In this document: piece by piece, positions 1 to 64,000 of the stretch | Position numbering within the stretch: the stretch's first letter is position 1 | Layout: each line of letters opens with the position of its first letter | DNA from: a virus | Lineage: Duplodnaviria; Caudoviricetes | DNA: 64,000 nucleotides | Reading direction: 5' to 3' (one strand) | IMG/VR virus record: IMGVR_UViG_3300031820_000003 | Location: 1 to 64,000 of that record | Position numbers and translations under genes: made by a program | Notes under the pieces: model-generated | Databases searched by the model: none | Told to the model about the DNA's origin: nothing | The model's input: only the letters and a program-made list of their open reading frames with translations

Positions 1-122
1 GGTATCGTGATCGTGTTCGATGAGAACGGCGACATGCACACGAATTTCCGGTGCAACGATCAGGAGATGGCCTTAGCTGGCGCTCGGTTGCTTCACCTTG
101 CAAACACTTGATTCACAAGAGA
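1..122 (+). repeat. Direct repeat copy 1 (exact 122 bp; contains the 3' end of the gene at 47207-47419)
   Basis: Identical to 47309-47430, then near-match tgacacagtg vs cgacacaatg ending at a start codon. Confidence 0.97.
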
Positions 123-129
123 TGACACA

Positions 130-393
130 GTGAAATCTCTAACGCCGTTTGATCGACAGGTGCTTCTAACGATCGGCCGTAATTGTCGGCAGAACAGCCC
201 CATCAAGGCTCGTCATTGGACTGAGCCCCCGAGAAATATTCCGGGCGTCGAGGACGCGATACGCCATCTTGGCATGCACAAGATGATCCAAAGGAAGGGC
301 GGCCTTTGGTACAAGGTGCAGCCGACCGAGAAGGGATGGCGGCAGATCAAGTCAGAGAAGGAAAGCCGAGAATTCCTGGCGAGTATTGCCTAA
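130..393 (+). CDS. Hypothetical basic protein, possibly winged-helix (last early-strand gene of block 1)
   Basis: 87-aa ORF, GTG start at the position equivalent to the ATG at 47438. Confidence 0.6.
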   Translation: MKSLTPFDRQVLLTIGRNCRQNSPIKARHWTEPPRNIPGVEDAIRHLGMHKMIQRKGGLWYKVQPTEKGWRQIKSEKESREFLASIA

Positions 394-402
394 CCCGAAC
401 GA

Positions 403-600
403 ACACTTTAGGGGTGCGACCTGTAAAGCGTCGCGTCGAAATCGGTACAAAAACTAAAGTGTGATTCCCGCGGAGTCTTGCCTAATGTGAGAATGGAAAC
501 TCGTGGCAGCCGGCGGGACGCCGGGGCTCTACTAGGGCCGAGCTGGCAACACCTGAATCCTAGTTGGTTGGTGAGCCAGATGGGTCGCACCCATCCCACG
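403..600. ncRNA. Candidate structured RNA in a convergent intergenic gap
   Basis: 403-411 pairs with 454-462, 412-421 pairs with 583-592, plus local hairpins CCGGCG/CGCCGG, ACTAGG/CCTAGT and GATGGGT/ACCCATC. Confidence 0.35.
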
Positions 601-622
601 GGGCCATTTTCGCCGTCTCGGC

Positions 623-1063
623 CTAATGCGACAATGGCGAAGTCACAGTGAACTCGACCTCCGGCAGCTTCACCACCACCGGCCATAGTTCAAAGAACGG
701 CGCGCACGAAAACGCCAAACTCGTGTTCAGCTTGGTGACGCCCCAAGGCATGGTGAACGGAACCTGCCATTCCCGATCAGAGATGTTGCCGTAGTCGGGC
801 AGTCCGAATATGCGGGCTTCAACTTGATGAGCAAATTTCAGGGAATCGATGAAGCTGGTGGACGCCGTGTAGGAGAAACAGTCATGCCGATGCCATTGAA
901 TTTGGCGTCGAACATCGATGATTTGCCCAGGCAGAACGCTGCCTGTGACTTCGCTGCCAAGTACAGTGATAGGGTCCATCCTGCTATAGAGCAGGGCTGA
1001 GGTCACAATAAGGGCGGCGAGGAGGGCTGAGAGGTGTTGCTTCCACCTCACGATACCATCCAT
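623..1063 (-). CDS. N-terminally membrane-anchored protein with periplasmic beta domain (lysis-cassette accessory)
   Basis: Start MDGIVR overlaps the upstream stop; TM segment LSALLAALIVTSALLY; last gene of the late operon. Confidence 0.6.
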   Translation of the reverse strand: MDGIVRWKQHLSALLAALIVTSALLYSRMDPITVLGSEVTGSVLPGQIIDVRRQIQWHRHDCFSYTASTSFIDSLKFAHQVEARIFGLPDYGNISDREWQVPFTMPWGVTKLNTSLAFSCAPFFELWPVVVKLPEVEFTVTSPLSH

Positions 1064-1302
1064 TTGAAGAACGATCGAATGTGCTCCCATCCGGCCCACA
1101 CTCCCGCGATCGTCGATCCGATGTATGCGACCCATATCCGACCGCTCGCCCAAAGCCAGTCCATTCTTTCCTGATCTCTAATGATCTTGCGAGCCTTTTG
1201 GTTCTCCAGAGGAGTCAAAGGCTCGCCAGAAAATTCATCGAGGGGATTGGCCATGTCAGGGCGCTTGGCCCTGATATAAGAGCTGATGAACGTCATGGCC
1301 AT
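1048..1302 (-). CDS. Small membrane protein, holin/antiholin-like
   Basis: C-terminal TM segment IWVAYIGSTIAGVWAGW; lysis-region position. Confidence 0.5.
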   Translation of the reverse strand: MAMTFISSYIRAKRPDMANPLDEFSGEPLTPLENQKARKIIRDQERMDWLWASGRIWVAYIGSTIAGVWAGWEHIRSFFKWMVS

Positions 1303-1321
1303 GAGCGATCATAGATCGTTC

Positions 1322-1993
1322 TCAGAAGTGACGATTCAGGCTGAGCCGAAACTCATTCTCACCCGTCTGCTGCGTAGGCAATCCGGCAACCGTCCCTGAC
1401 GTTCCACCCTGGCCATAGGTGTAGCGTAGGTACTCGGCCGTCGCCGTGACGTTCGTAGCGAGCAAGAACTCCGCGCCGGCACCGCTCACCAGGCTGGGCT
1501 GCCCATGCCGCCATTCCTCGCCAATCACCGCGTAGGGCGTCATCAGAGAGGATAGGAACTGCTGCGGCAGGGTCGGGGTGGCTGTCCCCTGGACGCCCGC
1601 ACCGAAAGCCTGGGCCAGTGAATAGCCAAGCCGAGCCTTGACGCCATAGGTCAGGCGGTCACGGAAGGCCACGGGCAGAGCATTGAGACCTGCATTGAGC
1701 GAGGCATCGTAGTCCACATCAGCAAGAAAGGCTGCATACCACTGGCCATTGTAGAACTCGTAGCCGGCCTGGACGCCGATGCCGAATCCGTTCTGGGCAA
1801 TCCCAGTCAGCCCGGTGCCGAGCACATCCAAATTGCCGCCGGCATTGGCGATGTTGCCGCCGATGAAGAAGCCGGTACAGGACTGCAGTGTGCAGGACGC
1901 CTTGGGCAGGACAGGCGCTTTGACCGGCAGCACAGTCATGTCAGCCGCGAAGGCAGCCGAGCTCGACAGCAGAAGGGCAATGATCGTTCGCAT
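1322..1993 (-). CDS. Outer-membrane beta-barrel, Omp25/Omp31/RopB-like
   Basis: Signal MRTIIALLLSSSAAFA-ADM..VKAP, TGFFIGG motif, alternating beta strands, C-terminal Phe (LSLNRHF), GGAG RBS. Confidence 0.85.
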   Translation of the reverse strand: MRTIIALLLSSSAAFAADMTVLPVKAPVLPKASCTLQSCTGFFIGGNIANAGGNLDVLGTGLTGIAQNGFGIGVQAGYEFYNGQWYAAFLADVDYDASLNAGLNALPVAFRDRLTYGVKARLGYSLAQAFGAGVQGTATPTLPQQFLSSLMTPYAVIGEEWRHGQPSLVSGAGAEFLLATNVTATAEYLRYTYGQGGTSGTVAGLPTQQTGENEFRLSLNRHF

Positions 1994-2006
1994 TGTCGTC
2001 TCCATG

Positions 2007-2174
2007 TTACGATGACTTGTTCGGCACGAAGTAAACGAGAAGTGGTGTTGCGATGGCCACAATGGCAGTGACGGCATCTTGATTGACGGTGACGTGTTGC
2101 CCAAACACAACATTGGCGACGCTCACACCCGCCATGATCAACGCTACAATGGCCTTGTCCTTATCGGTGATCAT
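2007..2174 (-). CDS. Putative holin (55 aa, two TM segments; below the ORF-track cutoff)
   Basis: MITDKDKAIVALIMAGVSVANVVFGQHVTVNQDAVTAIVAIATPLLVYFVPNKSS; overlaps the endolysin stop. Confidence 0.65.
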   Translation of the reverse strand: MITDKDKAIVALIMAGVSVANVVFGQHVTVNQDAVTAIVAIATPLLVYFVPNKSS

Positions 2175-2701
2175 ACGATCGCTCCATTGTTGCCCACATA
2201 ATTCCCGTTCAGGAAAATGTCGTGCTCGGCTTTACGGCGCCGGACGAGACCGGACAGAACGCGGCCAGACGCAATGTCGTAGAGCGCGAAGTCTCGAGCC
2301 GCGAGATTGTAGTTGCCTTCATTCAGCGCGCCGGTCAGCGAGCAGTGCGGATGGGCGAGCCAGCCCGTGTTGAACTGGAAACTAACGAGCGCATCGAACT
2401 GCTGCTGCGTGAGGGGAACCTTGATGTATTGACTGACCTCGTGCTCGACGGCGGCAAGGTCTGACTTCAGGATGTCGTCGGCATCATCAACTGTGATCTC
2501 CTGGCCCACATAGACTTCAGGTTTGCCGGCAGCCGACGTATGACCGTAGCCAATCGTCAGCGTGCCGCGCACTTCCTGACCGGGCTTGACAATGTGGTCG
2601 TTGTAGTCATCGTAAGCTCGCAGGAACAAGCCCTCGTAGCTTTCAATGAACGCGCGGCCCTTGTCAGACGTCATCATCGGATGAGCCCCCATGCGTACCA
2701 T
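2171..2701 (-). CDS. Endolysin, GH24 lysozyme
   Basis: IESYEG..AYDD..TIGYGHT, LTQQQFDALVSFQFN, GLVRRRKAE motifs; AGGA RBS. Confidence 0.92.
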   Translation of the reverse strand: MVRMGAHPMMTSDKGRAFIESYEGLFLRAYDDYNDHIVKPGQEVRGTLTIGYGHTSAAGKPEVYVGQEITVDDADDILKSDLAAVEHEVSQYIKVPLTQQQFDALVSFQFNTGWLAHPHCSLTGALNEGNYNLAARDFALYDIASGRVLSGLVRRRKAEHDIFLNGNYVGNNGAIV

Positions 2702-2759
2702 TATCGAATTCCTGCGCTGGTACTTGCCGCGCCACTGGAAACGATGGAAAAGCTGCTGA

Positions 2760-4664
2760 TCACAACACGTAATCGACTTCGCAAAAGCCTGCAGCTCCGG
2801 TGCCGCCGCCTTCGCCAGTCCCCGCACCACCGCTGCCGCCCGATGCCGGCACGACTGCATTGATGCCTATCGTGCTGCCGGTCGTAGCCAGAGGAATAGC
2901 GCCAGACCCGAAACGGGAACCGCCGCCTTGACCGCCCCAGAGAAACGATCCCGGGATAGAAGTTCCCGTGCCTCCGGTTGCTCCGGTATTTGATGCAGTA
3001 GCCCCACCACCCGGTACGCCACCCGCACCACCCGTACCACCACCGCTAGTCACCCCGGTGCCGCCGGTGCCGCCCCCGGCAGATAGAGTTGTAAGTCCCG
3101 TTGCAGCAATTGAGGTCGCGCCGCCGTTACCACCGTTGCCGCCGGTGTTCGCGCCCGCGGTCCCGCCGGCGCCTTTCGTGATCGTAACGACAACGCCGCC
3201 CGCAACACCGTTGAAGGTTCCTTCGATATGTGCGCCGGCGCCGCCACCGCCACCCGCAGCCGTACCGTTTGAACCACCGCCACCCCCACCACCACCATCG
3301 CAGCTATAGTGATAGACCGTCGAGGTGGTCGAATTTGCGTCGGTCGTGAATGTCGCGGCCTGATAATGCAGTACCGCAGCGTTGGTTACTGTACAGGTTC
3401 CCGACGTTGTAATCGTGCAGGTGCCGCTGACGCTGATTCCTGTGCCAGCCGCGATCGCTGCGCTGGTCACCGTTCCAGTGCCAGTCGCTGTTACCCATGA
3501 TGGATTGGCGGCCGCACCGCCGCTCTGCAGCAATTGTCCGCTGCTGCCGGGAGCCAGCGCGACCCAGGACGAGGCATTGCGATAGAGGATATCGCCCTGC
3601 GTCGAGGCAATGGCGCTGTCGATGATGGCACTCAGGCCATCTGCCGCCGGCACCGCCGAGCTGCCGCTGATATTGGCCAGGATCGTGTTGTTGGCGATGG
3701 ATGGCAGCTGCGCGAGTGTGGCCTGTCCGGTCAGGGACGAGAAGGCCGGCGTGCAGGTATTCACCGAGGCTGCCGTAATGAGGCCCTTGCCGTTGACCGT
3801 CACGGTCAGGCATTGCGTGGCCGAGCCGAAGGTGCCGACGTTGCTGTTGACGGTCGCGAGCGTCGTAGCAAAGGTGACGGTGCCCGATCCGGTCACGTCG
3901 CCGGTCAGCGTGGTTGACCCGATCGTGCCGCCATCAGCGATGACCTTGCCGGTCGTGCCGCTGAAGACAGCGACGTGGTTATTGACCGCGCTGATCGGCC
4001 CCACGACGTTCCCGAGGCCAAGACCGGGCGAGGCCAGCGATGGATTGCCGTTCGCATCGAAGATGAAGAACTGACTGGCCCGTGTGGCTGCCGGCGATAG
4101 GACGCTGAGCGTTTCGCCCGGCGGGGCCTGTACGGTACGACCGGCCAAATCGTTTGTCTTGTCCCAAGTCTCGCGGTTCTCCGCGGTGAGCTCGGTCAGC
4201 GCCTGATTGAGATCACGGGCAGCAACGCCGCGGTTCTCGGTGAATTGCACAGTTCGGCGCGGGCGTTCGGCCCCGACGATCTGTACCGTTCCGGTCTGGG
4301 CCGAATTGAAGGTCAGGACCGCATTGGTGATCGGCCGCGGAATGGTGGCAAGCGCGCCTGTTACGCTCGAGAGCGACCAGCCAAAAGTTGGGTCGGTCGA
4401 TAGATAGCGGGTGCCCGCGATCCATACTTCGATCCACTCATCAACGTCAGTGCCCGAGGCGAAGATGGCAAAATTGACCGCGCAGGCGCAGGTCGTCGAC
4501 GAGATCGTATAGCTAGTCCGTCTTTCGGTGTCGGGCAGGGCGGGGACGGGAGGCGGGACTTGAGCTATCGCCGCTCCAATCCCAAAAGAAAAGGGGGCTA
4601 CGGCCAGAGCTAGGAAGCTGACCGCAGCCAGTCTTGGGAGGAACCTTCGACGAGATGTCGTCAT
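2760..4664 (-). CDS. Tail fibre (T7 gp17-like N-terminal adapter, Gly-rich C-terminus) with a Tat-like leader
   Basis: Leader MTTSRRRFL..AIA-Q; adapter-like RPRRT..FTENRG..LNQAL; Gly-rich tip; follows the ejection genes. Confidence 0.8.
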   Translation of the reverse strand: MTTSRRRFLPRLAAVSFLALAVAPFSFGIGAAIAQVPPPVPALPDTERRTSYTISSTTCACAVNFAIFASGTDVDEWIEVWIAGTRYLSTDPTFGWSLSSVTGALATIPRPITNAVLTFNSAQTGTVQIVGAERPRRTVQFTENRGVAARDLNQALTELTAENRETWDKTNDLAGRTVQAPPGETLSVLSPAATRASQFFIFDANGNPSLASPGLGLGNVVGPISAVNNHVAVFSGTTGKVIADGGTIGSTTLTGDVTGSGTVTFATTLATVNSNVGTFGSATQCLTVTVNGKGLITAASVNTCTPAFSSLTGQATLAQLPSIANNTILANISGSSAVPAADGLSAIIDSAIASTQGDILYRNASSWVALAPGSSGQLLQSGGAAANPSWVTATGTGTVTSAAIAAGTGISVSGTCTITTSGTCTVTNAAVLHYQAATFTTDANSTTSTVYHYSCDGGGGGGGGSNGTAAGGGGGAGAHIEGTFNGVAGGVVVTITKGAGGTAGANTGGNGGNGGATSIAATGLTTLSAGGGTGGTGVTSGGGTGGAGGVPGGGATASNTGATGGTGTSIPGSFLWGGQGGGSRFGSGAIPLATTGSTIGINAVVPASGGSGGAGTGEGGGTGAAGFCEVDYVL

Positions 4665-4748
4665 GACGCGCGCAGGATGGCGGTCGGCGCCGCCTCGGCA
4701 ACGCACGTTCATGATCGTTACGGGCCAGAATCGCCAGATAGCGCCGTC

Positions 4749-7700
4749 TCAATGAATGGCAGCTCCAGGCCACTGACTGGGGTCGCGGTTGAGCGGCTTC
4801 ACGCCCATGCTCTCATTGAAACCGTCCTCGGCCGCATCAAGCAGCCGCCGCACCGCAAACAGATTCTGCAGGAAGATTGCCTGCCGCATCTTGTGGGTAT
4901 CCATGGCTGTCCACGTCCCATGGAACGCATCGTTCACTCCACCGGCGATACCCTCCATCTTGGAATAGGTCGGGCCCAGCAGCTCCGACAGGGCGCTGTT
5001 GGACTGCCGGCGGGATAGCGGATGGTCGGCCCCGATCGCCCGGAACATGTCGGTCGACCCACCGGTGAACTTGGCCTGCATGGAATTGAGTTCGGTGAAC
5101 CAGCCCAGGATGGCCGACCGGGAAATGCCTTCCTTGATCCAGTCCTGGGGCCGCTCGCTGGTCGGCGCACCACTCCATAGGGTGTAGGCGCGGTAGGAGA
5201 TCATGCCCATCCCTAGGCTCGCCACGAGCCCCTGGAGGGTGCGGCCATCCATCTGCTGGAGGTTCGAGATCAGAATCTTCTCATGCGCGGCCGCCACGAA
5301 GCTCTTGTACTGCCCGAGCAGGCTGACCACCGGGCCGGACATCCAAAGGGGCTTCTCCATGCCCGGGGTTAGGACCGCCTGGTCAGCGGACCGCGCCACG
5401 GCCGAGGAGAACACGTCCCGGGCCTGGGTATCCTTCCAGTCCGCGGTGTTGGCCACATGGGTCCCGGTCCCGAACTCCTGGCCGCCACCGTCCTTGTAGG
5501 CTTTCCAGATGCGGGTCGCCATGGTGGCGTCGATCCCCGCCAGGGCCATCCGCTCGGTATCCTTGGCCGTCTGAGTGCTGCCGGCGAAGCGCTCCGCGGT
5601 GCGCAGGAACTCGGCTCCCGCCACCGTACCAGCAACGGTCTTCATGCCGTCGGTCCAGGGCCCATGCAGGTTGACCATCATGGACTTGTCGGCAGCCCAG
5701 GCCAGTGCGCGCTCGAACTTGGACCCCGGCATATGGTTGTCGATGACGTCGCCCCACTGATGCGACAGATGACCAATAGCCGAGTCGATCCCGACCCCCA
5801 TGTCCTTCATGGACTGCCGGGCCGCCGTGCCGAACCCGTCACCCAGCCCAATCATCGATTTCAGGAATGGGGCATAACCGTCCCGGAAGACGTTCATCAG
5901 GCCGTGCCGCCAGACCGCATTGGTGGCGTCGGTCATGCGGTTGAAGACCGAGGTACCCAGATCGGTGATGAGATTGTAGCTGCGGGCCGCGTTGGCAATC
6001 CGGGCTGCATTGGGCTGGGTCTTGGCGAGCTCCCAGCCATAGACGCCGCGGACCCGGTCGCGCGTGGCGGCAAGGTCGCGGACCATGGCCTTGCGCTCCC
6101 GGTCGAGCGCCTGCGCCTGCTTCTCAGTCTTAGCGCCAGCCAGCCGAGCGTCGTACTCCTCGTTGAGCTGCTTGAAGACCTGCTGCATCTCGACATCACC
6201 GAATCGGTCGGTCAGGTGAATGTCAGGCAGCGCGGTCCGCAAATGGGCGGCAATGACGTGCTCGGTGTCCGTGTTGACGAAGTCCCGCACCAGCGAGGTC
6301 GGGATAGCGAAGTCGCGGGCATTGAGCGAGCCGCGGACCTGCTGCTGCTCACCGGGCGGCCCAATGACCGGCCCGCCGCTGGCGATGTCGTAGGGCAGCC
6401 GGCCGTCAGGCGCTGTGTTGATGCGGTTGATGATCTCGGCGGCGCGGCCCTCCAGCTCCTGCCGCGACAGGTCGCGATCGGACTTGAGGATTGCCTTGAC
6501 AGCCCGGTCGACCGAACTGTCGGCGCTTTCCAGTCGGCCAGGCTCGCCCTTGAATTCCCCCGCCGCGATCTTCTCAGCCCGCAGCTGCTCTGCCTTCTCG
6601 CGCGCCTTGAGTGCGGCCTTGGCCTCCTGCGCCGATGTGCCATTCCAGTCCGCAATTTCCTTCTCGATCTTGGCCCGCATGGCCTGAGCGTGATCGGTCT
6701 CCTGGATCAACTGCTGCTCGAGCGTTTCAATCTCGCCTTCCTTGCCAGACGCCTGATCAGCGAGCTGATTGCCGCGGCCGCGAATCTTGGTCTCGAAGAC
6801 TGCCCCGCCGCGGGCATTTTCGATCCGCTTCTTTTCCGCGGTACGCAACGTTTCAGCCCGCTGATAGGCGAACTTGTTGAGGCGCGTAATCTCTTCGGCC
6901 TTGTCCTGCAGGGCTTCCAGCGCATCGGTACGGCCGGATAGCTTGGCCTCGATCTTCGCGATATTCAATTCATGCGACTTGAGCGCTCCGCTATAGACCT
7001 GTAGCCGCTCCTTTGCCGCCGCCTTCAGGCTCTGCTCGCTCTCCAGCCAATCGGTGAAAATGCGCTTGACGTCATTGAACCGCGCCGCGATAGCCGGCTT
7101 GTTCCATAGCCGCGGGAAGAATGACTTGTCCCCCTTGGGCGGCTCGAGCGCCTCGGCCAGCATGGGCTTGCCGTCCGGTCCCATGGTGCGCTGGGCCAGC
7201 CGCATGACCGGGTCGAGCACCTGGGACCGAATTTGCTTTGCAGCCGCAGCCACCTCCGGGACGGCATGCACATCGCCGTCGGTCATGGCCGACGACACCG
7301 CCGTCTTGAAGTCATCGAATGACAGCTTGCCGGGCGCCTGCCCGCGCATGTCCTGGATGGTCGCAGCGGCTGTCGGCAGCTTGCTGTCCTGCAAGCCACG
7401 GTACTTGATGAACTGATCGCGCAGGATTTGGCTGTTCGTCAGCTGCCCCTCATGAGCCTGCATCTTGACCAGCCGGTCGACCGGGATGCCACCGCGCGCC
7501 GTGGTGATGCCCTGGTCGGCCTGGGTGAAGCGCAGCGAAGTCTCGGCCAGATCGCCCATGGCGCGCTTGGCGATCAGCGATGCCGACGAGAACACCCGCA
7601 GCGTCGGCGAGAAGCCCATCAATATCTTGCTGGTGTAGTCGAGCGCACCGCCCACGCCGGGCACCTGCCGCAACGCGTGCATGGCATTCTCGGGCAGTAG

Positions 7701-9071
7701 GATGCGCGACAGCTGCATCGTGCGCCGGTCGGATTCGGCGGCGCTCAAATTGCTAGTCAAATTCCGCAGTTCAGATTGCTTCACCTCGCTTGATACAGGA
7801 ACTCCGTTCTTGTGCGTGATCTCGATATCGCTGTCGTCAAAGACGACGTAATGCTTTCCTTTATTCCAATCATAGCGGTTCGCTTTTATTCCAGCTTCTT
7901 TCAGGGCTGAAGTTGCCGCATCTTCACTTCCAGTTTTTTTGACAAGACTCTCATAGAGAGTTTGTCCAGTACTTCCAACTTCAACCCCATTTTGTTCTGC
8001 CAACTCCTTAACCTTGCTTGATTGGTCAGAAATTTTTGCACTCAAGTCCAATATCTTGTCGGGCTCTATTTTTATATTTGTTCGATAAACCGTTGCCTTC
8101 GGACCGCCGCCGGCATCAATGCTAAACCAGCGCGCCTCATCAGCGTCTGTCGTAAAATGAAACCCACGTCCAAATCCAGCCTCTCCAGTCCCTGTGCCAA
8201 TTTTTGTAGGATCAAATTTGTCGAAGCTATAGGGCGACCCATGATATAGTAGAGTCTTTGTGAGGGTCTGCGGCTCGGGCGCCTCGTGCGGGACCAGCTC
8301 GGTCTTGTCGACAAAGGGAAGCTCGCCCTGGTCGGCCCGGGCCAACTCCTGCTCGAATATCTTCTTCTCGGCCGCGTTCGTGATGACAGAAAAGCGCTGC
8401 GGGGCCGGCGTCAAATCCTTACGGATGCTCTCCAGCCCATCCTTGGCTGCGGTTCGCTCGGCCGGCGACAGAAGCCCCAAGCCCCCGCCAACCAGCCCCA
8501 TCAAGAGCGTATTCGTGGCGATGTTCTCAGCACTTTCGGCCGGCGTGCGCGTGACCTGACTGACCTGCAGCGCCGCCTCGGAGACGCTCGACTTGAGCGC
8601 GCCCTCAATCATGCCATGGGCCGCGCGACCGGCTATAGACAGCCCTGCGGCACCCGCGCGCACCTCACCGGCGATCGGGATGAACCAGGACGGATCGGTC
8701 AGGCCAGCCGCCACCGACGACACCGTGCCGAACCAGCCGGATGCGGCCAGCGTCTGCCGATCCTTGACCTCGGCGTTCTTCTTGGCAATCCGGGCATCTG
8801 TCTGCGCCGGGTTGACGTCGGCTAGCGACTGCTCGATCAGGTCGTCGTCCTTGGTGCCGGACAGCCGGTCGACCGGGTTGTAGCCCGGCACCGGCGCCAT
8901 GTCGGGCCGCGAGCGGGATAGAGCATCCAGCACGGATACGACCGGGTTGTTCTGCCGGAAGGCGGCCCCGATCGTCTCCTGGGTGGTCGGCTCATGGAAG
9001 GGCGGCGGCTCGGGCAGGCCGAGCGGTACACGGCCATCCAATGGGTCCTGGCCTTCGGAGAAGAACGGCAT
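4749..9071 (-). CDS. Large internal virion (DNA ejection) protein, T7 gp16 positional analogue
   Basis: 1440 aa, helical and Ala-rich; C-terminal GQYKSF..LQQMDG and W..EG..RS..LG motifs typical of podoviral ejection proteins. Confidence 0.8.
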   Translation of the reverse strand: MPFFSEGQDPLDGRVPLGLPEPPPFHEPTTQETIGAAFRQNNPVVSVLDALSRSRPDMAPVPGYNPVDRLSGTKDDDLIEQSLADVNPAQTDARIAKKNAEVKDRQTLAASGWFGTVSSVAAGLTDPSWFIPIAGEVRAGAAGLSIAGRAAHGMIEGALKSSVSEAALQVSQVTRTPAESAENIATNTLLMGLVGGGLGLLSPAERTAAKDGLESIRKDLTPAPQRFSVITNAAEKKIFEQELARADQGELPFVDKTELVPHEAPEPQTLTKTLLYHGSPYSFDKFDPTKIGTGTGEAGFGRGFHFTTDADEARWFSIDAGGGPKATVYRTNIKIEPDKILDLSAKISDQSSKVKELAEQNGVEVGSTGQTLYESLVKKTGSEDAATSALKEAGIKANRYDWNKGKHYVVFDDSDIEITHKNGVPVSSEVKQSELRNLTSNLSAAESDRRTMQLSRILLPENAMHALRQVPGVGGALDYTSKILMGFSPTLRVFSSASLIAKRAMGDLAETSLRFTQADQGITTARGGIPVDRLVKMQAHEGQLTNSQILRDQFIKYRGLQDSKLPTAAATIQDMRGQAPGKLSFDDFKTAVSSAMTDGDVHAVPEVAAAAKQIRSQVLDPVMRLAQRTMGPDGKPMLAEALEPPKGDKSFFPRLWNKPAIAARFNDVKRIFTDWLESEQSLKAAAKERLQVYSGALKSHELNIAKIEAKLSGRTDALEALQDKAEEITRLNKFAYQRAETLRTAEKKRIENARGGAVFETKIRGRGNQLADQASGKEGEIETLEQQLIQETDHAQAMRAKIEKEIADWNGTSAQEAKAALKAREKAEQLRAEKIAAGEFKGEPGRLESADSSVDRAVKAILKSDRDLSRQELEGRAAEIINRINTAPDGRLPYDIASGGPVIGPPGEQQQVRGSLNARDFAIPTSLVRDFVNTDTEHVIAAHLRTALPDIHLTDRFGDVEMQQVFKQLNEEYDARLAGAKTEKQAQALDRERKAMVRDLAATRDRVRGVYGWELAKTQPNAARIANAARSYNLITDLGTSVFNRMTDATNAVWRHGLMNVFRDGYAPFLKSMIGLGDGFGTAARQSMKDMGVGIDSAIGHLSHQWGDVIDNHMPGSKFERALAWAADKSMMVNLHGPWTDGMKTVAGTVAGAEFLRTAERFAGSTQTAKDTERMALAGIDATMATRIWKAYKDGGGQEFGTGTHVANTADWKDTQARDVFSSAVARSADQAVLTPGMEKPLWMSGPVVSLLGQYKSFVAAAHEKILISNLQQMDGRTLQGLVASLGMGMISYRAYTLWSGAPTSERPQDWIKEGISRSAILGWFTELNSMQAKFTGGSTDMFRAIGADHPLSRRQSNSALSELLGPTYSKMEGIAGGVNDAFHGTWTAMDTHKMRQAIFLQNLFAVRRLLDAAEDGFNESMGVKPLNRDPSQWPGAAIH
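7745..8262 (-). other. In-frame low-GC ADP-ribosyltransferase-like domain (ART-PolyVal type); boundaries approximate
   Basis: YHGS..FDKFD...G.GF.FT..A and EAGI....YVVFD motifs; G+C 23/60 at 8041-8100 vs 40/60 at 7201-7260. Confidence 0.65.
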
Positions 9072-11599
9072 CAGAATGGCGCCTGTACGTCGATAGCCCG
9101 GCTGAAGCCTTCAAGGGACTGCCGGCGGTCGCTGAGCTCGGCGGCGCGGGCGGCGAGCAGCGGCGCGGGATCGAAGCGAAACCGGCCAACCGCGCCGCCG
9201 CCAGGCGCCGTCATCACGCTCCACCGACCATTTCCGTCCTGCACCATGACCTGATAGCTCGGCGGGCGCCCGTTGCTGATATCGCGCTCGGTCTGGTCGT
9301 CAGCGACCAAGGCGCGGGGCGCGCGGTACTCGCGGTTGCCCGGCGTCTCGAGCGCGGCCCGCCGGGCCCGCGCGGCCGCCTGCTCGGGTGACTGCCGGGC
9401 TGGGGCGGGTTCAGCGCCGGGTGACGCCACCGTAGCCCCGGTCGCCTCCTTCACGGCATCGTCCAGCTGCTTCGCCATCCAGTCCTGCGACCCGCCGATC
9501 GCCGGATAATACCGCTCGGGCGCGTAGGGCATGAGGCGGTTGCCATTGACCGCCGAGACCGCGTACTTCAGCTGCAACTTCTCCATCGCAAAGACATCGG
9601 CCGCCGTCGGGTTGCCGGTCGCGGTAAAGCCCTCGCGGTAGTTCTGGTCATAGTCAGCCTTTAGCGCCCCCGAGGCGACCGCCACTTGGTCGGACACAGG
9701 GGCGCGAGCGGTGGTGCCGAACGGCCCAAAACCGGTCGAGAACTTCGACACGATCTTGTCAGCAGTGACAGACTTTAATTGCTCATCAGCCAGCTTTATG
9801 GCCGACTGGTGCGCGGCGGACTGGTCCGGATCGTAGGAGCGCATCATGCGCTTGGCGGCCTCGTCCGGCGGGTAGAACGCCAAGTTGCTCTGCCAGGCCC
9901 GCAGGTTCTTGAGCCCGTCCTTGAACTGCTGGTCGAACTGGAGCGGATTGGCCTTCTGCTGCTGGTCCAGGAACGAATAGGCCGCGGTCATCTTGGCGGT
10001 ATCGCCCGAACGGGCCATGCCTTCGATGCTGTCGCGCACGCCCTTCTCGGCCAGTAGCGCCTGCATATCCTCGCCCTTGACCGCCTGGCCGACGGCGGTA
10101 AGCACGGCGGGACCGTTCTGGCCGGCGAGCGCGGAGCGCAGCGTGCCGACCTCGTCCTTGCCCAGTACCCGCACCGGGCCGCCCTGGAATACATCCTCAC
10201 CGAGCTTGGCGATCTTGGCCCGCGCTGCCACACCGGCGGCAAACTGCTGCGGATTGCCTGCATCAAGCGCCGGCGGCATCTCGATCTTGTCAGGAAACCG
10301 CCGCTGCACCAGCCCCCAGCCCTCATCCTTCAGGGCCGTCTCGGTCTGCGCCTTTGCAGCCTTGAGCTCTTTGGCGATGGCAGCCTCGTTGCCGGTCGCC
10401 GTGCCGCCCTCTACCCTGGCCTCGAGCCCATCGATATAGCGCTGCTGCTCGGGCAGCGGCAGCTTGTTGAATGGCCCGATGACCGCCCGCATGGTGCCAT
10501 ACTGCGACACAGCAGCCGCAAGGAGCGGGTCCTTAGCGTCCATGGCCCGCTTGTGCAGGTCGGCAATGGTGGCCGGGGTCGCGTCGCCCGTCTCCTTGAC
10601 CAGCCGGAAGTCGTCAGCGACGTCCTTGACGGTCTGCCGACGCTCGGCCTCATTCATGTGGATTTCGGAGCGGACCGTCTCGAACGCCGCACGCCGCTGC
10701 ACATCGTTGAGCTTGAGCGACGGATCGGTCAGGATCGACTTGCCGAAGTCGACCGCAGCATTGGGCCCGTCCTGCTCGTAAATCTGGTTGGCATGATACC
10801 GAATGCCCTGGACCTGCAACTCGCTATGGAACTTGTCCATCTCGTAGTTGATCATGTCCTTGGACACGCCGAGCCGCGGATTGTTGGCCATCTCGCCGTA
10901 CAGGGCCTTCATCTGACCGCTGTACTTGTTCCACTCCGGACCGTCGGTCACGCCCTGATTGGCCAGGGCGGTCAGGCTATCCTTGGCGCTCTCGATGCCA
11001 GCCCGGATGCTCGACTCCGCGCGCTGCAAATCGAGGCGCTCCTTCTCGTTCAGGAGCCCGCGGTAGGTGAGTGTCGTCTGCGAGTCGATCAGCTTGCCGA
11101 GCGTGATCCCGACCTCGGGGCCGGCCGCATCGGTATACTCCTTGACCTTTGCATTCTTGAAGGTTCCCGCTGCCGCAAGGTAGCCCTGCGGATTGTCGCG
11201 ATACTTCTCCCGCAGCGCGATATCCTCACGCTTGGCCGCACCCTCGCCCTCCGACACTGCCGCGAACTTGATCGCGCGCGCATAGGTCTTGCCGGCCTCG
11301 CCGAAGATCGGAACCTTGTCGACCTTGATGTTGCCGTTGGCGTCGGTTGTGACGGCCTGTAGCCCAGCGCGCTCAGCCAGCGGCTCGGCCACAGCCTCCA
11401 GCGCCCCGCTGGCCTTGTCAGCCGCACGGGCAATGTTCTCGCCCCGCTGATCGAGCATGTGCCCGAGCATCTGATATGGGCTGGCGATTTCGCTCGGGCT
11501 GACATTCGAGCGCGGCGCCGTGCTGGTAACGACCGGTCCGATGGACGGCTCAACACCGCCGACCTGCGTTTCGCGGACAAAGGGGAGAACGTCAGCCAT
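9071..11599 (-). CDS. Internal virion (ejection) protein, gp15 positional analogue
   Basis: About 840 aa, helical, translationally coupled to both neighbours. Confidence 0.7.
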   Translation of the reverse strand: MADVLPFVRETQVGGVEPSIGPVVTSTAPRSNVSPSEIASPYQMLGHMLDQRGENIARAADKASGALEAVAEPLAERAGLQAVTTDANGNIKVDKVPIFGEAGKTYARAIKFAAVSEGEGAAKREDIALREKYRDNPQGYLAAAGTFKNAKVKEYTDAAGPEVGITLGKLIDSQTTLTYRGLLNEKERLDLQRAESSIRAGIESAKDSLTALANQGVTDGPEWNKYSGQMKALYGEMANNPRLGVSKDMINYEMDKFHSELQVQGIRYHANQIYEQDGPNAAVDFGKSILTDPSLKLNDVQRRAAFETVRSEIHMNEAERRQTVKDVADDFRLVKETGDATPATIADLHKRAMDAKDPLLAAAVSQYGTMRAVIGPFNKLPLPEQQRYIDGLEARVEGGTATGNEAAIAKELKAAKAQTETALKDEGWGLVQRRFPDKIEMPPALDAGNPQQFAAGVAARAKIAKLGEDVFQGGPVRVLGKDEVGTLRSALAGQNGPAVLTAVGQAVKGEDMQALLAEKGVRDSIEGMARSGDTAKMTAAYSFLDQQQKANPLQFDQQFKDGLKNLRAWQSNLAFYPPDEAAKRMMRSYDPDQSAAHQSAIKLADEQLKSVTADKIVSKFSTGFGPFGTTARAPVSDQVAVASGALKADYDQNYREGFTATGNPTAADVFAMEKLQLKYAVSAVNGNRLMPYAPERYYPAIGGSQDWMAKQLDDAVKEATGATVASPGAEPAPARQSPEQAAARARRAALETPGNREYRAPRALVADDQTERDISNGRPPSYQVMVQDGNGRWSVMTAPGGGAVGRFRFDPAPLLAARAAELSDRRQSLEGFSRAIDVQAPF

Positions 11600-12207
11600 C
11601 ACACACCCGTAAAGCTGCCGGATGGCAAAGACGTGTTCCAAGCGGCCGCATCCGTCACCGATACCGTGCTGCTGCCGCCGCCACCGGACCCCAGAGCGCC
11701 GCCAATGCCTTTGAGCACATCAGACCCTGCCGAGATGTAGCCGCTCATTATCGCCGAGCTAGCGCCCACGTCGCCCGTGAGCAATGCCTGATTGGCGGCA
11801 TAGCGCAGATATGCCGCATCAGCCTCATCCTGTCGGGCCTGCTCCTGTATGCTGGATACCTCGATGTCCTTCTGTTCGGTGCCTGTCTGCTCGGTGTAAT
11901 CGCGGATAGCGGCTCCCGTCGGGGACGATGGATCAGCATGAGCTGCCGAGCGGATCGCATCGATATTGCCGAGCGTGATATTGAGATTGCGCGTAAGTTG
12001 GCCAGCAGTCTGCGAAGCCTTCAGCTCGCCATACTGCGCGGCGCGGTCGAGCTCGGCTGCCTTGAACTCATCTCCCGCCGCAACACCAGTCGCATTGAGC
12101 CGATCAGCATTAGCCTGGCCTTGGCCCTTGCTGATATCGCCAAATGCACCAAGCCCGACAGATGCGAGCGATATGGCGGCAGCCGTTGTGCTAACTGGAT
12201 CGCCCAT
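11599..12207 (-). CDS. Small internal virion protein, gp14-like
   Basis: Gly/Ala-rich N-terminus and Q/A-rich helix; follows the nozzle gene. Confidence 0.75.
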   Translation of the reverse strand: MGDPVSTTAAAISLASVGLGAFGDISKGQGQANADRLNATGVAAGDEFKAAELDRAAQYGELKASQTAGQLTRNLNITLGNIDAIRSAAHADPSSPTGAAIRDYTEQTGTEQKDIEVSSIQEQARQDEADAAYLRYAANQALLTGDVGASSAIMSGYISAGSDVLKGIGGALGSGGGGSSTVSVTDAAAWNTSLPSGSFTGV

Positions 12208-14477
12208 CAGATGCTCACCTCAATGCCGATCTCATGGATGATCAGCGGCCCCGGCGTGTTCTTGATAACCGCAACGCGCGGATCGAACGCGCGGCCGAGC
12301 GGGCGCCAGCGCTGTGCCTCCTCGCGAAGTGCAGGCGGCTTGGTTGGGTCATCATCCTGATTCCACGTGTCTACACGATGGATGTTCATGCCCGTGCCAA
12401 GCGCCGGCGAAGTTCTTGTCAATGGCCCCGAGAACAGCCGCGACATAATGAATCCTGACGATTGCGACACATACACCGCCATCCGCGACACACGCCGCTT
12501 GAACATGCGCTGATGTACGTTTTGACCAGGCGAGGCATCCGGCACAAACGGCTCGAGCGTGGCAATCCATGGCTGTCCAGCCACGAGCGAGGCGGTCGTC
12601 AAGTCCTCACCTGCATTGCCCTGCGGAATGATATTGCCGTTGGCATCAACCGTATATGTGCCCATCATGCGATTCGTCTGATCCATCAGCGTCACCGTGG
12701 CACCGGGACCAGGAAAGACGAACAGCGGGCCTTTGCCGCCAGGTGGCGTGAATGGCGCAGGAAGACTGTTAACCAACAATACGCTATCGAGATATAGCGT
12801 GTTGTCGAGAACCTCAACAATGCTGACCGGCGTTACACCGTTCGGCGCATAACTGGTCGTGAATACGACATCGGAATTGAGCGCGCCAATCCAGGAAGCG
12901 GTGCCAGCGCCCGTCCATGGCGTCCAGCCGACATGGGGCTTTCCATCAGGCCCGGCATCAAGCAATCCATTCTTCATCAGATATTTGCCGACCGCTATCG
13001 TGCCATCGACATTGAGAACGTAAAGGTAGGTCTCCTCGTACTGCGTCGACCCTGTCGGGATTGCGATGGCTACCGGATTGTTGAACAGATGCGCGTGCAG
13101 CTCTGAAATGTTGTCGACCACATATGGCCTATAGTAGGCACCCGGCACCTGCACGGCGCCGATCTGCGTACCGCCGGCCTTGACATAGATGATCGATTGC
13201 TCTGCCGAGCGCGGCTGCACAGATGACGACGCGCCGAGCCTTGACAGTTGATTGAAAGAGATGGAACCGGGCTTGAGCGGGTTGGTTGCCGTGATCGGAA
13301 TATAATAGATCGAGTTATCACAAAAAACGAACTCGGAGCCCTCCATGCCGGGCTCAACGAACAGAACCTGCGACTTGCCCGGCGCAAGCTCGAATATCGC
13401 CTGATTCGCCAATGTTCCGACCTGGAAGTCATTGAGAACGCCGATCGCAGAGTAACCGATGCCGGCCGGCAATGATGGAAAGTTGCAAAATCCCAATCGG
13501 TTCTGATCCACAAACACGGATGCGGGCCATCCCCGCAGTGCGCTCATGACCTCCTCGTCCCACTGGAACGTGGCTTGCGGCAAGATCGAGAACGGCGCCC
13601 CCACCAGCACAAATGTTCCACTCGGGCCCACAATGGTTTCACCAGCGGTGAACCCCGCCGTATTCTGCATATAGTTGACAAGCAGAAAAGCGGAATTGAC
13701 CTGCGCGACCTCGGCCTGGATCGACCCGTCGGTCACCACATCACCAACCGAGAACGATCCTGACGTTACATTACCGGTCAACTCCTGAGACAAATTCAAT
13801 TGCTGCAGAACTTTTCCGGTTGCAGTTGTTGAATTGGTGACGCCAGTGATCAGAATTTGCTTTCCAATATAGCGGATTATGCTCCCGACCATATTGTTGG
13901 TGAAGTAATTGCCGACCGTGCGCAGATTGATAGCGGTACCGACGCGATCAGATGGCGTCAGCGTGATGTTGCTGGCGGCAAACCGGTAGAATGGCTCATG
14001 CAAGGCGCCGGTCGAATCCGCCAGAAATGAAAAGTTGACGACGGACCACGTCGATACGCCATCCCAGCTCAGGATAACCGGGATGAACCCGCGATAACAA
14101 ATATAGATCGACGATCGATACGCAGCCCAGACGATGCGATTCTGATCAGTCGTCCAGTTATATCCGCTCTGGGTAAAGACCCTGGCTCCCGTCGAATCGT
14201 AGACCCGCAAAATGCCGTTGTTGGAAAACACAAGATAGAATGTATTGACGACGCCCGGCGTCGCCGACAGCATCAAGATTTCCTCAACGCGTCCCGTTTC
14301 GAGAAACAGTGCTCGGCGGCCGGGGCGATTGGTCACCGCTCGAGAATTGAGAATGCGAAGATTTGCGCATTGGCGCGCACCCGACTTCATCAGCGGGTTC
14401 TCGTCGGCGCGCTTCATCGTGACGTCGATCTCGCCGGCCGAGAAGTCGCGTTGGGCCCCCTGTATCTTTGGGATCAT
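12207..14477 (-). CDS. Tail tubular protein B (nozzle, T7 gp12-like)
   Basis: N-terminal QRDFSAGEI..N..RPG and GWPASV motifs; 756 aa; position. Confidence 0.85.
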   Translation of the reverse strand: MIPKIQGAQRDFSAGEIDVTMKRADENPLMKSGARQCANLRILNSRAVTNRPGRRALFLETGRVEEILMLSATPGVVNTFYLVFSNNGILRVYDSTGARVFTQSGYNWTTDQNRIVWAAYRSSIYICYRGFIPVILSWDGVSTWSVVNFSFLADSTGALHEPFYRFAASNITLTPSDRVGTAINLRTVGNYFTNNMVGSIIRYIGKQILITGVTNSTTATGKVLQQLNLSQELTGNVTSGSFSVGDVVTDGSIQAEVAQVNSAFLLVNYMQNTAGFTAGETIVGPSGTFVLVGAPFSILPQATFQWDEEVMSALRGWPASVFVDQNRLGFCNFPSLPAGIGYSAIGVLNDFQVGTLANQAIFELAPGKSQVLFVEPGMEGSEFVFCDNSIYYIPITATNPLKPGSISFNQLSRLGASSSVQPRSAEQSIIYVKAGGTQIGAVQVPGAYYRPYVVDNISELHAHLFNNPVAIAIPTGSTQYEETYLYVLNVDGTIAVGKYLMKNGLLDAGPDGKPHVGWTPWTGAGTASWIGALNSDVVFTTSYAPNGVTPVSIVEVLDNTLYLDSVLLVNSLPAPFTPPGGKGPLFVFPGPGATVTLMDQTNRMMGTYTVDANGNIIPQGNAGEDLTTASLVAGQPWIATLEPFVPDASPGQNVHQRMFKRRVSRMAVYVSQSSGFIMSRLFSGPLTRTSPALGTGMNIHRVDTWNQDDDPTKPPALREEAQRWRPLGRAFDPRVAVIKNTPGPLIIHEIGIEVSI

Positions 14478-14489
14478 AGCTGCTCAGCC

Positions 14490-15266
14490 TCAGGCCACCC
14501 AAGAAGAAAGAGCGACAAATAATGCGATCATTCCTGGGATATTCGATCCGCCCCAATTGTTGATGCCGAGCGGCGGCCACGGCCGGCGAACACGGCGCGC
14601 TGCCGTAATGCGCGAATTGAAGAACTGCCGCTTGGGCTTTTGCTGGTCGTAACGGGTCCGCGCGCGCTGCAGCATCGCCTCACCAGCCTGCCACATCTTG
14701 TCGCCCTCTGCCGGGTCCTCATGCAGACCGCGGTAGATGGCCGCCATGATGAAGTTCTGCAGCGCAACGATCAGCGTTGGCGTGCCAGAGGTGGAATCCG
14801 AGAGCGGTCCGGAATTCGAGATGTACTTGAGCGTGATCTGTGCAGGCGTGACAGGAGGGCTCGGGGGCGGCGGACCGCCCTGTGCATTGACGACGATCAC
14901 CGGACCATTTGGGGTGCCGGCAATATCGTATAGGACCGGCGCAGGCGTGACGCTGGTGAAATCGGTCGACGTGTTGTCCTGATTGATCTTGAGCCAGATG
15001 ATGTGGACGCAGTCCGCGGGGATCGGATAGGCAGTGTCCCAGGCCGTATCCTGCGGCGCGGTCGGGCTCGGCTGAAGCGTCACGACCTGGCTGGCAAAGC
15101 CCCAGCCGTGACTTTCCATCATGTAGCCCATCGCCCGCTCATAGGCGGGAGAGCTGACATTCCACTCATCAGAGCCGTCATCGGCCACATTGACGAGATT
15201 GTCGCCGCAGAACATCAGGGCGGCGTTGATAGCGCCAAGTTTATCGATCGGAAAGGTGTAGCTCAT
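14490..15266 (-). CDS. Tail tubular protein A (adaptor, T7 gp11-like)
   Basis: INAAL..CG, H.WGFA, AYP.PADC motifs; precedes the nozzle gene. Confidence 0.85.
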   Translation of the reverse strand: MSYTFPIDKLGAINAALMFCGDNLVNVADDGSDEWNVSSPAYERAMGYMMESHGWGFASQVVTLQPSPTAPQDTAWDTAYPIPADCVHIIWLKINQDNTSTDFTSVTPAPVLYDIAGTPNGPVIVVNAQGGPPPPSPPVTPAQITLKYISNSGPLSDSTSGTPTLIVALQNFIMAAIYRGLHEDPAEGDKMWQAGEAMLQRARTRYDQQKPKRQFFNSRITAARRVRRPWPPLGINNWGGSNIPGMIALFVALSSWVA

Positions 15267-15323
15267 GCCGCACGGTGCTGCGGGACCCCAGAACGGGCAA
15301 CGCACGTTAGGGGCGGCACTCTT

Positions 15324-17330
15324 TTATTGCACCATACCGCCGGTGTTTGGAGCTATGATCTGGTTGAGCTTGGCCGCCAGCAGGTTACCGAAGGCGATGC
15401 TGCCCTGCGCGTTGATGCCGCCGATGTGGATGCCATCGGTCCAAAAATAATTGGTGCTGGTGTAGCAGGATTGGCAGCCAAGGTTCGGATCACTCCCGAT
15501 ATCGACAAACCCACTATTGCCCGTCAGGGGCCCGGCGGCAACCAGCGTATTGAAGCCGGTGAAGCCGCCACCGCCGAGGCGCCACTGCTCCATGGTTTCC
15601 GATACGGTGCCACCCGTAATGGTCGTCGTCCCAAGCCCCGTGGCAGCCGTGTAATTGACAGTCGTACCTGTGGTGCCAGCGGTCGTCGTGAAGTTGCCAT
15701 CGAGACTCGCGAAGGCGCCAGTACCCGTCAGCCCGGACGCATGCACGAAATATCCATTCGTGTATGGCACCGACCCCGACATCGTAAGACTGACCGCGCC
15801 GGTCCCACTATTGTAAGTCCCGCTGGTGATCGTAACGCCCGAGCTGGCCACCACTTGATTGTAGGAGGCCACGGGAATGTAAAATATCCCCGCCCACGCT
15901 GGAGCGCTCTGCGCGGCCAATGTCGTGTAGAACGATTGCAGCGACGCAAATACCGTAGCTGGGCTTTGTCCGCTGACATCCGCTTCGTGCTCACCGCCAT
16001 TGAAGGCGAGCACGTTTGCCGCGGCCGTCGAACTCATCAGCGCCGCGTCGCGGGTCGAATAGTTCGATACGATCGTTCCAAGCAGCTCGCCGGTGATCGC
16101 TGTGTTGATCCATTGCACCGGCTGATTGAGCTTACCGTTCAGGATCGCATAGAGCATCGCTCCATAGCCAGATCCGCCAACGGTCGTGCTTGTGGTTCCC
16201 GATTGCGGAAAGTGACTGTGGTCTGGGTTGGATATCTCGCTGTCGCCGTCCGTGATCACAGTGAAGTTGGCAAGCTGCGGCACCACGCCAAAGAGTTGGT
16301 ACATCCCGAGGCGCACGAGCTGCGCATTGGTGGTGGACAGCGCTGACGTGTAGATGATGACGGCCTGGACCGTCCCGTCGAGGAACCCCGGCCCGCTCGT
16401 GCACTGCACGCATTTGCCGATGATGCCACCGGTCGGGCTGCCTTTGGTTTTCCAATTACCATTCGTGACCGAACGCTCGCCCCAGAAAGCCGTTGCCGAG
16501 CCCGCCGTCGAGCCCGAGATCATGGAGAAGACCTGTGGATTGCTCTCTGCTGTCGTCCCGGTCTCGCCGCCGCTTGCGGTCAGATTGACCGCTGTTTCGT
16601 CCGACCAGCTATTGGTCGATGTCGATTTGACATAGTACGCCTGGAAATCCGTGGTCGCCGTGCCAAGCTCGAACATCGCCGGCTGATAGCCGCCAACGAC
16701 GCTCGAAAGCTGCGACATCTGGAAGAAAGAGAAGGTCGTTCCCCATGCTACGCTCGGCAGATTGAAGAAGTAGTTTCCGCTACCCGATGGAGGCGGAGTT
16801 AGCTTCGAGAAGACAAAATAGACTTGTGTGCCGACAACGCGGATAAACGGCGCATTGGCGATCGTTCCCTGCGTGGCATCACGCGCATTACCGCTCTGGT
16901 CGTAGCACTTGGTCGCCTGACAGACCGTGCCGCTGCAGAACGAATTGAGCGTCGCAATATCGGTTACGCCACTGATCGCTGCTATTGTTCGCGATGTACT
17001 GTCAGATGCGCGCTGCACATCGAACAGATTACCATTCGCCCATGCGGTCGTAAGCGGAGTCGTGCCGCAGTCAAAAGCTGGTGTCGTGCCTACACTAGCA
17101 TCAGCCGGAAGCCAGTTGATCGCCCCGTTATCGGTCCATGCGGCTGCGCCCGCAGAAACGCTCGTCGCCTTGAACCAGTGTGTATTAGTAAGGTTGACCC
17201 ATATGCGACCAACCACATTCCCGCGCTGCGAGTCATCCTGCGCAGTCGGGCTGCGTGTGGAGTTGTTCGGATATGAGAATGCCGGAATCGCGAGCAGCAA
17301 CCCAACGAATGCAGCCGCATTTCTACGCAT
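15324..17330 (-). CDS. Signal-peptide protein: ConA/LamG-like domain plus SGNH esterase domain
   Basis: Leader MRRNAAAFVGLLLAIPAFS; CYDQSGN; GDS motif near 16240 and DGIH near 15430. Confidence 0.65.
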   Translation of the reverse strand: MRRNAAAFVGLLLAIPAFSYPNNSTRSPTAQDDSQRGNVVGRIWVNLTNTHWFKATSVSAGAAAWTDNGAINWLPADASVGTTPAFDCGTTPLTTAWANGNLFDVQRASDSTSRTIAAISGVTDIATLNSFCSGTVCQATKCYDQSGNARDATQGTIANAPFIRVVGTQVYFVFSKLTPPPSGSGNYFFNLPSVAWGTTFSFFQMSQLSSVVGGYQPAMFELGTATTDFQAYYVKSTSTNSWSDETAVNLTASGGETGTTAESNPQVFSMISGSTAGSATAFWGERSVTNGNWKTKGSPTGGIIGKCVQCTSGPGFLDGTVQAVIIYTSALSTTNAQLVRLGMYQLFGVVPQLANFTVITDGDSEISNPDHSHFPQSGTTSTTVGGSGYGAMLYAILNGKLNQPVQWINTAITGELLGTIVSNYSTRDAALMSSTAAANVLAFNGGEHEADVSGQSPATVFASLQSFYTTLAAQSAPAWAGIFYIPVASYNQVVASSGVTITSGTYNSGTGAVSLTMSGSVPYTNGYFVHASGLTGTGAFASLDGNFTTTAGTTGTTVNYTAATGLGTTTITGGTVSETMEQWRLGGGGFTGFNTLVAAGPLTGNSGFVDIGSDPNLGCQSCYTSTNYFWTDGIHIGGINAQGSIAFGNLLAAKLNQIIAPNTGGMVQ

Positions 17331-18505
17331 CAATTGCATGTAAGCCCCAAAGCCCAGTAGCTGCTTTGATTGTTGCACATGCCTTGTGCATTTGAACCAA
17401 CAAAAGTTACTGGCCAAATGCCAGTCTCAACAAATTCGCCATTCATGTTCCCGGTTCCGGTTCCGCCAATTCTGGACACTCCTCCCGGAACGCCAGCGCC
17501 CATGTTTTTCGTGCTTGCCGTTCCGTCTACGTATACATTCCCGCTTGCGCCGTTAAAGCTGTTCTGAATGCCGTGAAAAGACCCCTCAGTAGCACCAGTA
17601 ATAGTCTGGGCGGTGCCAGCAAAACCGCCCATTGCTCCGGATGCCGTCCCGAAAAATGTCTCACCATTGGACGCGGTAGCGGTTATGTATATGACATTGT
17701 TGTTTCCCGTTGGTCCTAATCTCGCCGCGACAGCAGAAACAGCATAAGGCTGCGCAGCAATTGAATTGAGAGCCGTAGAGCTTGAAGAAATTACAGTGCC
17801 GTTGTTGCCGCCCTGTCCAAACAAACATGGAAGCGAATTCAAGCAACTGGTAACAAGCACAAACCTGTTCGGAGACGCGCCTAGGAGATCGCACGATGAT
17901 GTCGTGCAATTATTGCCCTGCGTCTGATCATAAATCTTTTTTGCCGAGCAAACCCAGACAGTGCCGCCCGTGATGGTAACAGTCCCAAGTCCGGTTGCAG
18001 CCGTGTAATTAACCGTCGTTCCCGTTGTCCCGGCCACCGTAGCAAAGACGCCATCCAAGCTTGAAACGCTTCCTGTTCCGGTGAGCCCGGTAATAGCAAA
18101 ACCTAATCCTGCCGTGCTTCCGGTGATCGAAGACGATACAGTCAACGAAACGGCTCCGGTCGCGGTGGTGTATGTCCCGGAGGAAACCGAAAAATTGCAG
18201 GACTGCCCCCCGATCGTTCCGCCGAACGACAAGTTACCGGTGCTGGCGTCCGTGCTTACATCCGAGCAAGTCGCGTCGTTAACATTGCACAGATTGAGCG
18301 CAGGATTTCCTCGAGTAGCAGCGCTGTACGCGCGCACTCCGTACCATGCTGCAGCGCCACTGACGACATCGCCAGGGCCGGTATAGCCACCCACAACGGC
18401 TGGCGCCCCCAAGCCGGCGTGTGACATCGGCACTTGCGCATGGCACTGCCATCCCGCAAACAGCAACGCGAAAAACGTCAGGTAGGTCGCGATTAACTTG
18501 CGCAT
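17330..18505 (-). CDS. Signal-peptide Cys-rich ConA/arabinofuranosidase-B-like protein
   Basis: Leader ending CHA-Q; YTGPGDVV..AWYGVRAY and IYDQTQGN motifs; paired Cys. Confidence 0.6.
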   Translation of the reverse strand: MRKLIATYLTFFALLFAGWQCHAQVPMSHAGLGAPAVVGGYTGPGDVVSGAAAWYGVRAYSAATRGNPALNLCNVNDATCSDVSTDASTGNLSFGGTIGGQSCNFSVSSGTYTTATGAVSLTVSSSITGSTAGLGFAITGLTGTGSVSSLDGVFATVAGTTGTTVNYTAATGLGTVTITGGTVWVCSAKKIYDQTQGNNCTTSSCDLLGASPNRFVLVTSCLNSLPCLFGQGGNNGTVISSSSTALNSIAAQPYAVSAVAARLGPTGNNNVIYITATASNGETFFGTASGAMGGFAGTAQTITGATEGSFHGIQNSFNGASGNVYVDGTASTKNMGAGVPGGVSRIGGTGTGNMNGEFVETGIWPVTFVGSNAQGMCNNQSSYWALGLTCN

Positions 18506-18514
18506 GGCGCGACC

Positions 18515-19309
18515 TCAGAATTGCGCGTACCAGACATCGACATCGACGCCGCCGGTGCCGGTCGATTTTGCGCAGAGACCAAACCCCGCCGAGGTTTTCA
18601 GCCCCGACCAGAAATTGCCGCCCCACGTTTCCCCGGTATTCGCGGCTTCCGTTGCGATGCCATTAATCTGCGCGAGCGTTCCATTGCAGGTAGCCGACTG
18701 ATCAGCTTCCGTTTCCAGCAACCATGTAGCCACGCCAGCCGCACGAGACCGCCACGAGCACACATAAATAACTTGAGACGCCACACCTTGAACGAACATG
18801 GTGTCGGTCGCGGTCGTAATGTGCTTGAAAACATGATTGTCGCAGTTGATCGGCGCCGCGACGTGACCGCCGGTCGCCCCGGATTCGAGCACGCCCTGAT
18901 AGAGAGCGTTCGCGGGAGGAGCTGCACCCGTCGCCGCATCGAATGCACCGCCGGCATTACCGACCACCCGATCGGTCCATGTCCCGGACTGGGTAACCGG
19001 GATAGCGCTTTGATTGCTCGCAATCGCCACCGGCGCCGAATTGGCCATGGTGGCTTGGCCGTTGGAGTTAAGACCCGACGTGATGTTGACGCTGACCGCG
19101 CCACCGGCCGATACGGCAGCACATTGGTTCTCAGTCGTCGCATCGCAGACGCCGGTCTCGCTGATGACGCGAGTCGAGGCGAAGCTGATCAGGTTGGCGA
19201 TCTTGCCGGAACCGACCGTCACCCCGATCGTGTCATTAGTTGCCCATGCAACGGCTGCTCCATAAAAGACCAGGAACAGAGCGAGGAGTATCTTGCTTTT
19301 CCGGCTCAT
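18515..19309 (-). CDS. Signal-peptide beta-rich putative virion protein
   Basis: Leader MSRKSKILLALFLVFYGAAVAWA-T; C-terminal jelly-roll-like segment. Confidence 0.6.
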   Translation of the reverse strand: MSRKSKILLALFLVFYGAAVAWATNDTIGVTVGSGKIANLISFASTRVISETGVCDATTENQCAAVSAGGAVSVNITSGLNSNGQATMANSAPVAIASNQSAIPVTQSGTWTDRVVGNAGGAFDAATGAAPPANALYQGVLESGATGGHVAAPINCDNHVFKHITTATDTMFVQGVASQVIYVCSWRSRAAGVATWLLETEADQSATCNGTLAQINGIATEAANTGETWGGNFWSGLKTSAGFGLCAKSTGTGGVDVDVWYAQF

Positions 19310-19557
19310 CAGAACAAAACTCCTATTGCCATGGGTTGAGCGCAGCCGGTCGAGAGATCAAGAGCGCCAGTGCAACTGCCGCCCCCTCCGCCACCGCCTC
19401 CGGTTCCCGCCCCGATGCAGCCGATGTAACCAGCCGAGGTGAACATCTTCTGCCCGCACGAAAGTTGCGCTCCGACACGCGGAGACGCGCCGAAGAAGAT
19501 CGCCGCGAGCAGGACCGCAATGGCAATCGAGCGCCAGATTATTGCTGGTATCCCCAT
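19309..19557 (-). CDS. Small signal-peptide protein with a Gly linker and 3 Cys
   Basis: Hydrophobic leader ending VGA-Q; poly-Gly; coupled to neighbours. Confidence 0.5.
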   Translation of the reverse strand: MGIPAIIWRSIAIAVLLAAIFFGASPRVGAQLSCGQKMFTSAGYIGCIGAGTGGGGGGGGSCTGALDLSTGCAQPMAIGVLF

Positions 19558-20084
19558 GAATTCACATCGACGGCTGTTGCCGTTCCATCAGCGGTGGTTG
19601 TGATGGTGATCGCCGTGTTGACTGCGCTCGATGGAATGCAAGGAAAGAAGTTCTGCGTGAGCGGCTGACCCGCAGCGGCGGTCGAATTGAGCTGATAGAC
19701 TTGGGACGACCCGATAAGCCCCGCAACAGTAATGGGCCCAATGGCAGCCGTGCCGCCGATCGCGGATACGTTGAACCCACAGATATAGGTGAATTTCCCA
19801 GATGCCGCCGCCAGCGTCCCAACCACGGCACCGGTCGTGCCGGCAGCATTTCCGGTGATCGGCGTTGCGCCCGGCGGATAACCAGCGCCAAGCGTTCCCG
19901 CCACCGGCGAAGGATTGGCAACCTGCAGAGGATTGCCGGAATTGACTGCGCCGGATGCAGTATAGGGAACGATGGGGACGCAATTGGCACCCGTCGGCCC
20001 CGTACAGGAGGTCGTCTGCCCCCAAGACAAAGAGACCGCCGCGAGCAGCGCCGCGACGGCCAGGACGAGACGAGACAGCCTCAT
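19539..20084 (-). CDS. Signal-peptide beta-rich putative decoration protein
   Basis: Leader MRLSRLVLAVAALLAAVSLSWG-Q; Cys pairs. Confidence 0.6.
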   Translation of the reverse strand: MRLSRLVLAVAALLAAVSLSWGQTTSCTGPTGANCVPIVPYTASGAVNSGNPLQVANPSPVAGTLGAGYPPGATPITGNAAGTTGAVVGTLAAASGKFTYICGFNVSAIGGTAAIGPITVAGLIGSSQVYQLNSTAAAGQPLTQNFFPCIPSSAVNTAITITTTADGTATAVDVNSWGYQQ

Positions 20085-20103
20085 CGGCCAACCCCCCGTT
20101 GGA

Positions 20104-20715
20104 TCAGTAGAACGTGTACTGCACCGAAATATTGATCGATGCCGAATTGCAGGCCGTATGACAGACCACAAGGATTTGGTCAGCCGCCGGCACGCCGCCG
20201 TTGGCAAACACGCGCGTCAGAGCCGAGTCGGGAACCACAACGGTGTTGTTGGCGCTCAGCGCCTGCGCGGACACAAAACGCGTGGCCGAGCCGGAATCGC
20301 CGATGTCGACGCCACCCGTTACCGCATTGCCCGCGGTCTCCTCGAGGACGATCGCCGTGATCATCCCGTAGGCCGGCAGCGTGATCGTCGAGGTCGCCGC
20401 CGTCGTGTTCGCCGTGATGGCTTGCTGCTGGATGACGAACGTATTGGGACCGAAGTAGAAGCCCTGGCTGAGAAAGAAGCCGATATCCGATGCGGCGATG
20501 ACCGCACAACCGGCGCCGTTGAGCGTATAGGACGGTTGCGGCGTGGCGGTCGAGGAAGAGTTGACGACAACGCGCGGGCCCGGCACTCCGACCGACGGCT
20601 CGGCCGCACACATGACGGCATGCGTGGTCTGGGTGGTCGCGGCCGCGTGCGCATCATGCGGCGCAATCAGCGCCAGAGCGGAGGCCGCAAGAAGCAGTAA
20701 TTTGCGCAGGTTCAT
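20104..20715 (-). CDS. Signal-peptide jelly-roll capsid-decoration-like protein
   Basis: Leader MNLRKLLLLAASALALIAPHDAHA-A; LPAYG.I..I..DIG.S..RFV pattern typical of cement proteins. Confidence 0.6.
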   Translation of the reverse strand: MNLRKLLLLAASALALIAPHDAHAAATTQTTHAVMCAAEPSVGVPGPRVVVNSSSTATPQPSYTLNGAGCAVIAASDIGFFLSQGFYFGPNTFVIQQQAITANTTAATSTITLPAYGMITAIVLEETAGNAVTGGVDIGDSGSATRFVSAQALSANNTVVVPDSALTRVFANGGVPAADQILVVCHTACNSASINISVQYTFY

Positions 20716-21221
20716 GGTCGTGCCTCCAGTTCACCAAATTGGGGATCGCGGCGGCGGGCCTCGGCAAGGTCCGCATTACCCTCGGCCAACCGGCGCAGGT
20801 TTTCGGCCTGTCCATGGCCGGGCTTCATGCCCGCCGGCAAACCGCCGTTCTTGAGCTTCTCGTAACCGCGGGTGCGGCTCGAGATGCAATAGCGATCGGG
20901 ATCGCGAGTCAGCGTGTCCTGCGCATCGCAGGACCACTGCATGATCTCGTAGGGCCCGCCATAGCGCTTCTCGAAATCAGCGTAGTCGAGCTTGGCCTGC
21001 TTGTAGGCCTTGAGCTCCGATTCGTAGTCGGCCTTGGCCTCCGTGAATTCGATCATGGCCAGGTCGTACTCGGGGTCGCCTTCCTTGCCCACCGGGGCCT
21101 TCGGGCGCTTGGGCGCGGCCGGCTTCGAAGGGCCGAGGTCCCACAGAAAGACATGCATGAGCCGGTTGTCCGACTCGTTGTTGCTGGTGACCCGAATGCC
21201 CTCACTCATCGCCGCGTTCAT
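20712..21221 (-). CDS. Hypothetical head-region protein
   Basis: 169-aa ORF coupled within the late operon. Confidence 0.6.
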   Translation of the reverse strand: MNAAMSEGIRVTSNNESDNRLMHVFLWDLGPSKPAAPKRPKAPVGKEGDPEYDLAMIEFTEAKADYESELKAYKQAKLDYADFEKRYGGPYEIMQWSCDAQDTLTRDPDRYCISSRTRGYEKLKNGGLPAGMKPGHGQAENLRRLAEGNADLAEARRRDPQFGELEARP

Positions 21222-21444
21222 CCTCTGCGTCTAGGCGCTCCTGCGCCCGCTCGGCGGCGACTTCCTTCTCGATCTCTGCATCGAGCTTCCAGCGCTGCGG
21301 ATCGACGTCCAGTGCGTGCCGGGCGTCGCTCGCATGCATGCGATGCGCGACCGGCTGCTTGTGCCGCGCTTCCGGAGGACCGTGGTCATAGATATCAACC
21401 AGGTCCTGCGGCAGGAGGCGATGCTGCGGAATGTGTGCCATCAT
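21202..21444 (-). CDS. Hypothetical head-region protein
   Basis: 80-aa coupled ORF. Confidence 0.55.
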   Translation of the reverse strand: MMAHIPQHRLLPQDLVDIYDHGPPEARHKQPVAHRMHASDARHALDVDPQRWKLDAEIEKEVAAERAQERLDAEDERGDE

Positions 21445-21962
21445 TCCCTCGGCAGTACGCAGACCATCGCGCGGAACGTGATCGAGCCCGAGTTGGCGAT
21501 GACCACATAGAGCTTCACGAACTGGTACTTGATGTTGTTCTGCTCGTTGGTGAACGGAATCTCGTAGCGCGATCCCCCGATCGACGGCGGGGCTGCGGTG
21601 ACGAAGCCGTTGGGCTGGTCCTGCGAGGCGATGGCGCCGAACTCCATCATGCCAAGCTGAATGGCCTTACCGGCACCGAAGCCCGGATCATTCGAGCCCA
21701 CGATGATCAGCTTCTCGGAAGACGTTCCCGAGGTGGTGACCGCCGTCAGGTCAATGACAGCTACCGCGTCGATGCGCGGCTGCTGCGGCGTGATCGTGCT
21801 CGAGTCCGCAATCGAGGGCAGCGTGATCGTGACGCCCTGGTTGCCGCCGAGATCGACCAGGCCGTCGGCGCCGGCGTACTGCGCGTAGCCCGAGGCCGTG
21901 ACGGCCGCTGCGCCGTCGGAGAGGCCATTGTTTGCGTCAAAGACGTAGGTTCTGTCACCCAT
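21441..21962 (-). CDS. Capsid cement protein (BPP-1 Bbp16-like)
   Basis: D..NGLSDG..VTAS, VDLG, beta-sandwich pattern; directly after the major capsid gene. Confidence 0.7.
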   Translation of the reverse strand: MGDRTYVFDANNGLSDGAAAVTASGYAQYAGADGLVDLGGNQGVTITLPSIADSSTITPQQPRIDAVAVIDLTAVTTSGTSSEKLIIVGSNDPGFGAGKAIQLGMMEFGAIASQDQPNGFVTAAPPSIGGSRYEIPFTNEQNNIKYQFVKLYVVIANSGSITFRAMVCVLPRE

Positions 21963-21986
21963 CGGGGCCTCCGTTTGTGCGAGCGA

Positions 21987-22940
21987 TCAGGCGACGATCG
22001 GCGCGTTGGTCCATGAATCGAGCCGCCCTAAGCAATATTTGTGCTCGTCGACAAGGCCGACGTCCCAGGCGATGTGAGTGCGATAGGTCTTCCGGTCCTG
22101 CAGCAGGCCGACATCCTCGGGCGTCAGGTTGCGCACGTAGATGCCGCGCAGCATGCCCTCACCGAGGGTGAGGGCGTAAAGCGAAGCCGTGACAGCCGAA
22201 CCACCGCCGTTGCCGACCTCATTGAACTGCAGCACCGGCACCTGGTCGTCCTTCGGGTAGCCCCAAAGCAACTTCAGGCCCGCATAGCTGATCTTGGGCA
22301 TGCCGACCTCATCCCAGGTCTGCATGACGAAGCCAGACAGCGTGGTGGTGCGCGCCGCCTGAATCCACAGCGGCAGCGAGATGAAAGGAACGAAGATGTA
22401 GGTGGTGCCGGACTTGCGCGAGATGTTGTTGAGGAACTGGTCGAGATTGGCGAGCGACAGCGCGGCGCCGCCGGAAGCGGTCGAATTGTGAAAAAGCCGG
22501 CCGAACTTGCGAGCGCGGACCTGCAGGCCGTTGAACACGCGCGGGTTGGTCGACTGATCGCCCTTGACGAAAGTGTCGACCCACAGACGCGCGAAGGCCG
22601 TGATACCCATGCGCTCCTCGTAGTTCCGGCGCTCCGGACCGTGACGGTCCTGAATCGCACGGTCGACGTCAACGTCGTGATCGATGATGTAGGTCGCCTC
22701 ATCGAACGGCGTGATGCTGCCATGCCCGGAGCTCGACGCCTCGTTGACGGCGCGGAACTGCGGCACCGGCAGAACCGACTCGCGGTAGCCGACATATTTG
22801 GAGCCGCGCAGCCCCTCGAACGGCATCACCTCGAAGATGTCACTGTACTGCGTGAACATCTCGATGATCGTGCGGCGGATGTCCTCATTCGAGAACCCCT
22901 TCGCATACTCGGTCAGGGTGATCAGATTGGAGACAGCCAT
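21987..22940 (-). CDS. Major capsid protein (HK97 fold, BPP-1 Bbp17-like)
   Basis: ITLTEYAK, MPF.G..Y..E..LP..FRAVN, DVDRA motifs; 317 aa; after the scaffold gene. Confidence 0.88.
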   Translation of the reverse strand: MAVSNLITLTEYAKGFSNEDIRRTIIEMFTQYSDIFEVMPFEGLRGSKYVGYRESVLPVPQFRAVNEASSSGHGSITPFDEATYIIDHDVDVDRAIQDRHGPERRNYEERMGITAFARLWVDTFVKGDQSTNPRVFNGLQVRARKFGRLFHNSTASGGAALSLANLDQFLNNISRKSGTTYIFVPFISLPLWIQAARTTTLSGFVMQTWDEVGMPKISYAGLKLLWGYPKDDQVPVLQFNEVGNGGGSAVTASLYALTLGEGMLRGIYVRNLTPEDVGLLQDRKTYRTHIAWDVGLVDEHKYCLGRLDSWTNAPIVA

Positions 22941-22957
22941 CGCTCAATTCCTTTCGC

Positions 22958-23173
22958 TTAAGACTTGCTTGCGCTCGAGGAATAGATCCACGAGCCGAGA
23001 CTGGTATTGGCCACGCCGGCTTGACTGACGCCGATGATCGACCCGGAAGTCTTGGTGCCCTGCGCACCACCGATCTCCTGCGCGGCAATCTCGAGAACGC
23101 GGCGCAGATAGGCAGCCTCGGACGACTTCTTTTCGAAGCTCGGATCATTGATCGTGATGGTCAGGACGGTCAT
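22958..23173 (-). CDS. Hypothetical protein
   Basis: 71-aa ORF between scaffold and capsid genes, coupled start/stop. Confidence 0.55.
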   Translation of the reverse strand: MTVLTITINDPSFEKKSSEAAYLRRVLEIAAQEIGGAQGTKTSGSIIGVSQAGVANTSLGSWIYSSSASKS

Positions 23174-23991
23174 CAGTTCCTCGCGTCTCCGTTACGCTGA
23201 AACTGCGATTGATCGAATTGCCGCGTGTAGTCGAGCCGCTCCCGTGGCGACATCTTGGCGAACTGCTCGTCACTGACCTTGCCGGCCGGTGGCGGCGGCT
23301 CGCGACCGCTGGAGCGCGGTGCTGCGCCGCCCTGGCTGGTGAAGCGCGTGATAAGCCCCTCAAATGCCTGAACGTCGGCCGCGGTAAAAAGACGGCCCTT
23401 GAGGCCGCCAACCCCCATGGCATCGAGCCATGTGTTGATCGCAGTCACGCGCGCCGTGCCGGTCGCGCCGAGCTTGGCGATCTCGGCATTGCGGGCATTC
23501 TGCACCGCCTGCGCAGTCCCGATCTTGTCACCGGCGATCAGCGCAATGCCTTCGGAGAAAGCTTCCTTGCTGAGCCCGTGCTTGAGCGCCCAGGACCTTG
23601 CCTGCGTCCACAGCGGATCATCGGACTTGATGTCGAACTGCACACCCTCCGGAGGCTTGAAGCTTTCCGGCAGCTTGAGCTCGAAATCCTCGGCCTTTTG
23701 CGGCCGCGAGAGCTTGGCGACATCCTCGGCAGCTACGCGCGCAGTCAGCGCATTGACGTGCTCGCCGAATTCCTTGTCCCTGATCTTGCTGGCGGTCGCA
23801 TCCCAGAACTGCTCGGGGATGTAATCAGGACGCGCTACCGTTGCCGGTGGAGTTGTTGGAGACGGGGGTGTCGGTGTCGTTCCAGCCGGCGACGACGGAG
23901 TCTGGGGTGACGCGGCGGGCGGCGCCGCGGGAGCGGGAGATGGCGCGGGGCTCGGCGCGGGTGAAGGTGACGGTTGCGGCGTGTCGACCAC
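23173..23991 (-). CDS. Capsid scaffolding protein
   Basis: Pro-rich N-terminus, RPDYIPEQFWD, C-terminal MSPRERLDY. Confidence 0.8.
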   Translation of the reverse strand: MVDTPQPSPSPAPSPAPSPAPAAPPAASPQTPSSPAGTTPTPPSPTTPPATVARPDYIPEQFWDATASKIRDKEFGEHVNALTARVAAEDVAKLSRPQKAEDFELKLPESFKPPEGVQFDIKSDDPLWTQARSWALKHGLSKEAFSEGIALIAGDKIGTAQAVQNARNAEIAKLGATGTARVTAINTWLDAMGVGGLKGRLFTAADVQAFEGLITRFTSQGGAAPRSSGREPPPPAGKVSDEQFAKMSPRERLDYTRQFDQSQFQRNGDARN

Positions 23992-24199
23992 TTGCTTGCA
24001 TTCCCTCGGCCATCAGGCCCATCAATTCGGCCGCGAAACTGCGGCGGCCTTCATTCCTCGGCAACGCACATTCATGAGTTGCTGGTGTAGTGACAGCGCA
24101 CAAGACTTTCTGCAGATAGCGATAAAGCAACTCACCGTCCGCAGTGCGCGCAATGCGATCGAGCGCCTGATGCATGTCGTCGTCGGTAATCTCGATCAT
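23825..24199 (-). CDS. Bbp19-like protein
   Basis: DG..LY.YL..NEGRRS.A..LM pattern; immediately after the portal gene. Confidence 0.65.
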   Translation of the reverse strand: MIEITDDDMHQALDRIARTADGELLYRYLQKVLCAVTTPATHECALPRNEGRRSFAAELMGLMAEGMQASGRHAATVTFTRAEPRAISRSRGAARRVTPDSVVAGWNDTDTPVSNNSTGNGSAS

Positions 24200-25782
24200 G
24201 CGGCAGGGCCAGGCGTTTCATTGGGCGCCTGCGAGACATGCCGCGCGCCGGCAAGCGCGGTGATCTGATCGATAATCGCCTTGCGCTGCTGCGGATCGCG
24301 AAACTTGATCATGGTCACGCGCATCTTCTCGATGATGGCCTTCATCGTGCTCTCGCCGTCGACCGCCATCTTGAACTCTTCCGGGAATGTCGGACCGACG
24401 ATCTGCAACGCCTTGACTGCCATGCCGACCTCCTGCTGCTCGGCCGCCGCCTGCGCCGGATTGCGCGGCATGGTGGCGATGGCGCGGCCGTCGACCGTCA
24501 CGGGCTGGATCGTGCCGGCCTTCTCGAGCAGGAACTTGAAGCGCAGGAAAATCGCCGCCGGGACCTCGCGCCAGAACGGTAGGCCCGGCGTGCCGATGCG
24601 CCGCTGTGCGCGCGCCATCTCATCGAGCCACTGGCCGAGCGTCGGCGGCGTATCGCCGCGCTGCTCTGGCAGGTCGACATAGAACAGCTTGCGCGTCGCC
24701 TTGACCTTCTCGGCATAGTCGAAGTTCGCAACGTCCGGCTTGGGTGGCGTGTAGATCGCCTTGACCGATCCTTCGGTGCCCGGCCGGATCGGATAGGCCA
24801 TGCCTTCCTCGACGCCCTGCTCGACTGCGGCAAACGAATCGTCCGGATAGGTGATGGGCGGCTTGATCGACAGCGCCGCATTCTCGATGCGCATCGAGTC
24901 GAGCTCGTCGATCTGCCGAAAAGTAGGAAGCGCCTGGATCATCGGGCCGATACCATGCGGCCAGTCAGCGGTCGGGTTGAAGCGGCCGACGATCAGCGGG
25001 CAGGAGCCCTCGCCCTTGAGCTGCGCATCATGCACGAGCTTGTTGCCGACCAGGACCGTGTGCTGCCAGACCTCGTCCGACTTGTCCTCCCAGATGCGCC
25101 AGAACCCCCAGCAAACCTGCGTGCGCTGCGATGGCTTGTCCTCGCAGGTCTTCTTGACCTCGACATCCATCTTGTCCCAGATGTCTTCCCCAACGAGCTC
25201 GCGCACATAATGGTTGCGGGTGAAGCGCACGGCAAAGCGTGTATCGATCTCGCCATAAGGGCCAAGGTCAATCTCGAGCTCCCGCAACGGGATGGCCGAG
25301 ACCACGATTGCCTTGGCCGGATGCGGCCGCTCGATCCACAGGCCGACGGTGCCGATCGCCAGATCAGGATAGAAGGCCTTGGTGATTTCCGGGTAGAGAT
25401 TCGAAGCCTTCATGGCCTCGAAAATCTTCTTGTCGTCCGCCTTGATCCTGTCCTTGACCTGCTTCCAGACCGGTCCCTCGCGGCCGCCGGGCAGGTCCAT
25501 CCCGGGCCCGCGCTCGCACCATTCCTGCGCCTCGGGCATGAAGGTGTTGACGATCTCGGTCACGAAGTCCTGACAGATCAGGAACGCCTGGTCGGTGTTG
25601 AGCTCGGGCGCATCCAGCATGCGCGCCTGCGAGGGCTGCACCGCTGAGCTGATCTGCCGCTGTCGGTTCGGAGCGGTGAAGAAATAGCATTCCTTTAGAT
25701 CGAGCTCGACATACGACTTCCAGGTCCGACAGCCGGCCAGCCGCTCGACCGCCTTCTGCTCGAGTGTGTTTTCCTCGGGCAT
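24196..25782 (-). CDS. Portal (head-tail connector, T7 gp8 type)
   Basis: 528 aa; DLAIGT, RF....WP.G.GP..ALP, P.I..DD motifs. Confidence 0.9.
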   Translation of the reverse strand: MPEENTLEQKAVERLAGCRTWKSYVELDLKECYFFTAPNRQRQISSAVQPSQARMLDAPELNTDQAFLICQDFVTEIVNTFMPEAQEWCERGPGMDLPGGREGPVWKQVKDRIKADDKKIFEAMKASNLYPEITKAFYPDLAIGTVGLWIERPHPAKAIVVSAIPLRELEIDLGPYGEIDTRFAVRFTRNHYVRELVGEDIWDKMDVEVKKTCEDKPSQRTQVCWGFWRIWEDKSDEVWQHTVLVGNKLVHDAQLKGEGSCPLIVGRFNPTADWPHGIGPMIQALPTFRQIDELDSMRIENAALSIKPPITYPDDSFAAVEQGVEEGMAYPIRPGTEGSVKAIYTPPKPDVANFDYAEKVKATRKLFYVDLPEQRGDTPPTLGQWLDEMARAQRRIGTPGLPFWREVPAAIFLRFKFLLEKAGTIQPVTVDGRAIATMPRNPAQAAAEQQEVGMAVKALQIVGPTFPEEFKMAVDGESTMKAIIEKMRVTMIKFRDPQQRKAIIDQITALAGARHVSQAPNETPGPAA

Positions 25783-26114
25783 CAGCGGCCCGTCAGCGGC
25801 GAGATGCTGGAGCCGCTCAAGGCCAGCCGCGAGCCGTAGCGCGAGAGAAGCGCGGCCATGTCGCCTTGCGTCTGCAGCTGCAGGGAATCGATAAGATTGG
25901 CGTGCGCCTGGTTCTGCTCAGCCTGCAGGTTCGGATCGGGCGGCAAGAGCGGCGATGTGCCCGACTGCAACTGCTGGGCCTGCTGCTGCTCCTGGATCTG
26001 CGCAGCCTCCACCGCACCCGTCCCCGGCGGGGTGACTGCTCTCTTGACCGTCTCGCCCAAGCGGAATGCCTCCGTTGCGCAGGCACAATCGCCAGGGCAT
26101 CCACGCTGGGGCAA
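25782..26114 (-). CDS. Hypothetical Gln-rich protein upstream of the portal gene
   Basis: ORF coupled to the portal start. Confidence 0.5.
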   Translation of the reverse strand: MPQRGCPGDCACATEAFRLGETVKRAVTPPGTGAVEAAQIQEQQQAQQLQSGTSPLLPPDPNLQAEQNQAHANLIDSLQLQTQGDMAALLSRYGSRLALSGSSISPLTGR

Positions 26115-26120
26115 CGCACG

Positions 26121-26582
26121 TTAGCTTATGGCAAATTCACCAAAAGCTTGCTTGGCATGAATCAATCGCGCGGAACCAGCCTCCTCTTTTGAGGAAAAGA
26201 AACCGATGTGTCTATTCTTCCCATCGACTGAGATCATAGCCCTCCATTTGTTTAAACGCGGAACAAAATGAACGCCCTTGAACCCGGACTTGTTGTTGCG
26301 GTAAATATTCGTATTAGCTTGATTTTGGCCGCGCGTAGCCAATCGAAAATTGTTCCATTTGCTATTCGATGAGTTTCTGTCGATATGATCAATCTCCCGA
26401 TTGGGAGGCTCTCCCTTCATAAAAATCCAAATCAAAATCGACTTCCGATAGTATTTGTCACCGACTTGAACATTCTGAGAGCCATGAAACCGACCATTAC
26501 ATTTCCGAAAATCTCCAGTCTCAGGATCATATTGGAATAACCGCCTCACTGTCGCCGCCGGCAGAATGTTCTTTGGCCTCAT
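26121..26582 (-). CDS. HNH homing endonuclease with C-terminal AP2 domain
   Basis: YDPETG, EIDHIDRN..N..NFRLAT..QN, SGFKGV..W.A.I..G.F motifs; AT-rich. Confidence 0.88.
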   Translation of the reverse strand: MRPKNILPAATVRRLFQYDPETGDFRKCNGRFHGSQNVQVGDKYYRKSILIWIFMKGEPPNREIDHIDRNSSNSKWNNFRLATRGQNQANTNIYRNNKSGFKGVHFVPRLNKWRAMISVDGKNRHIGFFSSKEEAGSARLIHAKQAFGEFAIS

Positions 26583-26994
26583 GCTTATCCCCGATGATCT
26601 CGCCACCATGGCGAAGGATGCATCGGTAAAGAGCATCAGGCCGCACAAGGGCAACGCACCTCAAGCCGAGAAGGTGCGCAATCGATGTGGTGCAGAAGAA
26701 GCCGAGACCGCGCGCGCCGCCGCGCCGGCGTGTCATCTTGATAATCTCGCAGCCGGCCGTGTAGCCCATCAGCGCTGACAGGCCGGCGGGATGCGGCAGG
26801 AGCGCGAGCTGCGTGCCGGACCACTGCACATCATAGATCAGCCACGCCTTGAAGCCCGGGACATACGCGAATGCGCTGACATGCTTGAAGCGCCCCATGG
26901 CGAGCCACGACAGCCAGCGCCGCGACGATCTGGTGTGAAAGACAACGTACCAGTCGGACGGCACGAAGCCGTCAGGCGTCGTGATCGGTTCCAT
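26527..26994 (-). CDS. Putative permuted papain-like (NlpC/P60) thiol hydrolase
   Basis: His motif KHVSAF precedes Cys motif FCTTSIAHLLG. Confidence 0.45.
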   Translation of the reverse strand: MEPITTPDGFVPSDWYVVFHTRSSRRWLSWLAMGRFKHVSAFAYVPGFKAWLIYDVQWSGTQLALLPHPAGLSALMGYTAGCEIIKMTRRRGGARGLGFFCTTSIAHLLGLRCVALVRPDALYRCILRHGGEIIGDKHEAKEHSAGGDSEAVIPI

Positions 26995-27181
26995 GTCCCA
27001 AAAAGAGTTTGATGCGCTCCCATAGAGGAAGCTTTTCATGGAACATCACGCCGTTTTCAAACCGGAATCTCCACCCCCGATAGGGGACATATTTCACAAT
27101 GGCAGGGTTCTTGGCCACCTCCACAGAAAACTCACGCGGAGATTTAATCGTCAGGATTTGATTGTAGCAATGCAGCATCAT
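26972..27181 (-). CDS. Hypothetical AT-rich protein
   Basis: 69-aa ORF coupled to the terL stop. Confidence 0.45.
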   Translation of the reverse strand: MMLHCYNQILTIKSPREFSVEVAKNPAIVKYVPYRGWRFRFENGVMFHEKLPLWERIKLFLGHGTDHDA

Positions 27182-28674
27182 GCCATCACTCTCCTCAGCG
27201 AGCGTCGCTCGGGCCGCATGCGTGCGGGCGCAACCGTTCCGACCGGCGTCAGGCCGATCATGCGCCGACCCTCGCCCAGGCCGATGCAGGCATATTGCAG
27301 GGCATCGGCGATGTGGCTGTATTTGTCCTTCGACGGCTTGAGCTCGCCCTGCTCGTCCTTCTCGTTGTGATATCGGCCCGCCATCGCGACCTTCAAGGTG
27401 CGGCAGAGCGGCGACAACAAAAACCGCGGCTTGCCCGATTCCATCTGATTGAGCAGGTTCGCCACCGCATCAATGCGGGTCGATATCATGTTCATCTTCA
27501 GGCCTGGCGGCGCCAGCAGATTGATGCCATTCGCCGCATAAATTTCATAGCCGGTACGGCCGTCGTTCACGCCCTTGTCGTTTCCCTTCGGATCGCCATA
27601 GCCACGATAGGGACAATCGGGGTAATGCTTGGTGAGGAACGCCTTGACCCGCGCCGCCGATTCCGTCGTCGACTGGTTCTGCCAAATGATCTCGTTCTGC
27701 ACATAAACCCGGTTGCCGATCATCTGCATGAAGACCGCACCCGCCGTGCGCCCGAAGTCGACGCCGATCACGACCTCATGGCCCGGCACGGGACGCAACG
27801 GCTCACGCGCCACATGCGTCTCGATGGTGAACATGGGCCAGACCGGCGAGCCGTCGACCACCAGCGCCACACGGTTCATCAGGCGCGAGTCGATCCACGC
27901 CTTCGACGGCGCACCGATGATCTGCTCCTGATAGTAGTTCGCCGGCAGGTTCTTGAGGTTCTCCGCAACCGGGTTGACCTTGTAGTCGCTGATGTTGCCG
28001 CGCTCGTCCCGCACCTCGATCAGAGCCGGCGGCTGCATGTGAAAGCCCCAGGTCGGCGGCCACTTGTAGCGCGCAAGCTCGTCGGCCTGCAGCCCCGCCG
28101 GCAACTCCACCTGCCCGGTCATGGCAGCCAGCCAATGATCCTCGTCCGGCGCGTTGGTATCGGCAATGACCCCGCTCCACGGAGAGGGCCCGCCGTGCTC
28201 GAGCGGCGGATAGCGCAGGCGCGAGCGAGCCTCGATGAAGATGTCCTGCCGGTCCTGGAAACCAAGCTCGTTAAAGCCGATGCCCGTGTATTCGGTGGAG
28301 CGCAGCTTGCGAATGTCCTCGTCCTTGTCGAGCGACATGAAGTCGACCACCGTCTCGACATCGCCGAACCTGATGCGATGCTGCATGACGGCCCCGTAGG
28401 TGAACCGCCCATAGACATCCTCCGGAAAACAGCGCAGCCAGGTGACGATCGTGGTGCGGCGCAGGTCCGGCATGGTGTTGCGGATCATGGCAAAGCGCGT
28501 GTGGCGGATGCCGTCGAGCGGCGACTTCACCTGCTCCTGCGCATGCCGCATGATGCGCAGACACAGCGCATAGGTCTTGCCCGAGCCGAGCGGCCCCTGA
28601 ATGACGTCCACATTGCGATTGGAAGTAACGAAGTCGCAGAGCTTGGTCCCGGCAACGAACTGGAAGGTGCTCAA
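27178..28674 (-). CDS. terL: Terminase large subunit
   Basis: Walker A GPLGSGKT, Walker B region GIGFNEL, RNase-H GVDFG and SHIADALQY. Confidence 0.93.
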   Translation of the reverse strand: MSTFQFVAGTKLCDFVTSNRNVDVIQGPLGSGKTYALCLRIMRHAQEQVKSPLDGIRHTRFAMIRNTMPDLRRTTIVTWLRCFPEDVYGRFTYGAVMQHRIRFGDVETVVDFMSLDKDEDIRKLRSTEYTGIGFNELGFQDRQDIFIEARSRLRYPPLEHGGPSPWSGVIADTNAPDEDHWLAAMTGQVELPAGLQADELARYKWPPTWGFHMQPPALIEVRDERGNISDYKVNPVAENLKNLPANYYQEQIIGAPSKAWIDSRLMNRVALVVDGSPVWPMFTIETHVAREPLRPVPGHEVVIGVDFGRTAGAVFMQMIGNRVYVQNEIIWQNQSTTESAARVKAFLTKHYPDCPYRGYGDPKGNDKGVNDGRTGYEIYAANGINLLAPPGLKMNMISTRIDAVANLLNQMESGKPRFLLSPLCRTLKVAMAGRYHNEKDEQGELKPSKDKYSHIADALQYACIGLGEGRRMIGLTPVGTVAPARMRPERRSLRRVMA

Positions 28675-29258
28675 GCGGTCAGCCCCACCTCGCGCACCGA
28701 CATCAGCCGCGAACGTGCCGCCAGCAGAATGGGGAGAATCTTCGCGTCCATCCCGTCCTCGCCCTCGTCCGAATCCATTTCCGGCTCATAGGGCCCCGTA
28801 TAGAGATCAGGCGGCACCGTCTCAGGCGAGAGCCGCGCCGCCTCGTCCCCCGAGATCAGCGTCGCCCACTCATCCTCATAAGCCACGATATCATCGTCCG
28901 ACCAGCCATCCAGCTTGAGCAGCATATGCTCATACCCGGTCGCCCACCAATGCGCCGACTTGGCCCCCGGCCCCACCCAATACTTGAGCCCAAGCCTGGT
29001 CATGAGCCACCACTCGATGCCCTCATGGCCATTCACATACCGGTCCGGCTCGACCCCCATCTTGAACCGCAGCGGCGTCCCCTCGTCCGCATAAGTCATG
29101 CCGCCGTCCATCGAGCGACCTGCCCCATAAGGCACCAGAAACCGCCGGCTCACGATCGGCGGCCGCACAAGAAAATTGCGCAGCCCAACCTCGCGCTGAA
29201 TGAGCCTAATGACCGCCGATACCGGCGCCGCATCAGTATGGCGATGGCCCGCGCTCAT
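28671..29258 (-). CDS. HExxE...H putative metalloenzyme (zincin-like)
   Basis: NGHEGIEWWLM..LKY...AH..A..YE motif. Confidence 0.45.
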   Translation of the reverse strand: MSAGHRHTDAAPVSAVIRLIQREVGLRNFLVRPPIVSRRFLVPYGAGRSMDGGMTYADEGTPLRFKMGVEPDRYVNGHEGIEWWLMTRLGLKYWVGPGAKSAHWWATGYEHMLLKLDGWSDDDIVAYEDEWATLISGDEAARLSPETVPPDLYTGPYEPEMDSDEGEDGMDAKILPILLAARSRLMSVREVGLTA

Positions 29259-29389
29259 GAGCGCGCTCTCAACATCGCATTGAGGATGCGGAGCGATTCC
29301 CGAGAAGTCAGCATCCAGCCATTGACCATCAGCACAGGACGCCCGATCCTGTTCCAGGCCATGAAAATTCCGTAGGGAAAATCGCTCAT
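29255..29389 (-). CDS. Hypothetical 44-aa protein
   Basis: MSDFPYGIFMAWNRIGRPVLMVNGW...; stop overlaps the next start. Confidence 0.4.
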   Translation of the reverse strand: MSDFPYGIFMAWNRIGRPVLMVNGWMLTSRESLRILNAMLRARS

Positions 29390-29393
29390 CGCA

Positions 29394-29615
29394 TCATCTC
29401 ACGATCACCTTCATGTCATCCCGATCAAACAAATTGCAGCACCACGTCGCATCAACCTTCCGTCCCTTCAGCCGGCGATTCCCGTTCTGACAAAACCCGC
29501 CACCCGCCCGGTCAAACCACTCGCAGTTCCCACATTGGAAAACAACACCAGACGTATTCTCAGCAAGCCCGATCGGCATCGCCTTCGTATCACCGCGCTC
29601 GTCATCCGCAGCCAT
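29394..29615 (-). CDS. Small Cys-motif protein, HiPIP-like
   Basis: CGNCEWF..C..V...WCC..F; TGATG-coupled start. Confidence 0.5.
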   Translation of the reverse strand: MAADDERGDTKAMPIGLAENTSGVVFQCGNCEWFDRAGGGFCQNGNRRLKGRKVDATWCCNLFDRDDMKVIVR

Positions 29616-29983
29616 CAGTGCCGCTCTATGCTCGGCATGAACGGCAACCAAGGCCGATCAGGCTCCTTCAAGATAGCCCGCGCCGGTACCCGCAGCCGCT
29701 CCATCTTCGCACAGTGCTTCACTATCAACTCCTCATCACGCTGCGTATACGGCGCTATCTCCACCCCCTTGCGCGACATCCGACAAAACAACTTCACCTG
29801 TATCAACTGCGCTCCCTGCTCCTCATTCGGAGACAAATCCGCAAAATACCCCTCCCGCAATATAAACGACTTCACAGGACCAATCTTCGCAAAATTCTGC
29901 GCCCAAGCCGCTATCTCCAAATCATAGCGCGCCAGAAAATATTCCGGAATCCGATCATGCTTCACCCGACCAACCGTGATCAT
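29615..29983 (-). CDS. Hypothetical protein
   Basis: 122-aa coupled ORF. Confidence 0.55.
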   Translation of the reverse strand: MITVGRVKHDRIPEYFLARYDLEIAAWAQNFAKIGPVKSFILREGYFADLSPNEEQGAQLIQVKLFCRMSRKGVEIAPYTQRDEELIVKHCAKMERLRVPARAILKEPDRPWLPFMPSIERH

Positions 29984-30186
29984 AACACCCTCACAACATC
30001 AAGCGAGGCCACAACATTGCGCCCAAAACTGTCAATCCCAAGCGAAAACTGTACCCGCATCCCACACCGGTTCGCCTCGTCCATGACCGCGGCAACTTCA
30101 GTAAGCGCCTCCCGAATCCGCGCCTTGAGATCAGCCGCAACATCGCGGTCAGATCGCCCAGTCGAAGCAAGCGTCAGCTCAGTCAT
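29980..30186 (-). CDS. Hypothetical protein
   Basis: ORF MTELTLA..., coupled to the downstream gene. Confidence 0.55.
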   Translation of the reverse strand: MTELTLASTGRSDRDVAADLKARIREALTEVAAVMDEANRCGMRVQFSLGIDSFGRNVVASLDVVRVL

Positions 30187-30239
30187 GTCAGCCCCAATGT
30201 CGAATACCCCAAAATATTCCAGGCCAGAACTTTTACAGA

Positions 30240-30420
30240 GCAGAGCTGGGCAGGACCGGAGCAATCAAGGGCAGGAATGTGCGGGGGTGGATCAGGAGCT
30301 CGACGACGTCGCCGGTTTTTCCCCCCGGCCCTCCCGTGCACAGATTTGCTGAGACGCACCGTCACTTGTCATCCACCATCTGATCGAGATGGTGACGCCC
30401 TTGATCAATCAACAACTTTT
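30240..30420. other. Candidate packaging-initiation (pac) or genome-terminus region
   Basis: G-run/C-run tracts just downstream of terS and an abrupt inversion of G/C strand skew. Confidence 0.45.
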
Positions 30421-30865
30421 CGTTTGTTTGTGTCACTGGCTGTGAAACGATCTGAATGACCAGACCAGGCATGGTGTGACTTGTGCCTGATCTGCCTGCA
30501 TTATCAGCCGCCATGCCGTCAATGAACCGCATTGCGCCAAGCTTGGCCATCTCGTTGGTTGATTCGTTGCGCATGCGCCTGGCGTGATGAATGTTCTGCG
30601 CACTCACGTAAGCATGAAGCATCTCCCTTTCCCGCTTCATGAATGCGACGACATGGGGTCGGTACAGTGCACACCGAACAGCATGGGTTGTCATTCCTGC
30701 GGCTTGTGCAGCCACATCAAGCTCTTGACCTTCCCAGACAATTGCCTTGAGTGCGGCCGCCAATTTACGGCCGATCCTGCCACCCTTGCGGCGATCTATT
30801 TGTGCTGGGGCTGGACTGGCCTTGCGCGGCACCGGGACGGCGCTGGACAGGTCGGTATTGGTCAT
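30362..30865 (-). CDS. terS: Probable terminase small subunit
   Basis: N-terminal HTH (LDVAAQAAGMTTHAVRCAL), C-terminal PGLVIQIV; first gene of the late operon. Confidence 0.6.
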   Translation of the reverse strand: MTNTDLSSAVPVPRKASPAPAQIDRRKGGRIGRKLAAALKAIVWEGQELDVAAQAAGMTTHAVRCALYRPHVVAFMKREREMLHAYVSAQNIHHARRMRNESTNEMAKLGAMRFIDGMAADNAGRSGTSHTMPGLVIQIVSQPVTQTNEKLLIDQGRHHLDQMVDDK

Positions 30866-31042
30866 GGTGGTGGAAGTTGGGGTGCGGCGGTGTGTGATAG
30901 CAACGCACAATGGGTGGGTAGCACATCGCTGCGCGCGTTGCGCTTGCTCGTGAAGAACGGCTGTCTGTGGCGAGCTTTGTTTTTCTTATAGGGGAAGCCT
31001 TGAAATCATTGTGGAATTGGATTTGGCCATTGCTCACTAAAA

Positions 31043-31092
31043 GATAGCATTGGGGGTGCGTTGCGAATGCGCACAGAATGATAGCATTGGGG
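31043..31092 (+). promoter_or_regulatory. 13-bp direct repeat GATAGCATTGGGG x2 in the terS upstream region
   Basis: Copies at 31043-31055 and 31080-31092; GATAGCA also near 30896. Confidence 0.45.
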
Positions 31093-31117
31093 AGGGGTGG
31101 CGAGGGCTGGACATCCC

Positions 31118-31372
31118 ATGCGCTCGCGGGCGCTCCGACTGATGCGATCTGGCCTGGCGACGCCTGGTGAGATTGCCCGGGCGTTGGGGGTGTCGCGGCT
31201 CCTGGTCATGAACTGGAGGGCGAGGGCGGGCATTGATACGGCGGCGGCTCGAGCCGCTCATGTGCGGCGCCTGATGCTGCGGGGGACTGACCATGGTGAG
31301 CACAAGGGGGCAAACGGATCAGCGGCTGCGGCACCATTGCCTGCCGATCGTGAAGCTATCGGTCCGGTGTGA
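31118..31372 (+). CDS. HTH DNA-binding protein, divergent from terS
   Basis: ATPGEIARALGVSRLLVMNW helix-turn-helix. Confidence 0.65.
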   Translation: MRSRALRLMRSGLATPGEIARALGVSRLLVMNWRARAGIDTAAARAAHVRRLMLRGTDHGEHKGANGSAAAAPLPADREAIGPV

Positions 31373-31493
31373 GAGCTGCGGGCATCAGGCCATTGTCGCG
31401 GTGCCGATGCGCGGATCGCGCTATCCTGAGCTCTATTGCGGGTGGTGCGGCGATCGTGAGCCGCTGGTCGAGCCGGTGCGCCACAAGCTCTGA
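31293..31493 (+). CDS. Zinc-ribbon protein
   Basis: CESC...CGWC motif; start uncertain. Confidence 0.5.
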   Translation: MVSTRGQTDQRLRHHCLPIVKLSVRCESCGHQAIVAVPMRGSRYPELYCGWCGDREPLVEPVRHKL

Positions 31494-31614
31494 TCGCCCC
31501 TGCCACTTATCGTGGCGGCGAGCATAACCGCCATGGCGGTGCGGATTTGTGCCAATCATTCCGGCCATGGCCTTGCTTGCCCGCCGCGCGCTGACTTCAT
31601 CAAACCATCTGGTT

Positions 31615-32151
31615 TCATCGCGATTGCGGGCATTTTTGGCATTTTGCACCTTGTTTCGCGGCCTTCTTCGCTGCATTCCAATTGATCGGTTGTTGAGCCA
31701 AGCGGCGCTTGGCTTGACGCGCACGACCAGCTGCACGAGCCAATCTCTTGATTTCCCTAGCGGGCAATTTGAACCGCGCCTGACCACCCTTTCGGCCGAT
31801 CGCCTTCATGTGCCGTCTGCTTAGTTCAATGGTCACCGTTCCGCTACGCACAAGCCGTTCGTCGCGTTTCTGCACGCGGTTTCCATACCGGCGGACAGCT
31901 TCCTCATCGACGACCGCAATGAACTTGATCTGCAGGACACCGAGCACCGCCCCCATGGAGCGCATCCCGATGCGCCGGACCGGACGGGGTCCAAGCAGCT
32001 TGGACAGATACCGGTCCGGCAGGCCGCTGAGCTTGGCCGTCTCCTCGCCGCTGCGGTTGATGTGCAGGTCGTTGGCGCGCTCCCGCAGGATTCGCATCAT
32101 GGAGGGATAGTCGGTCACTTCACCGAGCACCCCCGCCCCCTCTACCCCCAT
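31615..32151 (-). CDS. XRE-like HTH protein with a basic KGG tail
   Basis: TAKLSGLPDRYLSKLL and IGRKGGQAR. Confidence 0.55.
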   Translation of the reverse strand: MGVEGAGVLGEVTDYPSMMRILRERANDLHINRSGEETAKLSGLPDRYLSKLLGPRPVRRIGMRSMGAVLGVLQIKFIAVVDEEAVRRYGNRVQKRDERLVRSGTVTIELSRRHMKAIGRKGGQARFKLPAREIKRLARAAGRARQAKRRLAQQPINWNAAKKAAKQGAKCQKCPQSR

Positions 32152-32169
32152 CGGCTTGGCCTCCCGAAC

Positions 32170-32580
32170 CTATCGACTGCCCGGGCCCGGAAAGGGCGGC
32201 TTGGGTGCCGCACCCCCAGGAGCGGCTACGGACGTCGCTGGTGCGGGTATCGTGGCGGCCTTGGGTAGCCCACCCCCGTTAGGCGCGGGCGTATCCTTGA
32301 CGGCTCCTGGCGAGTCTGAGGAGCCGCCGGAGATAGGAGGGCCGCCATTGTCCCCCATCAGGGCCTGGTCCACCGCATCGAGAGCCTCGTCGAGCTCGTC
32401 CACAGCACCGCCCACCACGTCGACCTTGGATTCAGCCTTGGCGATGACGGTATCCACTTTGTCGCGAACCGCGCCCATCTTCTTGGAAATGACATCGCGA
32501 GCCTTTCCTTCCGCGTATTCGACCAGCTTGTCGAGCTCGCCGGTCAGCGCCTGGAGATTGGTGAACTTGAGGGCCATCAA
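32170..32580 (-). CDS. Hypothetical coiled-coil/Pro-rich protein
   Basis: 136-aa ORF in a coupled run. Confidence 0.55.
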   Translation of the reverse strand: MMALKFTNLQALTGELDKLVEYAEGKARDVISKKMGAVRDKVDTVIAKAESKVDVVGGAVDELDEALDAVDQALMGDNGGPPISGGSSDSPGAVKDTPAPNGGGLPKAATIPAPATSVAAPGGAAPKPPFPGPGSR

Positions 32581-32972
32581 TTCACCTCCAGTCGGGCTAA
32601 AGGGCGCGCGTCCTCATAGGGCTTCATCTCCGCGTCGACAATGGACTGGCGAGCACGGGCCGCCATCTTGCTGCGCCGTGCCTTCAAGGCCTCGAGCTCG
32701 TCCTCCGCGTCCTTGGCCACCGTCTCGAGCTGAATCCGATATTCCAGGTTCTGCTGGGTCAGGTGATCGCAGCGCAAGTTGGCCGCCGTACATTCGGCCC
32801 GGTAATGATCAGCCTCGCGGCCGGCCACTTCCAGCGCTGTCTCGAGCTGGTGCACCTTTTCCAGCAGCTGCGCATTCTCGTCGCGCACCCGCAACAGGTC
32901 GGCGACGTCCTCCAGAATCCTCAATCCTTGCTCGCGTGCGCTCATCCGTTCCTCCATATCGATTGATGCCAC
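32577..32972 (-). CDS. Coiled-coil protein
   Basis: Heptad pattern; coupled stop/start. Confidence 0.55.
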   Translation of the reverse strand: MASIDMEERMSAREQGLRILEDVADLLRVRDENAQLLEKVHQLETALEVAGREADHYRAECTAANLRCDHLTQQNLEYRIQLETVAKDAEDELEALKARRSKMAARARQSIVDAEMKPYEDARPLARLEVN

Positions 32973-33111
32973 GTCGTTTGGCCATCTGATAAATCGTGCT
33001 CTTAACCAGCCCGTAGATACGGGCCAGCTCCATCACATTCTCGCCGGCGCGGTACCGCCGCATCAGGTCGCGGCGCTGCTGCGCGGTCAGCCGCCATGGA
33101 CGCGTGCTCAT
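32809..33111 (-). CDS. Small HTH protein
   Basis: VMELARIYGLVKSTIYQMA. Confidence 0.5.
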   Translation of the reverse strand: MSTRPWRLTAQQRRDLMRRYRAGENVMELARIYGLVKSTIYQMAKRRGINRYGGTDERTRARIEDSGGRRRPVAGARRECAAAGKGAPARDSAGSGRPRG

Positions 33112-33308
33112 CCGGCGGCCGCACCGTATCCGACCTCCCGCTTCACCTCACGCCACAGAGCTTCCGTATCTGGCGGAAATACCAGCTGCGAAAACGGCCC
33201 CTCGATCTTGAACGGACCGGGCGCACCAGCTTGCCCGATGTAGCTTTGCGCAGCCTCGCGCGTCGAGCCCATGGCGCAGACAACACCGTCATAAATCACC
33301 ACGTACAT
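33108..33308 (-). CDS. Hypothetical protein
   Basis: 66-aa coupled ORF. Confidence 0.5.
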   Translation of the reverse strand: MYVVIYDGVVCAMGSTREAAQSYIGQAGAPGPFKIEGPFSQLVFPPDTEALWREVKREVGYGAAAG

Positions 33309-33319
33309 TGCCTATCTCC

Positions 33320-33541
33320 TCACTTGATCCCTGGAATGTTGATGCTGACACCCGCCAGCATGTGCAGCAGCGGAATGACCACGTAGAACAGGACAATCGC
33401 CACCACGAGGATGATCAGCAGCACGTCGATGATCTGCCGGAATATCGGCTCGAGCGGGATAAGACCGACAATCTGCCGCACAGCCCAGAACACAAAGCCG
33501 GCGATGAGCAGCGCGATGATGATCTGGATGATGATGGTCAT
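33320..33541 (-). CDS. Small two-TM membrane protein
   Basis: Two long hydrophobic helices. Confidence 0.65.
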   Translation of the reverse strand: MTIIIQIIIALLIAGFVFWAVRQIVGLIPLEPIFRQIIDVLLIILVVAIVLFYVVIPLLHMLAGVSINIPGIK

Positions 33542-34038
33542 GCCTTTTCCCTTCCAGGCTCGAACCGTCCGATTGGACGGCCATATCGCTTAACCGCATC
33601 GTCATAATTGCTCAGAATCGTCCCCGGCGGATGCTTGCCGTCAGGTCCGGGCGCTGGGTCAGGCGGAACAGGTCGCCGCACCGGCCGAGATGGTGGCGGC
33701 AGCGATCGATATTTGGCAAACCGCGCTTTCTCGTTGATCAGCGCATCACAAAATTCCTTCACCTCCCCGGAATTCGGCATGAAGGCTGCAAACTTCGGTT
33801 TCGATTGAATACCGGTGCGCGGGTCAGTGGCCTCGCGAATAATATCGGGCTCATACATCGCCAATACTGCAGCGATAGCAGCGACATACGTATCAGGATC
33901 GTTCGCGTCACCCCTTCGGTATGAGCCCAATAATAGCTTGGCCCGTTCCGTCGCGTAGGTCGCTCGGGGCTGGCTCGTCGAATGCTCGGACACGGTCGAG
34001 GAGATCGTCGCACGCTTCCATGATTGTTCGCTTGCCAT
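33538..34038 (-). CDS. Replication-associated protein (helicase-loader position)
   Basis: Follows the initiator; VL..Y...DP..GI..F.P..GEV..FC pattern. Confidence 0.5.
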   Translation of the reverse strand: MASEQSWKRATISSTVSEHSTSQPRATYATERAKLLLGSYRRGDANDPDTYVAAIAAVLAMYEPDIIREATDPRTGIQSKPKFAAFMPNSGEVKEFCDALINEKARFAKYRSLPPPSRPVRRPVPPDPAPGPDGKHPPGTILSNYDDAVKRYGRPIGRFEPGREKA

Positions 34039-34525
34039 TGACCTTTAGCCCCTCTGCCGCCTTACGAATCCAATTGCGCCACGTTGCTGACCAATCAGCC
34101 TTGCGCGCATTCGGACCAGCACGCGCCTGCCAGTAGTCCTTGAATTTCGAGAGCTCGCTCGTCGTTCGAGCGCCGCCAATCGCGGTCTCCGCAAAATTGA
34201 GATCGTTCTGCGATGGAAACCAGTCAGGGGGAATTCGGGCGCCGACCGACGGTACCCGCCGTGAAACAATCTCCTCTTTAGTACTCTGAGAGTCAGTAGG
34301 AGGAGGAAGTTCTTTATATGCACTCTTCCTCGAATTCCGCTTTCTTTCCCGGTCGTAGGCCCTTCGTCTTTCGGCCGCCGTATCCACCGGAATTCCGGTG
34401 GATGTCCGGTGGAATTCCGCGGACTCTTGCGCGTGCTGTTGGGCCAGATCGACTATGCGTGCTGTGACGTCCGGTGGAATTCCGGTGGACAAAAGATAGG
34501 ACACGAGGTCGGCAATGGCGCTCAA
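33908..34525 (-). CDS. Replication initiator (O-like)
   Basis: RIPPDW.PS, FKDYW..KADWSATWRNW C-terminal motif. Confidence 0.7.
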   Translation of the reverse strand: MSAIADLVSYLLSTGIPPDVTARIVDLAQQHAQESAEFHRTSTGIPVDTAAERRRAYDRERKRNSRKSAYKELPPPTDSQSTKEEIVSRRVPSVGARIPPDWFPSQNDLNFAETAIGGARTTSELSKFKDYWQARAGPNARKADWSATWRNWIRKAAEGLKVNGKRTIMEACDDLLDRVRAFDEPAPSDLRDGTGQAIIGLIPKG

Positions 34526-34689
34526 GCGGCGCGCTCCTCACCGGCCCGATCGGCCATTTCGTCTTGGATGATCTCGCGCATGATGGCCTCAATCACCTTT
34601 GACTTGCTCGGCTTGCGCGCCGCTTTGCGCATGCGCTCGATCGAGGCGACTTCCTCATCGGTGAATTCGCAGACGATGAATCTCTTCAT
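34522..34689 (-). CDS. Small ribbon-helix-helix-like protein (55 aa)
   Basis: MKRFIVCEFTDEEVASIERMR..SKSKVIEAIMREII. Confidence 0.5.
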   Translation of the reverse strand: MKRFIVCEFTDEEVASIERMRKAARKPSKSKVIEAIMREIIQDEMADRAGEERAA

Positions 34690-34907
34690 GGCAGGTTCAC
34701 CTTTGCCAGCGTGATAGGAGCCTTTCCCTTGCGCCGCGTGTTCTGCCAGGTGATCATCGACCGCCGGCGCACGTCGTCCGGCTGCGCGCCGATGCAGCGC
34801 TTGCCGTCACTGGGGAATGTCGGGGTGTCCTTGGATGGCATGGGCCGGGGGCTGCGGCGTGCCTGCCTCTCCCGTTGCTGGCTGCGATTGAGCTGGACGA
34901 CGCTCAT
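34686..34907 (-). CDS. Hypothetical basic protein
   Basis: ORF coupled on both sides. Confidence 0.45.
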   Translation of the reverse strand: MSVVQLNRSQQRERQARRSPRPMPSKDTPTFPSDGKRCIGAQPDDVRRRSMITWQNTRRKGKAPITLAKVNLP

Positions 34908-35380
34908 CGGACGACCTTCACCTTGGTCCCGGGATAAGCGGCCTCGACCAGCTTGCGCTTGATCCTGGATAGGGGAGTGTCCTTGCCTTTCACGTCGTCG
35001 AGAGCGCGTCTGACGTGATCTTTCTTGGCGCCAAGGATTTCCCAATAGCGGAAATCCAAGATCACCTTGCAGATGTGCTTGCCGTTGATGGCGATCGGAT
35101 AGGAGGGCTGAATCTCAATGTCGCGGACGCGGCCGGCCCGCTCGAGTAGCTTCAGCCCATCGTAGTATTCGGCTTCACGCTTGCTGGCGAACAGATGGGG
35201 CTTGCCGTTGACTATGCGGGTGCGCTCGGCCTTGCCAGCAACGCTGTTGTCGACGCCGTATTTGCTGCGCGTGTTGCCGCCCTTCTGGCGAGCGGCCATC
35301 ATCTTGCGATACTCCGCGCGGGACAGCGGAGCGCCGAATGGCCGATCAATCATCGACGGTATGTTGCTTCTGTCATTCAT
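34904..35380 (-). CDS. PD-(D/E)xK endonuclease, DUF1064-like
   Basis: SKYG, FASKREAEYY, QPSY, DF.Y, DVKG..T..IKRKL. Confidence 0.8.
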   Translation of the reverse strand: MNDRSNIPSMIDRPFGAPLSRAEYRKMMAARQKGGNTRSKYGVDNSVAGKAERTRIVNGKPHLFASKREAEYYDGLKLLERAGRVRDIEIQPSYPIAINGKHICKVILDFRYWEILGAKKDHVRRALDDVKGKDTPLSRIKRKLVEAAYPGTKVKVVR

Positions 35381-35390
35381 CGGACTGAGG

Positions 35391-35588
35391 TTATTCCCGT
35401 ATATCCAGCGTGGTATTTCCACCCGATTGACGGTCGATTCTCACGCAAGGATAAAACTGCCCCCATGTCGTGTTCAGCAAAACCGCGTCAGTATTGTTGC
35501 CGTTTATATTTTTGTCGCACGACTGACACACGCACTTGTATTCAGACACCAGTTGGCGGATACATTTCCCCCGGGCGCATAAAAACAA
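35391..35588 (-). CDS. Zinc-finger protein
   Basis: C.CQSC...YPC motif. Confidence 0.4.
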   Translation of the reverse strand: MFLCARGKCIRQLVSEYKCVCQSCDKNINGNNTDAVLLNTTWGQFYPCVRIDRQSGGNTTLDIRE

Positions 35589-35623
35589 TCAACAGTCGGG
35601 GGTTGCGTAATGGGTACCGTGAT

Positions 35624-35839
35624 TCACTGGGCTGCCTCGCGCGGCCGCAAAAAAGCGTCCATCGGAACTTCACTCCCAGATACCTCGCTCAACCGCTTCG
35701 CCAAGCCCAAGGACGCTTCCTTGCGGCCGGCGAAGATGTTGCGAAGGTGCCATTCGGAGCAGCCAACCGTAGCGGCCAGGACGGAAACGGTCATTCCCTT
35801 GCCGTTGGCCCAACGTAGCATCGGGTGCAAATCAGACAT
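35624..35839 (-). CDS. cro: Cro-like repressor
   Basis: VSVLAATVGCSEWHLRNI HTH; divergent from cI. Confidence 0.8.
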   Translation of the reverse strand: MSDLHPMLRWANGKGMTVSVLAATVGCSEWHLRNIFAGRKEASLGLAKRLSEVSGSEVPMDAFLRPREAAQ

Positions 35840-35849
35840 GGGGCGGAGT

Positions 35850-35900
35850 ATTCCCACTAGGAATGGCGAAAGTCAACCCGAAATATTCCTCGAAGGAATA
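35850..35900. promoter_or_regulatory. OR-like operators ATTCC-N5-GGAAT x2 with the cro promoter
   Basis: Sites 35850-35864 and 35885-35899; minus-strand TTGACT at 35872-35877. Confidence 0.8.
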
Positions 35901-35933
35901 GGCCGTTTTCAGAATGACTTAGTAGAGTCGGCT

Positions 35934-36239
35934 ATGGCCAAGAAAGCGAAGCCAGAACTCTCTCAAATGCACCTTAAGGACTGGCTCGGATATTTTGAGC
36001 TCGGTCCGACAGCGGCAGCCAAGCACGCTGGATGCACACAGCCGTACATCTCCAATATGATGGCTGGACGCAGGACAAGCGTAAATGTCTTGTATTTGGT
36101 TAAACTTACCGAAGAAATAGGGATCACCGTCAACGATCTCTATCGGCCGGCGCCGACCAAGCTACAGCTCGCCCAGCTGCAGAGCTATTCGCCTCAGGCA
36201 CAGGCTACGATTCTCCAGCGCGCTCGCAAGAAGTCCTGA
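35934..36239 (+). CDS. cI: Short CI-like XRE repressor (no peptidase domain)
   Basis: PTAAAKHAGCTQPYISNM HTH; flanked by matching operators. Confidence 0.75.
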   Translation: MAKKAKPELSQMHLKDWLGYFELGPTAAAKHAGCTQPYISNMMAGRRTSVNVLYLVKLTEEIGITVNDLYRPAPTKLQLAQLQSYSPQAQATILQRARKKS

Positions 36240-36287
36240 CACTCGGCTGACGTCATTTCTGGCCGATATCGTTGCACGGGCTCAACT

Positions 36288-36337
36288 ATTCCTCCTAGGA
36301 ATATTTTGGTTGACAGTAGCCCATTCCTGTGAGAAAT
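36288..36337 (+). promoter_or_regulatory. OL-like operators x2 with a rightward promoter
   Basis: ATTCC-TCCTA-GGAAT 36288-36302, ATTCC-TGTGA-GAAAT 36323-36337, TTGACA 36310-36315 between them. Confidence 0.8.
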
Positions 36338-36468
36338 AGGTCCTCAGAGTGATTTGGAGGACTGCCCATGTACCGCGACCGTCTGTCCGACACTGACGTC
36401 TTCATCACCCTCATATCGGCCTTGGCCTTCCTCGCCTTTGCTGAGATCGCGGTCCTGCGGGTGCTGTC

Positions 36469-36687
36469 GTGACCGCCCGGACCAGGACTTTCGTACCGGC
36501 CGCCCAGCGCCCTACGGAGCTCGCTGACGAGACTTGCGATTGGGCTACTGCCCAGGCAGCCGAGATCATAAGCGACGCCTGGGACTACGCGCACGGGCGC
36601 CAGACCTATGTCCAGGTCAGGTCCGCCGTGGCCCAGCGCCTGCGCATGATCCGCGCCCGCGGCGAAGCGGCTGTGAGGCGGTCATGA
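36469..36687 (+). CDS. Hypothetical early protein
   Basis: 72-aa coupled ORF. Confidence 0.5.
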   Translation: MTARTRTFVPAAQRPTELADETCDWATAQAAEIISDAWDYAHGRQTYVQVRSAVAQRLRMIRARGEAAVRRS

Positions 36688-36866
36688 ACAGCGTCATCCC
36701 GTGCAAGAAAGGCGCCGAATGTAATTGGCCGGCATGTCCTCTCGACTGCCCAGAACGTCCAGGAGCCAACGTCAAAAGTTCTGCGCCATATGGCGATTGG
36801 TGTCGCGATCCTGATCTTTGCGCCGGCAAAGGCTACTGCCCGCGCGATCCAACATGTGGAGATTAG
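36684..36866 (+). CDS. Cys-rich microprotein (60 aa, 8 Cys)
   Basis: MNSVIPC..C..C..C..C..C..C..CGD; coupled start. Confidence 0.5.
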   Translation: MNSVIPCKKGAECNWPACPLDCPERPGANVKSSAPYGDWCRDPDLCAGKGYCPRDPTCGD

Positions 36867-36869
36867 GTC

Positions 36870-37055
36870 ATGAGCCGGCGTTTACCGACATTTTGCACCC
36901 ACGGCGAGTTCGAGCGGGCCTCGGAAGCCGAGCGCCGGGAATGGACAGCGCGGCTGCTGCGCAGGTGGGGTAGCGACGAGGCCCGCAAGCTCGACTTCGA
37001 TTGCCAGTCCGATTTCGACAGAACGGACAGCTCCAGACGATGGCCCGAGTCATGA
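36870..37055 (+). CDS. Hypothetical early protein
   Basis: 61-aa ORF. Confidence 0.5.
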   Translation: MSRRLPTFCTHGEFERASEAERREWTARLLRRWGSDEARKLDFDCQSDFDRTDSSRRWPES

Positions 37056-37255
37056 CCCGACCAATCAACCTTGAACGGCTTCACGAGGCGACGGATCAGC
37101 AGCTGGCTGATGCCTATGCGAGGGCATTGCAGCTTGCACACGATGCTCCGAAGGACATGCCGAATGAAGGCATGGCATCTCCGACATGGGCCGTTCGATC
37201 GCGCGAAGCGTTTCGCATCGGTGACGAGATTGCACGGCGCGAGAAAAACAAATGA
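37052..37255 (+). CDS. Hypothetical early protein
   Basis: Coupled ORF MTRPINLERL. Confidence 0.5.
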   Translation: MTRPINLERLHEATDQQLADAYARALQLAHDAPKDMPNEGMASPTWAVRSREAFRIGDEIARREKNK

Positions 37256-37340
37256 CCTGGATCATCGTAGGACTGATCGCACTACTGTGGTTCGCCGGCG
37301 CATTGGCTGTCTGGAAAATTTGCAGCATGGGGGCGGACTG

Positions 37341-37550
37341 ATGGCGCGCGATTACATCCCGATCGACCAAATTATCAATGCGCTTCGGCAATTCCCAAAG
37401 GGGGCAACCTCTCGTCAACTAGCCGAACACCTCGGCATGAAGCCGCATAGCGTCGGGACTCGGCTCTACAAACAGCACATCTACGGACGCGGTGTCGATC
37501 GCACCGAGAGCGCCGGGCCGCAACACGAATACATCTGGAGGGCTGAATGA
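37341..37550 (+). CDS. Winged-HTH protein
   Basis: GATSRQLAEHLGMKPHSV. Confidence 0.6.
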   Translation: MARDYIPIDQIINALRQFPKGATSRQLAEHLGMKPHSVGTRLYKQHIYGRGVDRTESAGPQHEYIWRAE

Positions 37551-38365
37551 CCCGCACCGCCGTCAAAGACAAGATCGAGACCACACTCGCGCCCGAGGCG
37601 CCGACTGCTCAGCTGCCCGCTGTCGCCGAGCCCGCGCGGCAGGAGCGCAGGCCCCTCATGACACCGAAGACGATCGCGCCTGCGATCTACTCGGGCAAGA
37701 TCGCCAAGGCGGTCATCGCGGTGTCCAAGGAAATCGGCCGCATTCAGAAGGACGGCGAGAACGCATTCCAGCGCTACAAGTACACCCGCTGGGAGGACAT
37801 CAACGAACGCCTGTCGCCTCTGCTAGTCGAGCACGGCCTGATCCTCGTACAGAACGAGTTGAGCCGCGATGTGATCGAGCGCAGCGCCGAGGGCTGCGTG
37901 TTGGCGATCGTCTATCAGTTCATCCTCGTGAGCGAAGACGGCGACGCTTGGCCGCCGGTCGAGTGGACCGCCATTGCGCGCCTGACCGATAAGAAGGGTA
38001 CGCCCGACGACAAGGCCGCCGCCAAGTGCCACACCCAGGCCGAGAAACAGTTCTGCATCAAACAATTCAAAATCAGGACCGACACCTACGAAGACGGCGA
38101 CGCGAGCGAAACCATGTCGCGGGTCAATCCTCGGGCCAAGGAAGTCTACCGCGAGATGGAAGCGCAGATTGACGCCTGTAAGTCCGCGGTCGAGCTCGGT
38201 GCCTGGGGCAAGGACAACAAGGACCGCATCCAAATCTTGCACCCGCAGTGGCAGAAGGAATTGCGCGTCCGCTACAGCGAACGGCTGTCCGTGTTCCAGC
38301 AAGATAACGTCGAGTGGACGGATGAAGGCGTGAACGATCCGAAGACCGGCGAAGTCGTGCAGTGA
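37547..38365 (+). CDS. erf: ERF-family ssDNA annealing recombinase
   Basis: IQKDGENAFQRYKY..EDI..L.PLL.EHGL; DKA..K..T.A.K..F.I.T. Confidence 0.85.
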   Translation: MTRTAVKDKIETTLAPEAPTAQLPAVAEPARQERRPLMTPKTIAPAIYSGKIAKAVIAVSKEIGRIQKDGENAFQRYKYTRWEDINERLSPLLVEHGLILVQNELSRDVIERSAEGCVLAIVYQFILVSEDGDAWPPVEWTAIARLTDKKGTPDDKAAAKCHTQAEKQFCIKQFKIRTDTYEDGDASETMSRVNPRAKEVYREMEAQIDACKSAVELGAWGKDNKDRIQILHPQWQKELRVRYSERLSVFQQDNVEWTDEGVNDPKTGEVVQ

Positions 38366-38474
38366 AGATCGCTGCCGCGCTCATCCTGTTTGTTGTCGTG
38401 TGCTTGGCACTCTGGGGAGCGCGGGAGCATCCGCCCAAGGACTGCATCGGAATTGGCAAGGGTATGGATGAAAG

Positions 38475-38675
38475 GTGCTGGAGATGAAAATGAGCGCAAG
38501 GTCATGGAACTCTCTAGCAGTCGGCTCCGCGAGCATGTTTGGTTATTCAGGAAGTGGGCTTCTCGCGCATTTCTGGTCAGAAGCGCCATCGCTGTGGCTT
38601 TCATTAACCATGTGCGTCATCTGCTTTGCGGGCATAGTTTTTTGTTCAGGCAAAGCACAGGGGTACTGGAGATGA
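38475..38675 (+). CDS. Small membrane protein
   Basis: Hydrophobic WLSLTMCVICFAGIVF. Confidence 0.4.
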   Translation: MLEMKMSARSWNSLAVGSASMFGYSGSGLLAHFWSEAPSLWLSLTMCVICFAGIVFCSGKAQGYWR

Positions 38676-38818
38676 TGGACAGATATGACAAAGATTTTCT
38701 TGAACACATCGCCATGCTTCAGCGCGAGCAAGCGACCCAAACTATCAAGCTGCTCGAGGAAATAAAATTGTTGCTGGCCCAGCTCGTGGCCCGCACGCCG
38801 GATAAGGTCGGGTATTAA
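38672..38818 (+). CDS. Small helical protein
   Basis: MMDRYDKDFLEH..., GGAG RBS. Confidence 0.5.
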   Translation: MMDRYDKDFLEHIAMLQREQATQTIKLLEEIKLLLAQLVARTPDKVGY

Positions 38819-38829
38819 ACAATGGGAAA

Positions 38830-38909
38830 CGTTGCCTTGGCGCAGACACTCGGATGGGTCTGCAAGCGCAACGGGGGCGAGCCGCCATCTGACGTACCGG
38901 CTTTTGCCC
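38830..38909 (+). ncRNA. Tandem stem-loops separated by one G (put-like antiterminator candidate)
   Basis: CGTTGC..GCAGAC/GTCTGC..GCAACG, then GGGCGAGCCG/CGGCTTTTGCCC. Confidence 0.3.
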
Positions 38910-38951
38910 TACCAAACTAGTCACAACAAGTGAGACAACGGGAGAACTCAG

Positions 38952-39272
38952 GTGTTCAATCTAAGCATTTATAGATTCGGCGTCCAACGCTCAGAAGTTT
39001 ATATGTTTCTGAACAAGGATAAGGCCGAGATCGCCTACCTGAAAATCAAGGCAGCATTGGCGCAATACAAGCCATGGGGCAACGATAAGGATGCGATCGT
39101 TTCGTTTATTGGGCATGACGATCTGGAGGTAACCTATCGTCTTGAACACATTTCGTCCGTGTCGCTTGGCGATACCACTGTGGACGAACCTATGCAGATC
39201 GAGCACGCGAAATACATTGGTCGTCTCAACGCCGCCGCTGAAAGCGAATGCAAGAAAAGTAAACCCGAATAG
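38952..39272 (+). CDS. Hypothetical protein
   Basis: 106 aa, GGAG RBS. Confidence 0.6.
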   Translation: MFNLSIYRFGVQRSEVYMFLNKDKAEIAYLKIKAALAQYKPWGNDKDAIVSFIGHDDLEVTYRLEHISSVSLGDTTVDEPMQIEHAKYIGRLNAAAESECKKSKPE

Positions 39273-39314
39273 TGTAACGGGAATTGTGTCTACGGGAAAC
39301 TAGGAGGGACGATC

Positions 39315-39527
39315 ATGAGCTACCGAGTTGTTTATGGCGAGACGATACCGGCATGGGAGAAGATTTTCCCGACGCTTCGCGAGGCCAAGGCATTCGCCAA
39401 AGAGCACGAGGGTTTTGGCGACATAATCTTCAGCATCAACAAGGTCGTTCCCGGTCAAGGGCCGCAGTCGTTAGTGGCGGCGATCGAAGCTGGCGAGGTC
39501 GAGGGATTTTGTCGCGCAGCTAAGTAA
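39315..39527 (+). CDS. Hypothetical protein
   Basis: 70 aa, GGAGG RBS. Confidence 0.6.
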   Translation: MSYRVVYGETIPAWEKIFPTLREAKAFAKEHEGFGDIIFSINKVVPGQGPQSLVAAIEAGEVEGFCRAAK

Positions 39528-40105
39528 TGCGGAATGAGACAACAGAAATGAAGCCGTTAGCAGCACACATCTGGAATCGGGAAGAACATGAGCACTATGT
39601 CGAGCCCGAGTGGTGTTCGCAGCGGCTCTTTCAGGTCGAGCCGTTTGTGCAGGAGATTTGGGACCCGGCTTGTGGGTTTGGACGTATCTGTGAGTCAGCA
39701 CGGGCGGCAGGACATGCCGTTCATGGCACGGATATCATGCATCGCGGTTACTACGCGCAAACGGCTACATGCGATTTTCTAAGCTCGTCTGAGCGGTGGA
39801 CCAATATCGTCACAAATCCTCCATTCGACCTCTTCGCTGGCTTTGTCCGGCATGCACTTCAGCTTGCCAGGGGCAAGGTGGCGATGATCTGGCTGGTTCG
39901 CCGCTTACCGGCCGCGCGCTGGCTTAAGGAAACACCCCTGCAACGCATCTGGTGGTTAACGCCTCGTCCCTCAATGCCGCCTGGACACACAATCACAGCC
40001 GGTGAGAAACCCGGTGGGGGGACACAGGATTTTTGCTGGTTGGTGTGGGAGCAGGGACGACCCTACGTAGGCGCAACCGACTGGCTGCATCGCGATAATT
40101 CATGA
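39527..40105 (+). CDS. Orphan amino-DNA methyltransferase (m6A/m4C type)
   Basis: SAM-binding WDPACGFG and catalytic NPPF. Confidence 0.85.
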   Translation: MRNETTEMKPLAAHIWNREEHEHYVEPEWCSQRLFQVEPFVQEIWDPACGFGRICESARAAGHAVHGTDIMHRGYYAQTATCDFLSSSERWTNIVTNPPFDLFAGFVRHALQLARGKVAMIWLVRRLPAARWLKETPLQRIWWLTPRPSMPPGHTITAGEKPGGGTQDFCWLVWEQGRPYVGATDWLHRDNS

Positions 40106-40560
40106 TTGATGAGACAATGGAAACCGCGATGCTCTTTCGTAATACGGGGACATTGCCCTTACGGAGCGAAAATCGCGTCTCCGTTCTTGAGCTTTGCAAC
40201 CGAGCAGCCGAAGCCCTCAAGGCTGTCGGCTTCGAGCGGGTACAGGTTTCGATGAAGAGCGAGGCCACCTACTACCGTCTGCCGGGACGACATGGGCTTC
40301 TGCGTATAGCCACCCACAAGTCAAAGCGGACGCCGATCGGCATGGATTACGTTGCTGCTACGTTGACGTTCAACGGCGGCAAGAGAGACCGCGATACCAT
40401 GATTATGAAGGATAGTCGCTTCGAGGGAATGCTTTGGGTTGCGGTCGGGCAATACATCTTGCGATCAGGTGCGCCGCATGAGTCCAGGTATACCGGCAAA
40501 CGCGGAACCTGGGAATCCCATTGTGTTCCTTCTGCTGAATCTACAGGAACGAAGCCATGA
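40102..40560 (+). CDS. Hypothetical protein
   Basis: 152-aa coupled ORF. Confidence 0.55.
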   Translation: MIDETMETAMLFRNTGTLPLRSENRVSVLELCNRAAEALKAVGFERVQVSMKSEATYYRLPGRHGLLRIATHKSKRTPIGMDYVAATLTFNGGKRDRDTMIMKDSRFEGMLWVAVGQYILRSGAPHESRYTGKRGTWESHCVPSAESTGTKP

Positions 40561-40781
40561 TCCCGAAGCTGACATCGAAGCAGAAAAAGCACATCAAGGA
40601 CCGGGGCGCTCAATTCGATAACGCGCTGGCGCGGGCAACGATGTGCGTCCGCTCCTGCGGCAAGCTGATCGGGATGGAAAAGGTGCGAGCTCCGATCGCC
40701 TGGAGAGCAGCCCTTGCCGCAACGGGATATCCGTTTGAGACGGAAGGCTTTGTCATGGGAGAACGAAGCCGGCCCGGTTGA
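40557..40781 (+). CDS. Hypothetical protein
   Basis: 74-aa coupled ORF. Confidence 0.5.
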   Translation: MIPKLTSKQKKHIKDRGAQFDNALARATMCVRSCGKLIGMEKVRAPIAWRAALAATGYPFETEGFVMGERSRPG

Positions 40782-41056
40782 TCAGGAAATCCAAGACATC
40801 GCCAGCAAGCTCTATGACGACGCTGTAAGAGCCGCGAGACAAACATGACTCTCCCCTACCCGCCGCCCTGGATGGACAGGGCACGCTGACGAGCAGGAGC
40901 CATGACGATGGATATGGTCGGCCTAATTGTCTTCCACCTACCGAGCAGGCTCAGACTTTGGGTTGCTCGCAAGATCGGTAAGCCGATGGCCGGCGGTGGA
41001 TGGATGATAGGGACGACAGTGGCGATCTATGATCCATCCGTCGAGGACTGAGACAA

Positions 41057-41332
41057 ATGACCGACTCGGTAATTGAGCCTCTGAAGGAAAAGGCGCCACC
41101 TCAAAAGAGGGACACGCTCTTTGTCACCGACAAGGAGCTTATCGAGCGGCTCGGCATCCCGAAGCAAGACGCATGGCCCGTTCTCAAGATGCTAGACGAG
41201 AATAAGAAATCTGGTTTTCCACAGAAGTCCAAGCTTTGGGGTGGACGGCGCTACTGGCCGGCGGTCAAGGCCTATTTCGATCGGACAAATGGTCTTACGG
41301 TTGAGACTCCACAAGAACGGAGGGCCTCGTGA
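41057..41332 (+). CDS. xis: Excisionase-like winged-helix protein
   Basis: VTDKELIERLGI, FP....GGRRYWPAVKAYFD; overlaps the int start. Confidence 0.7.
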   Translation: MTDSVIEPLKEKAPPQKRDTLFVTDKELIERLGIPKQDAWPVLKMLDENKKSGFPQKSKLWGGRRYWPAVKAYFDRTNGLTVETPQERRAS

Positions 41333-42558
41333 CCGAAAGACCGCCTCGACCTGAAATCCCGAATGCTCCTGGCCTGCGCTGGTATCCCCGCGTGATCGGC
41401 TGGGAAGCCCGCTGGCGCGCCCGCCCCGACCTGGTGCAGGCCGGCTTCCGCCCGAAGAGTTTTGGACTCTGGCGCGGTGCAGAGCCCACAGAGCAAGAGA
41501 TTGCCTGGATGCAGGACAGGTGTGAGCGCCTGCAGGCCGACATGCTCGTTTGGGGCCGCGATGGTCTCCCGCAGCCAGAGACGGCGTTTGACGGCACGGT
41601 CAGGTCTCTCGTGCAATGCTACGAAAGCGATCCGGACTCCAGCTTTCACAAGTTACGCTTCCAGTCAAAGCGCAACAGCCGCTATCGATGCCGCGTCCTG
41701 ATCCGTGACTATGGCGATCAGGCCGTAGCTGATATCGACGCGCGGCTGATCAAGCGCTGGCATGCGGGTTGGACGGTCGACGGGAAGATCGCTAGCGGTC
41801 ACATGATGGTCACGATGCTGCGGACCTTGATGGGGTTCGGCGCGACCTTCTTCAAGAAGGATCAGGGCGGGGCTGATTGCGCGACCGTGCGCACCCTGCT
41901 CTCCATGATGAAGTTCCCTAACATCAAGCCGCGCAATGTCTGCCTGACGGCCGAGCACGCCATCGCGATCCGCGCCGAGGCGCACAAGCAGGGTATGCCA
42001 TCGATCGCGCTCGCCCAGGCTATCCAGTTCGAGGTGGCCTTGAGGCAGAAGGACGTGATTGGGGAATGGGTGCCCACCAGCGAGCCGGGTGTGTCAGACG
42101 TTATCGCAGGCAACGACAAATGGCTACGCGGTATCCGCTGGAACGAAATCGATGCGAACCTGATCCTGCGCCACACGACCAGCAAACGCGGCAAGGACAT
42201 CGAATTCAATCTGCGCTTGGCGCCGATGGTCATGGAGGAACTCGCCCGCATTGGCGATCTGCCCAAGAGCGGGCCGGTGATCATCTACGAGCGCACCGGA
42301 GTTCCCTACTACGCTCATCAGTTCGGCAAGGAGTGGAAGATCATCGCGCGGGGCGCTGGCATCCCGGATGGCGTCCACAACATGGACTCGCGGGCGGGCG
42401 CCATTACGGAGGCCACCGAGGCCGGCGTCCCGCTCGAGCACGTCCAGCACCTCGCCACACACTCGAACATCACGACCACACAGGGCTACTCGCGGGGCAA
42501 GACGGAGAAAGTCGAGAGCACTGCGCGGGCTCGGGTGGCGCACCGGAACAAGAAGTGA
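41329..42558 (+). CDS. int: Tyrosine integrase
   Basis: LRQKD (R), TSKRG (K), MDSRAGAIT (variant HxLR), ATHS..TT.GY catalytic motifs. Confidence 0.92.
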   Translation: MTERPPRPEIPNAPGLRWYPRVIGWEARWRARPDLVQAGFRPKSFGLWRGAEPTEQEIAWMQDRCERLQADMLVWGRDGLPQPETAFDGTVRSLVQCYESDPDSSFHKLRFQSKRNSRYRCRVLIRDYGDQAVADIDARLIKRWHAGWTVDGKIASGHMMVTMLRTLMGFGATFFKKDQGGADCATVRTLLSMMKFPNIKPRNVCLTAEHAIAIRAEAHKQGMPSIALAQAIQFEVALRQKDVIGEWVPTSEPGVSDVIAGNDKWLRGIRWNEIDANLILRHTTSKRGKDIEFNLRLAPMVMEELARIGDLPKSGPVIIYERTGVPYYAHQFGKEWKIIARGAGIPDGVHNMDSRAGAITEATEAGVPLEHVQHLATHSNITTTQGYSRGKTEKVESTARARVAHRNKK

Positions 42559-42618
42559 ACCTGTGCACCACGAACGTTAAGCGAAAGTGCATAGGACACG
42601 GATGGGGCACTGCTCAAG

Positions 42619-42691
42619 CTAAGTCTTTGATTTTGTTGATGCGTAAATTCATGTGTCATTAACAAAGCGGTCAATGAAATCAATGGGCTAG
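42619..42691. other. attP-like region with inverted arm-type sites
   Basis: CTAAGTCTTTGATTT (42619-42633) and AAATCAATGGGCTAG (42677-42691) flank an AT-rich core just after int. Confidence 0.5.
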
Positions 42692-42722
42692 TGCACCATC
42701 GAAGAACGGCAGGGAAGAATAC

Positions 42723-42880
42723 GGACGTGTGGGGAGTACGGAAAGCGAGGATGGCCCAGGGCGGAGAACAGGTCTGCCCGGTCGCCGGATGCGCCAACTG
42801 GAAAGCCGAGATCAAAGCTTTGCGGATTGCCTGTGAAACCCGCACGGCGAGTGGAGGTGCAATTCCTCCCACGTCCACCA
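42723..42880 (+). ncRNA. 158-nt tRNA-like RNA (expanded cloverleaf, 3' CCA)
   Basis: Perfect 7-bp acceptor GGACGTG/CACGTCC + A-CCA; T arm GGAGG-TGCAATT-CCTCC; internal stems GGGCGGA/TCTGCCC and TCGCCG/CGGCGA. Confidence 0.75.
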
Positions 42881-42918
42881 ATTAGGAGATCGGACGGGAC
42901 GGTAGAGGAGCTATAGGG

Positions 42919-43143
42919 ATGAGCGATCCCATTGATCGACTGAAGGAAGAGGTGAGTTTCCGAGAAGCCGATCCAAATAATTACGATGAGCAGGTAACGG
43001 CTGATCTTCGATATCTCATAGATCGGGTGGCCGAGCTGGAGCAGGCCATCTACGAAGTCGTGAACCACGGCGATGCCAGCGGCGATCCGGAGCTGATGGC
43101 CAAGCTCAAGAGACTGACCCCGGAAGCCGGGTGGACGGATTAG
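42919..43143 (+). CDS. Hypothetical protein
   Basis: 74 aa. Confidence 0.55.
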   Translation: MSDPIDRLKEEVSFREADPNNYDEQVTADLRYLIDRVAELEQAIYEVVNHGDASGDPELMAKLKRLTPEAGWTD

Positions 43144-43153
43144 GAGGGTGAGA

Positions 43154-43393
43154 ATGAAGTGCCCAAAGTGCGACGAGGACTGCGAGCGCGATAGCGTCGA
43201 TGTGGGTGTGGGCGTGATCCACGGTCCATATGGATGCCCGAGTTGTGCTTGGTCTGAGGATTCCGAATACGACCTATCGGACGGCAAAGACCCTGTGGAT
43301 GAGAAGGGTGGCGCAATCGATCAGTATGGTGGCTATCATCCGCCCGGATCGTCTATGGCCCTAGCTTACCGGTTGGCGCGAAATCACGAGTAG
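43154..43393 (+). CDS. Zinc-ribbon protein
   Basis: CPKC...CPSC; GGAGG RBS. Confidence 0.65.
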   Translation: MKCPKCDEDCERDSVDVGVGVIHGPYGCPSCAWSEDSEYDLSDGKDPVDEKGGAIDQYGGYHPPGSSMALAYRLARNHE

Positions 43394-43417
43394 TCATCGG
43401 TCGAGAGACAAGAGGAA

Positions 43418-43579
43418 TCATCTATTGGCCCGTTCCCGCCTCTTCAGTTCCCGCTCGACCGCCTGCCGGATGAATTCGGCCTGGCCCTCCCCCTCCTTGA
43501 GGGCGGCTTCGATCCTGGCGAGTGTCCCGGCAGGGAACCGCCCGAGGGCGGCTTCCTCGTTTATGCGTTTCCGGCCCAT
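43418..43579 (-). CDS. Ribbon-helix-helix regulator
   Basis: RFPAGTLARIEAAL...AEFIRQAVERELKRR. Confidence 0.75.
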   Translation of the reverse strand: MGRKRINEEAALGRFPAGTLARIEAALKEGEGQAEFIRQAVERELKRRERANR

Positions 43580-43597
43580 CTTTTTTCTCCGCAAAAG

Positions 43598-43637
43598 TGA
43601 TATCACCTATTGACAGGCCAAAAATAGGTGATATCAT
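43598..43637. promoter_or_regulatory. Perfect 14-bp inverted repeat overlapping a sigma70-type promoter
   Basis: TGATATCACCTATT / AATAGGTGATATCA; TTGACA 43610-43615, TATCAT 43632-43637. Confidence 0.8.
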
Positions 43638-43664
43638 GTTCATTGTCAACAACGGAGAATGGCC

Positions 43665-43826
43665 ATGCTGATCGTCACCTGGAAGGAAAACGGAATGCGG
43701 CTTCGAGTTCTCGGTGAGAAGAAAGGGCGCCAAGACGAGCTTCGGATTGTGGTTCAGAAGGAAACAGCCCAAGGCATTCATGGGCAATTCTCTCTACGTC
43801 CGGAGGAAATCGAGTGGCCGATCTGA
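43665..43826 (+). CDS. Hypothetical 53-aa protein (first gene after the promoter)
   Basis: GGAG RBS, MLIVTWKENG... Confidence 0.5.
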   Translation: MLIVTWKENGMRLRVLGEKKGRQDELRIVVQKETAQGIHGQFSLRPEEIEWPI

Positions 43827-43982
43827 TTGTTCAGGAGCCCTTACGGGATCGAATAGGCCGGGTTCTCTATGAAGAGCCCGGCCTTGACCGGAACTGGTAC
43901 GAACTCAGCGAAGAGCGCCGAGAGCCGTGGCGCAAAGATGCTGATCGAGTCATCGCGATTCTATCTGAGAGAGGAGAATAAG

Positions 43983-44414
43983 ATGGCGGAGACAAGCGAA
44001 GATTGGGCGATCAGTCCCCAACATGCAGCTCAACTGGCTTATGGCTTGCTTTGGCTAGATCCCTTACCCTCGATGCCTTCAAAGGCCGCCAGGAAGCAGT
44101 TGCTCCACGCTCTTTCACACGAAGAACGGAAAGCCGGGATTGGCTGGGCGATGAAAATCGCGGCCGACATTCGAGAAAATATTGGTAGCGCGAGCGATAA
44201 TGCGCTTTTGCGCAAGGCCAAAGAAATGCGGCATGCCATCGATATGATTGAAGGTGCTCTAATGCGATGGCCCGAATTAATGGAGTTGCCTAAGAAATGG
44301 GGCGATCCGCGCCACCATAGAGAACTCGGTTTGCGCGATATCAAGGGCAACTGCGGCCAGCTCTATGACGTTTACGACGCCATGATGGAAATGCAATCGG
44401 ATCATCAATTCTGA
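43983..44414 (+). CDS. Hypothetical protein
   Basis: AGGAG RBS, MAETSED. Confidence 0.55.
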   Translation: MAETSEDWAISPQHAAQLAYGLLWLDPLPSMPSKAARKQLLHALSHEERKAGIGWAMKIAADIRENIGSASDNALLRKAKEMRHAIDMIEGALMRWPELMELPKKWGDPRHHRELGLRDIKGNCGQLYDVYDAMMEMQSDHQF

Positions 44415-44468
44415 CGAATTCGAATCGTTGGCATAAAGTCATCAGTAGACGCACAATAGGAGCGAACC

Positions 44469-44759
44469 ATGGTTGATTTCACGAGACCCGGACGCATGAT
44501 ATCTGGTTCAAAAACTGAGCCCAAGGGTCATGTGTGCGTCTTTAACGCCAATGTGTGCTCGAAGTCGCGCGGCAAGTTTTGGTTCGGGGATATCGACATC
44601 ACCGCCGACGCGGATGACTTGCGCAAGCTGGCCGTCAAGGAAGGCGAAGAGATTTACATTCTCCGCGAGATGGACGGACGATTCATGAATGAAGCGGAGC
44701 CGCTGCTTCACAAGTCCGTCGCGCGCGTCACTCCGGACGGCACAATAACGGTCGGATGA
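44469..44759 (+). CDS. Hypothetical protein
   Basis: AGGAG RBS; MISGSK..VFNAN..WFGDID. Confidence 0.65.
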   Translation: MVDFTRPGRMISGSKTEPKGHVCVFNANVCSKSRGKFWFGDIDITADADDLRKLAVKEGEEIYILREMDGRFMNEAEPLLHKSVARVTPDGTITVG

Positions 44760-44763
44760 GTAA

Positions 44764-44991
44764 TTGTCTAACATCACATCGGACAACGGGATGCGCATCG
44801 GAGAACTGATCGCGGTGGCTAGGGAGTTAAAAGGATGGACGCTTCGGGACCTCGAAAAGAAAACCGGAATTTCCAATGCGCTTCTATCGCAGATCGAGAC
44901 CGGTCGCATCAAGAGCCCAAGCTGGCGCAACGTGGTCGCAATCGCGAAGGCGCTCAATCTGAAACTGGATCGACTGGCGGCATGCGACTGA
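44764..44991 (+). CDS. XRE HTH regulator
   Basis: WTLRDLEKKTGISNALLSQIETG. Confidence 0.85.
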   Translation: MSNITSDNGMRIGELIAVARELKGWTLRDLEKKTGISNALLSQIETGRIKSPSWRNVVAIAKALNLKLDRLAACD

Positions 44992-45022
44992 CCCATATCA
45001 AAAGTGACAAGGAGAACGGCTG

Positions 45023-45313
45023 ATGCGCGTGAACGTCTACACAGAGGAATTGCTGACGGTCGGGAACAACCCAGTGGCGGCTGAAATCGTCGAAACAGAA
45101 TATATAAGCTCGCGAACCGGACAGCCCATGAAGAACTACGGACTGCGGATTTACCTCAAGTCGCATCCCGACCTGCATTACGTTCCGGGGCGCGACGACG
45201 ATCGATCCGCAATCACGTTCTGGTGCGGGCCAACGCGCCGTGCTGCCGTAGAGTTCTGGCGCTTCGTTGGTGCCATGGCGTTCGATGTCGCGGAGCGGAA
45301 TCACGATGACTGA
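45023..45313 (+). CDS. Hypothetical protein
   Basis: AGGAG RBS, 96 aa. Confidence 0.6.
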   Translation: MRVNVYTEELLTVGNNPVAAEIVETEYISSRTGQPMKNYGLRIYLKSHPDLHYVPGRDDDRSAITFWCGPTRRAAVEFWRFVGAMAFDVAERNHDD

Positions 45314-45578
45314 CACGACGAGAATCGAAATCGCGATCTATATCGACGACCAGGAATATGCGATGCGCGTGTGGCCTGCGGTGCCACGGGTCGGCGATGA
45401 GATCATGGTGCGGAGAGTAGAGCCCCGCAATGAGACGCACAACATGGTCAATCGCCCTCGTGTCCTGGACGAGCATGCCATCGCGGTTGTCGAAACGGTC
45501 TGCTGGGGCACGAGCGACAAGAGCCGAGATGGTCCATGGAGCGAACTGCGGGTCTCCATGTTCTGCAAATGGCGCTGA
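45306..45578 (+). CDS. Hypothetical protein
   Basis: Overlapping start; VPRVGD motif. Confidence 0.55.
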   Translation: MTDTTRIEIAIYIDDQEYAMRVWPAVPRVGDEIMVRRVEPRNETHNMVNRPRVLDEHAIAVVETVCWGTSDKSRDGPWSELRVSMFCKWR

Positions 45579-45603
45579 GTCACGGTGAGAGAGAGGTCGA
45601 GAA

Positions 45604-45843
45604 ATGAACGTCACGCCTGAAATGGTCGAAGCGGCGGCGAAGGCTATCTATGACGCCGAGCCGTACTACGAACAAGGCGAGTACGTTGACGGTTTTCCTG
45701 TTTCACCCGGAGGGAACTTGACATGGAATCAGGCCAAGGCGCGAGACGCCGAATTTTCTGGCGATGGCTTGTTTATCCCAATCACTCAGTTTCCATATCG
45801 AGCCGCACGAGCAGCGCTCGAAGCCGCATTGTCTAATACCTGA
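45604..45843 (+). CDS. Hypothetical protein
   Basis: VTPEMVEAAAKAI..AARAALEAAL pattern. Confidence 0.6.
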   Translation: MNVTPEMVEAAAKAIYDAEPYYEQGEYVDGFPVSPGGNLTWNQAKARDAEFSGDGLFIPITQFPYRAARAALEAALSNT

Positions 45844-45855
45844 GAACACAACGCC

Positions 45856-46188
45856 ATGGTCACGCCGCAAGAACTTCGAGACCGGGCCGAACTGCTCCGT
45901 CAATGGGGCAAGTTTGAGCTGGGCATGACCCCTCCAGCAGCGCTCGACTACGACGACACAATGCAGAAGCTTGATGCAGCAGCGGCAGAGATCGAACGGC
46001 TGCAGGCTCTGCTCACAGAGGTGTCAATCAGACTACACGCATGGGAAGGGGGTGAGCCCTCTGCAATGATGTGCGGAGATTTGGCCAAAGAAATCGACGA
46101 GGCGCTGAATAATGAGCAGTTACACAATAGCGGCGCATCTAGCTCAATAGATGCGCCACCGCCGCGCAATGAGGGCGTGGAGCCATAA
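45856..46188 (+). CDS. Hypothetical protein
   Basis: 110 aa. Confidence 0.55.
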   Translation: MVTPQELRDRAELLRQWGKFELGMTPPAALDYDDTMQKLDAAAAEIERLQALLTEVSIRLHAWEGGEPSAMMCGDLAKEIDEALNNEQLHNSGASSSIDAPPPRNEGVEP

Positions 46189-46285
46189 GCGAAACGAGAG
46201 GCGGCGCGAGGCGCGGGCACTGGCGCGTAGTGCTCACGGCTATCGCCGGTTCTGACGCGCGGCTATCAGTAGATAGGCAGGCAAG

Positions 46286-46459
46286 ATGAACCGATGCGAA
46301 AAATGTGGGTCAACCACGGAACACGTGTGCTCCTGGGTTTGTGTGGATATTTGCCCGAAATGCGATGGGTGGCCTGATTCAACTTGCCCTACGGATCGAT
46401 TCTGTCAGCCTGATGCGGCATCAAAACAGGAGATTGATCATGGCAACGAAGTTGATTGA
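46286..46459 (+). CDS. Cys-rich microprotein (57 aa)
   Basis: MNRCEKCG..C..C..CPKC..C..C. Confidence 0.4.
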   Translation: MNRCEKCGSTTEHVCSWVCVDICPKCDGWPDSTCPTDRFCQPDAASKQEIDHGNEVD

Positions 46460-46637
46460 TGTTCAGCCCGGAGACGCTCTGATTGCCGATGCTGGATTTA
46501 CGTGCGTGAAGCCGGGAAGGGTTTCCGTGAAGAAGAGTGACAATGGCCTCTACTTTGACTGCAGCGAGGGCCGGCATTACCTCGACGGGCAGGTCAATGA
46601 CGAAGGCAGCCTTGTAGGATTGAGGCGCATCGACTAG
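46440..46637 (+). CDS. Hypothetical protein
   Basis: AGGAG RBS, MATKLIDV. Confidence 0.6.
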   Translation: MATKLIDVQPGDALIADAGFTCVKPGRVSVKKSDNGLYFDCSEGRHYLDGQVNDEGSLVGLRRID

Positions 46638-46650
46638 CGCGCGGCTATAG

Positions 46651-46857
46651 ATGAACACCGTCCGCAAAACCCGCCTGCAGCGGAAAATGACCCAGCGCGA
46701 TCTTGCCGGAAAGGTCGGCACGAGCCAGCAGCAGATCCAGCGCATCGAGAACGGGCAGACGCCTACGCTCGAGCTGGCGTGCAGGATTTCCAGCGCACTC
46801 AAGGCTGAACTGACAGAGTTGTTCCCGATTGAGACGCGCGCACTCAATAGGAAATAG
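46651..46857 (+). CDS. XRE HTH regulator
   Basis: MTQRDLAGKVGTSQQQIQRIENG. Confidence 0.85.
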   Translation: MNTVRKTRLQRKMTQRDLAGKVGTSQQQIQRIENGQTPTLELACRISSALKAELTELFPIETRALNRK

Positions 46858-46862
46858 ATGAT

Positions 46863-47210
46863 ATGTGCTCGTGTCCTGAGCGGCCGAAATGCGAATGGGA
46901 CTGGTGCGATGAGCCTGCAGACTGGTCCGTTTACCAACCTCAATGGGGATCACGCCCCCAGCGCTTCAAGCTCATGTGCGATGAGCACTACGGATGGTAC
47001 TGCGAGAAAATTCCCGGCATCGACCGTCCGGACGGAGCGGATGAATACTGGCGCTCATCACTCGCCGATTCGCTGCGCTTTGGGATGATCAAGACGGCAT
47101 TCGAGGACCGGCAGAATGGGAGAAAGCCGCTAGCGATCGAGGATACGGGCTACAAGCGAAAATACACCTTCGAACAGTTGAAGCAGATAGTCCAATCGAG
47201 ACATAGATGA
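46863..47210 (+). CDS. Cys-containing hypothetical protein
   Basis: CEWDWC..MCDEH motif. Confidence 0.55.
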   Translation: MCSCPERPKCEWDWCDEPADWSVYQPQWGSRPQRFKLMCDEHYGWYCEKIPGIDRPDGADEYWRSSLADSLRFGMIKTAFEDRQNGRKPLAIEDTGYKRKYTFEQLKQIVQSRHR

Positions 47211-47419
47211 TGAGTAACCGAGAAAAGATTACCATGCTCCCGGGCAGTCAGCCCGACCTCAAGATCATGATGGCCATGGTGTGCGAGGAATATCCTGGCG
47301 TGAGCCGTGGTATCGTGATCGTGTTCGATGAGAACGGCGACATGCACACGAATTTCCGGTGCAACGATCAGGAGATGGCCTTAGCTGGCGCTCGGTTGCT
47401 TCACCTTGCAAACACTTGA
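47207..47419 (+). CDS. Hypothetical protein whose 3' half forms the direct repeat
   Basis: 70 aa; last 111 nt identical to window 1-111. Confidence 0.65.
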   Translation: MMSNREKITMLPGSQPDLKIMMAMVCEEYPGVSRGIVIVFDENGDMHTNFRCNDQEMALAGARLLHLANT

Positions 47420-47430
47420 TTCACAAGAGA
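47309..47430 (+). repeat. Direct repeat copy 2; block 1/block 2 junction
   Basis: Identical to 1-122. Confidence 0.97.
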
Positions 47431-47437
47431 CGACACA

Positions 47438-47569
47438 ATGAGACTCAATGCAATCCTAACGTGGCTAGCCCTGCTGACCACATGGATTTGGTTGCTAAAT
47501 GTCGCTATTGACGCAAAATTTTCGCGTGAGGTCATCAATATTTTAGCTGGGCACGCTGACGCGAAGTAA
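47438..47569 (+). CDS. 43-aa single-TM microprotein
   Basis: MRLNAILTWLALLTTWIWLLNVAIDAK... Confidence 0.45.
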   Translation: MRLNAILTWLALLTTWIWLLNVAIDAKFSREVINILAGHADAK

Positions 47570-47584
47570 TGCCTAATGGGTCAA

Positions 47585-48061
47585 TCATTTTCCGTTCATC
47601 GGTACCATGACGCGCTGACGTAAACCGTCCAGCTCCAGGCGAAGATTCTTCAACTCGTCGGCGACTGTAAAGGTAGAATTTGACTTGCGGTCGATTTCCT
47701 CTGATCGAATCTCAAGGTGATCGATCCTTTTCTCCAGCGTCGTCACCGAAGTCAACGTGCTCGTGCGTCGGTTTTGCTCAGTCTCGATCCGCAGAATATG
47801 GGCATCAGCCCTTTCGAGGTCGCGGCGCAGGGCAGAGAGATCGTGATCCACGGTCTTCTTGTACTCGTCGTTGGTCTGGATAGACGTGTAGAGCTTTGCA
47901 AGCTGGTCGCCGTCCTTCTCGCGCCCAGCCTCAAGCTTCTCGATCCGAACCGATTGCGGCACGATGACAACCGAATAAATGCCCCCGGCGGCTATAGCAA
48001 CGGCGCTGATAGCACCGATCATGGTCCTTATCCAATCGGCGCCATTGTTCGGTGCGGGCAT
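47585..48061 (-). CDS. TM plus coiled-coil protein (i-spanin-like topology)
   Basis: N-terminal TM segment then a long heptad repeat; end of the block-2 late operon. Confidence 0.55.
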   Translation of the reverse strand: MPAPNNGADWIRTMIGAISAVAIAAGGIYSVVIVPQSVRIEKLEAGREKDGDQLAKLYTSIQTNDEYKKTVDHDLSALRRDLERADAHILRIETEQNRRTSTLTSVTTLEKRIDHLEIRSEEIDRKSNSTFTVADELKNLRLELDGLRQRVMVPMNGK

Positions 48062-48063
48062 TC

Positions 48064-48420
48064 TCAGCCATTATTCTTGATCATCCCGACACCATGCCGA
48101 AGTTCGTCGTACCACTTGGTCAGCGTCGTGATTTGTGACTGGAGATTCTCAATCTCTTTCTTCTGAACCGCAACCGTAGTCACAACCTCGTTGAGCTTCT
48201 TCAGCTCATCCTTCATCTCGGTAATTTCTTCAGTCTGTTGCCTGCTGACCGCCTCGAATGTTCCGGCCATTCTTCCCATCTTTACAATGATAGCACCGAG
48301 AGCCAGGCCGCCTCCGATTATCTCAACCGCGACTTTTGTGTATTCCAGAATTTCCGTTTCAAGCGCCATTCCCATCGCCTCAAAAGAGAAGGGAGGCGCA
48401 GGATAGCGCCTCCCCATCAA
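48064..48420 (-). CDS. TM plus coiled-coil protein (holin/spanin-like)
   Basis: IIGGGLALGAIIV then coiled coil. Confidence 0.55.
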   Translation of the reverse strand: MMGRRYPAPPFSFEAMGMALETEILEYTKVAVEIIGGGLALGAIIVKMGRMAGTFEAVSRQQTEEITEMKDELKKLNEVVTTVAVQKKEIENLQSQITTLTKWYDELRHGVGMIKNNG

Positions 48421-48456
48421 CTCGATTACTCCCCTACTGGATTTACTCTACGCAAC

Positions 48457-49212
48457 TCAAAGCTTGTATTCGAGCGTGAGCATCTGCGTCAGGAAGTTGT
48501 ACTTCGCCGTGCTGGTCGCGATCGGAACGGTGCCGCCCGTGGGCGTGACCGTCAGCGAGCGCGAACCGAGGTCGGTGTATCGCCCCTCGATGCCGACGTT
48601 CAGGTGATCAGTGAAGGCGTACTTCATGAATGCGCCGAAGTCCCACCCGATGCTCGTATCCGAAATCGCCTGCGTGCAGTTCGTCCCGCCGGCACACGCC
48701 CCAGCCGCCGTCAGGTTCGGCTTGGCGCCACCGAAGGCAAAGCCGCCCTTGACGCCCACGAGGAGCTTCGGATCAAGGCCGGCATAGCCGAGCTCGACAT
48801 TGACCGCGCCCAGGTAGTTCGTCTGGTTGCTGATGCTGAGCACCGGGATGCCGCCAGTGGCAAGCGTGGAACCATTCTGAAGGTTCATCACGCCGATGTC
48901 GGCCTCGGCACCGAGCACCCATGGCGAGCCTTGCTGCTGGAAGAATACCTCAAGGCCGCCACCGAACCCAGGACCATGCGGAATGGAAGCCAGGTTGATG
49001 GTGGTCGGCGTGGGCGAGGTCGGGGCGATGGTGGTATCCATCCCGGCAAAGTTTGCCGAGTAGGAACCATAGCCCCAGATATAGAAGCCGCTCCAATTGA
49101 ACGACCCCACCGGAGCTTTGTAGACCGGCTGCGGAGTGGCCAGCTTCAGGTCGGCAGCGCCGGCCGGTGAAATCGTCAGAATCAACGCAGAGGCAAGCAG
49201 GAAATTTCGCAT
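48457..49212 (-). CDS. Outer-membrane beta-barrel, Omp25/Omp31/RopB-like
   Basis: Signal ending AGA-ADL, YKAP, FNWSGFYI, EGRYTDLG, C-terminal LEYKL. Confidence 0.9.
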   Translation of the reverse strand: MRNFLLASALILTISPAGAADLKLATPQPVYKAPVGSFNWSGFYIWGYGSYSANFAGMDTTIAPTSPTPTTINLASIPHGPGFGGGLEVFFQQQGSPWVLGAEADIGVMNLQNGSTLATGGIPVLSISNQTNYLGAVNVELGYAGLDPKLLVGVKGGFAFGGAKPNLTAAGACAGGTNCTQAISDTSIGWDFGAFMKYAFTDHLNVGIEGRYTDLGSRSLTVTPTGGTVPIATSTAKYNFLTQMLTLEYKL

Positions 49213-49332
49213 GTCGCTCTCCCTTGGCGCATCGCGCGCCCTACCCTGCTTGGCTATTAGCTAGCGAACTAACGTAAAGCAAAAAATGAGTCCTGACTGA
49301 TTTTGTCAAAACCCGTTGCATAAATGCCACTA

Positions 49333-49707
49333 TTACGGCATGACCTTGGGATGCGTGGCCATCGCGGCTGAGGCTTGCCCCGCAATGACGTTGAGAACCT
49401 CGGGGATATTGGCGATCTTGTCCGCCACCGCCGCTGTCTTGGATGGCTCGGACACCGCTGCTGTGGCCTGCGTGGTTACCACCATGGTATTCGGCAATGC
49501 GCCAGCGGATGCCTTCAGGCCAGCATTGCGGCGCACCCAGACTCCCCAAATGGTTGGCGCAACGGTGACGATCGACCCGGTTAGGGTGGTCATGCTCGTG
49601 AGCAATACGGATTCGTCCCCCGCAGTCATCAGGCCGCGAGTGACGAGGACGCCGCCCAAAATCTGCAACACGGTACGCACAAGCATCAGGATTTGCTCCT
49701 GGTTCAT
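49333..49707 (-). CDS. Putative holin
   Basis: QILMLVRTVLQILGGVLVTRG, second TM segment ending WGVW. Confidence 0.65.
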   Translation of the reverse strand: MNQEQILMLVRTVLQILGGVLVTRGLMTAGDESVLLTSMTTLTGSIVTVAPTIWGVWVRRNAGLKASAGALPNTMVVTTQATAAVSEPSKTAAVADKIANIPEVLNVIAGQASAAMATHPKVMP

Positions 49708-49806
49708 GTCAGGCTCCACAATAAGAGGAAGAGAGGCCGCCAATACAGATTAGCGGCGATGATTACGCATACGGAAAGCAACAAGAAACCTATCGCTGCC
49801 GCAGTA

Positions 49807-50058
49807 TCATTCACGCGGCTTGCTGACTTTGTTGGGCGTCACCGATGAAAACGGAACAATCCCTCCCCACCAAAAATGGCATGTGAGGAATCCGGTTATG
49901 AAACCGGCGATCCATGGGAAGGCAGGGAAGTATGCGGAGATCGTCCAGACGAACCGCGATAGCGTGGCCGTGTTGTCATAGAGGGAATACGCTTCCATGA
50001 CCGAGAACGACACGACGAGGATCAGCAGCCACGCCGCCCACTTCCAGTAACCCTTCAC
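49807..50058 (-). CDS. Small two-TM membrane protein
   Basis: Coupled to the endolysin stop. Confidence 0.6.
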   Translation of the reverse strand: MKGYWKWAAWLLILVVSFSVMEAYSLYDNTATLSRFVWTISAYFPAFPWIAGFITGFLTCHFWWGGIVPFSSVTPNKVSKPRE

Positions 50059-50648
50059 GCGATTGCCCCTTGCACCATCTTAACCGCCGTCGCGGCGATT
50101 TCCTTGTCTCGCCTGATCCAATCGCCACCGAATCTGCCGAACGTGCGGAAGCTGCGATACACTGCGGCCCGACGACCCTCCTCATCAAGGATCACAGCGG
50201 GCACATCCTTGATGGCCATGACCCTGAGATTGGTCTGCGGCCCCCATGCGCCATCCGCCGTAATGCCGAGGCTCGCCTGCAGCAGCATAATCATGCGCCG
50301 CGTCCCCATGTTCACGCGAGTATCAAAGCAGAACAGGTCGAGGCCGATCGGCAGTCTCGGGCAGAACGGCAGCCAATAGCTATCGTAGTAGATCGTGGTG
50401 CCGATCTCCTCTCCTATGTGCCGCACGTCGCCTTCAGGAAGCCCATGCGCTTCGCAGTACTCGTCATAGTCAGCGTGAGTCAGGCCGCATTGCGTGGCCC
50501 CACCGGGGTCTTGCGGGTCATTGTCGAAGTTCCTAGGATTGGTCCAGTCGGCCGACGTGCCGGTGTAGACATTGCATTCTTGCTGAAGCACGAATGGGAG
50601 GCAGATTTGAAATCGCGGGTCCATCCAGTTTTCCTTGATGTCATCCAA
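50055..50648 (-). CDS. Endolysin, GH108 plus peptidoglycan-binding region
   Basis: DPGGATQCG, IYYDSYW, FD..VNMG, ADGAWGPQT, FG.DW..R. Confidence 0.88.
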   Translation of the reverse strand: MDDIKENWMDPRFQICLPFVLQQECNVYTGTSADWTNPRNFDNDPQDPGGATQCGLTHADYDEYCEAHGLPEGDVRHIGEEIGTTIYYDSYWLPFCPRLPIGLDLFCFDTRVNMGTRRMIMLLQASLGITADGAWGPQTNLRVMAIKDVPAVILDEEGRRAAVYRSFRTFGRFGGDWIRRDKEIAATAVKMVQGAIA

Positions 50649-50741
50649 TGTGTGCTGACCGGGACTTTCTACGGAATTGTCGCAGCCTTTTTCATTATCG
50701 GCATATTGGTAAGCGCCGGGGCGCTTCCTTGATGGACGTTC

Positions 50742-52199
50742 TTATGTCAGCGGAACAATGATAATCACAACGTCAGCAGTCGCAGCCGACCCCTGCGCAG
50801 TGCCGATCCTCACCTGAAGCGTTGCATCGTTGTAGGCTTCTGTGCCGGCATTGGTGATCGTCAGATTTTGCGAATTGTTGTTCGTATCAGCGGCCGTTGC
50901 TGTGACCGTGACGGCCTGATTGGCGGCAATGGTCTGGCCGCCACCGCCAGTCCCCGTGAACACGCCTATCGTCGCGGTAGAGATCGATGCGCTGGCGTTG
51001 TTGAGGCGAACACTTTGGACTTGATATCGAGAAACCCCTGGCGGCAACGGAACGGGAATAGCGTTATCGGTATTGGCTGAGTTGAAATTAACGCCCGTCA
51101 GCTTGATGCGGGTAAACCCGATCTGGTCAAAGGTGGCGACAGTTAGCCCTTTGCTGAGAATGCCACCAGTGCCGTCAACGCTGAAACCGTTGGATTTGAA
51201 TGCGCTTCCAGAAAACGTGAAGCCTGTGAAGTCGACGCCGTGGGTTACGTTGAACGTGCCGAGGGTTTCAAGATGCGTCCCAATAACGGTGCCGCTCGAA
51301 GCGATCGGAGGTAAGCCGTTGGCGGCAGTTTCCGCAAAGCTAATACCCTGCTTCCAACCAAGTCCGGGACCGTAGACCCCTGTCGCTCCCCCCGTGTAAA
51401 ACACCAGGCCAGCATCGCTGGACGCACCAACAACTTGGGTAAAATTGGCGATGTTGACGCCCCAATTGTATTTGGCCGTTCCTCCAGTTGCTCCATAGTT
51501 GTCAACTTCGGCTCCAGACGCGACAAACAAGTTCGTCGCAGCAGCACTTACGCGGACTTGTGGGTTGGCGCCAAAGTAAGCCCCAAGCGCACCAGCGCCG
51601 GTATTCGTGCCTCCATCTCCGGTGCGAGTGTCAGATATGGAAGAGCCGCCTGTGTAGTTTCGGTTTGTATTGCTGGCGTTCGTTATTGCTGTTTGTACCA
51701 ACCACCCAAAAATCGGGACCCGGCCGCCTGTCGCTGCTGATCCGCCGAAAATATGGACGATCTCGAAATCGTAGAGAATCCCGGCTCCGACAGCGCCGTT
51801 ATCCGATGGAATAAAAATGCCATCCATGGCGGTGCTGGATGTGCCGCTGCCACCCGCAAAGCCGGGGAATGTCGATCCTGAAATGCTCTGATTGATGAGC
51901 AGCCCTTGAGTCGTCGAATTGGCCGGCGGGCTTATCACTAACGGCGTCGAATTCCCGACAATCGAGCCGACTGCCGACAGCGGCACCTGAAAGAAAGTCT
52001 TGGCTACGCTGTCATATCCGAGCAAATAGTCTGTCGGGAAATTTGCGGTCTGTGGAGGGTTCTGAATTCCAAGATTGGAGATGTTGAAGCCGACAGTCCA
52101 GATGCCGTTCTGCTTGGTGATGGTGACTGGACCTGTGCCTGTCACCAGCGCCGGGAATGGCACATTGGTATTGAGGCGGATTGTTGCGGGAGCGGCCAT
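50742..52199 (-). CDS. Tail fibre/spike protein
   Basis: Gly/Thr-rich beta protein with a jelly-roll-like C-terminus; no leader. Confidence 0.65.
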   Translation of the reverse strand: MAAPATIRLNTNVPFPALVTGTGPVTITKQNGIWTVGFNISNLGIQNPPQTANFPTDYLLGYDSVAKTFFQVPLSAVGSIVGNSTPLVISPPANSTTQGLLINQSISGSTFPGFAGGSGTSSTAMDGIFIPSDNGAVGAGILYDFEIVHIFGGSAATGGRVPIFGWLVQTAITNASNTNRNYTGGSSISDTRTGDGGTNTGAGALGAYFGANPQVRVSAAATNLFVASGAEVDNYGATGGTAKYNWGVNIANFTQVVGASSDAGLVFYTGGATGVYGPGLGWKQGISFAETAANGLPPIASSGTVIGTHLETLGTFNVTHGVDFTGFTFSGSAFKSNGFSVDGTGGILSKGLTVATFDQIGFTRIKLTGVNFNSANTDNAIPVPLPPGVSRYQVQSVRLNNASASISTATIGVFTGTGGGGQTIAANQAVTVTATAADTNNNSQNLTITNAGTEAYNDATLQVRIGTAQGSAATADVVIIIVPLT

Positions 52200-52200
52200 G

Positions 52201-52908
52201 CTAGTTCGTCGTGCCGCCGTACAACACGGGCAGCCTCCCTGTGAATATCTGGCGCGTGTTCACGCTATCGGTCATGGTCATGCAGGCCAGGAACGTCCGC
52301 GCATAGGTGTTGGATTGCGAGTTGTAGGGAACATCCAGGATGGTCCTGAAGACGCTCTCCGGGATGGAGATTTGGAAAAAGCCGATATCGATGATCGTGA
52401 TGCCGTTCCCGAGGCCAGCTACCAGGATTGGCCCCTGGTCGTCAGGCGTGCCGAAGTCGTACCAGGCGATATAGCCAGAACCCGTATTGTTGGGCGTCTC
52501 GCCGCGTATCTCGAACTGGAATGTCCATCCGATCTGGCAAACCAGTGCGCCGTTCGAGCTCGTATAGCTCGTCACGTAGCCGACCATCGTATTAAGGCCG
52601 GTCGCTGTATCGGCAATGGTGACGGGATCGCCGGGCTTGATGCCGAGGCCCGCGCCGACAGTCAACGGAAGAGCGGATAGCTGGCTGCCGATCGGGAATG
52701 TCGGGATGGTGATCGGCGTGGTGGATGTGGTGACGATCGCGCCATCGGTGACGGTCCACGCGCTCGACGTGAAACTCGAGCCAGGATTGGCGAGCGTCGT
52801 GCCGCTCAGATTGATGGGCGAGCCCGTATCGTCATCGAACAGCGAACCAAATGTGAGGAAGTCCTCCCGGTTCGTGAACTGCGGGAAGTAGACCGGAGTT
52901 GAGTACAT
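52201..52908 (-). CDS. Tail/fibre-associated Ig-like protein
   Basis: D..G.PINLSG..GITI...G.F.I.IP pattern. Confidence 0.5.
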   Translation of the reverse strand: MYSTPVYFPQFTNREDFLTFGSLFDDDTGSPINLSGTTLANPGSSFTSSAWTVTDGAIVTTSTTPITIPTFPIGSQLSALPLTVGAGLGIKPGDPVTIADTATGLNTMVGYVTSYTSSNGALVCQIGWTFQFEIRGETPNNTGSGYIAWYDFGTPDDQGPILVAGLGNGITIIDIGFFQISIPESVFRTILDVPYNSQSNTYARTFLACMTMTDSVNTRQIFTGRLPVLYGGTTN

Positions 52909-52926
52909 ATCAGAGCTTTATATTGA

Positions 52927-52955
52927 TTGACAGGTGTGCCAGAGGTTCATATGGT
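52927..52955 (+). promoter_or_regulatory. Sigma70-type promoter for the inverted HNH gene
   Basis: TTGACA-17-TATGGT, 5 nt before the ATG at 52961. Confidence 0.6.
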
Positions 52956-52960
52956 CTATA

Positions 52961-53470
52961 ATGCCTGTGAAACCAAAGCCATTGCCGCCTCTTTCAGTGC
53001 TCAAAGCGGCCTTCCTGCATGATCCAAAAACAGGTCGGCTGATCAACAAAGTTTCGCGGACTTCTCGCAAGGCCGGAGAATTTGCTGAGTCGTACAATGT
53101 TGCTGGATATGCAGTCGTCCACTTGAACGGAAAGAATTATCTTGCTCATCGCGTTATTTGGAAAATGATTTACGGAAAGGACCCAGTCGGTTATCTCGAT
53201 CATAAGAATTCTAAGGACCGTTCTAATAACCGAAAAGACAATCTTCGCGAAGCAACACATCAACAAAATATGTTCAATCTGCGCGTTCGCCGGGATAGTT
53301 CTACTGGCATTAAGGGCGTCCACCGTAGGAAGGGAAGCGGCAAGTTTCGCGCCTATATTTCCGTCAGTGGGCGCCGAGAATGGCTTGGAAACTTCCCAAC
53401 CATTGAAGAAGCGGCAGCGGCCGTCCGTCAACGGCGGATCGAAATCCATGGAGCCTATGCAAGTCATTGA
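52961..53470 (+). CDS. HNH-AP2 homing endonuclease, antisense to the late operon
   Basis: HDPKTG, YLAHRVIW, LDHKN..NN...NLREAT..QN, TGIKGV..F.A.I..LG.F. Confidence 0.9.
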   Translation: MPVKPKPLPPLSVLKAAFLHDPKTGRLINKVSRTSRKAGEFAESYNVAGYAVVHLNGKNYLAHRVIWKMIYGKDPVGYLDHKNSKDRSNNRKDNLREATHQQNMFNLRVRRDSSTGIKGVHRRKGSGKFRAYISVSGRREWLGNFPTIEEAAAAVRQRRIEIHGAYASH

Positions 53471-53477
53471 TATATAA

Positions 53478-54539
53478 TCATAATTTCACATACCAACTTC
53501 CCGTCAGCGCGGCGCTCAGGACATTGTGCGAGCTGCCCGAGCCGAGAGCGCTGATTGTGCCGGCGGGCGTAATGGTCACCGTTGGCGTGAAGTTGCCAGT
53601 GTTGAAGGCTGCGAAACCGCCGCCACCGAGAGTGCCTGCGGTGCTCGACGTAACTTGCTGATTGCCGCTCCACGTCTGCTGCGTGCCGGTAAAGGTGGGC
53701 GACACCGCCGGCAACTGCGCCTGTGTTAGCGTATGATTATCCTCGCCCGCGGTCGCGCCCGGCGTTGTCGGCGTATCGCCGCCTGACGTGATGTTCTGCG
53801 CGAGCAGAAGGCCGAGCGGGGCATTGCCCATGTCATCAACACCGACACCGCATATGCGCGCGCGGCAGTCATAGACCGTAATCGTCTTGTTGGCATTGAA
53901 GTCGGCCAAGCCGGATGCGCCCTTGCCGCCCGCGACCGTACAGAGGTGGCAGTTGGTCCACAGATAGACGAACAGAGCTTGCGTATCGGCATTGGCTCGG
54001 CCCGTTGCGCCTGACGTAGCGCTGCCGATCGTCAGCCCATTGGCCTTGACCCATCCGGTGATAGTCTCGCCGGTCGGCCGGAACTTCAGGTCTCCTGTCG
54101 CGAAGATCGTGGTCGGATCGATGCCGCCGCCGCCCCCCGACCCACCTGACGGCCCGATGACGAGCGCGGACGGATAGTCGAACTGCACCACACCTCCCGC
54201 ATCTGTTAGGCGGATGTGGACGGACCCATTGGCGAGGTAAAATGCGGGGACACGGCCATTTGCATCAAGCGGCAAGGGCCATGGATTCTGGATCGTCAGC
54301 GCTGTATCCTGGAACGAGTTCTGACGGGTGGCGACCGTGCCAACCTGATAGAAATACAGCAGGCCGCCAATGAGTGGCGTTCCGCAGGCATTGGCAGCGG
54401 TCGAGCATCCCACGAATGAGAATTGCTGGGTCAGGGAGACCGGCAGCGTGCCTTGCGCCGATGCCGGTGCGTAGCCGAATAGCAATAGGAGGGCAGCAAT
54501 GGTAACTCTTGCTCGTATTGCAGTTAGTTTCATCGTCAT
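53478..54539 (-). CDS. Tail fibre (P22 head-binding-like adapter plus collar) with a Sec-like leader
   Basis: Leader ..TIAALLLLFGYAPASA-Q; G.PL.GG.LYFY..GT, NP.P..LDANGR; collar TGDLK..GWVKANG; AGGA RBS. Confidence 0.8.
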   Translation of the reverse strand: MTMKLTAIRARVTIAALLLLFGYAPASAQGTLPVSLTQQFSFVGCSTAANACGTPLIGGLLYFYQVGTVATRQNSFQDTALTIQNPWPLPLDANGRVPAFYLANGSVHIRLTDAGGVVQFDYPSALVIGPSGGSGGGGGIDPTTIFATGDLKFRPTGETITGWVKANGLTIGSATSGATGRANADTQALFVYLWTNCHLCTVAGGKGASGLADFNANKTITVYDCRARICGVGVDDMGNAPLGLLLAQNITSGGDTPTTPGATAGEDNHTLTQAQLPAVSPTFTGTQQTWSGNQQVTSSTAGTLGGGGFAAFNTGNFTPTVTITPAGTISALGSGSSHNVLSAALTGSWYVKL

Positions 54540-54690
54540 AACAGGGGTCCTGTTTTGGGCAACGTCAGGCGACGATTGGCATTGGCATGACCATCCGTTT
54601 GAACAAACGCTAATCATTTTCTGGCCGTGGTCAGTATTGTTGTTGAGCATTGCGCCTTTGATCATCATCAAAGCGATAGACAACAGATGA
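54499..54690 (+). CDS. Antisense small two-TM protein
   Basis: 63 aa, two hydrophobic helices; start uncertain. Confidence 0.4.
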   Translation: MVTLARIAVSFIVITGVLFWATSGDDWHWHDHPFEQTLIIFWPWSVLLLSIAPLIIIKAIDNR

Positions 54691-54845
54691 TCTTCTTCAT
54701 CGTCTGCTTGGTTTCCGTTTATTCCATCACTGAAGGGATGATCGTGTTCCCTTGGTCGGGCTGGCTATTGCTGGCCCTGATCTTCTGCCGGCGCCGTAAG
54801 TCGACGCTGGACAGCCTGCGTGATGTGCTCGGCCCGGATGCCTAG
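54687..54845 (+). CDS. Antisense small membrane protein
   Basis: MIFFIVCLVSV..WLLLALIFCRRRK; ATGA-coupled. Confidence 0.4.
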   Translation: MIFFIVCLVSVYSITEGMIVFPWSGWLLLALIFCRRRKSTLDSLRDVLGPDA

Positions 54846-56690
54846 ATTGTTGGCGAGATTGCGGGTCGCCAAATTGAAGGCGGTCGTCCGTGCTGGCGTT
54901 GGCGAGGCAAGAAGCGTCTGATAGGCGCGCGACCATTTCGAAGCCGACGCAGCGCTGGCCGGACTCGCAAGCCATCTCGTGAACATCCAGAGTGCAGCCG
55001 TCGATCCTGCACCGATAGCCGTTCCGCCGCCAAGCCCACCTGTAGCCACGTCAGTCGCGAGCAATGCTGCGTCCTTCGCCACATCCATCAGCACCAGGAA
55101 CGAGGCGGAATGCGATGTGCTGCTTTCCCGCAGCGCGCCTTTGATGTGCTGACCCATCTGCGCGATAGCCTCGATCGAGGCCCGGTGCGCAGGACTTGGT
55201 GTAAATGGTGTCAGGTCGCCATGCTCCTCGCGCAGCCGGTTTACGGCTGTCACGAACTTGGCAAGGCTGAATTGGCCGGTCGCCGGATTGAATCCGAGCG
55301 CCCGCAATGTCGGGTCGTCAGCGTGCTTGTTGAGAATGCCCTGTAGCTTCTTGTTCGCCTGTGAGAGCGGACCAAATCGGCTTTCGGCCGCATCGAAGGC
55401 CCGCTGCGCACGAGCCCCGCCCTGCCGCCCGATATTGTCCCGTATGTCCGCCGTCATGGCACGGGTAATTTGGTTATAGTCCGCAGCGTTGTAGCCGGGA
55501 TGAGGGGTCGCCACATTACCGGCCTCGCGCGCGTCCACCCGCGCCCGGTGTGCACCGTTGAAGCTGGCGCCCTGCCCGATATTCTCGAATTGCTCGAGCC
55601 CCTGATCAGGATTGGGATGCCCGGCAGCCGTGCGTGCGGCCTTGACCCTTTGCACCGCGGCAGCCGTGCGCGGCATCGGCATGACCCGATCGGGAGCAAT
55701 CTGGCCACGCACATTGCCATAAAGGCCGTCTATGGCCTGCCGATTGGCGTCTATAGCGTCCTGAATGCGCGATTGACCGGCAACGGTGCCGGCCGCCTCC
55801 TCGGTCTGCGCAACTCGCTCGCCAATCTTCTCGCCGGCAAACGGCACCTGCCGCAGCTTGGCGGTCGTCGCCTGCACCGCAGAGCTATCCGAAACCACTC
55901 CGCGCGGCAGCGGTGCCCCGATGATATCGGCCGTGCGTGCGGCCTGCTGACCAGGTGTTGTTCCGGTGGTCAGGCGAGGTCCTACGGCAGCCCCGAGAGC
56001 ACCACCCAGCCCGAGGCCAATAAGCCCGGTTGTCGCCCCACGGGTCGCTATATCGCTTGGGGATGCCCCCTCGCTAGTGGCCTCGCCAGTGCCATAGAGA
56101 GCGCCGCCTATGGCGCCTGTGCGCGCCCCCTGTATCGCCCTGGCCCCAATGCCACCCGCACGCATGGCGCCTGCGCCGGGGACTGGCATCGCCAGGGTGC
56201 CCGCCAACTGTCCGGCGAGGTAAATCTGCGGATGCTGCTCCTTGGCGAGGTCCTGGTTCTCAAGCGCCGCCTGCCGCCCGCGGTTATAGGCGTCCTGCAC
56301 ATCCGGATCGGGATGACCGGAGAGATAGCCACTGAGGAGCTTGGCCGCCCCAAGAACAGGCCGCAATGCCGCAGCGCCGCTCGCCCGCTCCTCTGGCGTC
56401 TTAGGCTCGGGCAGCCCAGACGCGGACGCAACGCCTTCCAGAGCCGGCGAGAAGCCGAATGTGAGCCCTTCCGCAGCAGCGGTGCCAAGAGCCTCCCCAC
56501 CGCTTACCTGCCGCTTTGGCGGCGGTGGCGTGTCGTGGTCGTCCGCAAAGGGATCGCCCGCTGGCCCCGCAGGAGCGACGCCAGTCCCGCTCGCGCCCCG
56601 CGCCGGTGCGTCGAGGTCATCGGCAAACGGGTCGACCGGAGGCGGCTCGACGCCTCGCGGATGTACAACACCGACATATGTGGGCGTCAT
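54765..56690 (-). CDS. DNA ejection protein (P22 gp16 positional analogue)
   Basis: DPFADD repeats, EGLTFG, Gly/Ala-rich. Confidence 0.75.
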   Translation of the reverse strand: MTPTYVGVVHPRGVEPPPVDPFADDLDAPARGASGTGVAPAGPAGDPFADDHDTPPPPKRQVSGGEALGTAAAEGLTFGFSPALEGVASASGLPEPKTPEERASGAAALRPVLGAAKLLSGYLSGHPDPDVQDAYNRGRQAALENQDLAKEQHPQIYLAGQLAGTLAMPVPGAGAMRAGGIGARAIQGARTGAIGGALYGTGEATSEGASPSDIATRGATTGLIGLGLGGALGAAVGPRLTTGTTPGQQAARTADIIGAPLPRGVVSDSSAVQATTAKLRQVPFAGEKIGERVAQTEEAAGTVAGQSRIQDAIDANRQAIDGLYGNVRGQIAPDRVMPMPRTAAAVQRVKAARTAAGHPNPDQGLEQFENIGQGASFNGAHRARVDAREAGNVATPHPGYNAADYNQITRAMTADIRDNIGRQGGARAQRAFDAAESRFGPLSQANKKLQGILNKHADDPTLRALGFNPATGQFSLAKFVTAVNRLREEHGDLTPFTPSPAHRASIEAIAQMGQHIKGALRESSTSHSASFLVLMDVAKDAALLATDVATGGLGGGTAIGAGSTAALWMFTRWLASPASAASASKWSRAYQTLLASPTPARTTAFNLATRNLANNLGIRAEHITQAVQRRLTAPAEDQGQQ

Positions 56691-58210
56691 TTGGCGTACT
56701 TGATATCCCCGTTCGGGGTCCGGTACGGGTCACCCGACTTGAGCCCTTGCGCCTGTTTCCATGCCTGCGCCTGCGCCGGGGTCTTGATCGTCGGCGGGGC
56801 CTCTGGAGCGCCCAGCAGGGTCGGATTGGCGGCCTCTTGGTCCGTGAATGCCGGATGGGCCTTGACATAATCCGCCACCTGCTTGGCGAAGCCGTCATCC
56901 AACACGCCGCCATGCTTGGCCCGATAGTCGATCGCCATGTCACGAATCTGCGTCGAGCGCTGGCCGATCCGGTCCATGATGTTGATCAGCATACGGTTAC
57001 CCCAAACCGTATTCTGCAGGTTGGGGTTCGATTTCACTACCTGCTCGATCTGCTGCGAGAAGATACGCGCGCTGGCGCCACCCGCCTCCATGAGCTGATC
57101 GCGCTGCTGGTTGACCGCGCTCAATGTGGTAATGGCGTTGATCTTCTCGAGGCCCTGTTGCAGGGTTGCCGCGGCCGGCGAACCGAACAGATCGCGGACC
57201 TTGTTCATGGCAAGCGAGGCATCTGCGCCAATGCCGGTATAGGTGCGCGGGTCGCTCAGAATGCCGTGCGCTAGCGTCAGCACGGGCTTCATATCGCGCT
57301 CGTATTGCGTCGCGGAAGCCTGAATGCCTTCCCATGTTTTGCCGGACTGGTCGATGGTCTGCTTTTGGGTTGCCGTGGCCGCGGTCGTCCCAGATGCGAG
57401 GTTCTTCTGCTCGGGGGTCAATTCGACATTCTTGCCGAGAATATCGCGGATTTGCTTGGCAGTTGCATCGTGGGCTTCCGCTGCCTTTTCATAGGTCTGC
57501 GCTTGAGCAGTATCCCCGAGTGCTCCATAGCGCGCCCCCTGCTGGCGAAGATAGGTGGCCGCCTTTTCATGATTGCGAGCGGTGCCTTCGCTATAGAAGC
57601 CATTGGGCACGCTGCTGCCGCCGGGTTGCGGCGTCGCCTGGGCGGTTTGCTGTGGCTGAGTATTGGGCGAACTCGCGCCCATGAACGGCGCAGGGCTTGG
57701 CCCCGCATTATCCGAACCCATAATCTGCTCGCCGCCTGGCAAAATGCTTCCAGGCGGCTTGCCGGTAATGCTGCCCGGTCCCGCATTTGTCTGCGGCATG
57801 TGGGCATCGGCGGATGGCTGCGTAGGCGGCGGCGCGTTCCCCGGCGCAGGATTACCTGTGCCTACAGAAGGGGCACCGAAGCCGCCTGAAATCTTGTCTG
57901 CGTTCTGAAAATCCGTCGCGGATTGATTAGCGAGCTGCATCCTTAGAAGCTGCGGCAACATCTGCTGCGCAGCTTCCGTTCCGCCAAGACGCGAGATTGT
58001 ATCAGCTACCTTATTGTAATCGACGTTGCCATTCTCATCCTTTGGAAGGCCATTTTGAAATGCTGTCTGCTGCGCGCGCTTCTGCGCATACTGTTGGCCC
58101 TCTTGGAACTGCTCAGGAAGTTTGCCGATCCAACTAAAATCAACAAGAGGCGCTGCATAGTTCGGAGGCCGAGGTGCGCCCGGAAGCTCCACATTGTCAT
58201 AGGCGGCCAT
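56687..58210 (-). CDS. DNA ejection protein (gp20 positional analogue)
   Basis: Q/P-rich N-terminus, SNP.L..T..GN, C-terminal LKSGDPYRTPNG. Confidence 0.7.
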   Translation of the reverse strand: MAAYDNVELPGAPRPPNYAAPLVDFSWIGKLPEQFQEGQQYAQKRAQQTAFQNGLPKDENGNVDYNKVADTISRLGGTEAAQQMLPQLLRMQLANQSATDFQNADKISGGFGAPSVGTGNPAPGNAPPPTQPSADAHMPQTNAGPGSITGKPPGSILPGGEQIMGSDNAGPSPAPFMGASSPNTQPQQTAQATPQPGGSSVPNGFYSEGTARNHEKAATYLRQQGARYGALGDTAQAQTYEKAAEAHDATAKQIRDILGKNVELTPEQKNLASGTTAATATQKQTIDQSGKTWEGIQASATQYERDMKPVLTLAHGILSDPRTYTGIGADASLAMNKVRDLFGSPAAATLQQGLEKINAITTLSAVNQQRDQLMEAGGASARIFSQQIEQVVKSNPNLQNTVWGNRMLINIMDRIGQRSTQIRDMAIDYRAKHGGVLDDGFAKQVADYVKAHPAFTDQEAANPTLLGAPEAPPTIKTPAQAQAWKQAQGLKSGDPYRTPNGDIKYAK

Positions 58211-58920
58211 CAGGCAAATGCCCCGAATATACTCTTGCCAACATTACCAAGGCCACCAAGCGCCTGGCCTCCGACCGTATTCGATCCAAGGCTAGCTACT
58301 CCGCCAAGCGCATTCCAGAAGTTCGCGGAGGCATTGAGCGGCGCGAGATCGGCCGATGCCTGCGCATTGCCCTGGCCTACCTGCGTGCCATAGGCCGCAT
58401 TGCCCTGGGTAGTGAATGAGTTATTAAGCTGGCCACCAAGGTTCTGGTTGCCTTGCAACACCTGTCCAGCCGTCGCGGTCTGCTGTGGCAGATATTGCGA
58501 AAGATTGTTGACGTAGTTTTGCCAGCCCGTATTGGCGAGACCCTGGCCATACTTCAACAGGTCGAGATTGGTGCCACCCGAATTAAGCTGGCCAGTCGCG
58601 GCCTGATTGCGGAGAATATTCTGGTTGCCTTGGTCTAATTGAAACTGATAACCGGGATTGTTCTGGAACCCGGCAACCGCCTGCGCATTGCCCTGTGGGC
58701 CATTGAGGCCGAGCGCATTGCCGTATTGCGTGGCGCCCTGCGTGTTCTGATTGAAGGCCGTCGTAGGCGCATTGATGCCTGTCTGTCCATAGCTGGTCAG
58801 CGCGCCGCGGCCTTGGCCAAACAGGTCCGATAGCTGGTTGTAGCCAAGCTGCAAACCCTGCTTCTGATCATTGGCAGCGTTTTGCTGATCTTGCGAACTG
58901 AAGATATCGAACAAACCCAT
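58210..58920 (-). CDS. DNA ejection protein, P22 gp7-like
   Basis: FQNNPGYQFQLDQG..AA.G.L.SGGT..YGQGLA. Confidence 0.85.
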   Translation of the reverse strand: MGLFDIFSSQDQQNAANDQKQGLQLGYNQLSDLFGQGRGALTSYGQTGINAPTTAFNQNTQGATQYGNALGLNGPQGNAQAVAGFQNNPGYQFQLDQGNQNILRNQAATGQLNSGGTNLDLLKYGQGLANTGWQNYVNNLSQYLPQQTATAGQVLQGNQNLGGQLNNSFTTQGNAAYGTQVGQGNAQASADLAPLNASANFWNALGGVASLGSNTVGGQALGGLGNVGKSIFGAFA

Positions 58921-59177
58921 CAGAGCGTCCTCACAAATATGGTCGCCGGATCGGCCGTGCTGCGATATAGGCCATTCAACGGAACACCGGCCGCAGCAGC
59001 ATTCGCATTCGTCGGCACCGCAACTCCCGTCAGCGGGCCAAGCGAGTTCTGGTTCAAAAGCTGGACGAGCTTATTCACCGTATCCAACCATTGTCCGAAT
59101 GCGAGTGTCGGACGGCCATCGGGGAGAACAACCTGAAAGTTGGTCGGCGGCAGCGGGAATAGGACTTGCGTGGTCAT
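58920..59177 (-). CDS. Small tail-associated protein
   Basis: 85 aa, coupled both sides. Confidence 0.55.
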   Translation of the reverse strand: MTTQVLFPLPPTNFQVVLPDGRPTLAFGQWLDTVNKLVQLLNQNSLGPLTGVAVPTNANAAAAGVPLNGLYRSTADPATIFVRTL

Positions 59178-60910
59178 CAGTCGCCCACATAGCGCGGGTC
59201 GCTAGCCTGCGTTGCCTTGATGAATCCGGTATAGACAGGATCGGTCACGTCGAGACGCCATCGGCAGCCCATGGGTCCTGACAAGCCCATGGACTTGACC
59301 GATGCGCGGACCCGACGTGACCTACCCTGCTGGCCGATCGACCGCAGCAGTGGATTTCCCCAATTCAGGCCGCCGTCCTTCGATATCGAGACGGCCACCT
59401 GTGGATTGACCATGTTATCGGGCGCCGTGACATCGGTTGCCGTCCCGCCCGAAGTCCAGGCATGAACGAACGTCGTGCCAATGAGGTCGATATTGAATGC
59501 GTCGATGACGTTCACGGCCCATGTACCGTTGGCCTCCGTGGTGCCGCCGACATTCACCACGTTCACCGTATCGCCGGTAATGACGTTGGCCGTATTGTTG
59601 ACCCGCAACCGCACAACGCCGCCGGTTCCTGACGAGGTGCCGAGCACCGTCATGACGACGCTCAGAACGGCCTGCCCAACGCCCATCACGAAATCGAAGT
59701 CAGCCCGCGCCACCCGTATCTGGTTCGGGAAGTTGTCCACCGGGCCGCTTTCGATGCGGAATAGTTGCGGTGCACCGTTCTCCGTGTAGTTCGTATCGTC
59801 CACGTAAAGCAGGTTACCGGACTGAATATCGCCCATCAGCCATTTGCCGAATGCCGGATGGCCACCCGATCCGCGCCATCGGCTTTGCTGTCCGGTCGAT
59901 GCAAGCAGGCTCGATCGCTCATTCCATTTCTGCGTGGAGAGATTGAACTCCCATGTCACCGAGGCGGCATTGCTGGAGATCGTCCAGAACTTCTTGCCGG
60001 CATATTCGTACACGCCTGCATCCAGCAGGTTGCCCTTACGGTTCTCCGACTCAATGAAGCGATCGACATCCGGCGATGAGACCTTGATGGGCTGGAACGT
60101 CGCCCATGACAGGCGATAGACGCCGAAGTCCTGTGCCGCCCATATCAGGTCGTCAAAGCCGGTTTCCCATCCAGCAATCGCATTGGCCTGTAGAAGGCCG
60201 AAGGGAATTGTCGTCAGCCGCGAGTACGGGAAGGCTGGAGAGGGTTGCGCCGTATCCTGCCACACCTCGCAGCCGCCCGTCGTAAAGAAAAACATCAGGC
60301 CCGAATAGGCGATGCCGCGCAGCAACGTCACATCGGATTTTGACTGCAGCTTGACGAAGGTCTGCGTGTTGATCGTACCGACCGAGTTGATGGGCGATGC
60401 GAATACGCGGCCGTCCGCGATCGTGTAGAAGAAAAAGCCGTCCTGAAAGCTTATCGAGTTCGGTTGCGGGAGGTTGCCGCCGCCATTGTACGCCGTCGGC
60501 GCTCCACCTCCACTAAGAATATAAGCACCGTTGTCGATATCGACGGCAACAACGTCCGGTGAGGCCGCCAAATCGCGGGCAATTGATACTTTCTTCGTTC
60601 CTGGGAATGCCCCGAGGCTTGCGTAGGTTCCATTGACATCGATCGTGCTCGCATTTCCGCTCCATGTCTCATAGGATAGATTCGTGACAATCAGGCCCCC
60701 GCGATAGCCGGTCTGCCCGGTCGCGGCATTATTGTGCTGCGAGAGGCCGGGCTGCCGACGCCATACCTGCTTGGCAGGCCCGGACGGCTGTTGCGGATCA
60801 TCGATCGGCTCGGCCGTGCAGTTGAGAAGCCGCCCCGCCGATTCCTGCGTGCTCGCCCCCGGAAAACTCGACAACGGGAAGCGAATGGGAATCGGATCGC
60901 CTGTCGCCAT
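59177..60910 (-). CDS. Tail hub / DNA-stabilisation protein, P22 gp10-like
   Basis: N.TAE..RQPGL, F.DGFF, TW.F..T..W.ER, SKDGG..WGN, W..G.S. Confidence 0.85.
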   Translation of the reverse strand: MATGDPIPIRFPLSSFPGASTQESAGRLLNCTAEPIDDPQQPSGPAKQVWRRQPGLSQHNNAATGQTGYRGGLIVTNLSYETWSGNASTIDVNGTYASLGAFPGTKKVSIARDLAASPDVVAVDIDNGAYILSGGGAPTAYNGGGNLPQPNSISFQDGFFFYTIADGRVFASPINSVGTINTQTFVKLQSKSDVTLLRGIAYSGLMFFFTTGGCEVWQDTAQPSPAFPYSRLTTIPFGLLQANAIAGWETGFDDLIWAAQDFGVYRLSWATFQPIKVSSPDVDRFIESENRKGNLLDAGVYEYAGKKFWTISSNAASVTWEFNLSTQKWNERSSLLASTGQQSRWRGSGGHPAFGKWLMGDIQSGNLLYVDDTNYTENGAPQLFRIESGPVDNFPNQIRVARADFDFVMGVGQAVLSVVMTVLGTSSGTGGVVRLRVNNTANVITGDTVNVVNVGGTTEANGTWAVNVIDAFNIDLIGTTFVHAWTSGGTATDVTAPDNMVNPQVAVSISKDGGLNWGNPLLRSIGQQGRSRRVRASVKSMGLSGPMGCRWRLDVTDPVYTGFIKATQASDPRYVGD

Positions 60911-60926
60911 CGATCAGCATTTCCAG

Positions 60927-61337
60927 TTATTTAGTATAATCCCGAGGTGACCAAGGCGATGTATAACCCTGGTCGTGGAAAAATTGTCCGTCTTGCTGCC
61001 ACCCATATTTCAAGGATGGATGATCAGCCAAACTAACCGCATCTGTTCCGGCTGCCTTAGCGGCATCCTCAATAGCGAACAGGTGCGATGGAGCTGCATA
61101 TGTCTTCCCCTCGACTTGAATTGCGGGCTTGAATGGTTTCCCTTCTATCATCTGGTCTGCTGTTAAAGTCTTGCCGACTTTCTGATCACTGGCGGCAGTC
61201 TGCCCTTGGGTAACAGGATTTCGCTCGTGTCCTCCTGGATTTGAATACCCAGGCGCCATCGGGTTAAATGGCTTGAAATTCTCCATAGCCCGATCTGATA
61301 CCAAGCCCTGCGCATAAAGGTTCTTCAAATCTGCCAT
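60927..61337 (-). CDS. Lower-GC inserted gene of unknown function
   Basis: 136 aa between the gp4- and gp10-like genes. Confidence 0.55.
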   Translation of the reverse strand: MADLKNLYAQGLVSDRAMENFKPFNPMAPGYSNPGGHERNPVTQGQTAASDQKVGKTLTADQMIEGKPFKPAIQVEGKTYAAPSHLFAIEDAAKAAGTDAVSLADHPSLKYGWQQDGQFFHDQGYTSPWSPRDYTK

Positions 61338-61738
61338 CAGAAATACAAGGCCCGCAATGGCTCATAGGTCGCGCGCAACCGAAGCTGCTGCTTCAGAGAT
61401 AATGCCGCCGAGCCCGCACCCAACTGAACCGGGCTCGGCGGCCCCCCCAACCCCTTGGTGAGCAGCGAAACGAGGTCTTGCGGAGTCGCGCCGAACTTGA
61501 CGGCGCATTCACCAGCGAGAATGTCAGCGAGATCGGCAAACCATGCGCCGGGAATGTTCGAAGGGTCGGGGATATAGCAAATTTCGAGCTGCGCCAGCTT
61601 GCGAAAGATCGCATCCACCTTCTCAAAGACATAATTGTAGTCCTCGGGGTCGGTCGGCTGACCCGCGGCCAAGACGCCAAGATTGGCCAGCGTCTCGTTC
61701 ACCAGGTCATTGATCGTCCGAAAGGCGGTATTGGGCAC
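61337..61738 (-). CDS. Head-tail adaptor, P22 gp4-like
   Basis: TINDLV..TLA.LGVLA.GQ..DPED. Confidence 0.75.
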   Translation of the reverse strand: MPNTAFRTINDLVNETLANLGVLAAGQPTDPEDYNYVFEKVDAIFRKLAQLEICYIPDPSNIPGAWFADLADILAGECAVKFGATPQDLVSLLTKGLGGPPSPVQLGAGSAALSLKQQLRLRATYEPLRALYF

Positions 61739-61741
61739 CTA

Positions 61742-62101
61742 TCAGCTCCCCACTGGCTCGCCAGGAAGCGCGGATACCAATTTGCCGGCATCGACCGTCG
61801 CATGCTCGATTGCGGCATTCGGGAAGGTCTTTGGCTTCGGCGGCCGGCCTCGCTTGCGTGGGGCATCGCCTTCGACCTGAAAATGCTGATTGCGCTTGAT
61901 GCGCTCGAGCAGGCTGACCATGCGCTTGCGGGTAACGAGCTTCCATGTGCCGTCCCGTGGATTGCTGACGCGCTCGGTGAACTCCTCCTCCTGCTTGCCC
62001 TCGTTCGGGTCAACATCCTGCGCGATATTGGCTTCCCATTCGCGACCGAATGCGGTCGTCTTGAAAGCCTCATCGGCATCCGGCAGCCATGTGACTTTCA
62101 T
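61742..62101 (-). CDS. Hypothetical head protein
   Basis: KRNQHFQVEG, RKRGRPPK. Confidence 0.6.
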   Translation of the reverse strand: MKVTWLPDADEAFKTTAFGREWEANIAQDVDPNEGKQEEEFTERVSNPRDGTWKLVTRKRMVSLLERIKRNQHFQVEGDAPRKRGRPPKPKTFPNAAIEHATVDAGKLVSALPGEPVGS

Positions 62102-62511
62102 GGGATGAGCCCCACCCGCCAATTGAGGCCCGAGACGGTCGCCACGCCGCGAGCTCCAAGCGGAGAGCCGGCGCGGATAGCGATGGCGGACTGACCTGCT
62201 GTGATGGAGAACGAGGCATTCGCGCCGAGAGCATTGATCGTCTCGCCCAGCGCAGGGAACAGGTTCAGGGCGTTCGCCGTGTCGTTCATGATCAGAACGC
62301 CGGTCGATGCTTCCATTGAGCCGACCGATGGCAGCACGAGCGAGCCGGTTCCTACCGACTGATCGACGTGATTGCCCTCGGAGATGATCTTGAAACCGGT
62401 CGCCTGGTTGTTAGCGACGCTGGCATTGATGTTGCGCTGCATCTGCGCGCCCGGCCCACCAAGGCCAAAGACGAACATCTGCTCCACAGCATCCAGGGTA
62501 ACGCTAGGCAT
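62098..62511 (-). CDS. Capsid decoration/fibre-like protein
   Basis: LVLPS..I.NDTANALN.FP..GETIN pattern. Confidence 0.5.
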   Translation of the reverse strand: MPSVTLDAVEQMFVFGLGGPGAQMQRNINASVANNQATGFKIISEGNHVDQSVGTGSLVLPSVGSMEASTGVLIMNDTANALNLFPALGETINALGANASFSITAGQSAIAIRAGSPLGARGVATVSGLNWRVGLIP

Positions 62512-62525
62512 AGGATGGTCCTTTC

Positions 62526-62573
62526 AAAAAAGGACCGCCGCCGCCCCGTTCTGCATCACGGGACAGCGGCGGC
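62526..62573 (-). terminator. Rho-independent terminator after the capsid/decoration genes
   Basis: GC-rich stem GCCGCCGCTGTCCCGT/ACGGGGCGGCGGC followed by TCCTTTTTT on the minus strand. Confidence 0.7.
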
Positions 62574-62630
62574 TAGTTGGGTCGTGTCGTCGGTTTCGGG
62601 AGGAAACCCTCCGGGGAAACAACGCCGGAG

Positions 62631-63236
62631 CTAGCAGGCCGGGGAAGTAAAGCCCGGCGCATTCGATGCAGGCAGGCAGCCGCCGTCGTTCGGACCGAGA
62701 AACTCGATATCGAACACGATGGTACCTGTGGTGGGCGCGGCACCCGTGAACGTCACGGTCAGCCACAAGTCGAAGCCGCCGTCCGCGCCCGTCGTCGCAA
62801 TGCCGTTGCCAGTGGCCTGTGCGCCCTGCCCCGCCGTGACGATGGTGAGAGCAGGAGCGCCGGTTGCCGCCGTCTTGATATCCTGCGCAGATACAAGCTG
62901 AGCGCCGGCCGAAGCCGTGCCGAGCGACATGGTGCACGTGGTCGCCGCATTGCAAACGGCTGACTGGAACCAATTGCCGCGCAGGATGAACGCATTGTAG
63001 GGCAGCGCGCCGACTTTCACGCTGCAGGTGCCCGCCGCAAACACGCACGCCGGGCCGTTGTCAGCCTGCACACTCGTTGCCGAGACGGTGAAGATATGCC
63101 GCTCGTAATAAGTCTGCTGGCTGGGATAGTAGCGAGGCCCAAAGGTGGGCGGGATCGTCAGCGCATAGGCAGCGATGACGCCAGGGACGACGAGGAGCGC
63201 AAGAGCGCGCACCGCCGATCGAAGCAGATTCTTCAT
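62631..63236 (-). CDS. Signal-peptide jelly-roll capsid cement/decoration protein
   Basis: Leader MKNLLRSAVRALALLVVPGVIAAYA-L; Cys pairs; directly after the capsid gene. Confidence 0.65.
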   Translation of the reverse strand: MKNLLRSAVRALALLVVPGVIAAYALTIPPTFGPRYYPSQQTYYERHIFTVSATSVQADNGPACVFAAGTCSVKVGALPYNAFILRGNWFQSAVCNAATTCTMSLGTASAGAQLVSAQDIKTAATGAPALTIVTAGQGAQATGNGIATTGADGGFDLWLTVTFTGAAPTTGTIVFDIEFLGPNDGGCLPASNAPGFTSPAC

Positions 63237-63246
63237 AGTGCTCTCC

Positions 63247-63999
63247 TTACGCATCCGTGGCAGAGGCGGCGAAAATCGTGAACACGCCCCACTCTTTGTA
63301 GTTGCCTGAGAAGTTCAGCTTGGCGATCTTCTTGAAGCCGTAGGCCATTTCTACGCCTACGCCTCGATAGAATTGGTAGTCGTCTTCCTTCAAGAATGTC
63401 GGCCGCGGCATACGACCCCACGCCCAAGCCATTGCGGATTGGCCGCACAGGAATGCCGGCGCCACCTGAATGCTGCCCGAGCCGGCCGTCGTATAGGTGA
63501 CCGGAAGGCGCACAGTCAGTTCCGGGATTTCCCGGATGATGATGCCGTTGTAGATCAGGTCGCCATCCTGAAAGAGCGGATTGGCGTCAAGACCATCGTC
63601 CTCGCGCGGACGAGCCTGCGTGTTGGCGTTGATGATCGTCGGGTCGGCCTGCAGATCACGGAACTGCAGGGAGTTCGCGAAGCAGATGAAGTATTCGCGA
63701 CCGTTCTTGAGCTTGTAGGGCCGAATGCGCGGGTTAGCCAGCTTGGCAAGCCGCTTGGCCTTAAGCAGCATGGACGCCGACAGGGTCATGCCGGCCGTGA
63801 TGTTCGCCATTGCGGTGGCGAACGTGGCCGAGAAGTTGCCCGTAGCGCCGCCCACCAGAACACGGTCCTGCTGGTCGGCCATCCACGTGTTGCGCTGGGC
63901 CGCGGTCGCCGCATCGAACAACGCGCCGTTGACGCGCTGGCCGTTGATGGAGCCAAGACCCGTTGGCGCCGTCGAGTTCAGGGGAATTGCATAGAACGC
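63247..63999 (-). CDS. Major capsid protein, block 2 (5' truncated by the window edge; DUF4043/P22-coat-like)
   Basis: Open frame to the edge; NP.FQDG.LIYNG.IIRE, LCGQSAMA.AWG, EDDY.F..GVG. Confidence 0.85.
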   Translation of the reverse strand, partial: AFYAIPLNSTAPTGLGSINGQRVNGALFDAATAAQRNTWMADQQDRVLVGGATGNFSATFATAMANITAGMTLSASMLLKAKRLAKLANPRIRPYKLKNGREYFICFANSLQFRDLQADPTIINANTQARPREDDGLDANPLFQDGDLIYNGIIIREIPELTVRLPVTYTTAGSGSIQVAPAFLCGQSAMAWAWGRMPRPTFLKEDDYQFYRGVGVEMAYGFKKIAKLNFSGNYKEWGVFTIFAASATDA

Positions 64000-64000
64000 G

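Follow-up and report, generated by a model that had tools for sequence, protein, structure and literature searches.

Conserved export-type leaders and paired cysteines on fibre and cement homologues of two adjacent podoviral prophages

Overview

Nine late proteins encoded in the window (the whole stretch of 64,000 nucleotides analysed here) start with a predicted Sec-type leader and contain an even number of cysteines in the mature chain. Among them are homologues of virion parts: two tail fibres (fib1 and fib2) and a capsid cement protein. In three of the families to which the nine belong, leaderless relatives start near the predicted cut and lack the Cys pairs. We propose that the outer parts (the fibres, the cement protein and the candidate products of a six-gene cassette) are Sec-type preproteins that mature in the periplasm and dock around lysis, a proposal that we rate as evenly balanced between right and wrong.

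The window is two adjacent prophages, units A and B, and the host is a Bradyrhizobium-type soil bacterium. The tail module of unit A is T7-like (PHROGs 394, 376 and 418, with a weak match to the SU10 adaptor) and that of unit B is P22-like (PHROGs 334, 578 and 598), and the leaders thus occur in two podoviral architectures, as the first-pass annotation had stated. CheckV gives the record a completeness of 100%; fib1 and fib2 are each present in a single copy, and no second, leaderless fibre copy was found in the record. Among sequencing runs, the record matches only the soil metagenome from which it probably derives, with no RNA run listed. The features are summarized in Table 1.

Table 1. Features of units A and B, with positions in the window, predicted cuts (arrow) and cysteine counts, which for the nine leader-bearing late proteins refer to the mature chain.
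Feature	Unit	Position	Strand	Length (aa)	Predicted cut	Cys	Remarks
Lysis cassette	A	623..2860	(-)				Lysozyme, barrel, small membrane proteins
Outer-membrane barrel	A	1322-2113	(-)				Leader-bearing
Phage lysozyme	A	2171-2860	(-)				
fib1, tail fibre homologue	A	2760..4664	(-)	634	AIA↓QVPPP	8	Leader, gp17-type domain
Internal and ejection proteins	A	4749..12207	(-)	202, 856, 1,440		1 in total	Without leaders
Nozzle, gp12-like	A	12207-14477	(-)				Leaderless
Tail adaptor, gp11-like	A	14490-15305	(-)				Leaderless
g17330	A	15324..17330	(-)	668	AFS↓YPNN	8	Leader
g18505	A	17330..18505	(-)	391	CHA↓QVPM	10	Leader
g19309	A	18515..19309	(-)	264	AWA↓TNDT	6	Leader
g19557	A	19309..19557	(-)	82	VGA↓QLSC	4	Leader, run of eight Gly
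g20084	A	19539..20084	(-)	181	SWG↓QTTS	4	Leader
g20715	A	20104..20715	(-)	203	AHA↓AATT	4	Leader
Major capsid protein	A	21987..22940	(-)			1	Leaderless
Lysis cassette	B	47585..50648	(-)				Lysin, holin-like, barrel, membrane or coiled-coil proteins
Outer-membrane barrel	B	48457-49212	(-)				Leader-bearing
Holin-like protein	B	49807-50058	(-)				
GH108 lysin	B	50055-50648	(-)				
fib2, fibre homologue	B	53478..54539	(-)	353	ASA↓QGTLP	6	Leader, tailspike head-binding-type domain
Ejection proteins	B	54765..59177	(-)	85, 236, 507, 641		0	Without leaders
Cement homologue, jelly-roll	B	62631..63236	(-)	201	AYA↓LTIPP	6	Leader; gene directly after major capsid gene
Major capsid protein	B	63247..64000, continuing to record 64392	(-)				Leaderless

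Leaders and cysteines

Leaders were called with a heuristic of our own that considers hydrophobicity and small residues at positions -3 and -1. By this rule, all nine ORFs have the basic n-region, h-region and small-residue cleavage site that had been described for them, with one to four Lys or Arg residues near the N-terminus, an uncharged hydrophobic run of 9-20 residues and then small residues at -3 and -1. No such N-terminus was found on 29 other late proteins (capsid, portal, scaffold, terminase, adaptor, nozzle and ejection proteins), in agreement with the claim that capsid, portal and tube proteins are leaderless. Both phage-encoded outer-membrane barrels have a leader of the same kind as the nine and serve as a positive control, because outer-membrane barrels must be exported. 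By the heuristic, the tripartite n-h-c layout and the -3/-1 residues fit a Sec-type signal for signal peptidase I. A Tat reading stands for the motif in the window fib1 (SRRRFL; LRRFLL in the related phage G001) but not as a family trait, since RR occurs in 49 of 106 fib1 leaders and many are short KK- or single-R leaders of plain Sec type.

The starts themselves appear sound and do not lie downstream of the hydrophobic segments. SD-like motifs are located upstream of the starts at 63236, 20715, 20084, 19309, 18505 and 54539, and the ATG of g17330 overlaps the TGA of the upstream gene. There is no alternative in-frame start in codons 2-49 of fib1, and the start-codon check behind the leader of the fibres, which found no internal start, rules out a leaderless isoform from such a start. 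The leaders are also conserved features of their families: as the first-pass annotation had asked of homologues, they are kept in 106 of 107 fib1 N-domain relatives and in 115 of 116 fib2 relatives, in which a variable hydrophobic stretch precedes the conserved mature start (QAPPPVPALPD and QGTLP, respectively). Position -1 is Ala or Gly in 102 of 106 fib1 leaders and Ala in 111 of 115 fib2 leaders. At the family level, the AxA site and the mature start are conserved, in contrast to the variable h-regions.

The mature chains of the leader-bearing proteins contain 56 Cys in 2,733 residues (2.05%), compared with 51 Cys in 11,307 residues (0.45%) of the other late proteins (Fisher p 2.7e-14). The count is even in all nine proteins, and many pairs are 2-8 residues apart, in line with the close Cys pairs noted in the first pass. 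The ejection proteins, described there as essentially Cys-free, are so: together with the internal proteins they contain one Cys in ~3,970 aa, a scarcity that hints at the converse constraint of crossing the periplasm of the next host unfolded. Exceptions with a leader and few cysteines are the protein at record 65551-65997 (no Cys) and P0257 (two Cys). In three families, the leaderless relatives start near the predicted cut and are without the Cys pairs; these comparisons support the conclusion that leader presence tracks Cys pairs among relatives, as a move to the oxidizing periplasm would predict.

Fibre homologues

fib1 consists of a leader (residues 1-34, nt 4563-4664) with an h-region of about 23 residues, a gp17-type tail-docking domain (residues ~43-176) and a variable C-terminal part. 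The model of residues 43-176 matches podovirus fibre N-domains with a Foldseek E of 5.9e-5, and the VIA-align Z scores, which are middling values, are 8.8 for LME-1 (9efk_AE) and 8.4 and 7.3 for T7 gp17 (7ey9_a and 7boz_b). The same fold is found across the podovirus fibre N-domains compared (7ey9, 7boz, 9efk, 8es4, 8i4m and 7y1c; Z 8.8-7.2). The T7 tail-fibre model of Pfam (PF03906) gave no match to fib1 at E up to 5, and hhalign of the fib1 family with residues 1-200 of T7 gp17 aligned 38 columns only (probability 1.4%, E 0.036). The gene is located behind those of gp14-16-like internal proteins, and its module also has gp11/gp12-like tail genes; this is a position after internal virion proteins that is shared with T7 gp17-type fibres. 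The constant N-domain with exchangeable C-terminal receptor-binding or depolymerase domains is shared as well, and pectate-lyase and beta-helix domains occur among the fib1 relatives. The modelled fold and gene order support fib1 as a homologue of the T7 gp17-type fibre, which would dock on the unit A adaptor and nozzle (12207..15305). Solved gp17-type fibres are cytoplasmic products that start 1-6 residues ahead of the domain, whereas fib1 and its leader-bearing relatives have an extra leader of 20-34 residues, a Pro-rich linker and a conserved CxC. A search of 50,697 phage records with the fib1 family returned no match, and no isolated, characterized phage among them carries it.

In fib2, the leader (residues 1-28, nt 54456-54539) is followed immediately by a head-binding-type domain, and the C-terminal part is collar-like. 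The profile matches the 'Tailspike head-binding domain' of 7eeq_A (E 3.7e-8), 9vyg and 9vyh (1e-7 to 4e-6) and PHROG 8763 'tail protein' (E 1e-29). These profile matches support homology to the head-binding domain of leaderless podovirus fibres such as Pseudanabaena phage Pam5 gp16. fib2 also occupies the same place after the ejection genes; its gene immediately follows the ejection-protein genes in the window and at loci L003, L005, L007 and L008. What sets fib2 and its leader-bearing close relatives apart from the leaderless podovirus fibres is the AxA-ending leader before QGTLP and the extra Cys pairs. Syntenic homologues without a leader, from Astrobacterium and Pseudolabrys, have the N-termini M-AGTLP and M-AGTTP, and a Cys pair of the leader-bearing copies at L007 and L008 corresponds to Gly and Leu in leaderless L005. 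In the genome-contig scan, the single fib2 sequence gave nothing and the alignment-based scan found the relatives. Both fibres thus bear leaders ahead of their N-terminal adapter domains, as the first pass had proposed.

Cement homologue

The cement protein (leader residues 1-25; Cys pairs 64/71, 95/101 and 187/201) was modelled with a pLDDT of 85 as an all-beta jelly roll. The closest structures are the cement proteins of the podophages Pam1 (7eel_H), GP4 (8h89_J), KHP30 (7dn2_1) and KHP40 (7dou_4), with Z of 9.0, 8.9, 8.4 and 7.6 and 109-131 residues aligned; the next, unrelated structures score at most 6.8. Like these cements, it adjoins the capsid gene and has a core of ~135 residues; unlike them, it starts with a leader of 25 residues, contains three Cys pairs and is extended at the C-terminus by a Cys-bearing stretch. 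A homologue in Vibrio phage VPMS1 also lies behind the capsid gene. The model and gene position support the protein as a capsid cement homologue, in accord with its earlier description as a leader-bearing decoration protein right after the capsid gene. The label of PHROG 20969 (Rz-like spanin) is probably wrong for this all-beta jelly roll, encoded behind the capsid gene.

The link between leader and Cys pairs is clearest in this family. At least two of the three pairs are present in 28 of 31 leader-bearing members and any pair in none of 16 leaderless ones. The median Cys count in the family is 4 with a leader and 0.5 without (p 1.9e-7). The form with leader and Cys pairs accounts for about two thirds of the representative clusters of the family. 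Leaderless cement proteins start 3-10 residues ahead of a conserved Arg; the window protein has 34 residues there, and the Arg is 10 residues beyond the predicted cut.

Six-gene cassette

The position of g20715 just before the tail adaptor gene is kept in related phages, its pair C36/C70 is invariant in three sequences, and its family has no match in the 50,697 phage records and no isolated, characterized carrier among them. The gene starting at 20084 had been ended at 19588; its stop is at 19539. Its product shows 47% identity over 95 aa to a 148-aa protein that bears a leader and is encoded with the head genes of unit B (record 65551-65997). Look-alikes of g19309 in the ESM Atlas are unnamed viral clusters only. 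g18505 belongs to a YTGPGDVVSGA..WYGLRAY family with members in the fibre regions of other phages, and shares with g17330 an 82-aa segment of 65% identity. One g18505 relative, P0253, reads AIA↓SWHSVLQ with a leader and has 14 Cys, while P0255 starts M-WHSVLQ and has one. A pattern scan of IMG/VR with g18505 and g17330 found no relatives.

In g17330, residues 80-156 match the catalytic domain of GH54 arabinofuranosidase B over its N-terminal portion, and a glycan-binding or glycan-cutting role may therefore be assigned to it. This partial GH54 match and a chance SdpI match were the only Pfam hits that the nine proteins gave with E up to 5, with no T7 tail-fibre, collar, SGNH/GDSL or lectin domain; the esterase named in the first-pass annotation did not materialize. 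A leader-bearing GDSL lipase is encoded at the related locus L014.

Promoter-like sites in the cassette number 0 against 2.8 expected in a crude consensus scan, terminator-like matches are at background level, and the genes are overlapping or coupled. Moron or lysogenic-conversion cargo was accordingly rejected as a reading of the cassette, and its products are likely candidates for appendage-like outer virion parts.

Proposed route and alternatives

In the proposed route, the n-h-c leader would take each chain across the inner membrane and signal peptidase I would cleave past the AxA-type site, leaving an N-terminus close to that of the leaderless relatives, after which the host Dsb system would close the paired cysteines. 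Heads, tails and the Cys-free ejection proteins would be assembled in the cytoplasm as usual. Once holin and endolysin had breached the barrier, folded, oxidized fibres and cement trimers would come into contact with the particles and use their ordinary attachment domains for docking. Completed particles are able to take up T7 fibres, P22 tailspikes and decoration proteins in vitro, and here leaders occur only on parts plausibly addable last to a finished particle. Of the periplasmic finishing envisaged in the first pass, what stands is the real, conserved leaders on homologues of outer parts and the co-variation of Cys pairs; export, cleavage, disulfide formation and docking at or after lysis are what we infer from them. 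Export and periplasmic folding of the leader-bearing proteins is probable. That the exported pool is also the pool used in virions could equally well go either way. For many soil podophages, we suggest somewhat more tentatively a two-compartment assembly, in which fibres, tailspikes and cement pass through Sec, signal peptidase I and Dsb and are attached when lysis merges the compartments.

The proteins might instead form two pools, an exported one that works only on the envelope of the producer, where it might hide or destroy receptors, keep out superinfecting phage or facilitate release, and a non-exported precursor from which virions are assembled in the cytoplasm. Glycan-active domains in several family members fit such envelope work (pectate lyase and beta-helix in the fib1 family, the GH54-like segment of g17330 and the GDSL lipase of L014), and export capacity may saturate late in infection. 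We nevertheless consider this arrangement unlikely: the capsid cement has no obvious envelope job and yet is the protein in which leader and Cys pairs are most clearly linked, conserved docking domains follow immediately behind the cut site, and there is no internal start to yield a leaderless isoform. The leaderless relatives also begin at or near the cut, which suggests that the mature end is what matters. An objection to the proposed route is that late-infection precursors might remain cytoplasmic and assemble uncleaved, with their cysteines oxidized only after release.

It is improbable that the leader genes, above all the five extra genes of the cassette, are lysogenic-conversion or auxiliary cargo that never enters virions, with the fibre resemblance reflecting ancestry without present function. 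The cassette genes at 15324-20084 do differ from the flanking core genes in third-position GC (0.55-0.69 vs 0.74-0.85), have no family assignment and are missing from a related 42-kb phage that retains only the g20715 homologue; against this, they are coupled and have no promoter or terminator signature of their own, and the g18505 relatives sit in fibre regions. Extended to fib1, fib2 and cement, this explanation would leave unit A without any receptor-binding protein and would make abundant lineages (771 and 1,647 homologues, a large share of them on contigs of 40-60 kb) fibreless. We give just as little weight to the view that the N-termini are not cleavable export signals but uncleaved tethers, assembly propeptides for another protease or artefacts of the heuristic. 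The calls do come from a heuristic rule only, the long fib1 h-region is a possible anchor, and 'signal peptides' on Porphyromonas phage capsid proteins have been read as prohead-protease substrates (PMC10367356). Yet the AxA site and mature start are conserved behind variable h-regions, gain or loss of a leader occurs at or near the predicted cut, the number of Cys is even and the pairs co-vary with leaders, and the outer-membrane barrels of the two phages have leaders of the same kind. An N-in anchor that stayed uncleaved would likewise leave the main part of the protein in the periplasm.

Comparison with known systems

Textbook assembly of tailed phages is entirely cytoplasmic, and annotation pipelines count a signal peptide against a virion role. 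Our literature search turned up no description of Sec or Tat leaders for the fibres or cement proteins of tailed phages, and the proposed route, if true, would be undescribed for Caudoviricetes morphogenesis. Virion proteins with Sec leaders and signal-peptidase cleavage are known from filamentous phages (pIII and pVIII, the disulfides of pIII being formed by DsbA). Inovirus particles, however, are put together at the membrane and extruded from the cell with no lysis, whereas here only the outer add-ons of a cytoplasmic tailed particle would be exported. The MAT fibres of Bdellovibrio are phage-like, trimeric, signal-peptide-bearing and exported by the cell (Caulton et al., 2024; PMC10769870), and show that phage-like trimeric fibres can fold outside the cytoplasm; unlike the present proteins, they are cellular adhesins of the predator, with no phage late operon and no virion. 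Sec signal peptides on tailed-phage genes have been noted in Porphyromonas phages (Matrishin et al., 2023; PMC10367356), in a remark that covers capsid proteins, spanins and unknown genes but no fibres, cement, Cys pattern or assembly route.

If the outer parts are routinely exported and oxidized, phage assembly would depend on host Sec, LepB and Dsb. Infectious particles would then arise only at lysis, and the receptor-binding proteins would be kept apart from the particles, able to act on the envelope, until release. Disulfide-stabilized fibres may account for hardiness in soil. In host-range engineering, the leaders should be kept or removed deliberately, and such fibres or depolymerases would need periplasmic rather than cytoplasmic expression. 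The pattern recurs in other phages: on one 53.7-kb contig, a row of nine leader-bearing genes separates an ejection protein from a GH25 lysin.

Organization of the record

The window corresponds to positions 1-64,000 of an 86,867-bp IMG/VR virus record obtained from a soil metagenome. It contains two tandem phage units, each of which has its late genes on the minus strand (see table). The 86.9-kb 'virus record' is in fact composed of two different temperate podophage genomes of ~43 kb each, and a 440-aa ORF is found near its end. The late genes of unit A encode a large terminase, a portal and a capsid protein of the HK97 type, together with a T7-like tail module (a gp11-like adaptor, a gp12-like nozzle and three internal proteins), a fibre and a lysozyme-based lysis cassette. 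Unit B follows a P22-like plan: its capsid protein falls in PHROG 334, and genes for a gp10-like protein and three or four ejection proteins precede those for a fibre and a GH108 lysis cassette; the two podoviral architectures recognized in the first-pass annotation are thus both present. The host is probably a Bradyrhizobium-type alphaproteobacterium, since fibre relatives were found in genomes of Bradyrhizobium, Pseudolabrys, Astrobacterium and Acetobacteraceae. The relatives P0159, P0173 and P0216 likewise come from Bradyrhizobium genomes.

Features of the record and of related loci
Feature	Positions	Strand	Remark
Unit A	~0.4-42.9 kb	late genes -	ended by integrase (41329-42558)
Outer-membrane barrel, unit A	1322-2113		lysis cassette
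Fib1, unit A fibre	2760-4664	-	leader
Ejection and internal proteins, both units	4749-12207, 54765-59177		seven proteins
Extra cassette genes	15324-20084	-	five genes
g17330	15324-17330	-	leader
g18505	17330-18505	-	leader
g19309	start 19309	-	leader
g19557	19309-19557	-	leader; 82 aa
g20084	19539-20084	-	leader
g20715	start 20715	-	leader
Unit B	~47.5 kb to beyond window end	late genes -	P22-like
Outer-membrane barrel, unit B	48457-49212		lysis cassette
Fib2, unit B fibre	53478-54539	-	leader
Cement protein, unit B	62631-63236	-	leader
Tenth leader-bearing protein (full record, G000)	65551-65997		148 aa; just past the window
ORF near end of record	84961-86283		440 aa
Pseudanabaena phage Pam5 genes 19 and 20 (L001)	8993-9798		directly after tail spike gene
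Vibrio phage VPMS1 MS_010 (NC_021776)	6065-6508		PHROG 20969
Nine-gene run, g18505-relative locus (L015)	3230-15442		Logan contig, 53.7 kb

Leaders and cysteine content

Nine late proteins (fib1, fib2, the cement protein and the six products of a unit A gene cassette) had been proposed to carry export signals. With our own hydrophobicity and -3/-1 heuristic, each of the nine starts yields an N-terminus in which a basic n-region is followed by a hydrophobic core free of charged residues and then by small residues at -3 and -1. A comparable N-terminus is found in none of the 29 other late proteins of the window. Shine-Dalgarno-like motifs precede six of the starts and one further start overlaps an upstream stop; in fib1 there is no other in-frame start over 49 codons. 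The stop of g20084, previously placed at 19588, was corrected. One more late protein with a leader, the tenth, is encoded among the head genes of unit B; its leader ends in AFA and is followed by QAIGPG, and it contains no Cys and is 47% identical to g20084 over 95 aa.

The two lysis cassettes have a canonical appearance, each encoding a soluble lysin along with small membrane proteins, and no obvious lipoprotein o-spanin was seen in either. Each also encodes an outer-membrane β-barrel protein (Pfam OMP_b-brl) that carries a signal peptide, and these two phage-encoded barrels, which are necessarily exported, have the same type of leader as the nine proteins. A Tat reading of the leaders is weak: fib1 does contain SRRRFL, but family-wide RR is present in only 49 of 106 fib1-family leaders, many of which look like plain Sec signals.

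Cys accounts for 2.05% of residues in the mature leader-bearing proteins versus 0.45% in the other late proteins (Fisher p 2.7e-14). The Cys count is even in all nine (chance ~0.002 under simple parity) and many pairs are spaced by 2-8 residues. The ejection proteins are indeed nearly free of Cys, with a single one in ~3,970 residues over the seven ejection and internal proteins of both units, far below the 0.68% of the other cytoplasmic late proteins. This near-lack may reflect unfolded passage through the oxidizing periplasm of the next host.

Identity of the fibres and the cement protein

There is good evidence that fib1, fib2 and the cement protein are virion parts. The model of fib1 (residues 1-260, pLDDT 72) matches almost exclusively the fibre N-domains of solved podovirus tails, including LME-1 (Z 8.8), T7 gp17 (Z 8.4 and 7.3), HRP29, P-SCSP1u and Kp9. 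In these alignments, the first six residues of the solved chains (1-6) correspond to model residues 43-48, so the leader is an extra element preceding a complete docking domain. Fib1 and fib2 are each present in one copy in the record, which CheckV rates as complete, and unit A contains no other candidate receptor-binding protein besides fib1. The fib2 family profile matches the 'Tailspike head-binding domain' 7eeq_A (E 3.7e-8), and fib2 shares homology with the protein annotated as tail fibre in the isolated cyanophage Pam5. Two small genes directly after the Pam5 tail spike gene (19 and 20) encode Cys-containing proteins with signal-peptide-like leaders.

The product of the gene after the unit B capsid gene (model pLDDT 85) has as its best fold matches the cement proteins of Pam1, GP4, KHP30 and KHP40 (Z 9.0-7.6); generic jelly rolls score about two Z units lower. 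Its PHROG label, 'Rz-like spanin', is evidently wrong, given that the protein models as a jelly roll of the capsid cement type. The VPMS1 protein MS_010 is likewise annotated as an Rz-like spanin; its gene follows the major capsid gene and it is homologous to the jelly-roll cement model, so this label is probably also a mis-annotation.

Leader gain and loss among relatives

Alignments show that the leaders are genuine features of both fibre families. For fib2, over 1,600 homologues of similar length are known; among the best 120, the N-terminal anchor motif is retained in 116, of which 115 have a leader. The hydrophobic core varies freely, while the AxA end and the following QGTLP are conserved (-1 is Ala in 111). 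Fib1 has more than 770 homologues, and in 106 of the 107 with the same N-domain a leader precedes a conserved QAPPPVPALPD...TCAC segment. Their C-terminal halves are diverse (pectate-lyase, β-helix and other domains), as is usual for modular tailspikes. Unit A has a 42-kb relative (92% complete) that contains the same leader-bearing fibre.

The most telling comparative result is that leaders are gained or lost at or near the predicted cut. Bradyrhizobium fibre copies have a leader followed by AxA-AGT(T/I)P, whereas the fibres of Astrobacterium formosum and one Pseudolabrys genome, encoded at the same position after the ejection genes, start with M-AGTLP or M-AGTTP without an in-frame extension. 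In the g18505 family, the leader of one relative (P0253) ends in AIA and is followed by SWHSVLQ, and its leaderless counterpart (P0255) starts with M-WHSVLQ. Leader-bearing cement proteins (~200 aa) have a conserved Arg 10 residues beyond the predicted cut; leaderless members (~135 aa) start 3-10 residues ahead of this Arg. The predicted mature starts of the leader-bearing forms are QGTLP for fib2, Q-A/V-PPPVPALPD for fib1 and LTIPP for the cement protein. Whether or not a leader is present, the mature ends are thus identical or almost identical, as expected if signal peptidase removes it.

Cys pairs follow the leader. In the cement alignment, at least two of three Cys pairs are present in 28 of 31 leader-bearing sequences and none in any of the 16 leaderless sequences, and the Cys residues of a pair are gained and lost together. 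The family median is 4 Cys with a leader versus 0.5 without (64 representative clusters, p 1.9e-7); the VPMS1 homologue has neither leader nor Cys. The leader-bearing fibres of Bradyrhizobium oligotrophicum S58 (L007) and Bradyrhizobium sp. YR681 (L008) have a Cys pair in common at positions occupied by Gly and Leu in a close leaderless relative (L005), which has no Cys at all. P0253 has 14 Cys versus one in P0255.

Proposed assembly route

Taken from sequence comparison, the evidence argues strongly for export and oxidative folding of the leader-bearing parts. The outer parts would be made as Sec preproteins and exported, signal peptidase I would cut the leader and the periplasm would oxidize the mature protein, while the particle itself would be assembled in the cytoplasm; the two would meet upon holin and endolysin action. 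We infer that the exported pool then docks on particles. The identified leader-bearing parts are all of kinds that attach to the exterior of a completed particle, and in vitro such particles can be supplied with T7 fibres, P22 tailspikes or decoration proteins after their assembly. In the main rival explanation, two pools exist: the exported protein acts on the envelope and virions are built from unexported precursor. The cement protein makes this less likely, as do the conserved mature ends. The periplasmic finishing of virions originally proposed is thus borne out in its leader and Cys pattern and partly supported as an interpretation, docking being the inferred step.

The leader-bearing fibres and cement protein are a new variant of known virion parts, and the proposed assembly route is possibly new. 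Full-text literature searches turned up no description of export signals on the fibres or cement proteins of tailed phages; the closest is a comment that some Porphyromonas phage genes carry signal peptides (PMC10367356), and the phage-like, exported MAT fibres of Bdellovibrio are another near case (PMC10769870).

The six-gene cassette

Evidence that the cassette proteins are virion parts is thinner than for the three surface proteins. The synteny of g20715 is kept in relatives, a paralogue of g20084 that also has a leader is encoded among the head genes of unit B, and relatives of g18505 are located in the fibre regions of other phages. A GH54-like segment is present in g17330; the esterase suggested earlier was not borne out, as a domain search of the nine proteins detected no esterase domain. 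An 82-residue segment with 65% identity is common to g17330 (residues 496-576) and g18505 (residues 102-183), the two largest proteins of the cassette, which indicates domain duplication or exchange inside the cassette.

The 42-kb relative keeps a single leader-bearing homologue, that of g20715, directly upstream of the adaptor gene. The five extra genes are absent from it and have a third-position GC of 0.55-0.69 versus 0.74-0.85 in flanking core genes, which together suggest later acquisition. A scan of the cassette found neither a promoter nor a terminator signature. The small protein g19557 contains four Cys and an unbroken run of eight Gly. At one g18505-relative locus (L015), nine consecutive genes all encode proteins with signal-peptide-like leaders; the run is flanked by an ejection-like protein and a GH25 lysin, and most of its products are Cys-rich, with a maximum of 17 Cys.

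Follow-up and report, generated by a model that had tools for sequence, protein, structure and literature searches.

The tail-fibre locus

The window analysed here, a stretch of 64,000 nucleotides from a Caudoviricetes virus (positions 1 to 64,000 of IMG/VR record IMGVR_UViG_3300031820_000003), carries a tail-fibre gene on its minus strand at positions 2760..4664, with 634 codons counted from an ATG at 4664. The gene lies in a late structural operon, after the genes for gp14-16-like internal virion proteins and before those for lysis. The features of the locus are listed below in order of coordinate.

2007..2701, minus strand: lysis genes directly after the fibre gene, for a Phage_lysozyme endolysin and a 55-aa holin-like protein
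2760..4136, minus strand: variable shaft and glycine-rich C-terminal (receptor-binding) part of the fibre, stop codon included
4137..4523, minus strand: T7 gp17-type tail-attachment domain, a beta-sandwich and long helix predicted by an AlphaFold2 model and fold search
4524..4562, minus strand: predicted mature N-terminus, with Gln at +1 and a proline-rich linker (family consensus QAPPPVPALPD)
4563..4664, minus strand: leader of 34 codons, with a basic n-region containing S-R-R-R-F-L, a hydrophobic core and A-I-A
4665..4712, minus strand: optional upstream extension of 16 codons from an alternative ATG at 4712, the gene caller's start
4749..11641, minus strand: gp15- and gp16-like internal virion (ejection) proteins (phrog_342, phrog_16310, ART-PolyVal)
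12207..15305, minus strand: tail tubular A- and B-like proteins (adaptor, nozzle; phrog_394, phrog_376)
15324..20715, minus strand: six consecutive late ORFs of 203, 181, 82, 264, 391 and 684 aa, with signal-peptide-like leaders and even cysteine numbers

The gp15- and gp16-like proteins, which adjoin the fibre upstream, have no leader and contain one and zero cysteines. A crude scan likewise found no leader on the two tail tubular proteins (A- and B-like) to which the fibre is expected to dock. In each of the six late ORFs, a leader goes together with an even cysteine count in the mature part. The 264-aa protein of this cassette was sought in five related genomes and was missing from all of them, so the six-gene cassette does not always accompany the fibre; in the complete relative G005, five leader-bearing ORFs are found downstream of the fibre instead. 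The endolysin is without a leader, and the holin-like protein has two hydrophobic segments. An outer-membrane barrel with a leader follows the holin, and in one relative an acetyltransferase adjoins the fibre. An integrase encoded at positions 41329-42558 marks the phage as temperate. No tRNA was found in a scan of the window, and a promoter and terminator scan around the fibre gene returned nothing above chance.

The original prediction had described the gene as a T7-type tail fibre with a gp17-like attachment domain directly behind a leader. At the sequence level, no Pfam family matched the fibre, PF03906 (Phage_T7_tail) included, NCBIfam gave nothing either, a profile of the fibre family searched against PDB sequences came back empty, and PHROGs returned a weak phrog_863 match confined to the C-terminal residues 258-630. 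An AlphaFold2 model of the mature N-terminal part (pLDDT 74, moderate confidence) was compared by Foldseek and VIA-align with 9efk, 8ck1, 8e4g, 7boz and 8i4m. Z values were 10.0 for LME-1, 9.3 for Carin-1, and 8.7 and 8.3 for T7 gp17, over 107-124 residues, and the top ten fold matches were all N-domains of podovirus fibres. The attachment domain is thus borne out by predicted fold (Z 8.3-10.0), not by sequence. This tail-docking domain, of which the whole record holds one copy, is the best-conserved part of the fibre, and homologues exchange the C-terminal part for pectate-lyase, peptidase S74 or Gly-rich domains. Fold, gene position, and the pairing of a conserved N-domain with variable C-terminal domains bear out the tail-fibre assignment; this is the sole T7-type tail fibre of the soil phage.

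The fibre family comprises 711 clusters at 50% identity, found in Bradyrhizobium prophages and soil viromes. Strains whose prophages include a family member are, for example, B. manausense SZCCT0118, B. cajani 1010 and Bradyrhizobium sp. Arg816. A tblastn search of 50,697 records of cultured phages with the full-length fibre gave no match at E 1e-3, and a search for the N-domain in 400 evenly sampled Alphaproteobacteria returned just the Bradyrhizobium genome already known. The nearest cultured phage, Microcystis phage Mwe-JY08 (PP395640.1), was found solely through its tail tubular B protein, which is 33% identical to that of the window over 99% of its length. The two phages have the same gene order between the tail tube proteins and the endolysin, and the N-domain of the Mwe-JY08 fibre (WWT39917.1) is 36% identical to that of the window fibre over 131 residues; a word-index search with the Mwe-JY08 N-domain gave no matches. 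Unlike the window fibre, the Mwe-JY08 fibre starts eight residues before the domain, without a leader or a Pro-rich linker, and it has Gly-Pro where the window family has Cys-x-Cys and only 3 cysteines among its 980 residues. In the part of Mwe-JY08 that was examined (14000-45453, 31.5 kb), no leader was observed on any structural protein.

Translation and type of the leader

The sequence on which the original prediction rested, SRRRFL and a hydrophobic core ending in AIA before Gln, is present on the minus strand at 4664..4563; base 4562, given there as the lower limit, opens the Gln codon. The uncharged hydrophobic core is 23 residues long and is followed by A-I-A and then Gln35. The form reported by the gene caller (P0001, start ATG 4712) has 650 aa, and the leader lies inside the protein with either start, but the starts of the closest relatives align with ATG 4664, not ATG 4712. 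Because ATG 4664 is the only ATG, GTG or TTG in the first 120 codons, the leader is concluded to be translated. A start downstream of the leader, which the original prediction had named as fatal to it, finds no candidate codon among codons 2-120. The corresponding explanation, an annotation artefact in which the true protein begins after the leader, is scarcely credible and already close to refuted. It could draw on the absence of a clear Shine-Dalgarno sequence before both ATG 4664 and ATG 4712, but strong Shine-Dalgarno sequences are missing from the related genes as well, and the leader frame is open and, in over 200 relatives and 17 related loci, conserved as a signal peptide. In 9 of these 17 loci, mature residues 1-45 are also devoid of start codons.

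Leaders were called by a crude rule-based scan and were found in 203 of the 207 homologues retrieved, the other four being truncated or missed by the search pattern; the counts that follow (n=203) cover homologues whose leader fitted that pattern. Judged from these sequences, the presence of a leader on the fibre is beyond chance. The median length is 22 residues. Position -1 is A or G in 94% of leaders, position -3 is A, S, V or T in 93%, and position +1 is Gln in 177 (87%) and Cys in none. A lipoprotein signal was rejected because of this lack of Cys at +1. Behind the predicted cleavage site, P3, L9, P10 and D11 of the mature N-terminus are invariant in alignment A1. Core sequences are highly divergent across the leaders with their hydrophobicity maintained, and a helix-breaking Pro is present in the c-region. 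The window leader has the make-up of a Sec-type signal, with a net positive n-region, 23 uncharged residues, and A-I-A followed by Gln.

Uncleaved signal-anchor segments are known in phage lysis proteins, namely the SAR endolysins and T4 RI, and by this precedent the hydrophobic N-terminus might stay on the fibre as an inner-membrane tether, or as a tail element with a role in structure or assembly. Such an outcome is improbable here. The near-universal small residues at -3 and -1, the c-region Pro and the conserved Gln at +1 suit the requirements of signal peptidase I rather than those of an anchor, and the leucine-rich cores are unlike the weakly hydrophobic SAR segments. A positive n-region held inside would place the body of the protein in the periplasm anyway, and the leader offers no specific packing surface because the core sequences are not conserved.

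The original prediction had taken the leader for a twin-arginine signal by which a fibre folded and trimerised in the cytoplasm would pass through TatABC and be attached late. The n-region at codons 4-10 (S-R-R-R-F-L-P) does fit S/T-R-R-x-F-L, the leader is long at 34 residues and ends in AxA, and Tat is widely used in the host genus, Pfam TAT_signal giving 66 matches, 17 of them over the cut-off, in the positive control B. lupini BA2. Across the family, RR occurs in 90 of 203 leaders (44%) and is absent from 56%. Where present, it is usually followed by two hydrophobic residues, an arrangement that would suit Tat and that 48 of an initial set of 120 leaders show, but the strict Tat motif is found in just 2 of 203. 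Leaders without RR have RK, KR, KK, HR or one basic residue. The three closest relatives lack RR. NK, NE, KK or RS stands in its place among close relatives, the nearest (N-domain 73-80% identical to that of the window fibre) having NK, NE or a single K, and some near-identical leaders vary solely by RR versus RK, KR or HR. Pfam TAT_signal (PF10518) had no match on the fibre at E <=0.01 or across the record at E <=10, and the NCBIfam TAT signal models had none on the fibre at E <=1; these models are short, and search filters may lose weak matches to them. TatC was sought in the virus record and was absent, as expected for a record of this kind.

Eighteen genuine Bradyrhizobium Tat signals (PF10518, B. 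lupini BA2) resemble the window leader in their S/T/K-R-R-x-F/L-L start, AxA-type end and length, and differ from it in what lies between. Lys follows F-L in 12 of the 18, whereas Pro takes that place in the window leader, and their cores are rich in Ala, Gly, Thr and Ser, with 3.2 strongly hydrophobic residues per 14 and a mean Kyte-Doolittle value over the 14-residue core of 1.16 +/- 0.25 (maximum 1.69). The window leader, at 2.29 and with 7 strongly hydrophobic residues per 14, lies above all 18 and inside the range of its own family (2.11 +/- 0.28). Cristobal and colleagues reportedly found in 1999 that a more hydrophobic core diverts Tat signals to Sec. The other six leaders of the phage are plain Sec-type. 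Because RR is not conserved among homologous fibres, the comparison on which the original prediction had itself staked the claim, the Tat reading fails. The SRRRFL match in the window leader does not go beyond chance, and Tat export of the fibre is very improbable. The leader is in all likelihood of the Sec type rather than Tat, and is best explained as an ordinary signal peptide cleaved by signal peptidase I, with incidental twin arginines.

Paired cysteines and the proposed export of the fibre

A Cys-x-Cys pair is located in the first strands of the attachment domain and is shared by 202 of 203 close relatives. The window fibre has eight cysteines, and the cysteine count of the mature fibre is even in 178 of 203 homologues (p 1e-29). 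A strict coupling of leader and Cys-x-Cys was considered and rejected: the more distant members L085-L088, together with P0048, have a leader and Gly-Pro at this site, and such leader-bearing members without the pair keep 6-12 cysteines. Two leaderless relatives have 3 (Mwe-JY08) and 0 (L090). Leader-bearing proteins of the phage contain 1.85% cysteine, versus 0.48% for the rest (Fisher p 1.4e-8). The even-cysteine signature is in keeping with folding that follows export rather than precedes it, and so speaks against both Tat and the pre-folded, pre-trimerised substrate that had been proposed with it. It does not prove periplasmic folding, because disulfides can also form spontaneously after release.

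Export of the fibre followed by late attachment remains the leading idea, because the leader is translated, conserved, of an export type and furnished with AxA at its end. Under this proposal, to which we give about an even chance, the late-expressed pre-fibre would be threaded unfolded through SecYEG and cut after A-I-A, which would expose Gln35. Folding and trimerisation would take place in the periplasm, with the eight cysteines paired by the host Dsb system, and the fibre would wait there while DNA-filled, fibre-less particles matured in the cytoplasm. When the holin opened the inner membrane and the endolysin removed the wall, the two pools would meet, and the gp17-like N-domain would dock on the adaptor-nozzle junction at lysis. 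The same Sec route is probably followed by the six late proteins encoded at 15324-20715, with their leaders and paired cysteines. The computed support is joint, from a translated and conserved leader, a Sec-like core, even cysteines and a tail-docking fold. From the sequences, real export of the fibre is considered likely; we infer its cleavage and disulfides, and that the fibres of the virion derive from the exported pool is evenly balanced. The full scheme is offered more tentatively, as a possible two-compartment phage in which the capsid, tail tube and ejection proteins are cytoplasmic, and the entire host-recognition set, made up of the fibre and the six-gene cassette, is Sec-exported, disulfide-bonded in the periplasm and added only at lysis, once holin lesions have joined the compartments. 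We know of no tailed phage that completes its particles across two compartments only at lysis, and a literature search gave none either; nor was a published description of signal peptides on tailed-phage fibres found in the literature. Joining two compartments only at lysis also looks inefficient.

An exported fibre could instead have a job outside the virion. The Sec signal would then work, but the fibre would act in the cell envelope during infection or lysogeny, for example in receptor masking or destruction, superinfection exclusion or surface conversion, and virions would use a minor unexported fraction. The temperate lifestyle fits such a role, as do the other envelope genes (the leader-bearing barrel after the holin, and the acetyltransferase by the fibre of a relative) and the interpretation of Porphyromonas phage signal peptides as envelope modification (Matrishin and colleagues, PMC10367356). 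It is nonetheless unlikely, given that the fibre gene is inside the late structural operon, with ejection proteins and lysis genes on either side, and is the sole gene with a tail-docking domain and lacks an internal start. Receptors on the outer face would be beyond the reach of a periplasmic fibre, and it would be difficult to account for conservation being strongest in the tail-docking domain if exported fibres never met a tail.

A working signal would mean one of two things: that virions are completed outside the cytoplasm, or that export of fibre-like proteins for some other purpose is routine among phages. Both would matter for how the host range of phages of nitrogen-fixing soil bacteria is determined, for fibre expression in engineering, where cytoplasmic, non-oxidising expression may fail, and for the annotation of secreted 'hypothetical proteins' in prophages. 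The Tat claim, against which the evidence stands, is of lesser importance.

Comparison with known systems

Tailed phages are taught to assemble wholly in the cytoplasm. The predicted N-domain fold of the window fibre is shared with T7 gp17 and its solved relatives (7boz, 7ey9, 8e4g, LME-1 9efk, Carin-1 8ck1 and P-SCSP1u 8i4m), and the window family and T7-type fibres have in common a gene placed after the internal virion proteins and a conserved anchor joined to exchangeable receptor-binding domains. In the solved T7-type fibres the domain begins at residue 1-6, without a leader, whereas the window family has an extra signal peptide of 20-34 residues, a Gln-Pro-rich linker, Cys-x-Cys and many paired cysteines. 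A cut at AxA before Gln would leave an N-terminus only ~4-12 residues longer than those of the solved fibres.

The coat proteins pIII and pVIII of filamentous phages are virion proteins with Sec signal peptides; they acquire disulfide bonds in the periplasm and are incorporated into the particle outside the cytoplasm. Filamentous phages differ from the window phage in that their assembly proceeds by extrusion at the membrane, without a cytoplasmic capsid, and to our knowledge nothing comparable has been described for tailed phages. Sec signal peptides with a +1 Gln have been noted on genes of Porphyromonas gingivalis phages (Matrishin and colleagues 2023, PMC10367356); these genes encode capsid proteins, spanins and products of unknown function, and were read as prohead-protease substrates or envelope modifiers, with no mention of tail fibres such as that of the window phage. 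In the cultured Cellulophaga phage phi10:1 (KC821618.1), gp091-gp094 are late tail-end proteins that, like the window fibre, have short signal-peptide-like leaders and Gln at +1. This phage differs from the window phage as a siphovirus of Bacteroidota, with no homology, no gp17-type domain and few cysteines, and its record is silent on export. MS/MS of virions is the basis on which the four proteins are annotated as structural, and this record is the only experimental hint found that leader-bearing proteins may reach particles.

The predicted tail fibre and its leader

The window covers positions 1 to 64,000 of an 86.9-kb IMG/VR virus record, and its first ~43 kb is a temperate short-tailed phage with the following features.

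ATG 4664 to stop at 2760, minus strand: fibre open frame
ATG 4712, minus strand: alternative start of the fibre frame, 16 codons upstream of ATG 4664
4664..4563, minus strand: leader, first 34 codons: a basic n-region with S-R-R-R-F-L, then a stretch of 23 uncharged residues, then A-I-A followed by Gln35
15324-20715, minus strand: six consecutive late ORFs, flanked by capsid and tail genes and all starting with an ordinary Sec-type leader
41329-42558: integrase
Minus strand: terminase, portal and major capsid protein
Minus strand: tail tubular A- and B-like proteins, three internal virion proteins and the fibre gene
Minus strand: lysozyme-type endolysin without a leader, and a small holin-like protein

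The SRRRFL leader with an AxA site described in the original prediction is present in frame, apart from slips in the strand and in one base at the lower coordinate, and its 23-residue uncharged stretch is mostly hydrophobic. Sequence models of the fibre gave no informative match in Pfam, in NCBIfam, or when the family profile was compared with PDB sequences. Mature residues 1-296 were modeled with AlphaFold2 using 81 homologues (pLDDT 74). The ten best structural matches of this model were all N-terminal tail-attachment domains of podovirus fibres; Z was 10.0 for LME-1, 9.3 for Carin-1, 8.7 and 8.3 for T7 gp17, and 8.6 for cyanophage P-SCSP1u. The fibre gene follows gp14-16-like proteins in the window, in a 45.6-kb relative, and in the cultured Microcystis phage Mwe-JY08 (PP395640.1). 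The proposed gp17-like domain is thus upheld by predicted fold and gene context, and the gene is accepted as a T7-type tail fibre on these grounds rather than by Pfam membership.

The conserved part of the family is the first ~150 mature residues, and the remainder is exchanged among relatives (pectate-lyase, peptidase S74 or glycine-rich modules). One copy of the N-domain occurs in the whole record. The family comprises 711 clusters at 50% identity and more than 541 at 90%, with members in Bradyrhizobium isolates and soil viromes. A sample of 400 other Alphaproteobacteria yielded no N-domain match, and no cultured phage carrying a family member was found in the cultured-phage records searched.

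Several neighboring and related genes were also noted. An outer-membrane beta-barrel gene (1322-1993, minus strand; Pfam OMP_b-brl) comes next after the holin-like gene and encodes a signal peptide of its own, no spanin-like gene was noticed on inspection of the window's ORF lists alone, and the gp16-like ejection protein (4749-9071, minus strand) contains an ART-PolyVal ADP-ribosyltransferase domain (residues 274-420, E 1.3e-7). In the complete genome of B. lupini BA2, the fibre N-domain match is split across two reading frames (L055/L056, G002:C1:3506458-3506941), and this prophage fibre gene may be frameshifted. Mwe-JY08 (L054, 26190-28370) has an unannotated tail tubular B homologue with a tRNA-Gly annotated inside it; among the phages compared here, those structurally nearest to it are of the Bradyrhizobium type, which is odd for a cyanophage. 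Two fibre-carrying contigs (L026, L028) are assigned to MAGs with the names Salinibacterium (a contig of 43.6 kb, roughly the size of a phage genome) and Casimicrobiaceae; these contigs are probably mis-binned phage DNA, and the named taxa not true hosts. In the 45.6-kb relative encoding the homologous fibre P0024, a hexapeptide-repeat acetyltransferase is encoded immediately past the fibre gene on the other strand, and it is a candidate moron gene for surface modification.

Leader conservation and export route

A leader was scored in 203 of the 207 members fetched, the other four being truncated gene calls or outside the search pattern. The median leader length is 22 residues, and the predicted cleavage site has Ala or Gly at -1 (94%), Ala, Ser, Val or Thr at -3 (93%), and Gln at +1 (87%). 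The cores vary freely in sequence while keeping their hydrophobic character, a pattern of signal-peptide evolution. Within the initial 120 codons of the window's gene, ATG 4664 is the sole possible start (ATG, GTG or TTG), and mature residues 1-45 lack any start codon in 9 of 17 related loci, so translation cannot skip the leader by the later start that the original prediction had raised against itself. The Gln at +1 (4560-4562 in the window) resembles the "Q-rule" described for Bacteroidota, the hosts here being Alphaproteobacteria, and its conservation may indicate a pyroglutamyl N-terminus.

The leader had been read as a twin-arginine (Tat) signal, a reading that the original prediction itself made conditional on a conserved RR. 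RR is not conserved: 90 of the 203 leaders have it, and in the remainder its place is taken by RK (29), KR (9), KK (8), HR or one lone basic residue. In the closest relatives (N-domain 73-80% identical) the aligned positions are occupied by N-K, N-E or just one K, and there are near-identical leader pairs whose sole difference is RR versus RK, KR or HR. The pattern [ST]-R-R-x-hydrophobic-hydrophobic fits two of 203 leaders. Since so many leaders have RR, mostly with two hydrophobic residues next in line, a match such as the window's does not exceed what chance would give. Neither Pfam TAT_signal nor NCBIfam matched the fibre; the same Pfam model matched 66 places in the genome of B. lupini BA2, which carries a prophage of the fibre family, and none of these lay inside that prophage. 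Core hydrophobicity (Kyte-Doolittle over the 14 residues after the motif) was 1.16 +/- 0.25 in 18 genuine Tat signals from B. lupini BA2 (maximum 1.69; 3.2 strongly hydrophobic residues) and 2.11 +/- 0.28 in the fibre family (6.7 such residues). The window's leader, at 2.29 with seven, exceeds every Tat control and sits at the 73rd percentile among the fibre leaders. Cristobal and colleagues reportedly found in 1999 that higher core hydrophobicity diverts Tat signals to Sec. Given the RR counts, the lack of a Tat model match and the core values, the Tat interpretation was not borne out, and it is highly improbable that this leader is a Tat signal.

Cysteine pairing and other leader-bearing proteins

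Cysteine counts are even in 178 of 203 mature fibres (binomial p 1e-29) and reach 26 per fibre, and 202 of the 203 have Cys-x-Cys in the first strands of the N-domain. More distant leader-bearing members have Gly-Pro in its place, yet contain 6-12 cysteines. The Mwe-JY08 fibre, with an N-domain 36% identical and the same gene order, differs in lacking a leader and has 3 cysteines in 980 residues. A second leaderless fibre (locus L090) opens with its equivalent of the conserved P-D-T-E-R-R-T motif and has 0 cysteines in 459 residues. Judged by these two relatives, leader and paired cysteines go together. Dutton and colleagues (2008) are said to have shown that an even-cysteine bias marks exported, Dsb-oxidised proteins. 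As a sequence signature, the bias is more readily reconciled with a protein that folds once exported (Sec) than with one exported already folded (Tat), and disulfides may also form after release.

The mature proteins of the six late ORFs contain 4, 4, 4, 6, 10 and 8 cysteines, and cysteine content is 1.85% in leader-bearing proteins versus 0.48% in other phage proteins (p 1.4e-8). No leader was found on the tail tubular proteins, ejection proteins, capsid or portal of the window's phage. The six-ORF cassette is not conserved together with the fibre in relatives, judged by its 264-aa protein, of which five related genomes had no match. In a complete 48-kb relative with terminal repeats (G005), five leader-bearing ORFs of 116-882 aa lie downstream of the fibre (9650-15559), a position unrelated to that of the cassette. 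One further leader-bearing ORF lies elsewhere in G005 (9650-15559 and 43024-43599 being the ranges for all six). Within the cassette, the 684-aa ORF partly matches ArabFuran-catal (E 5.6e-11) and has a 62-residue module in common with the 391-aa ORF (60% identity).

A possible route to the virion

On the favoured reading, the fibre would be exported via Sec, cut between A-I-A and Gln, folded oxidatively and trimerised in the periplasm, and docked on completed particles after holin lesions have merged the two compartments. Canonical holins form micron-scale holes, and T7 particles without fibres can be completed with free fibre. After cleavage at this site, the N-terminus would exceed that of solved fibres, whose domain begins at residue 1-6, by only 4-12 residues; an uncleaved leader would place 34 extra hydrophobic residues at the docking end. 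In a Sec form, the original proposal that the fibre is exported and attached late still stands, with about an even chance of being correct, export, cleavage and virion origin all being predicted from sequence.

No description of a secretion signal on a tailed-phage fibre was found in the literature. Matrishin and colleagues described Sec signals in Porphyromonas phages on genes for capsid proteins, spanins and products of unknown function, fibres not being among them (PMC10367356). Similar leaders occur on gp091-094 of Cellulophaga phage phi10:1, which are annotated as structural from MS/MS; these are the one experimental hint verified in this analysis that leader-bearing proteins reach particles.

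Follow-up and report, generated by a model that had tools for sequence, protein, structure and literature searches.

What is the 158-nt sequence that lies between the integrase gene and the first early gene of a soil phage, and that begins and ends like a transfer RNA around an interior that does not resemble one? The sequence occupies positions 42723..42880 on the + strand of the window, the 64,000-nt stretch of DNA analysed here. The window is part of an IMG/VR record of 86,867 bp of soil metagenome origin, and its numbering is that of record positions 1-64,000. The element could be a working RNA, the remains of an integration event, a structure within a longer message, a mobile repeat or a short coding sequence whose likeness to a tRNA is fortuitous. 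These readings make different claims about the surroundings of the element, its ends, its fold and its distribution, which are considered in turn below.

Genomic setting

Self-comparison and the ENA assembly of the same sample show that the record is a path across two sister phage genomes, not a single genome. Unit A extends from 1 to ~47.3 kb and unit B from ~42.9 to 86.7 kb, with an early region of 4.5 kb (about 42888-47441) common to both. Within the record, window positions 1-133 match 47309-47441, and positions 34914-43014 match record positions 78950-86867; the ENA assembly does not merge the genomes, and its contigs of 43,047 bp and 4,543 bp overlap by 141 bp. The depth in one sequencing run is 22.5 for the A form and 38 for the B form. 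The element sits among genes that all lie on the + strand, with an ERF recombinase, a methyltransferase-like gene and a tyrosine integrase upstream, and small early genes and a Cro/CI-type regulator downstream.

The tyrosine integrase of unit A (409 aa, 41329..42558, +; Pfam PF00589, E = 7e-11) is 85% identical to that of unit B in protein sequence and 81% identical in DNA, and its relatives in IMG/VR and JGI reach an identity of at most 58-60%. It is followed by an AT-rich region (42559..42696), ~94% identical between A and B, in which GTGCACCA is directly repeated at 42563 and 42691 and inverted repeats occur at 42627-39 / 42671-83. This region is likely to be the attP site. At window positions 42645-42660, in the middle of this conserved region, lies a near-palindrome, TTCATGTGTCATTAA, whose phage B counterpart, TTCATGTGTCATGAA, is perfectly palindromic; the near-palindrome is a candidate protein-binding site. 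On the far side of the element, a shared leader with a GGAG ribosome-binding site and the first early gene (74 aa, ATG at 42919) span 42888..43143 on the + strand, are 98.5% identical between A and B, and form the beginning of the 4.5-kb contig common to the two phages.

Between these conserved flanks, the two phages carry different sequence. A contig of the B form joins 42696 to 42883 with 314 different letters in between, which delimits an A-specific cassette of 186 nt (42697..42882, +), and alignment with BLAST and MAFFT places the cassette boundaries at ~42700-42725 and ~42877-42880. The corresponding slot of phage B (L002:3427-3772, record 86427-86772) holds an orphan ORF of 92 aa (L002:3460-3738) with a signal-peptide-like N-terminus. 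Copies of one 34-nt ribosome-binding leader stand on both flanks of this ORF, as if it had been inserted via recombination at the leader. A weak likeness to the same leader and to the start of the B ORF is seen in the 26 nt that precede the element and perhaps also in its initial 30 nt. Phage B thus lacks the 158-nt element despite its 85% identical integrase and ~94% identical attP-like region, and has another ORF in its place; because of this, the element is taken to be accessory cargo of a variable slot and not the integration site, and the closely related integrase of phage B does without it.

Further observations touch on this slot and on the integrase family. The B ORF contains GAGGTGAAACCTCCCAC (record 86544-86561), which is similar to the phage A sequence GAGGTGCAATTCCTCCCAC (window 42853-42873), made up of the T arm and the beginning of the acceptor strand. 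The local alignment has p ~0.04 against shuffles, and the likeness could be due to chance or could be a trace of common ancestry of both cassettes. In a complete relative, with direct terminal repeats and an integrase that is 47% identical, the equivalent slot is occupied by a canonical tRNA-Gly(TCC) gene (L043:4951-5027). The order in that genome is int, an AT-rich repeat region, a 148-aa ORF and the tRNA-Gly gene, which ends 21 nt before the first early gene. In a phage whose integrase is 51% identical, an intergenic gap 1.4 kb upstream of int contains a tRNA-3′-end-like piece (L123:500-559), in which a T arm whose loop, TTCGATC, is canonical accompanies an acceptor strand and CCA. ARAGORN and Rfam both find no tRNA at this piece, which is possibly an attP core or another expanded element.

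The tRNA-like ends of the element

The limits of the element were set by direct reading, and the same span on the + strand has the lowest folding energy. The 5′ acceptor strand, GGACGTG (42723..42729, +), is followed by T8 at 42730 and forms seven of seven Watson-Crick pairs with 42870-42876. The T arm, GGAGG-TGCAATT-CCTCC (42853..42869, +), has a 5-bp stem and a 7-nt loop and directly abuts the 3′ acceptor strand CACGTCC, which, with the discriminator A and an encoded CCA, is read directly at 42870..42880 (+). The third acceptor pair is A3:U70, and GG occupies positions 18-19 of the element. The T arm has U54, C56, R57, A58 and the G53:C61 pair, together with G55, a variant that is also present in real tRNAs. 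The original prediction had named the acceptor stem, the discriminator A, the CCA, the T arm and the A3:U70 pair, as well as a 7-bp hairpin with the loop GAACAGG that lacks U33; direct reading of the + strand confirms the terminal features at these coordinates and the hairpin at 42759-42779. Since the aligned place in phage B reads ACCGAAA, part of the element's CCA may belong to the flank that the two phages share.

The combination of these features was evaluated with a pattern scan for a 7-bp acceptor stem, a 5-bp T stem, a T.C.A.. loop and NCCA, with acceptor strands 40-450 nt apart. On both strands of the 86.9-kb record, the scan finds the element's site only. It gives no match in 40 Markov-shuffled records, and in 794 kb of related loci it returns two true tRNAs and one tRNA-3′-end-like site. 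The terminal pattern of the element is real and uncommon. Rarity alone is no proof, because the element was picked from a very large scan.

Although rare, the same T arm turns up seven times in IMG/VR and 185,579 GTDB species genomes, five of these in real tRNAs (Arg-CCT, Arg-ACG, Ile-GAT and two phage tRNAs). A 94-kb viral contig (L003:5998-6200) presents a tRNA-Tyr gene followed by a 50-nt mini tRNA-like element at 6075-6124, which has a 7-bp acceptor stem, a linker of 15 nt, a T arm identical to that of the phage A element, and ACCA. A second cloverleaf-like sequence, not called by ARAGORN, comes after the mini element, and this region may be a cluster of non-canonical tRNA look-alikes.

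Integration target or relic

The original prediction had named a regenerated integration target as one possibility, with a 3′ end that might be recognised as attB in host genomes. A search of 185,579 GTDB species genomes for the T arm followed by N7 and ACCA gave four matches, none with the element's acceptor. With no tRNA that combines the matching T arm and acceptor in these genomes, and with a sister phage that lacks the element, the suggestion of a regenerated target is not borne out.

A related explanation takes the T arm, 3′ acceptor strand and CCA as the attP-type remnant of a copied host tRNA 3′ end, brought in with another integration module, and the upstream GGACGTG complement as fortuitous; no functional product would be made. 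Fragments of tRNAs are common beside integrases, and tRNA genes are targets of this integrase family, with a tRNA-Pro directly upstream of int in L105 and a tRNA-Phe at the provirus end in L085. The piece in L123, which resembles a tRNA 3′ end where no tRNA is detectable, would fit the same explanation. By our calculation, the chance of a perfect 7-mer complement within 450 nt upstream is ~0.04, and a random-like interior, as described below, is what a relic would predict. Several observations speak against such an origin. No tRNA with the element's T arm and acceptor occurs in the 185,579 species genomes, and the fragment is missing from phage B, whose integrase is 85% identical and whose attP-like region is conserved; it therefore is not the working core. 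With int first and the fragment after it on one strand, int would come to lie at the end remote from the restored tRNA, an arrangement that is unusual among tRNA-integrating elements. Moreover, 12 of 12 perfect pairs are unexpected for a decaying relic. We consider a relic unlikely on balance.

Folding of the element and its interior

The whole element folds at -67.6 kcal/mol on the + strand (z = -2.4 to -2.7), compared with -53.4 kcal/mol on the - strand (z = +0.1), and in sliding-window folding the exact span 42723-42880 alone stands out. Positions 8-130 folded alone are no better than shuffles (z = -0.01), so the stability of the whole stems from its terminal helix. In the minimum-energy fold, GGGGAGU (9-15) pairs with AUUCCUC (140-146) and displaces the T arm, for which the ensemble probability is 0.003. 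TRNA-like folds, in which the T arm is kept, are 4.6-10 kcal/mol worse than the minimum-energy fold. The interior had originally been described as an architecture of its own, including an arm closed by TCGCCG/CGGCGA. This description did not hold up, given the shuffle-like energy of positions 8-130 and a TCGCCG/CGGCGA stem that the folding program does not choose and that costs ~3 kcal/mol when forced.

Two hairpins in the interior are of interest with respect to an anticodon arm. The first, GGGCGGA / TCTGCCC with the loop GAACAGG (42759..42779, +), is a 7-bp hairpin with base-pair probabilities of 0.98-1.0, and it is not an anticodon loop because it has no U33. The second, CTGTG-AAACCCG-CACGG (42831..42847, +), is anticodon-arm-like, came from an ARAGORN deletion scan and stands exactly 5 nt before the T arm; its geometry is canonical, but its loop has A33 and C37. 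The deletion scan is not significant, since calls are also made in 25 of 60 interior shuffles. The 20 default-threshold tRNA calls that it yields after removal of ~80 nt were rejected, as 7 of the 60 interior shuffles give at least 20. An internal tandem duplication, which would have made the element two fused tRNAs, was likewise rejected (alignment score 19; shuffles averaged 17.9, and 184 of 500 scored as high).

A fold in which the terminal helix alone exceeds random expectation could also belong to a cis-acting mRNA structure, the helix (7 bp + 7 bp) serving as a processing or stability element on a read-through int transcript. The succession of int, an attP-like region and a structured element on one strand resembles the int-attP-sib arrangement of phage lambda, in which sib is located on the other side of attP from int and loses its link to int once the phage integrates. 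The restriction of above-random stability to this helix and to the + strand would suit such a role, as would the lack of a promoter of the element's own. Set against this are a helix of only ~15 irregular base pairs, short for RNase III, and the lack of a counterpart in phage B despite its similar integrase and attP-like region; the T-loop-like hairpin and the CCA would also be left unexplained. A cis-acting structure accordingly strikes us as rather improbable.

Relation to tRNA, tmRNA and YrlA RNAs

ARAGORN at default settings, applied to the window, a sub-region and the rest of the record, reports no tRNA or tmRNA, and Rfam at gathering scores gives no match for the element, RF00005 included. 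The absence of a full canonical match had been anticipated in the original prediction, and its placement of the sequence outside both the tRNA and tmRNA classes agrees with these empty searches and with the A3:U70 pair. When Rfam matches at E up to 10 are admitted, the sole match is to the permuted tmRNA RF04321 (16.9 bits vs a cut-off of 47), and it is restricted to the T arm, the 3′ acceptor strand and the CCA. Rfam gives neither a ribozyme match nor a match to RF02553 (YrlA) on the element. With introns allowed and thresholds lowered, ARAGORN reports precisely this element as a tRNA-Arg with a 71-nt intron, a candidate that we rejected. A comparable setting (-i0,150 -ps85, introns to 150 nt) makes 1078 calls in 882 kb, and for this reason low-threshold calls carry no weight.

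Individual features give the same picture. The acceptor stem with 7 of 7 pairs, A73 and the encoded 3′ CCA are those of a tRNA, as is the T arm with U54, C56 and A58, though thermodynamic folding disfavours this arm. There is no D arm; GG is found at 18-19, but a D stem is missing and ~100 nt intervene. Nor is there an anticodon arm with U33 and a purine at 37, the candidate loops being GAACAGG and AAACCCG. With respect to tmRNA, the alanine identity pair G3:U70 is replaced by A3:U70, and a tag frame with a stop and pseudoknots is lacking, as two frames are fully open and the third ends in ...FADCL*, which is un-tag-like. A search of the record's genome found no tmRNA. With respect to YrlA, the acceptor is open and the record has no TROVE/Ro60 gene, and genes for a CCA-adding enzyme and RtcB are likewise missing from the record. 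The element is neither a canonical tRNA, nor a tmRNA, nor a YrlA RNA.

Coding potential across the element

The example of phage B raises the question of whether the phage A cassette, too, is a small protein gene, or else a spacer, and its resemblance to a tRNA a matter of chance. An ORF of 44 codons (42751..42885, +), with ATG at 42751 and TAG at 42883-85, or of 64 codons if begun from GTG at 42691, is open across the whole element, and its TAG aligns with the stop of the B cassette ORF. The codon-usage score of this spanning ORF is +0.09 per codon, with p = 0.03 against shuffles and 0.09 over three frames. This value falls within the coding range: it corresponds to the 21st percentile of in-frame windows, is reached by only 3.5% of off-frame windows and equals or exceeds the values obtained for the B ORF and for a neighbouring 81-aa gene. 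The lack of excess structure in the interior and the weakly leader-like left end are also in keeping with a chance resemblance.

Other properties of the frame are less gene-like. Its GC content by codon position is flat (0.56/0.62/0.62), where real genes here have a GC2 of 0.35-0.50, and its ribosome-binding site is poorly spaced. The ORF is absent from the ENA gene calls and from the protein collection, in which the B ORF is present, and it has no PHROG family, no word-sharing homologue and no Atlas look-alike. Its language-model recognition score is low. Two HMMER hits among 1.84 billion representatives were dismissed as repeat-protein artefacts, with scores summed over 9-11 weak stretches. 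A chance origin must, in addition, account for a tRNA pattern that has no match in 7 Mb of shuffles. A spacer or small gene with a fortuitous tRNA-like outline is, in our assessment, a serious contender that is nevertheless doubtful.

Searches for homologues

Covariation would require relatives, and homologues of the element were sought by sequence, by structure and by context. No homologue was found by blastn against phages. The T arm pattern disclosed no second copy of the element in 2.9 million viral contigs and in genome contigs, and 160 integrase-related loci from IMG/VR and JGI contained none by blastn, by a structural scan or by a covariance model, R1, that was built from the element. 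R1 was applied to 938 kb of loci, to 50 related viral records in full and to 151 genomes from the GTDB family of the best integrase-bearing genome, and it detected no homologue in any of them. The model scores genuine tRNAs end to end at 16-24 bits, which bespeaks the tRNA character of the element's ends. Its best match outside tRNAs, in L032, was rejected as lying inside a 633-aa ORF.

Searches by context gave corresponding results. The attP and leader patterns led to no further locus with the element in IMG/VR, and a homologue hunt by way of the neighbouring 74-aa protein produced no relative of it. By SRA k-mers, the stretch occurs in a single listed run, which is of soil DNA and is probably its source; no RNA run with the stretch is listed. 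The contigs of this soil DNA run give no cover on 42712-42879 and no variants. Within the record there is no second copy of the element; a 15-nt exact match at 60710 was attributed to chance because its flanks are unrelated.

These searches also bear on the idea of a miniature inverted-repeat transposable element (MITE) beside attP, of which the acceptor stem would be the terminal inverted repeat. A 13-nt terminal inverted repeat, 85% complementary, can be drawn between 42723-35 and 42864-76, and ~160 bp is a typical size for a MITE. The ends of the element have no target-site duplication, and searches of the record, of 2.9 million viral contigs, of the sampled genomes and of other sequencing runs brought up no further copy. 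Stability confined to one strand would, furthermore, not be predicted for a repeat that acts at the DNA level. We regard a MITE as very improbable.

A possible tRNA-derived RNA as phage cargo

The explanation that we favour, tentatively, is that the element is a tRNA-derived, non-decoding RNA, a tRNA mimic, carried by phage A as accessory cargo. Such an RNA would keep only the top half of a tRNA, with the 7-bp acceptor stem stacked on the 5-bp T arm, the discriminator A and the encoded CCA, while ~120 nt of other sequence would replace the D and anticodon arms, so that it could not read codons. No + strand promoter or terminator of the element's own was found, and the element would therefore be transcribed from the + strand together with its neighbours or, in a lysogen, possibly by host read-through across attL. 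Bacterial RNase P and the tRNA 3′-end enzymes need no more of a substrate than the acceptor/T-arm minihelix with RCCA. These enzymes would excise the RNA at 42722/42723 and at the CCA, and the product could imitate a tRNA, binding proteins that recognise the acceptor end or diverting them. Alternatively, the element might act as a processing signal that splits the int message from the early message.

Several findings count in favour of a tRNA mimic. The acceptor, T arm and ACCA are exact and are accompanied by U8 and by GG at 18-19, a pattern with no match in 40 shuffles, and the stability of the fold is specific to the + strand and to the exact span. The T arm is shared with real tRNAs, and the R1 model scores genuine tRNAs end to end. 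The element lies in an intergenic slot that has different cargo in the sister phage and a tRNA-Gly in a relative, and the spanning ORF is without a credible homologue, has a flat GC profile and is uncalled as a gene. Other findings count against a mimic. Comparative support extends to 0 base pairs, with no homologue anywhere searched; the interior is random-like, the minimum-energy fold destroys the T arm, and the + strand offers no promoter or terminator. The left end is leader-like, the ORF shares the TAG of phage B and has a coding-like codon score, and rare coincidences are to be expected in a scan as large as the one from which the element was picked.

A more specific proposal is that the element is a working member of an undescribed kind of phage RNA built on a tRNA chassis, which would be expressed from the prophage end, carry a payload of ~120 nt, be excised by RNase P and serve as a decoy or sensor. 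Its targets would be proteins of the host or of rival phages that recognise the acceptor end, such as nucleases, CCA-modifying toxins or synthetases. We hold this proposal to be improbable as it stands.

If real, a tRNA mimic at this locus would represent a temperate, prophage-end example of a phage RNA that uses a tRNA frame without an anticodon. It would also mean that the variable moron slot beside attP is open to either kind of cargo, a secreted protein in phage B or a tRNA mimic in phage A, and this would hint at a role in the lysogen. The element, a single, unconserved sequence with a random-looking interior, is a modest lead and not an established new RNA.

Comparison with known systems

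The element shares with attP sites that contain the 3′ end of a host tRNA its place beside a tyrosine integrase and its T arm, 3′ acceptor strand and CCA. It differs from them in also having the 5′ acceptor strand, in the absence of a matching tRNA from the searched genomes and in its absence from the sister phage.

Phage T4 makes RNAC and RNAD alongside its tRNAs. These small phage RNAs (species 1 and 2) are described as being "of yet unknown functions" (PMC9697503). RNAC and RNAD are encoded in the tRNA cluster of a lytic phage and have been detected experimentally, whereas the present element is solitary and belongs to a temperate phage; the two are likened by description only. YrlA and other Y RNAs are non-decoding RNAs with a tRNA-like module and are substrates of RNase P and of CCA addition (Chen et al. 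2014, PMC4201824). In YrlA (RF02553), the acceptor stem-loop is closed, the two ends of the RNA are located in the Ro-binding stem, the D and T arms are conserved, and the genes lie beside Ro60. In contrast, the element has an open acceptor with CCA and no D arm, and its record has no TROVE/Ro60 gene.

The tRNA-like domain of tmRNA (RF04321, RF01849), including its two-piece alphaproteobacterial form, is similar in combining an acceptor, a T arm and ACCA with a replaced anticodon arm, and the 3′ strand of the element, CACGUCC, is one base off the RF04321 consensus CAcCUCC. The element differs from tmRNA in its A3:U70 pair, in having neither a tag frame with a stop nor pseudoknots, and in being under half the length. 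Canonical tRNAs (RF00005) are 72-95 nt long, whereas the element has 158 nt, no D arm, no usable anticodon loop and G55. With canonical tRNA genes of bacteria and phages, among them those next to int/attP in temperate phages, it has in common the acceptor, U8, the T stem and loop, the discriminator A and the CCA, as well as a position on the + strand in the slot that a tRNA-Gly gene occupies in a relative.
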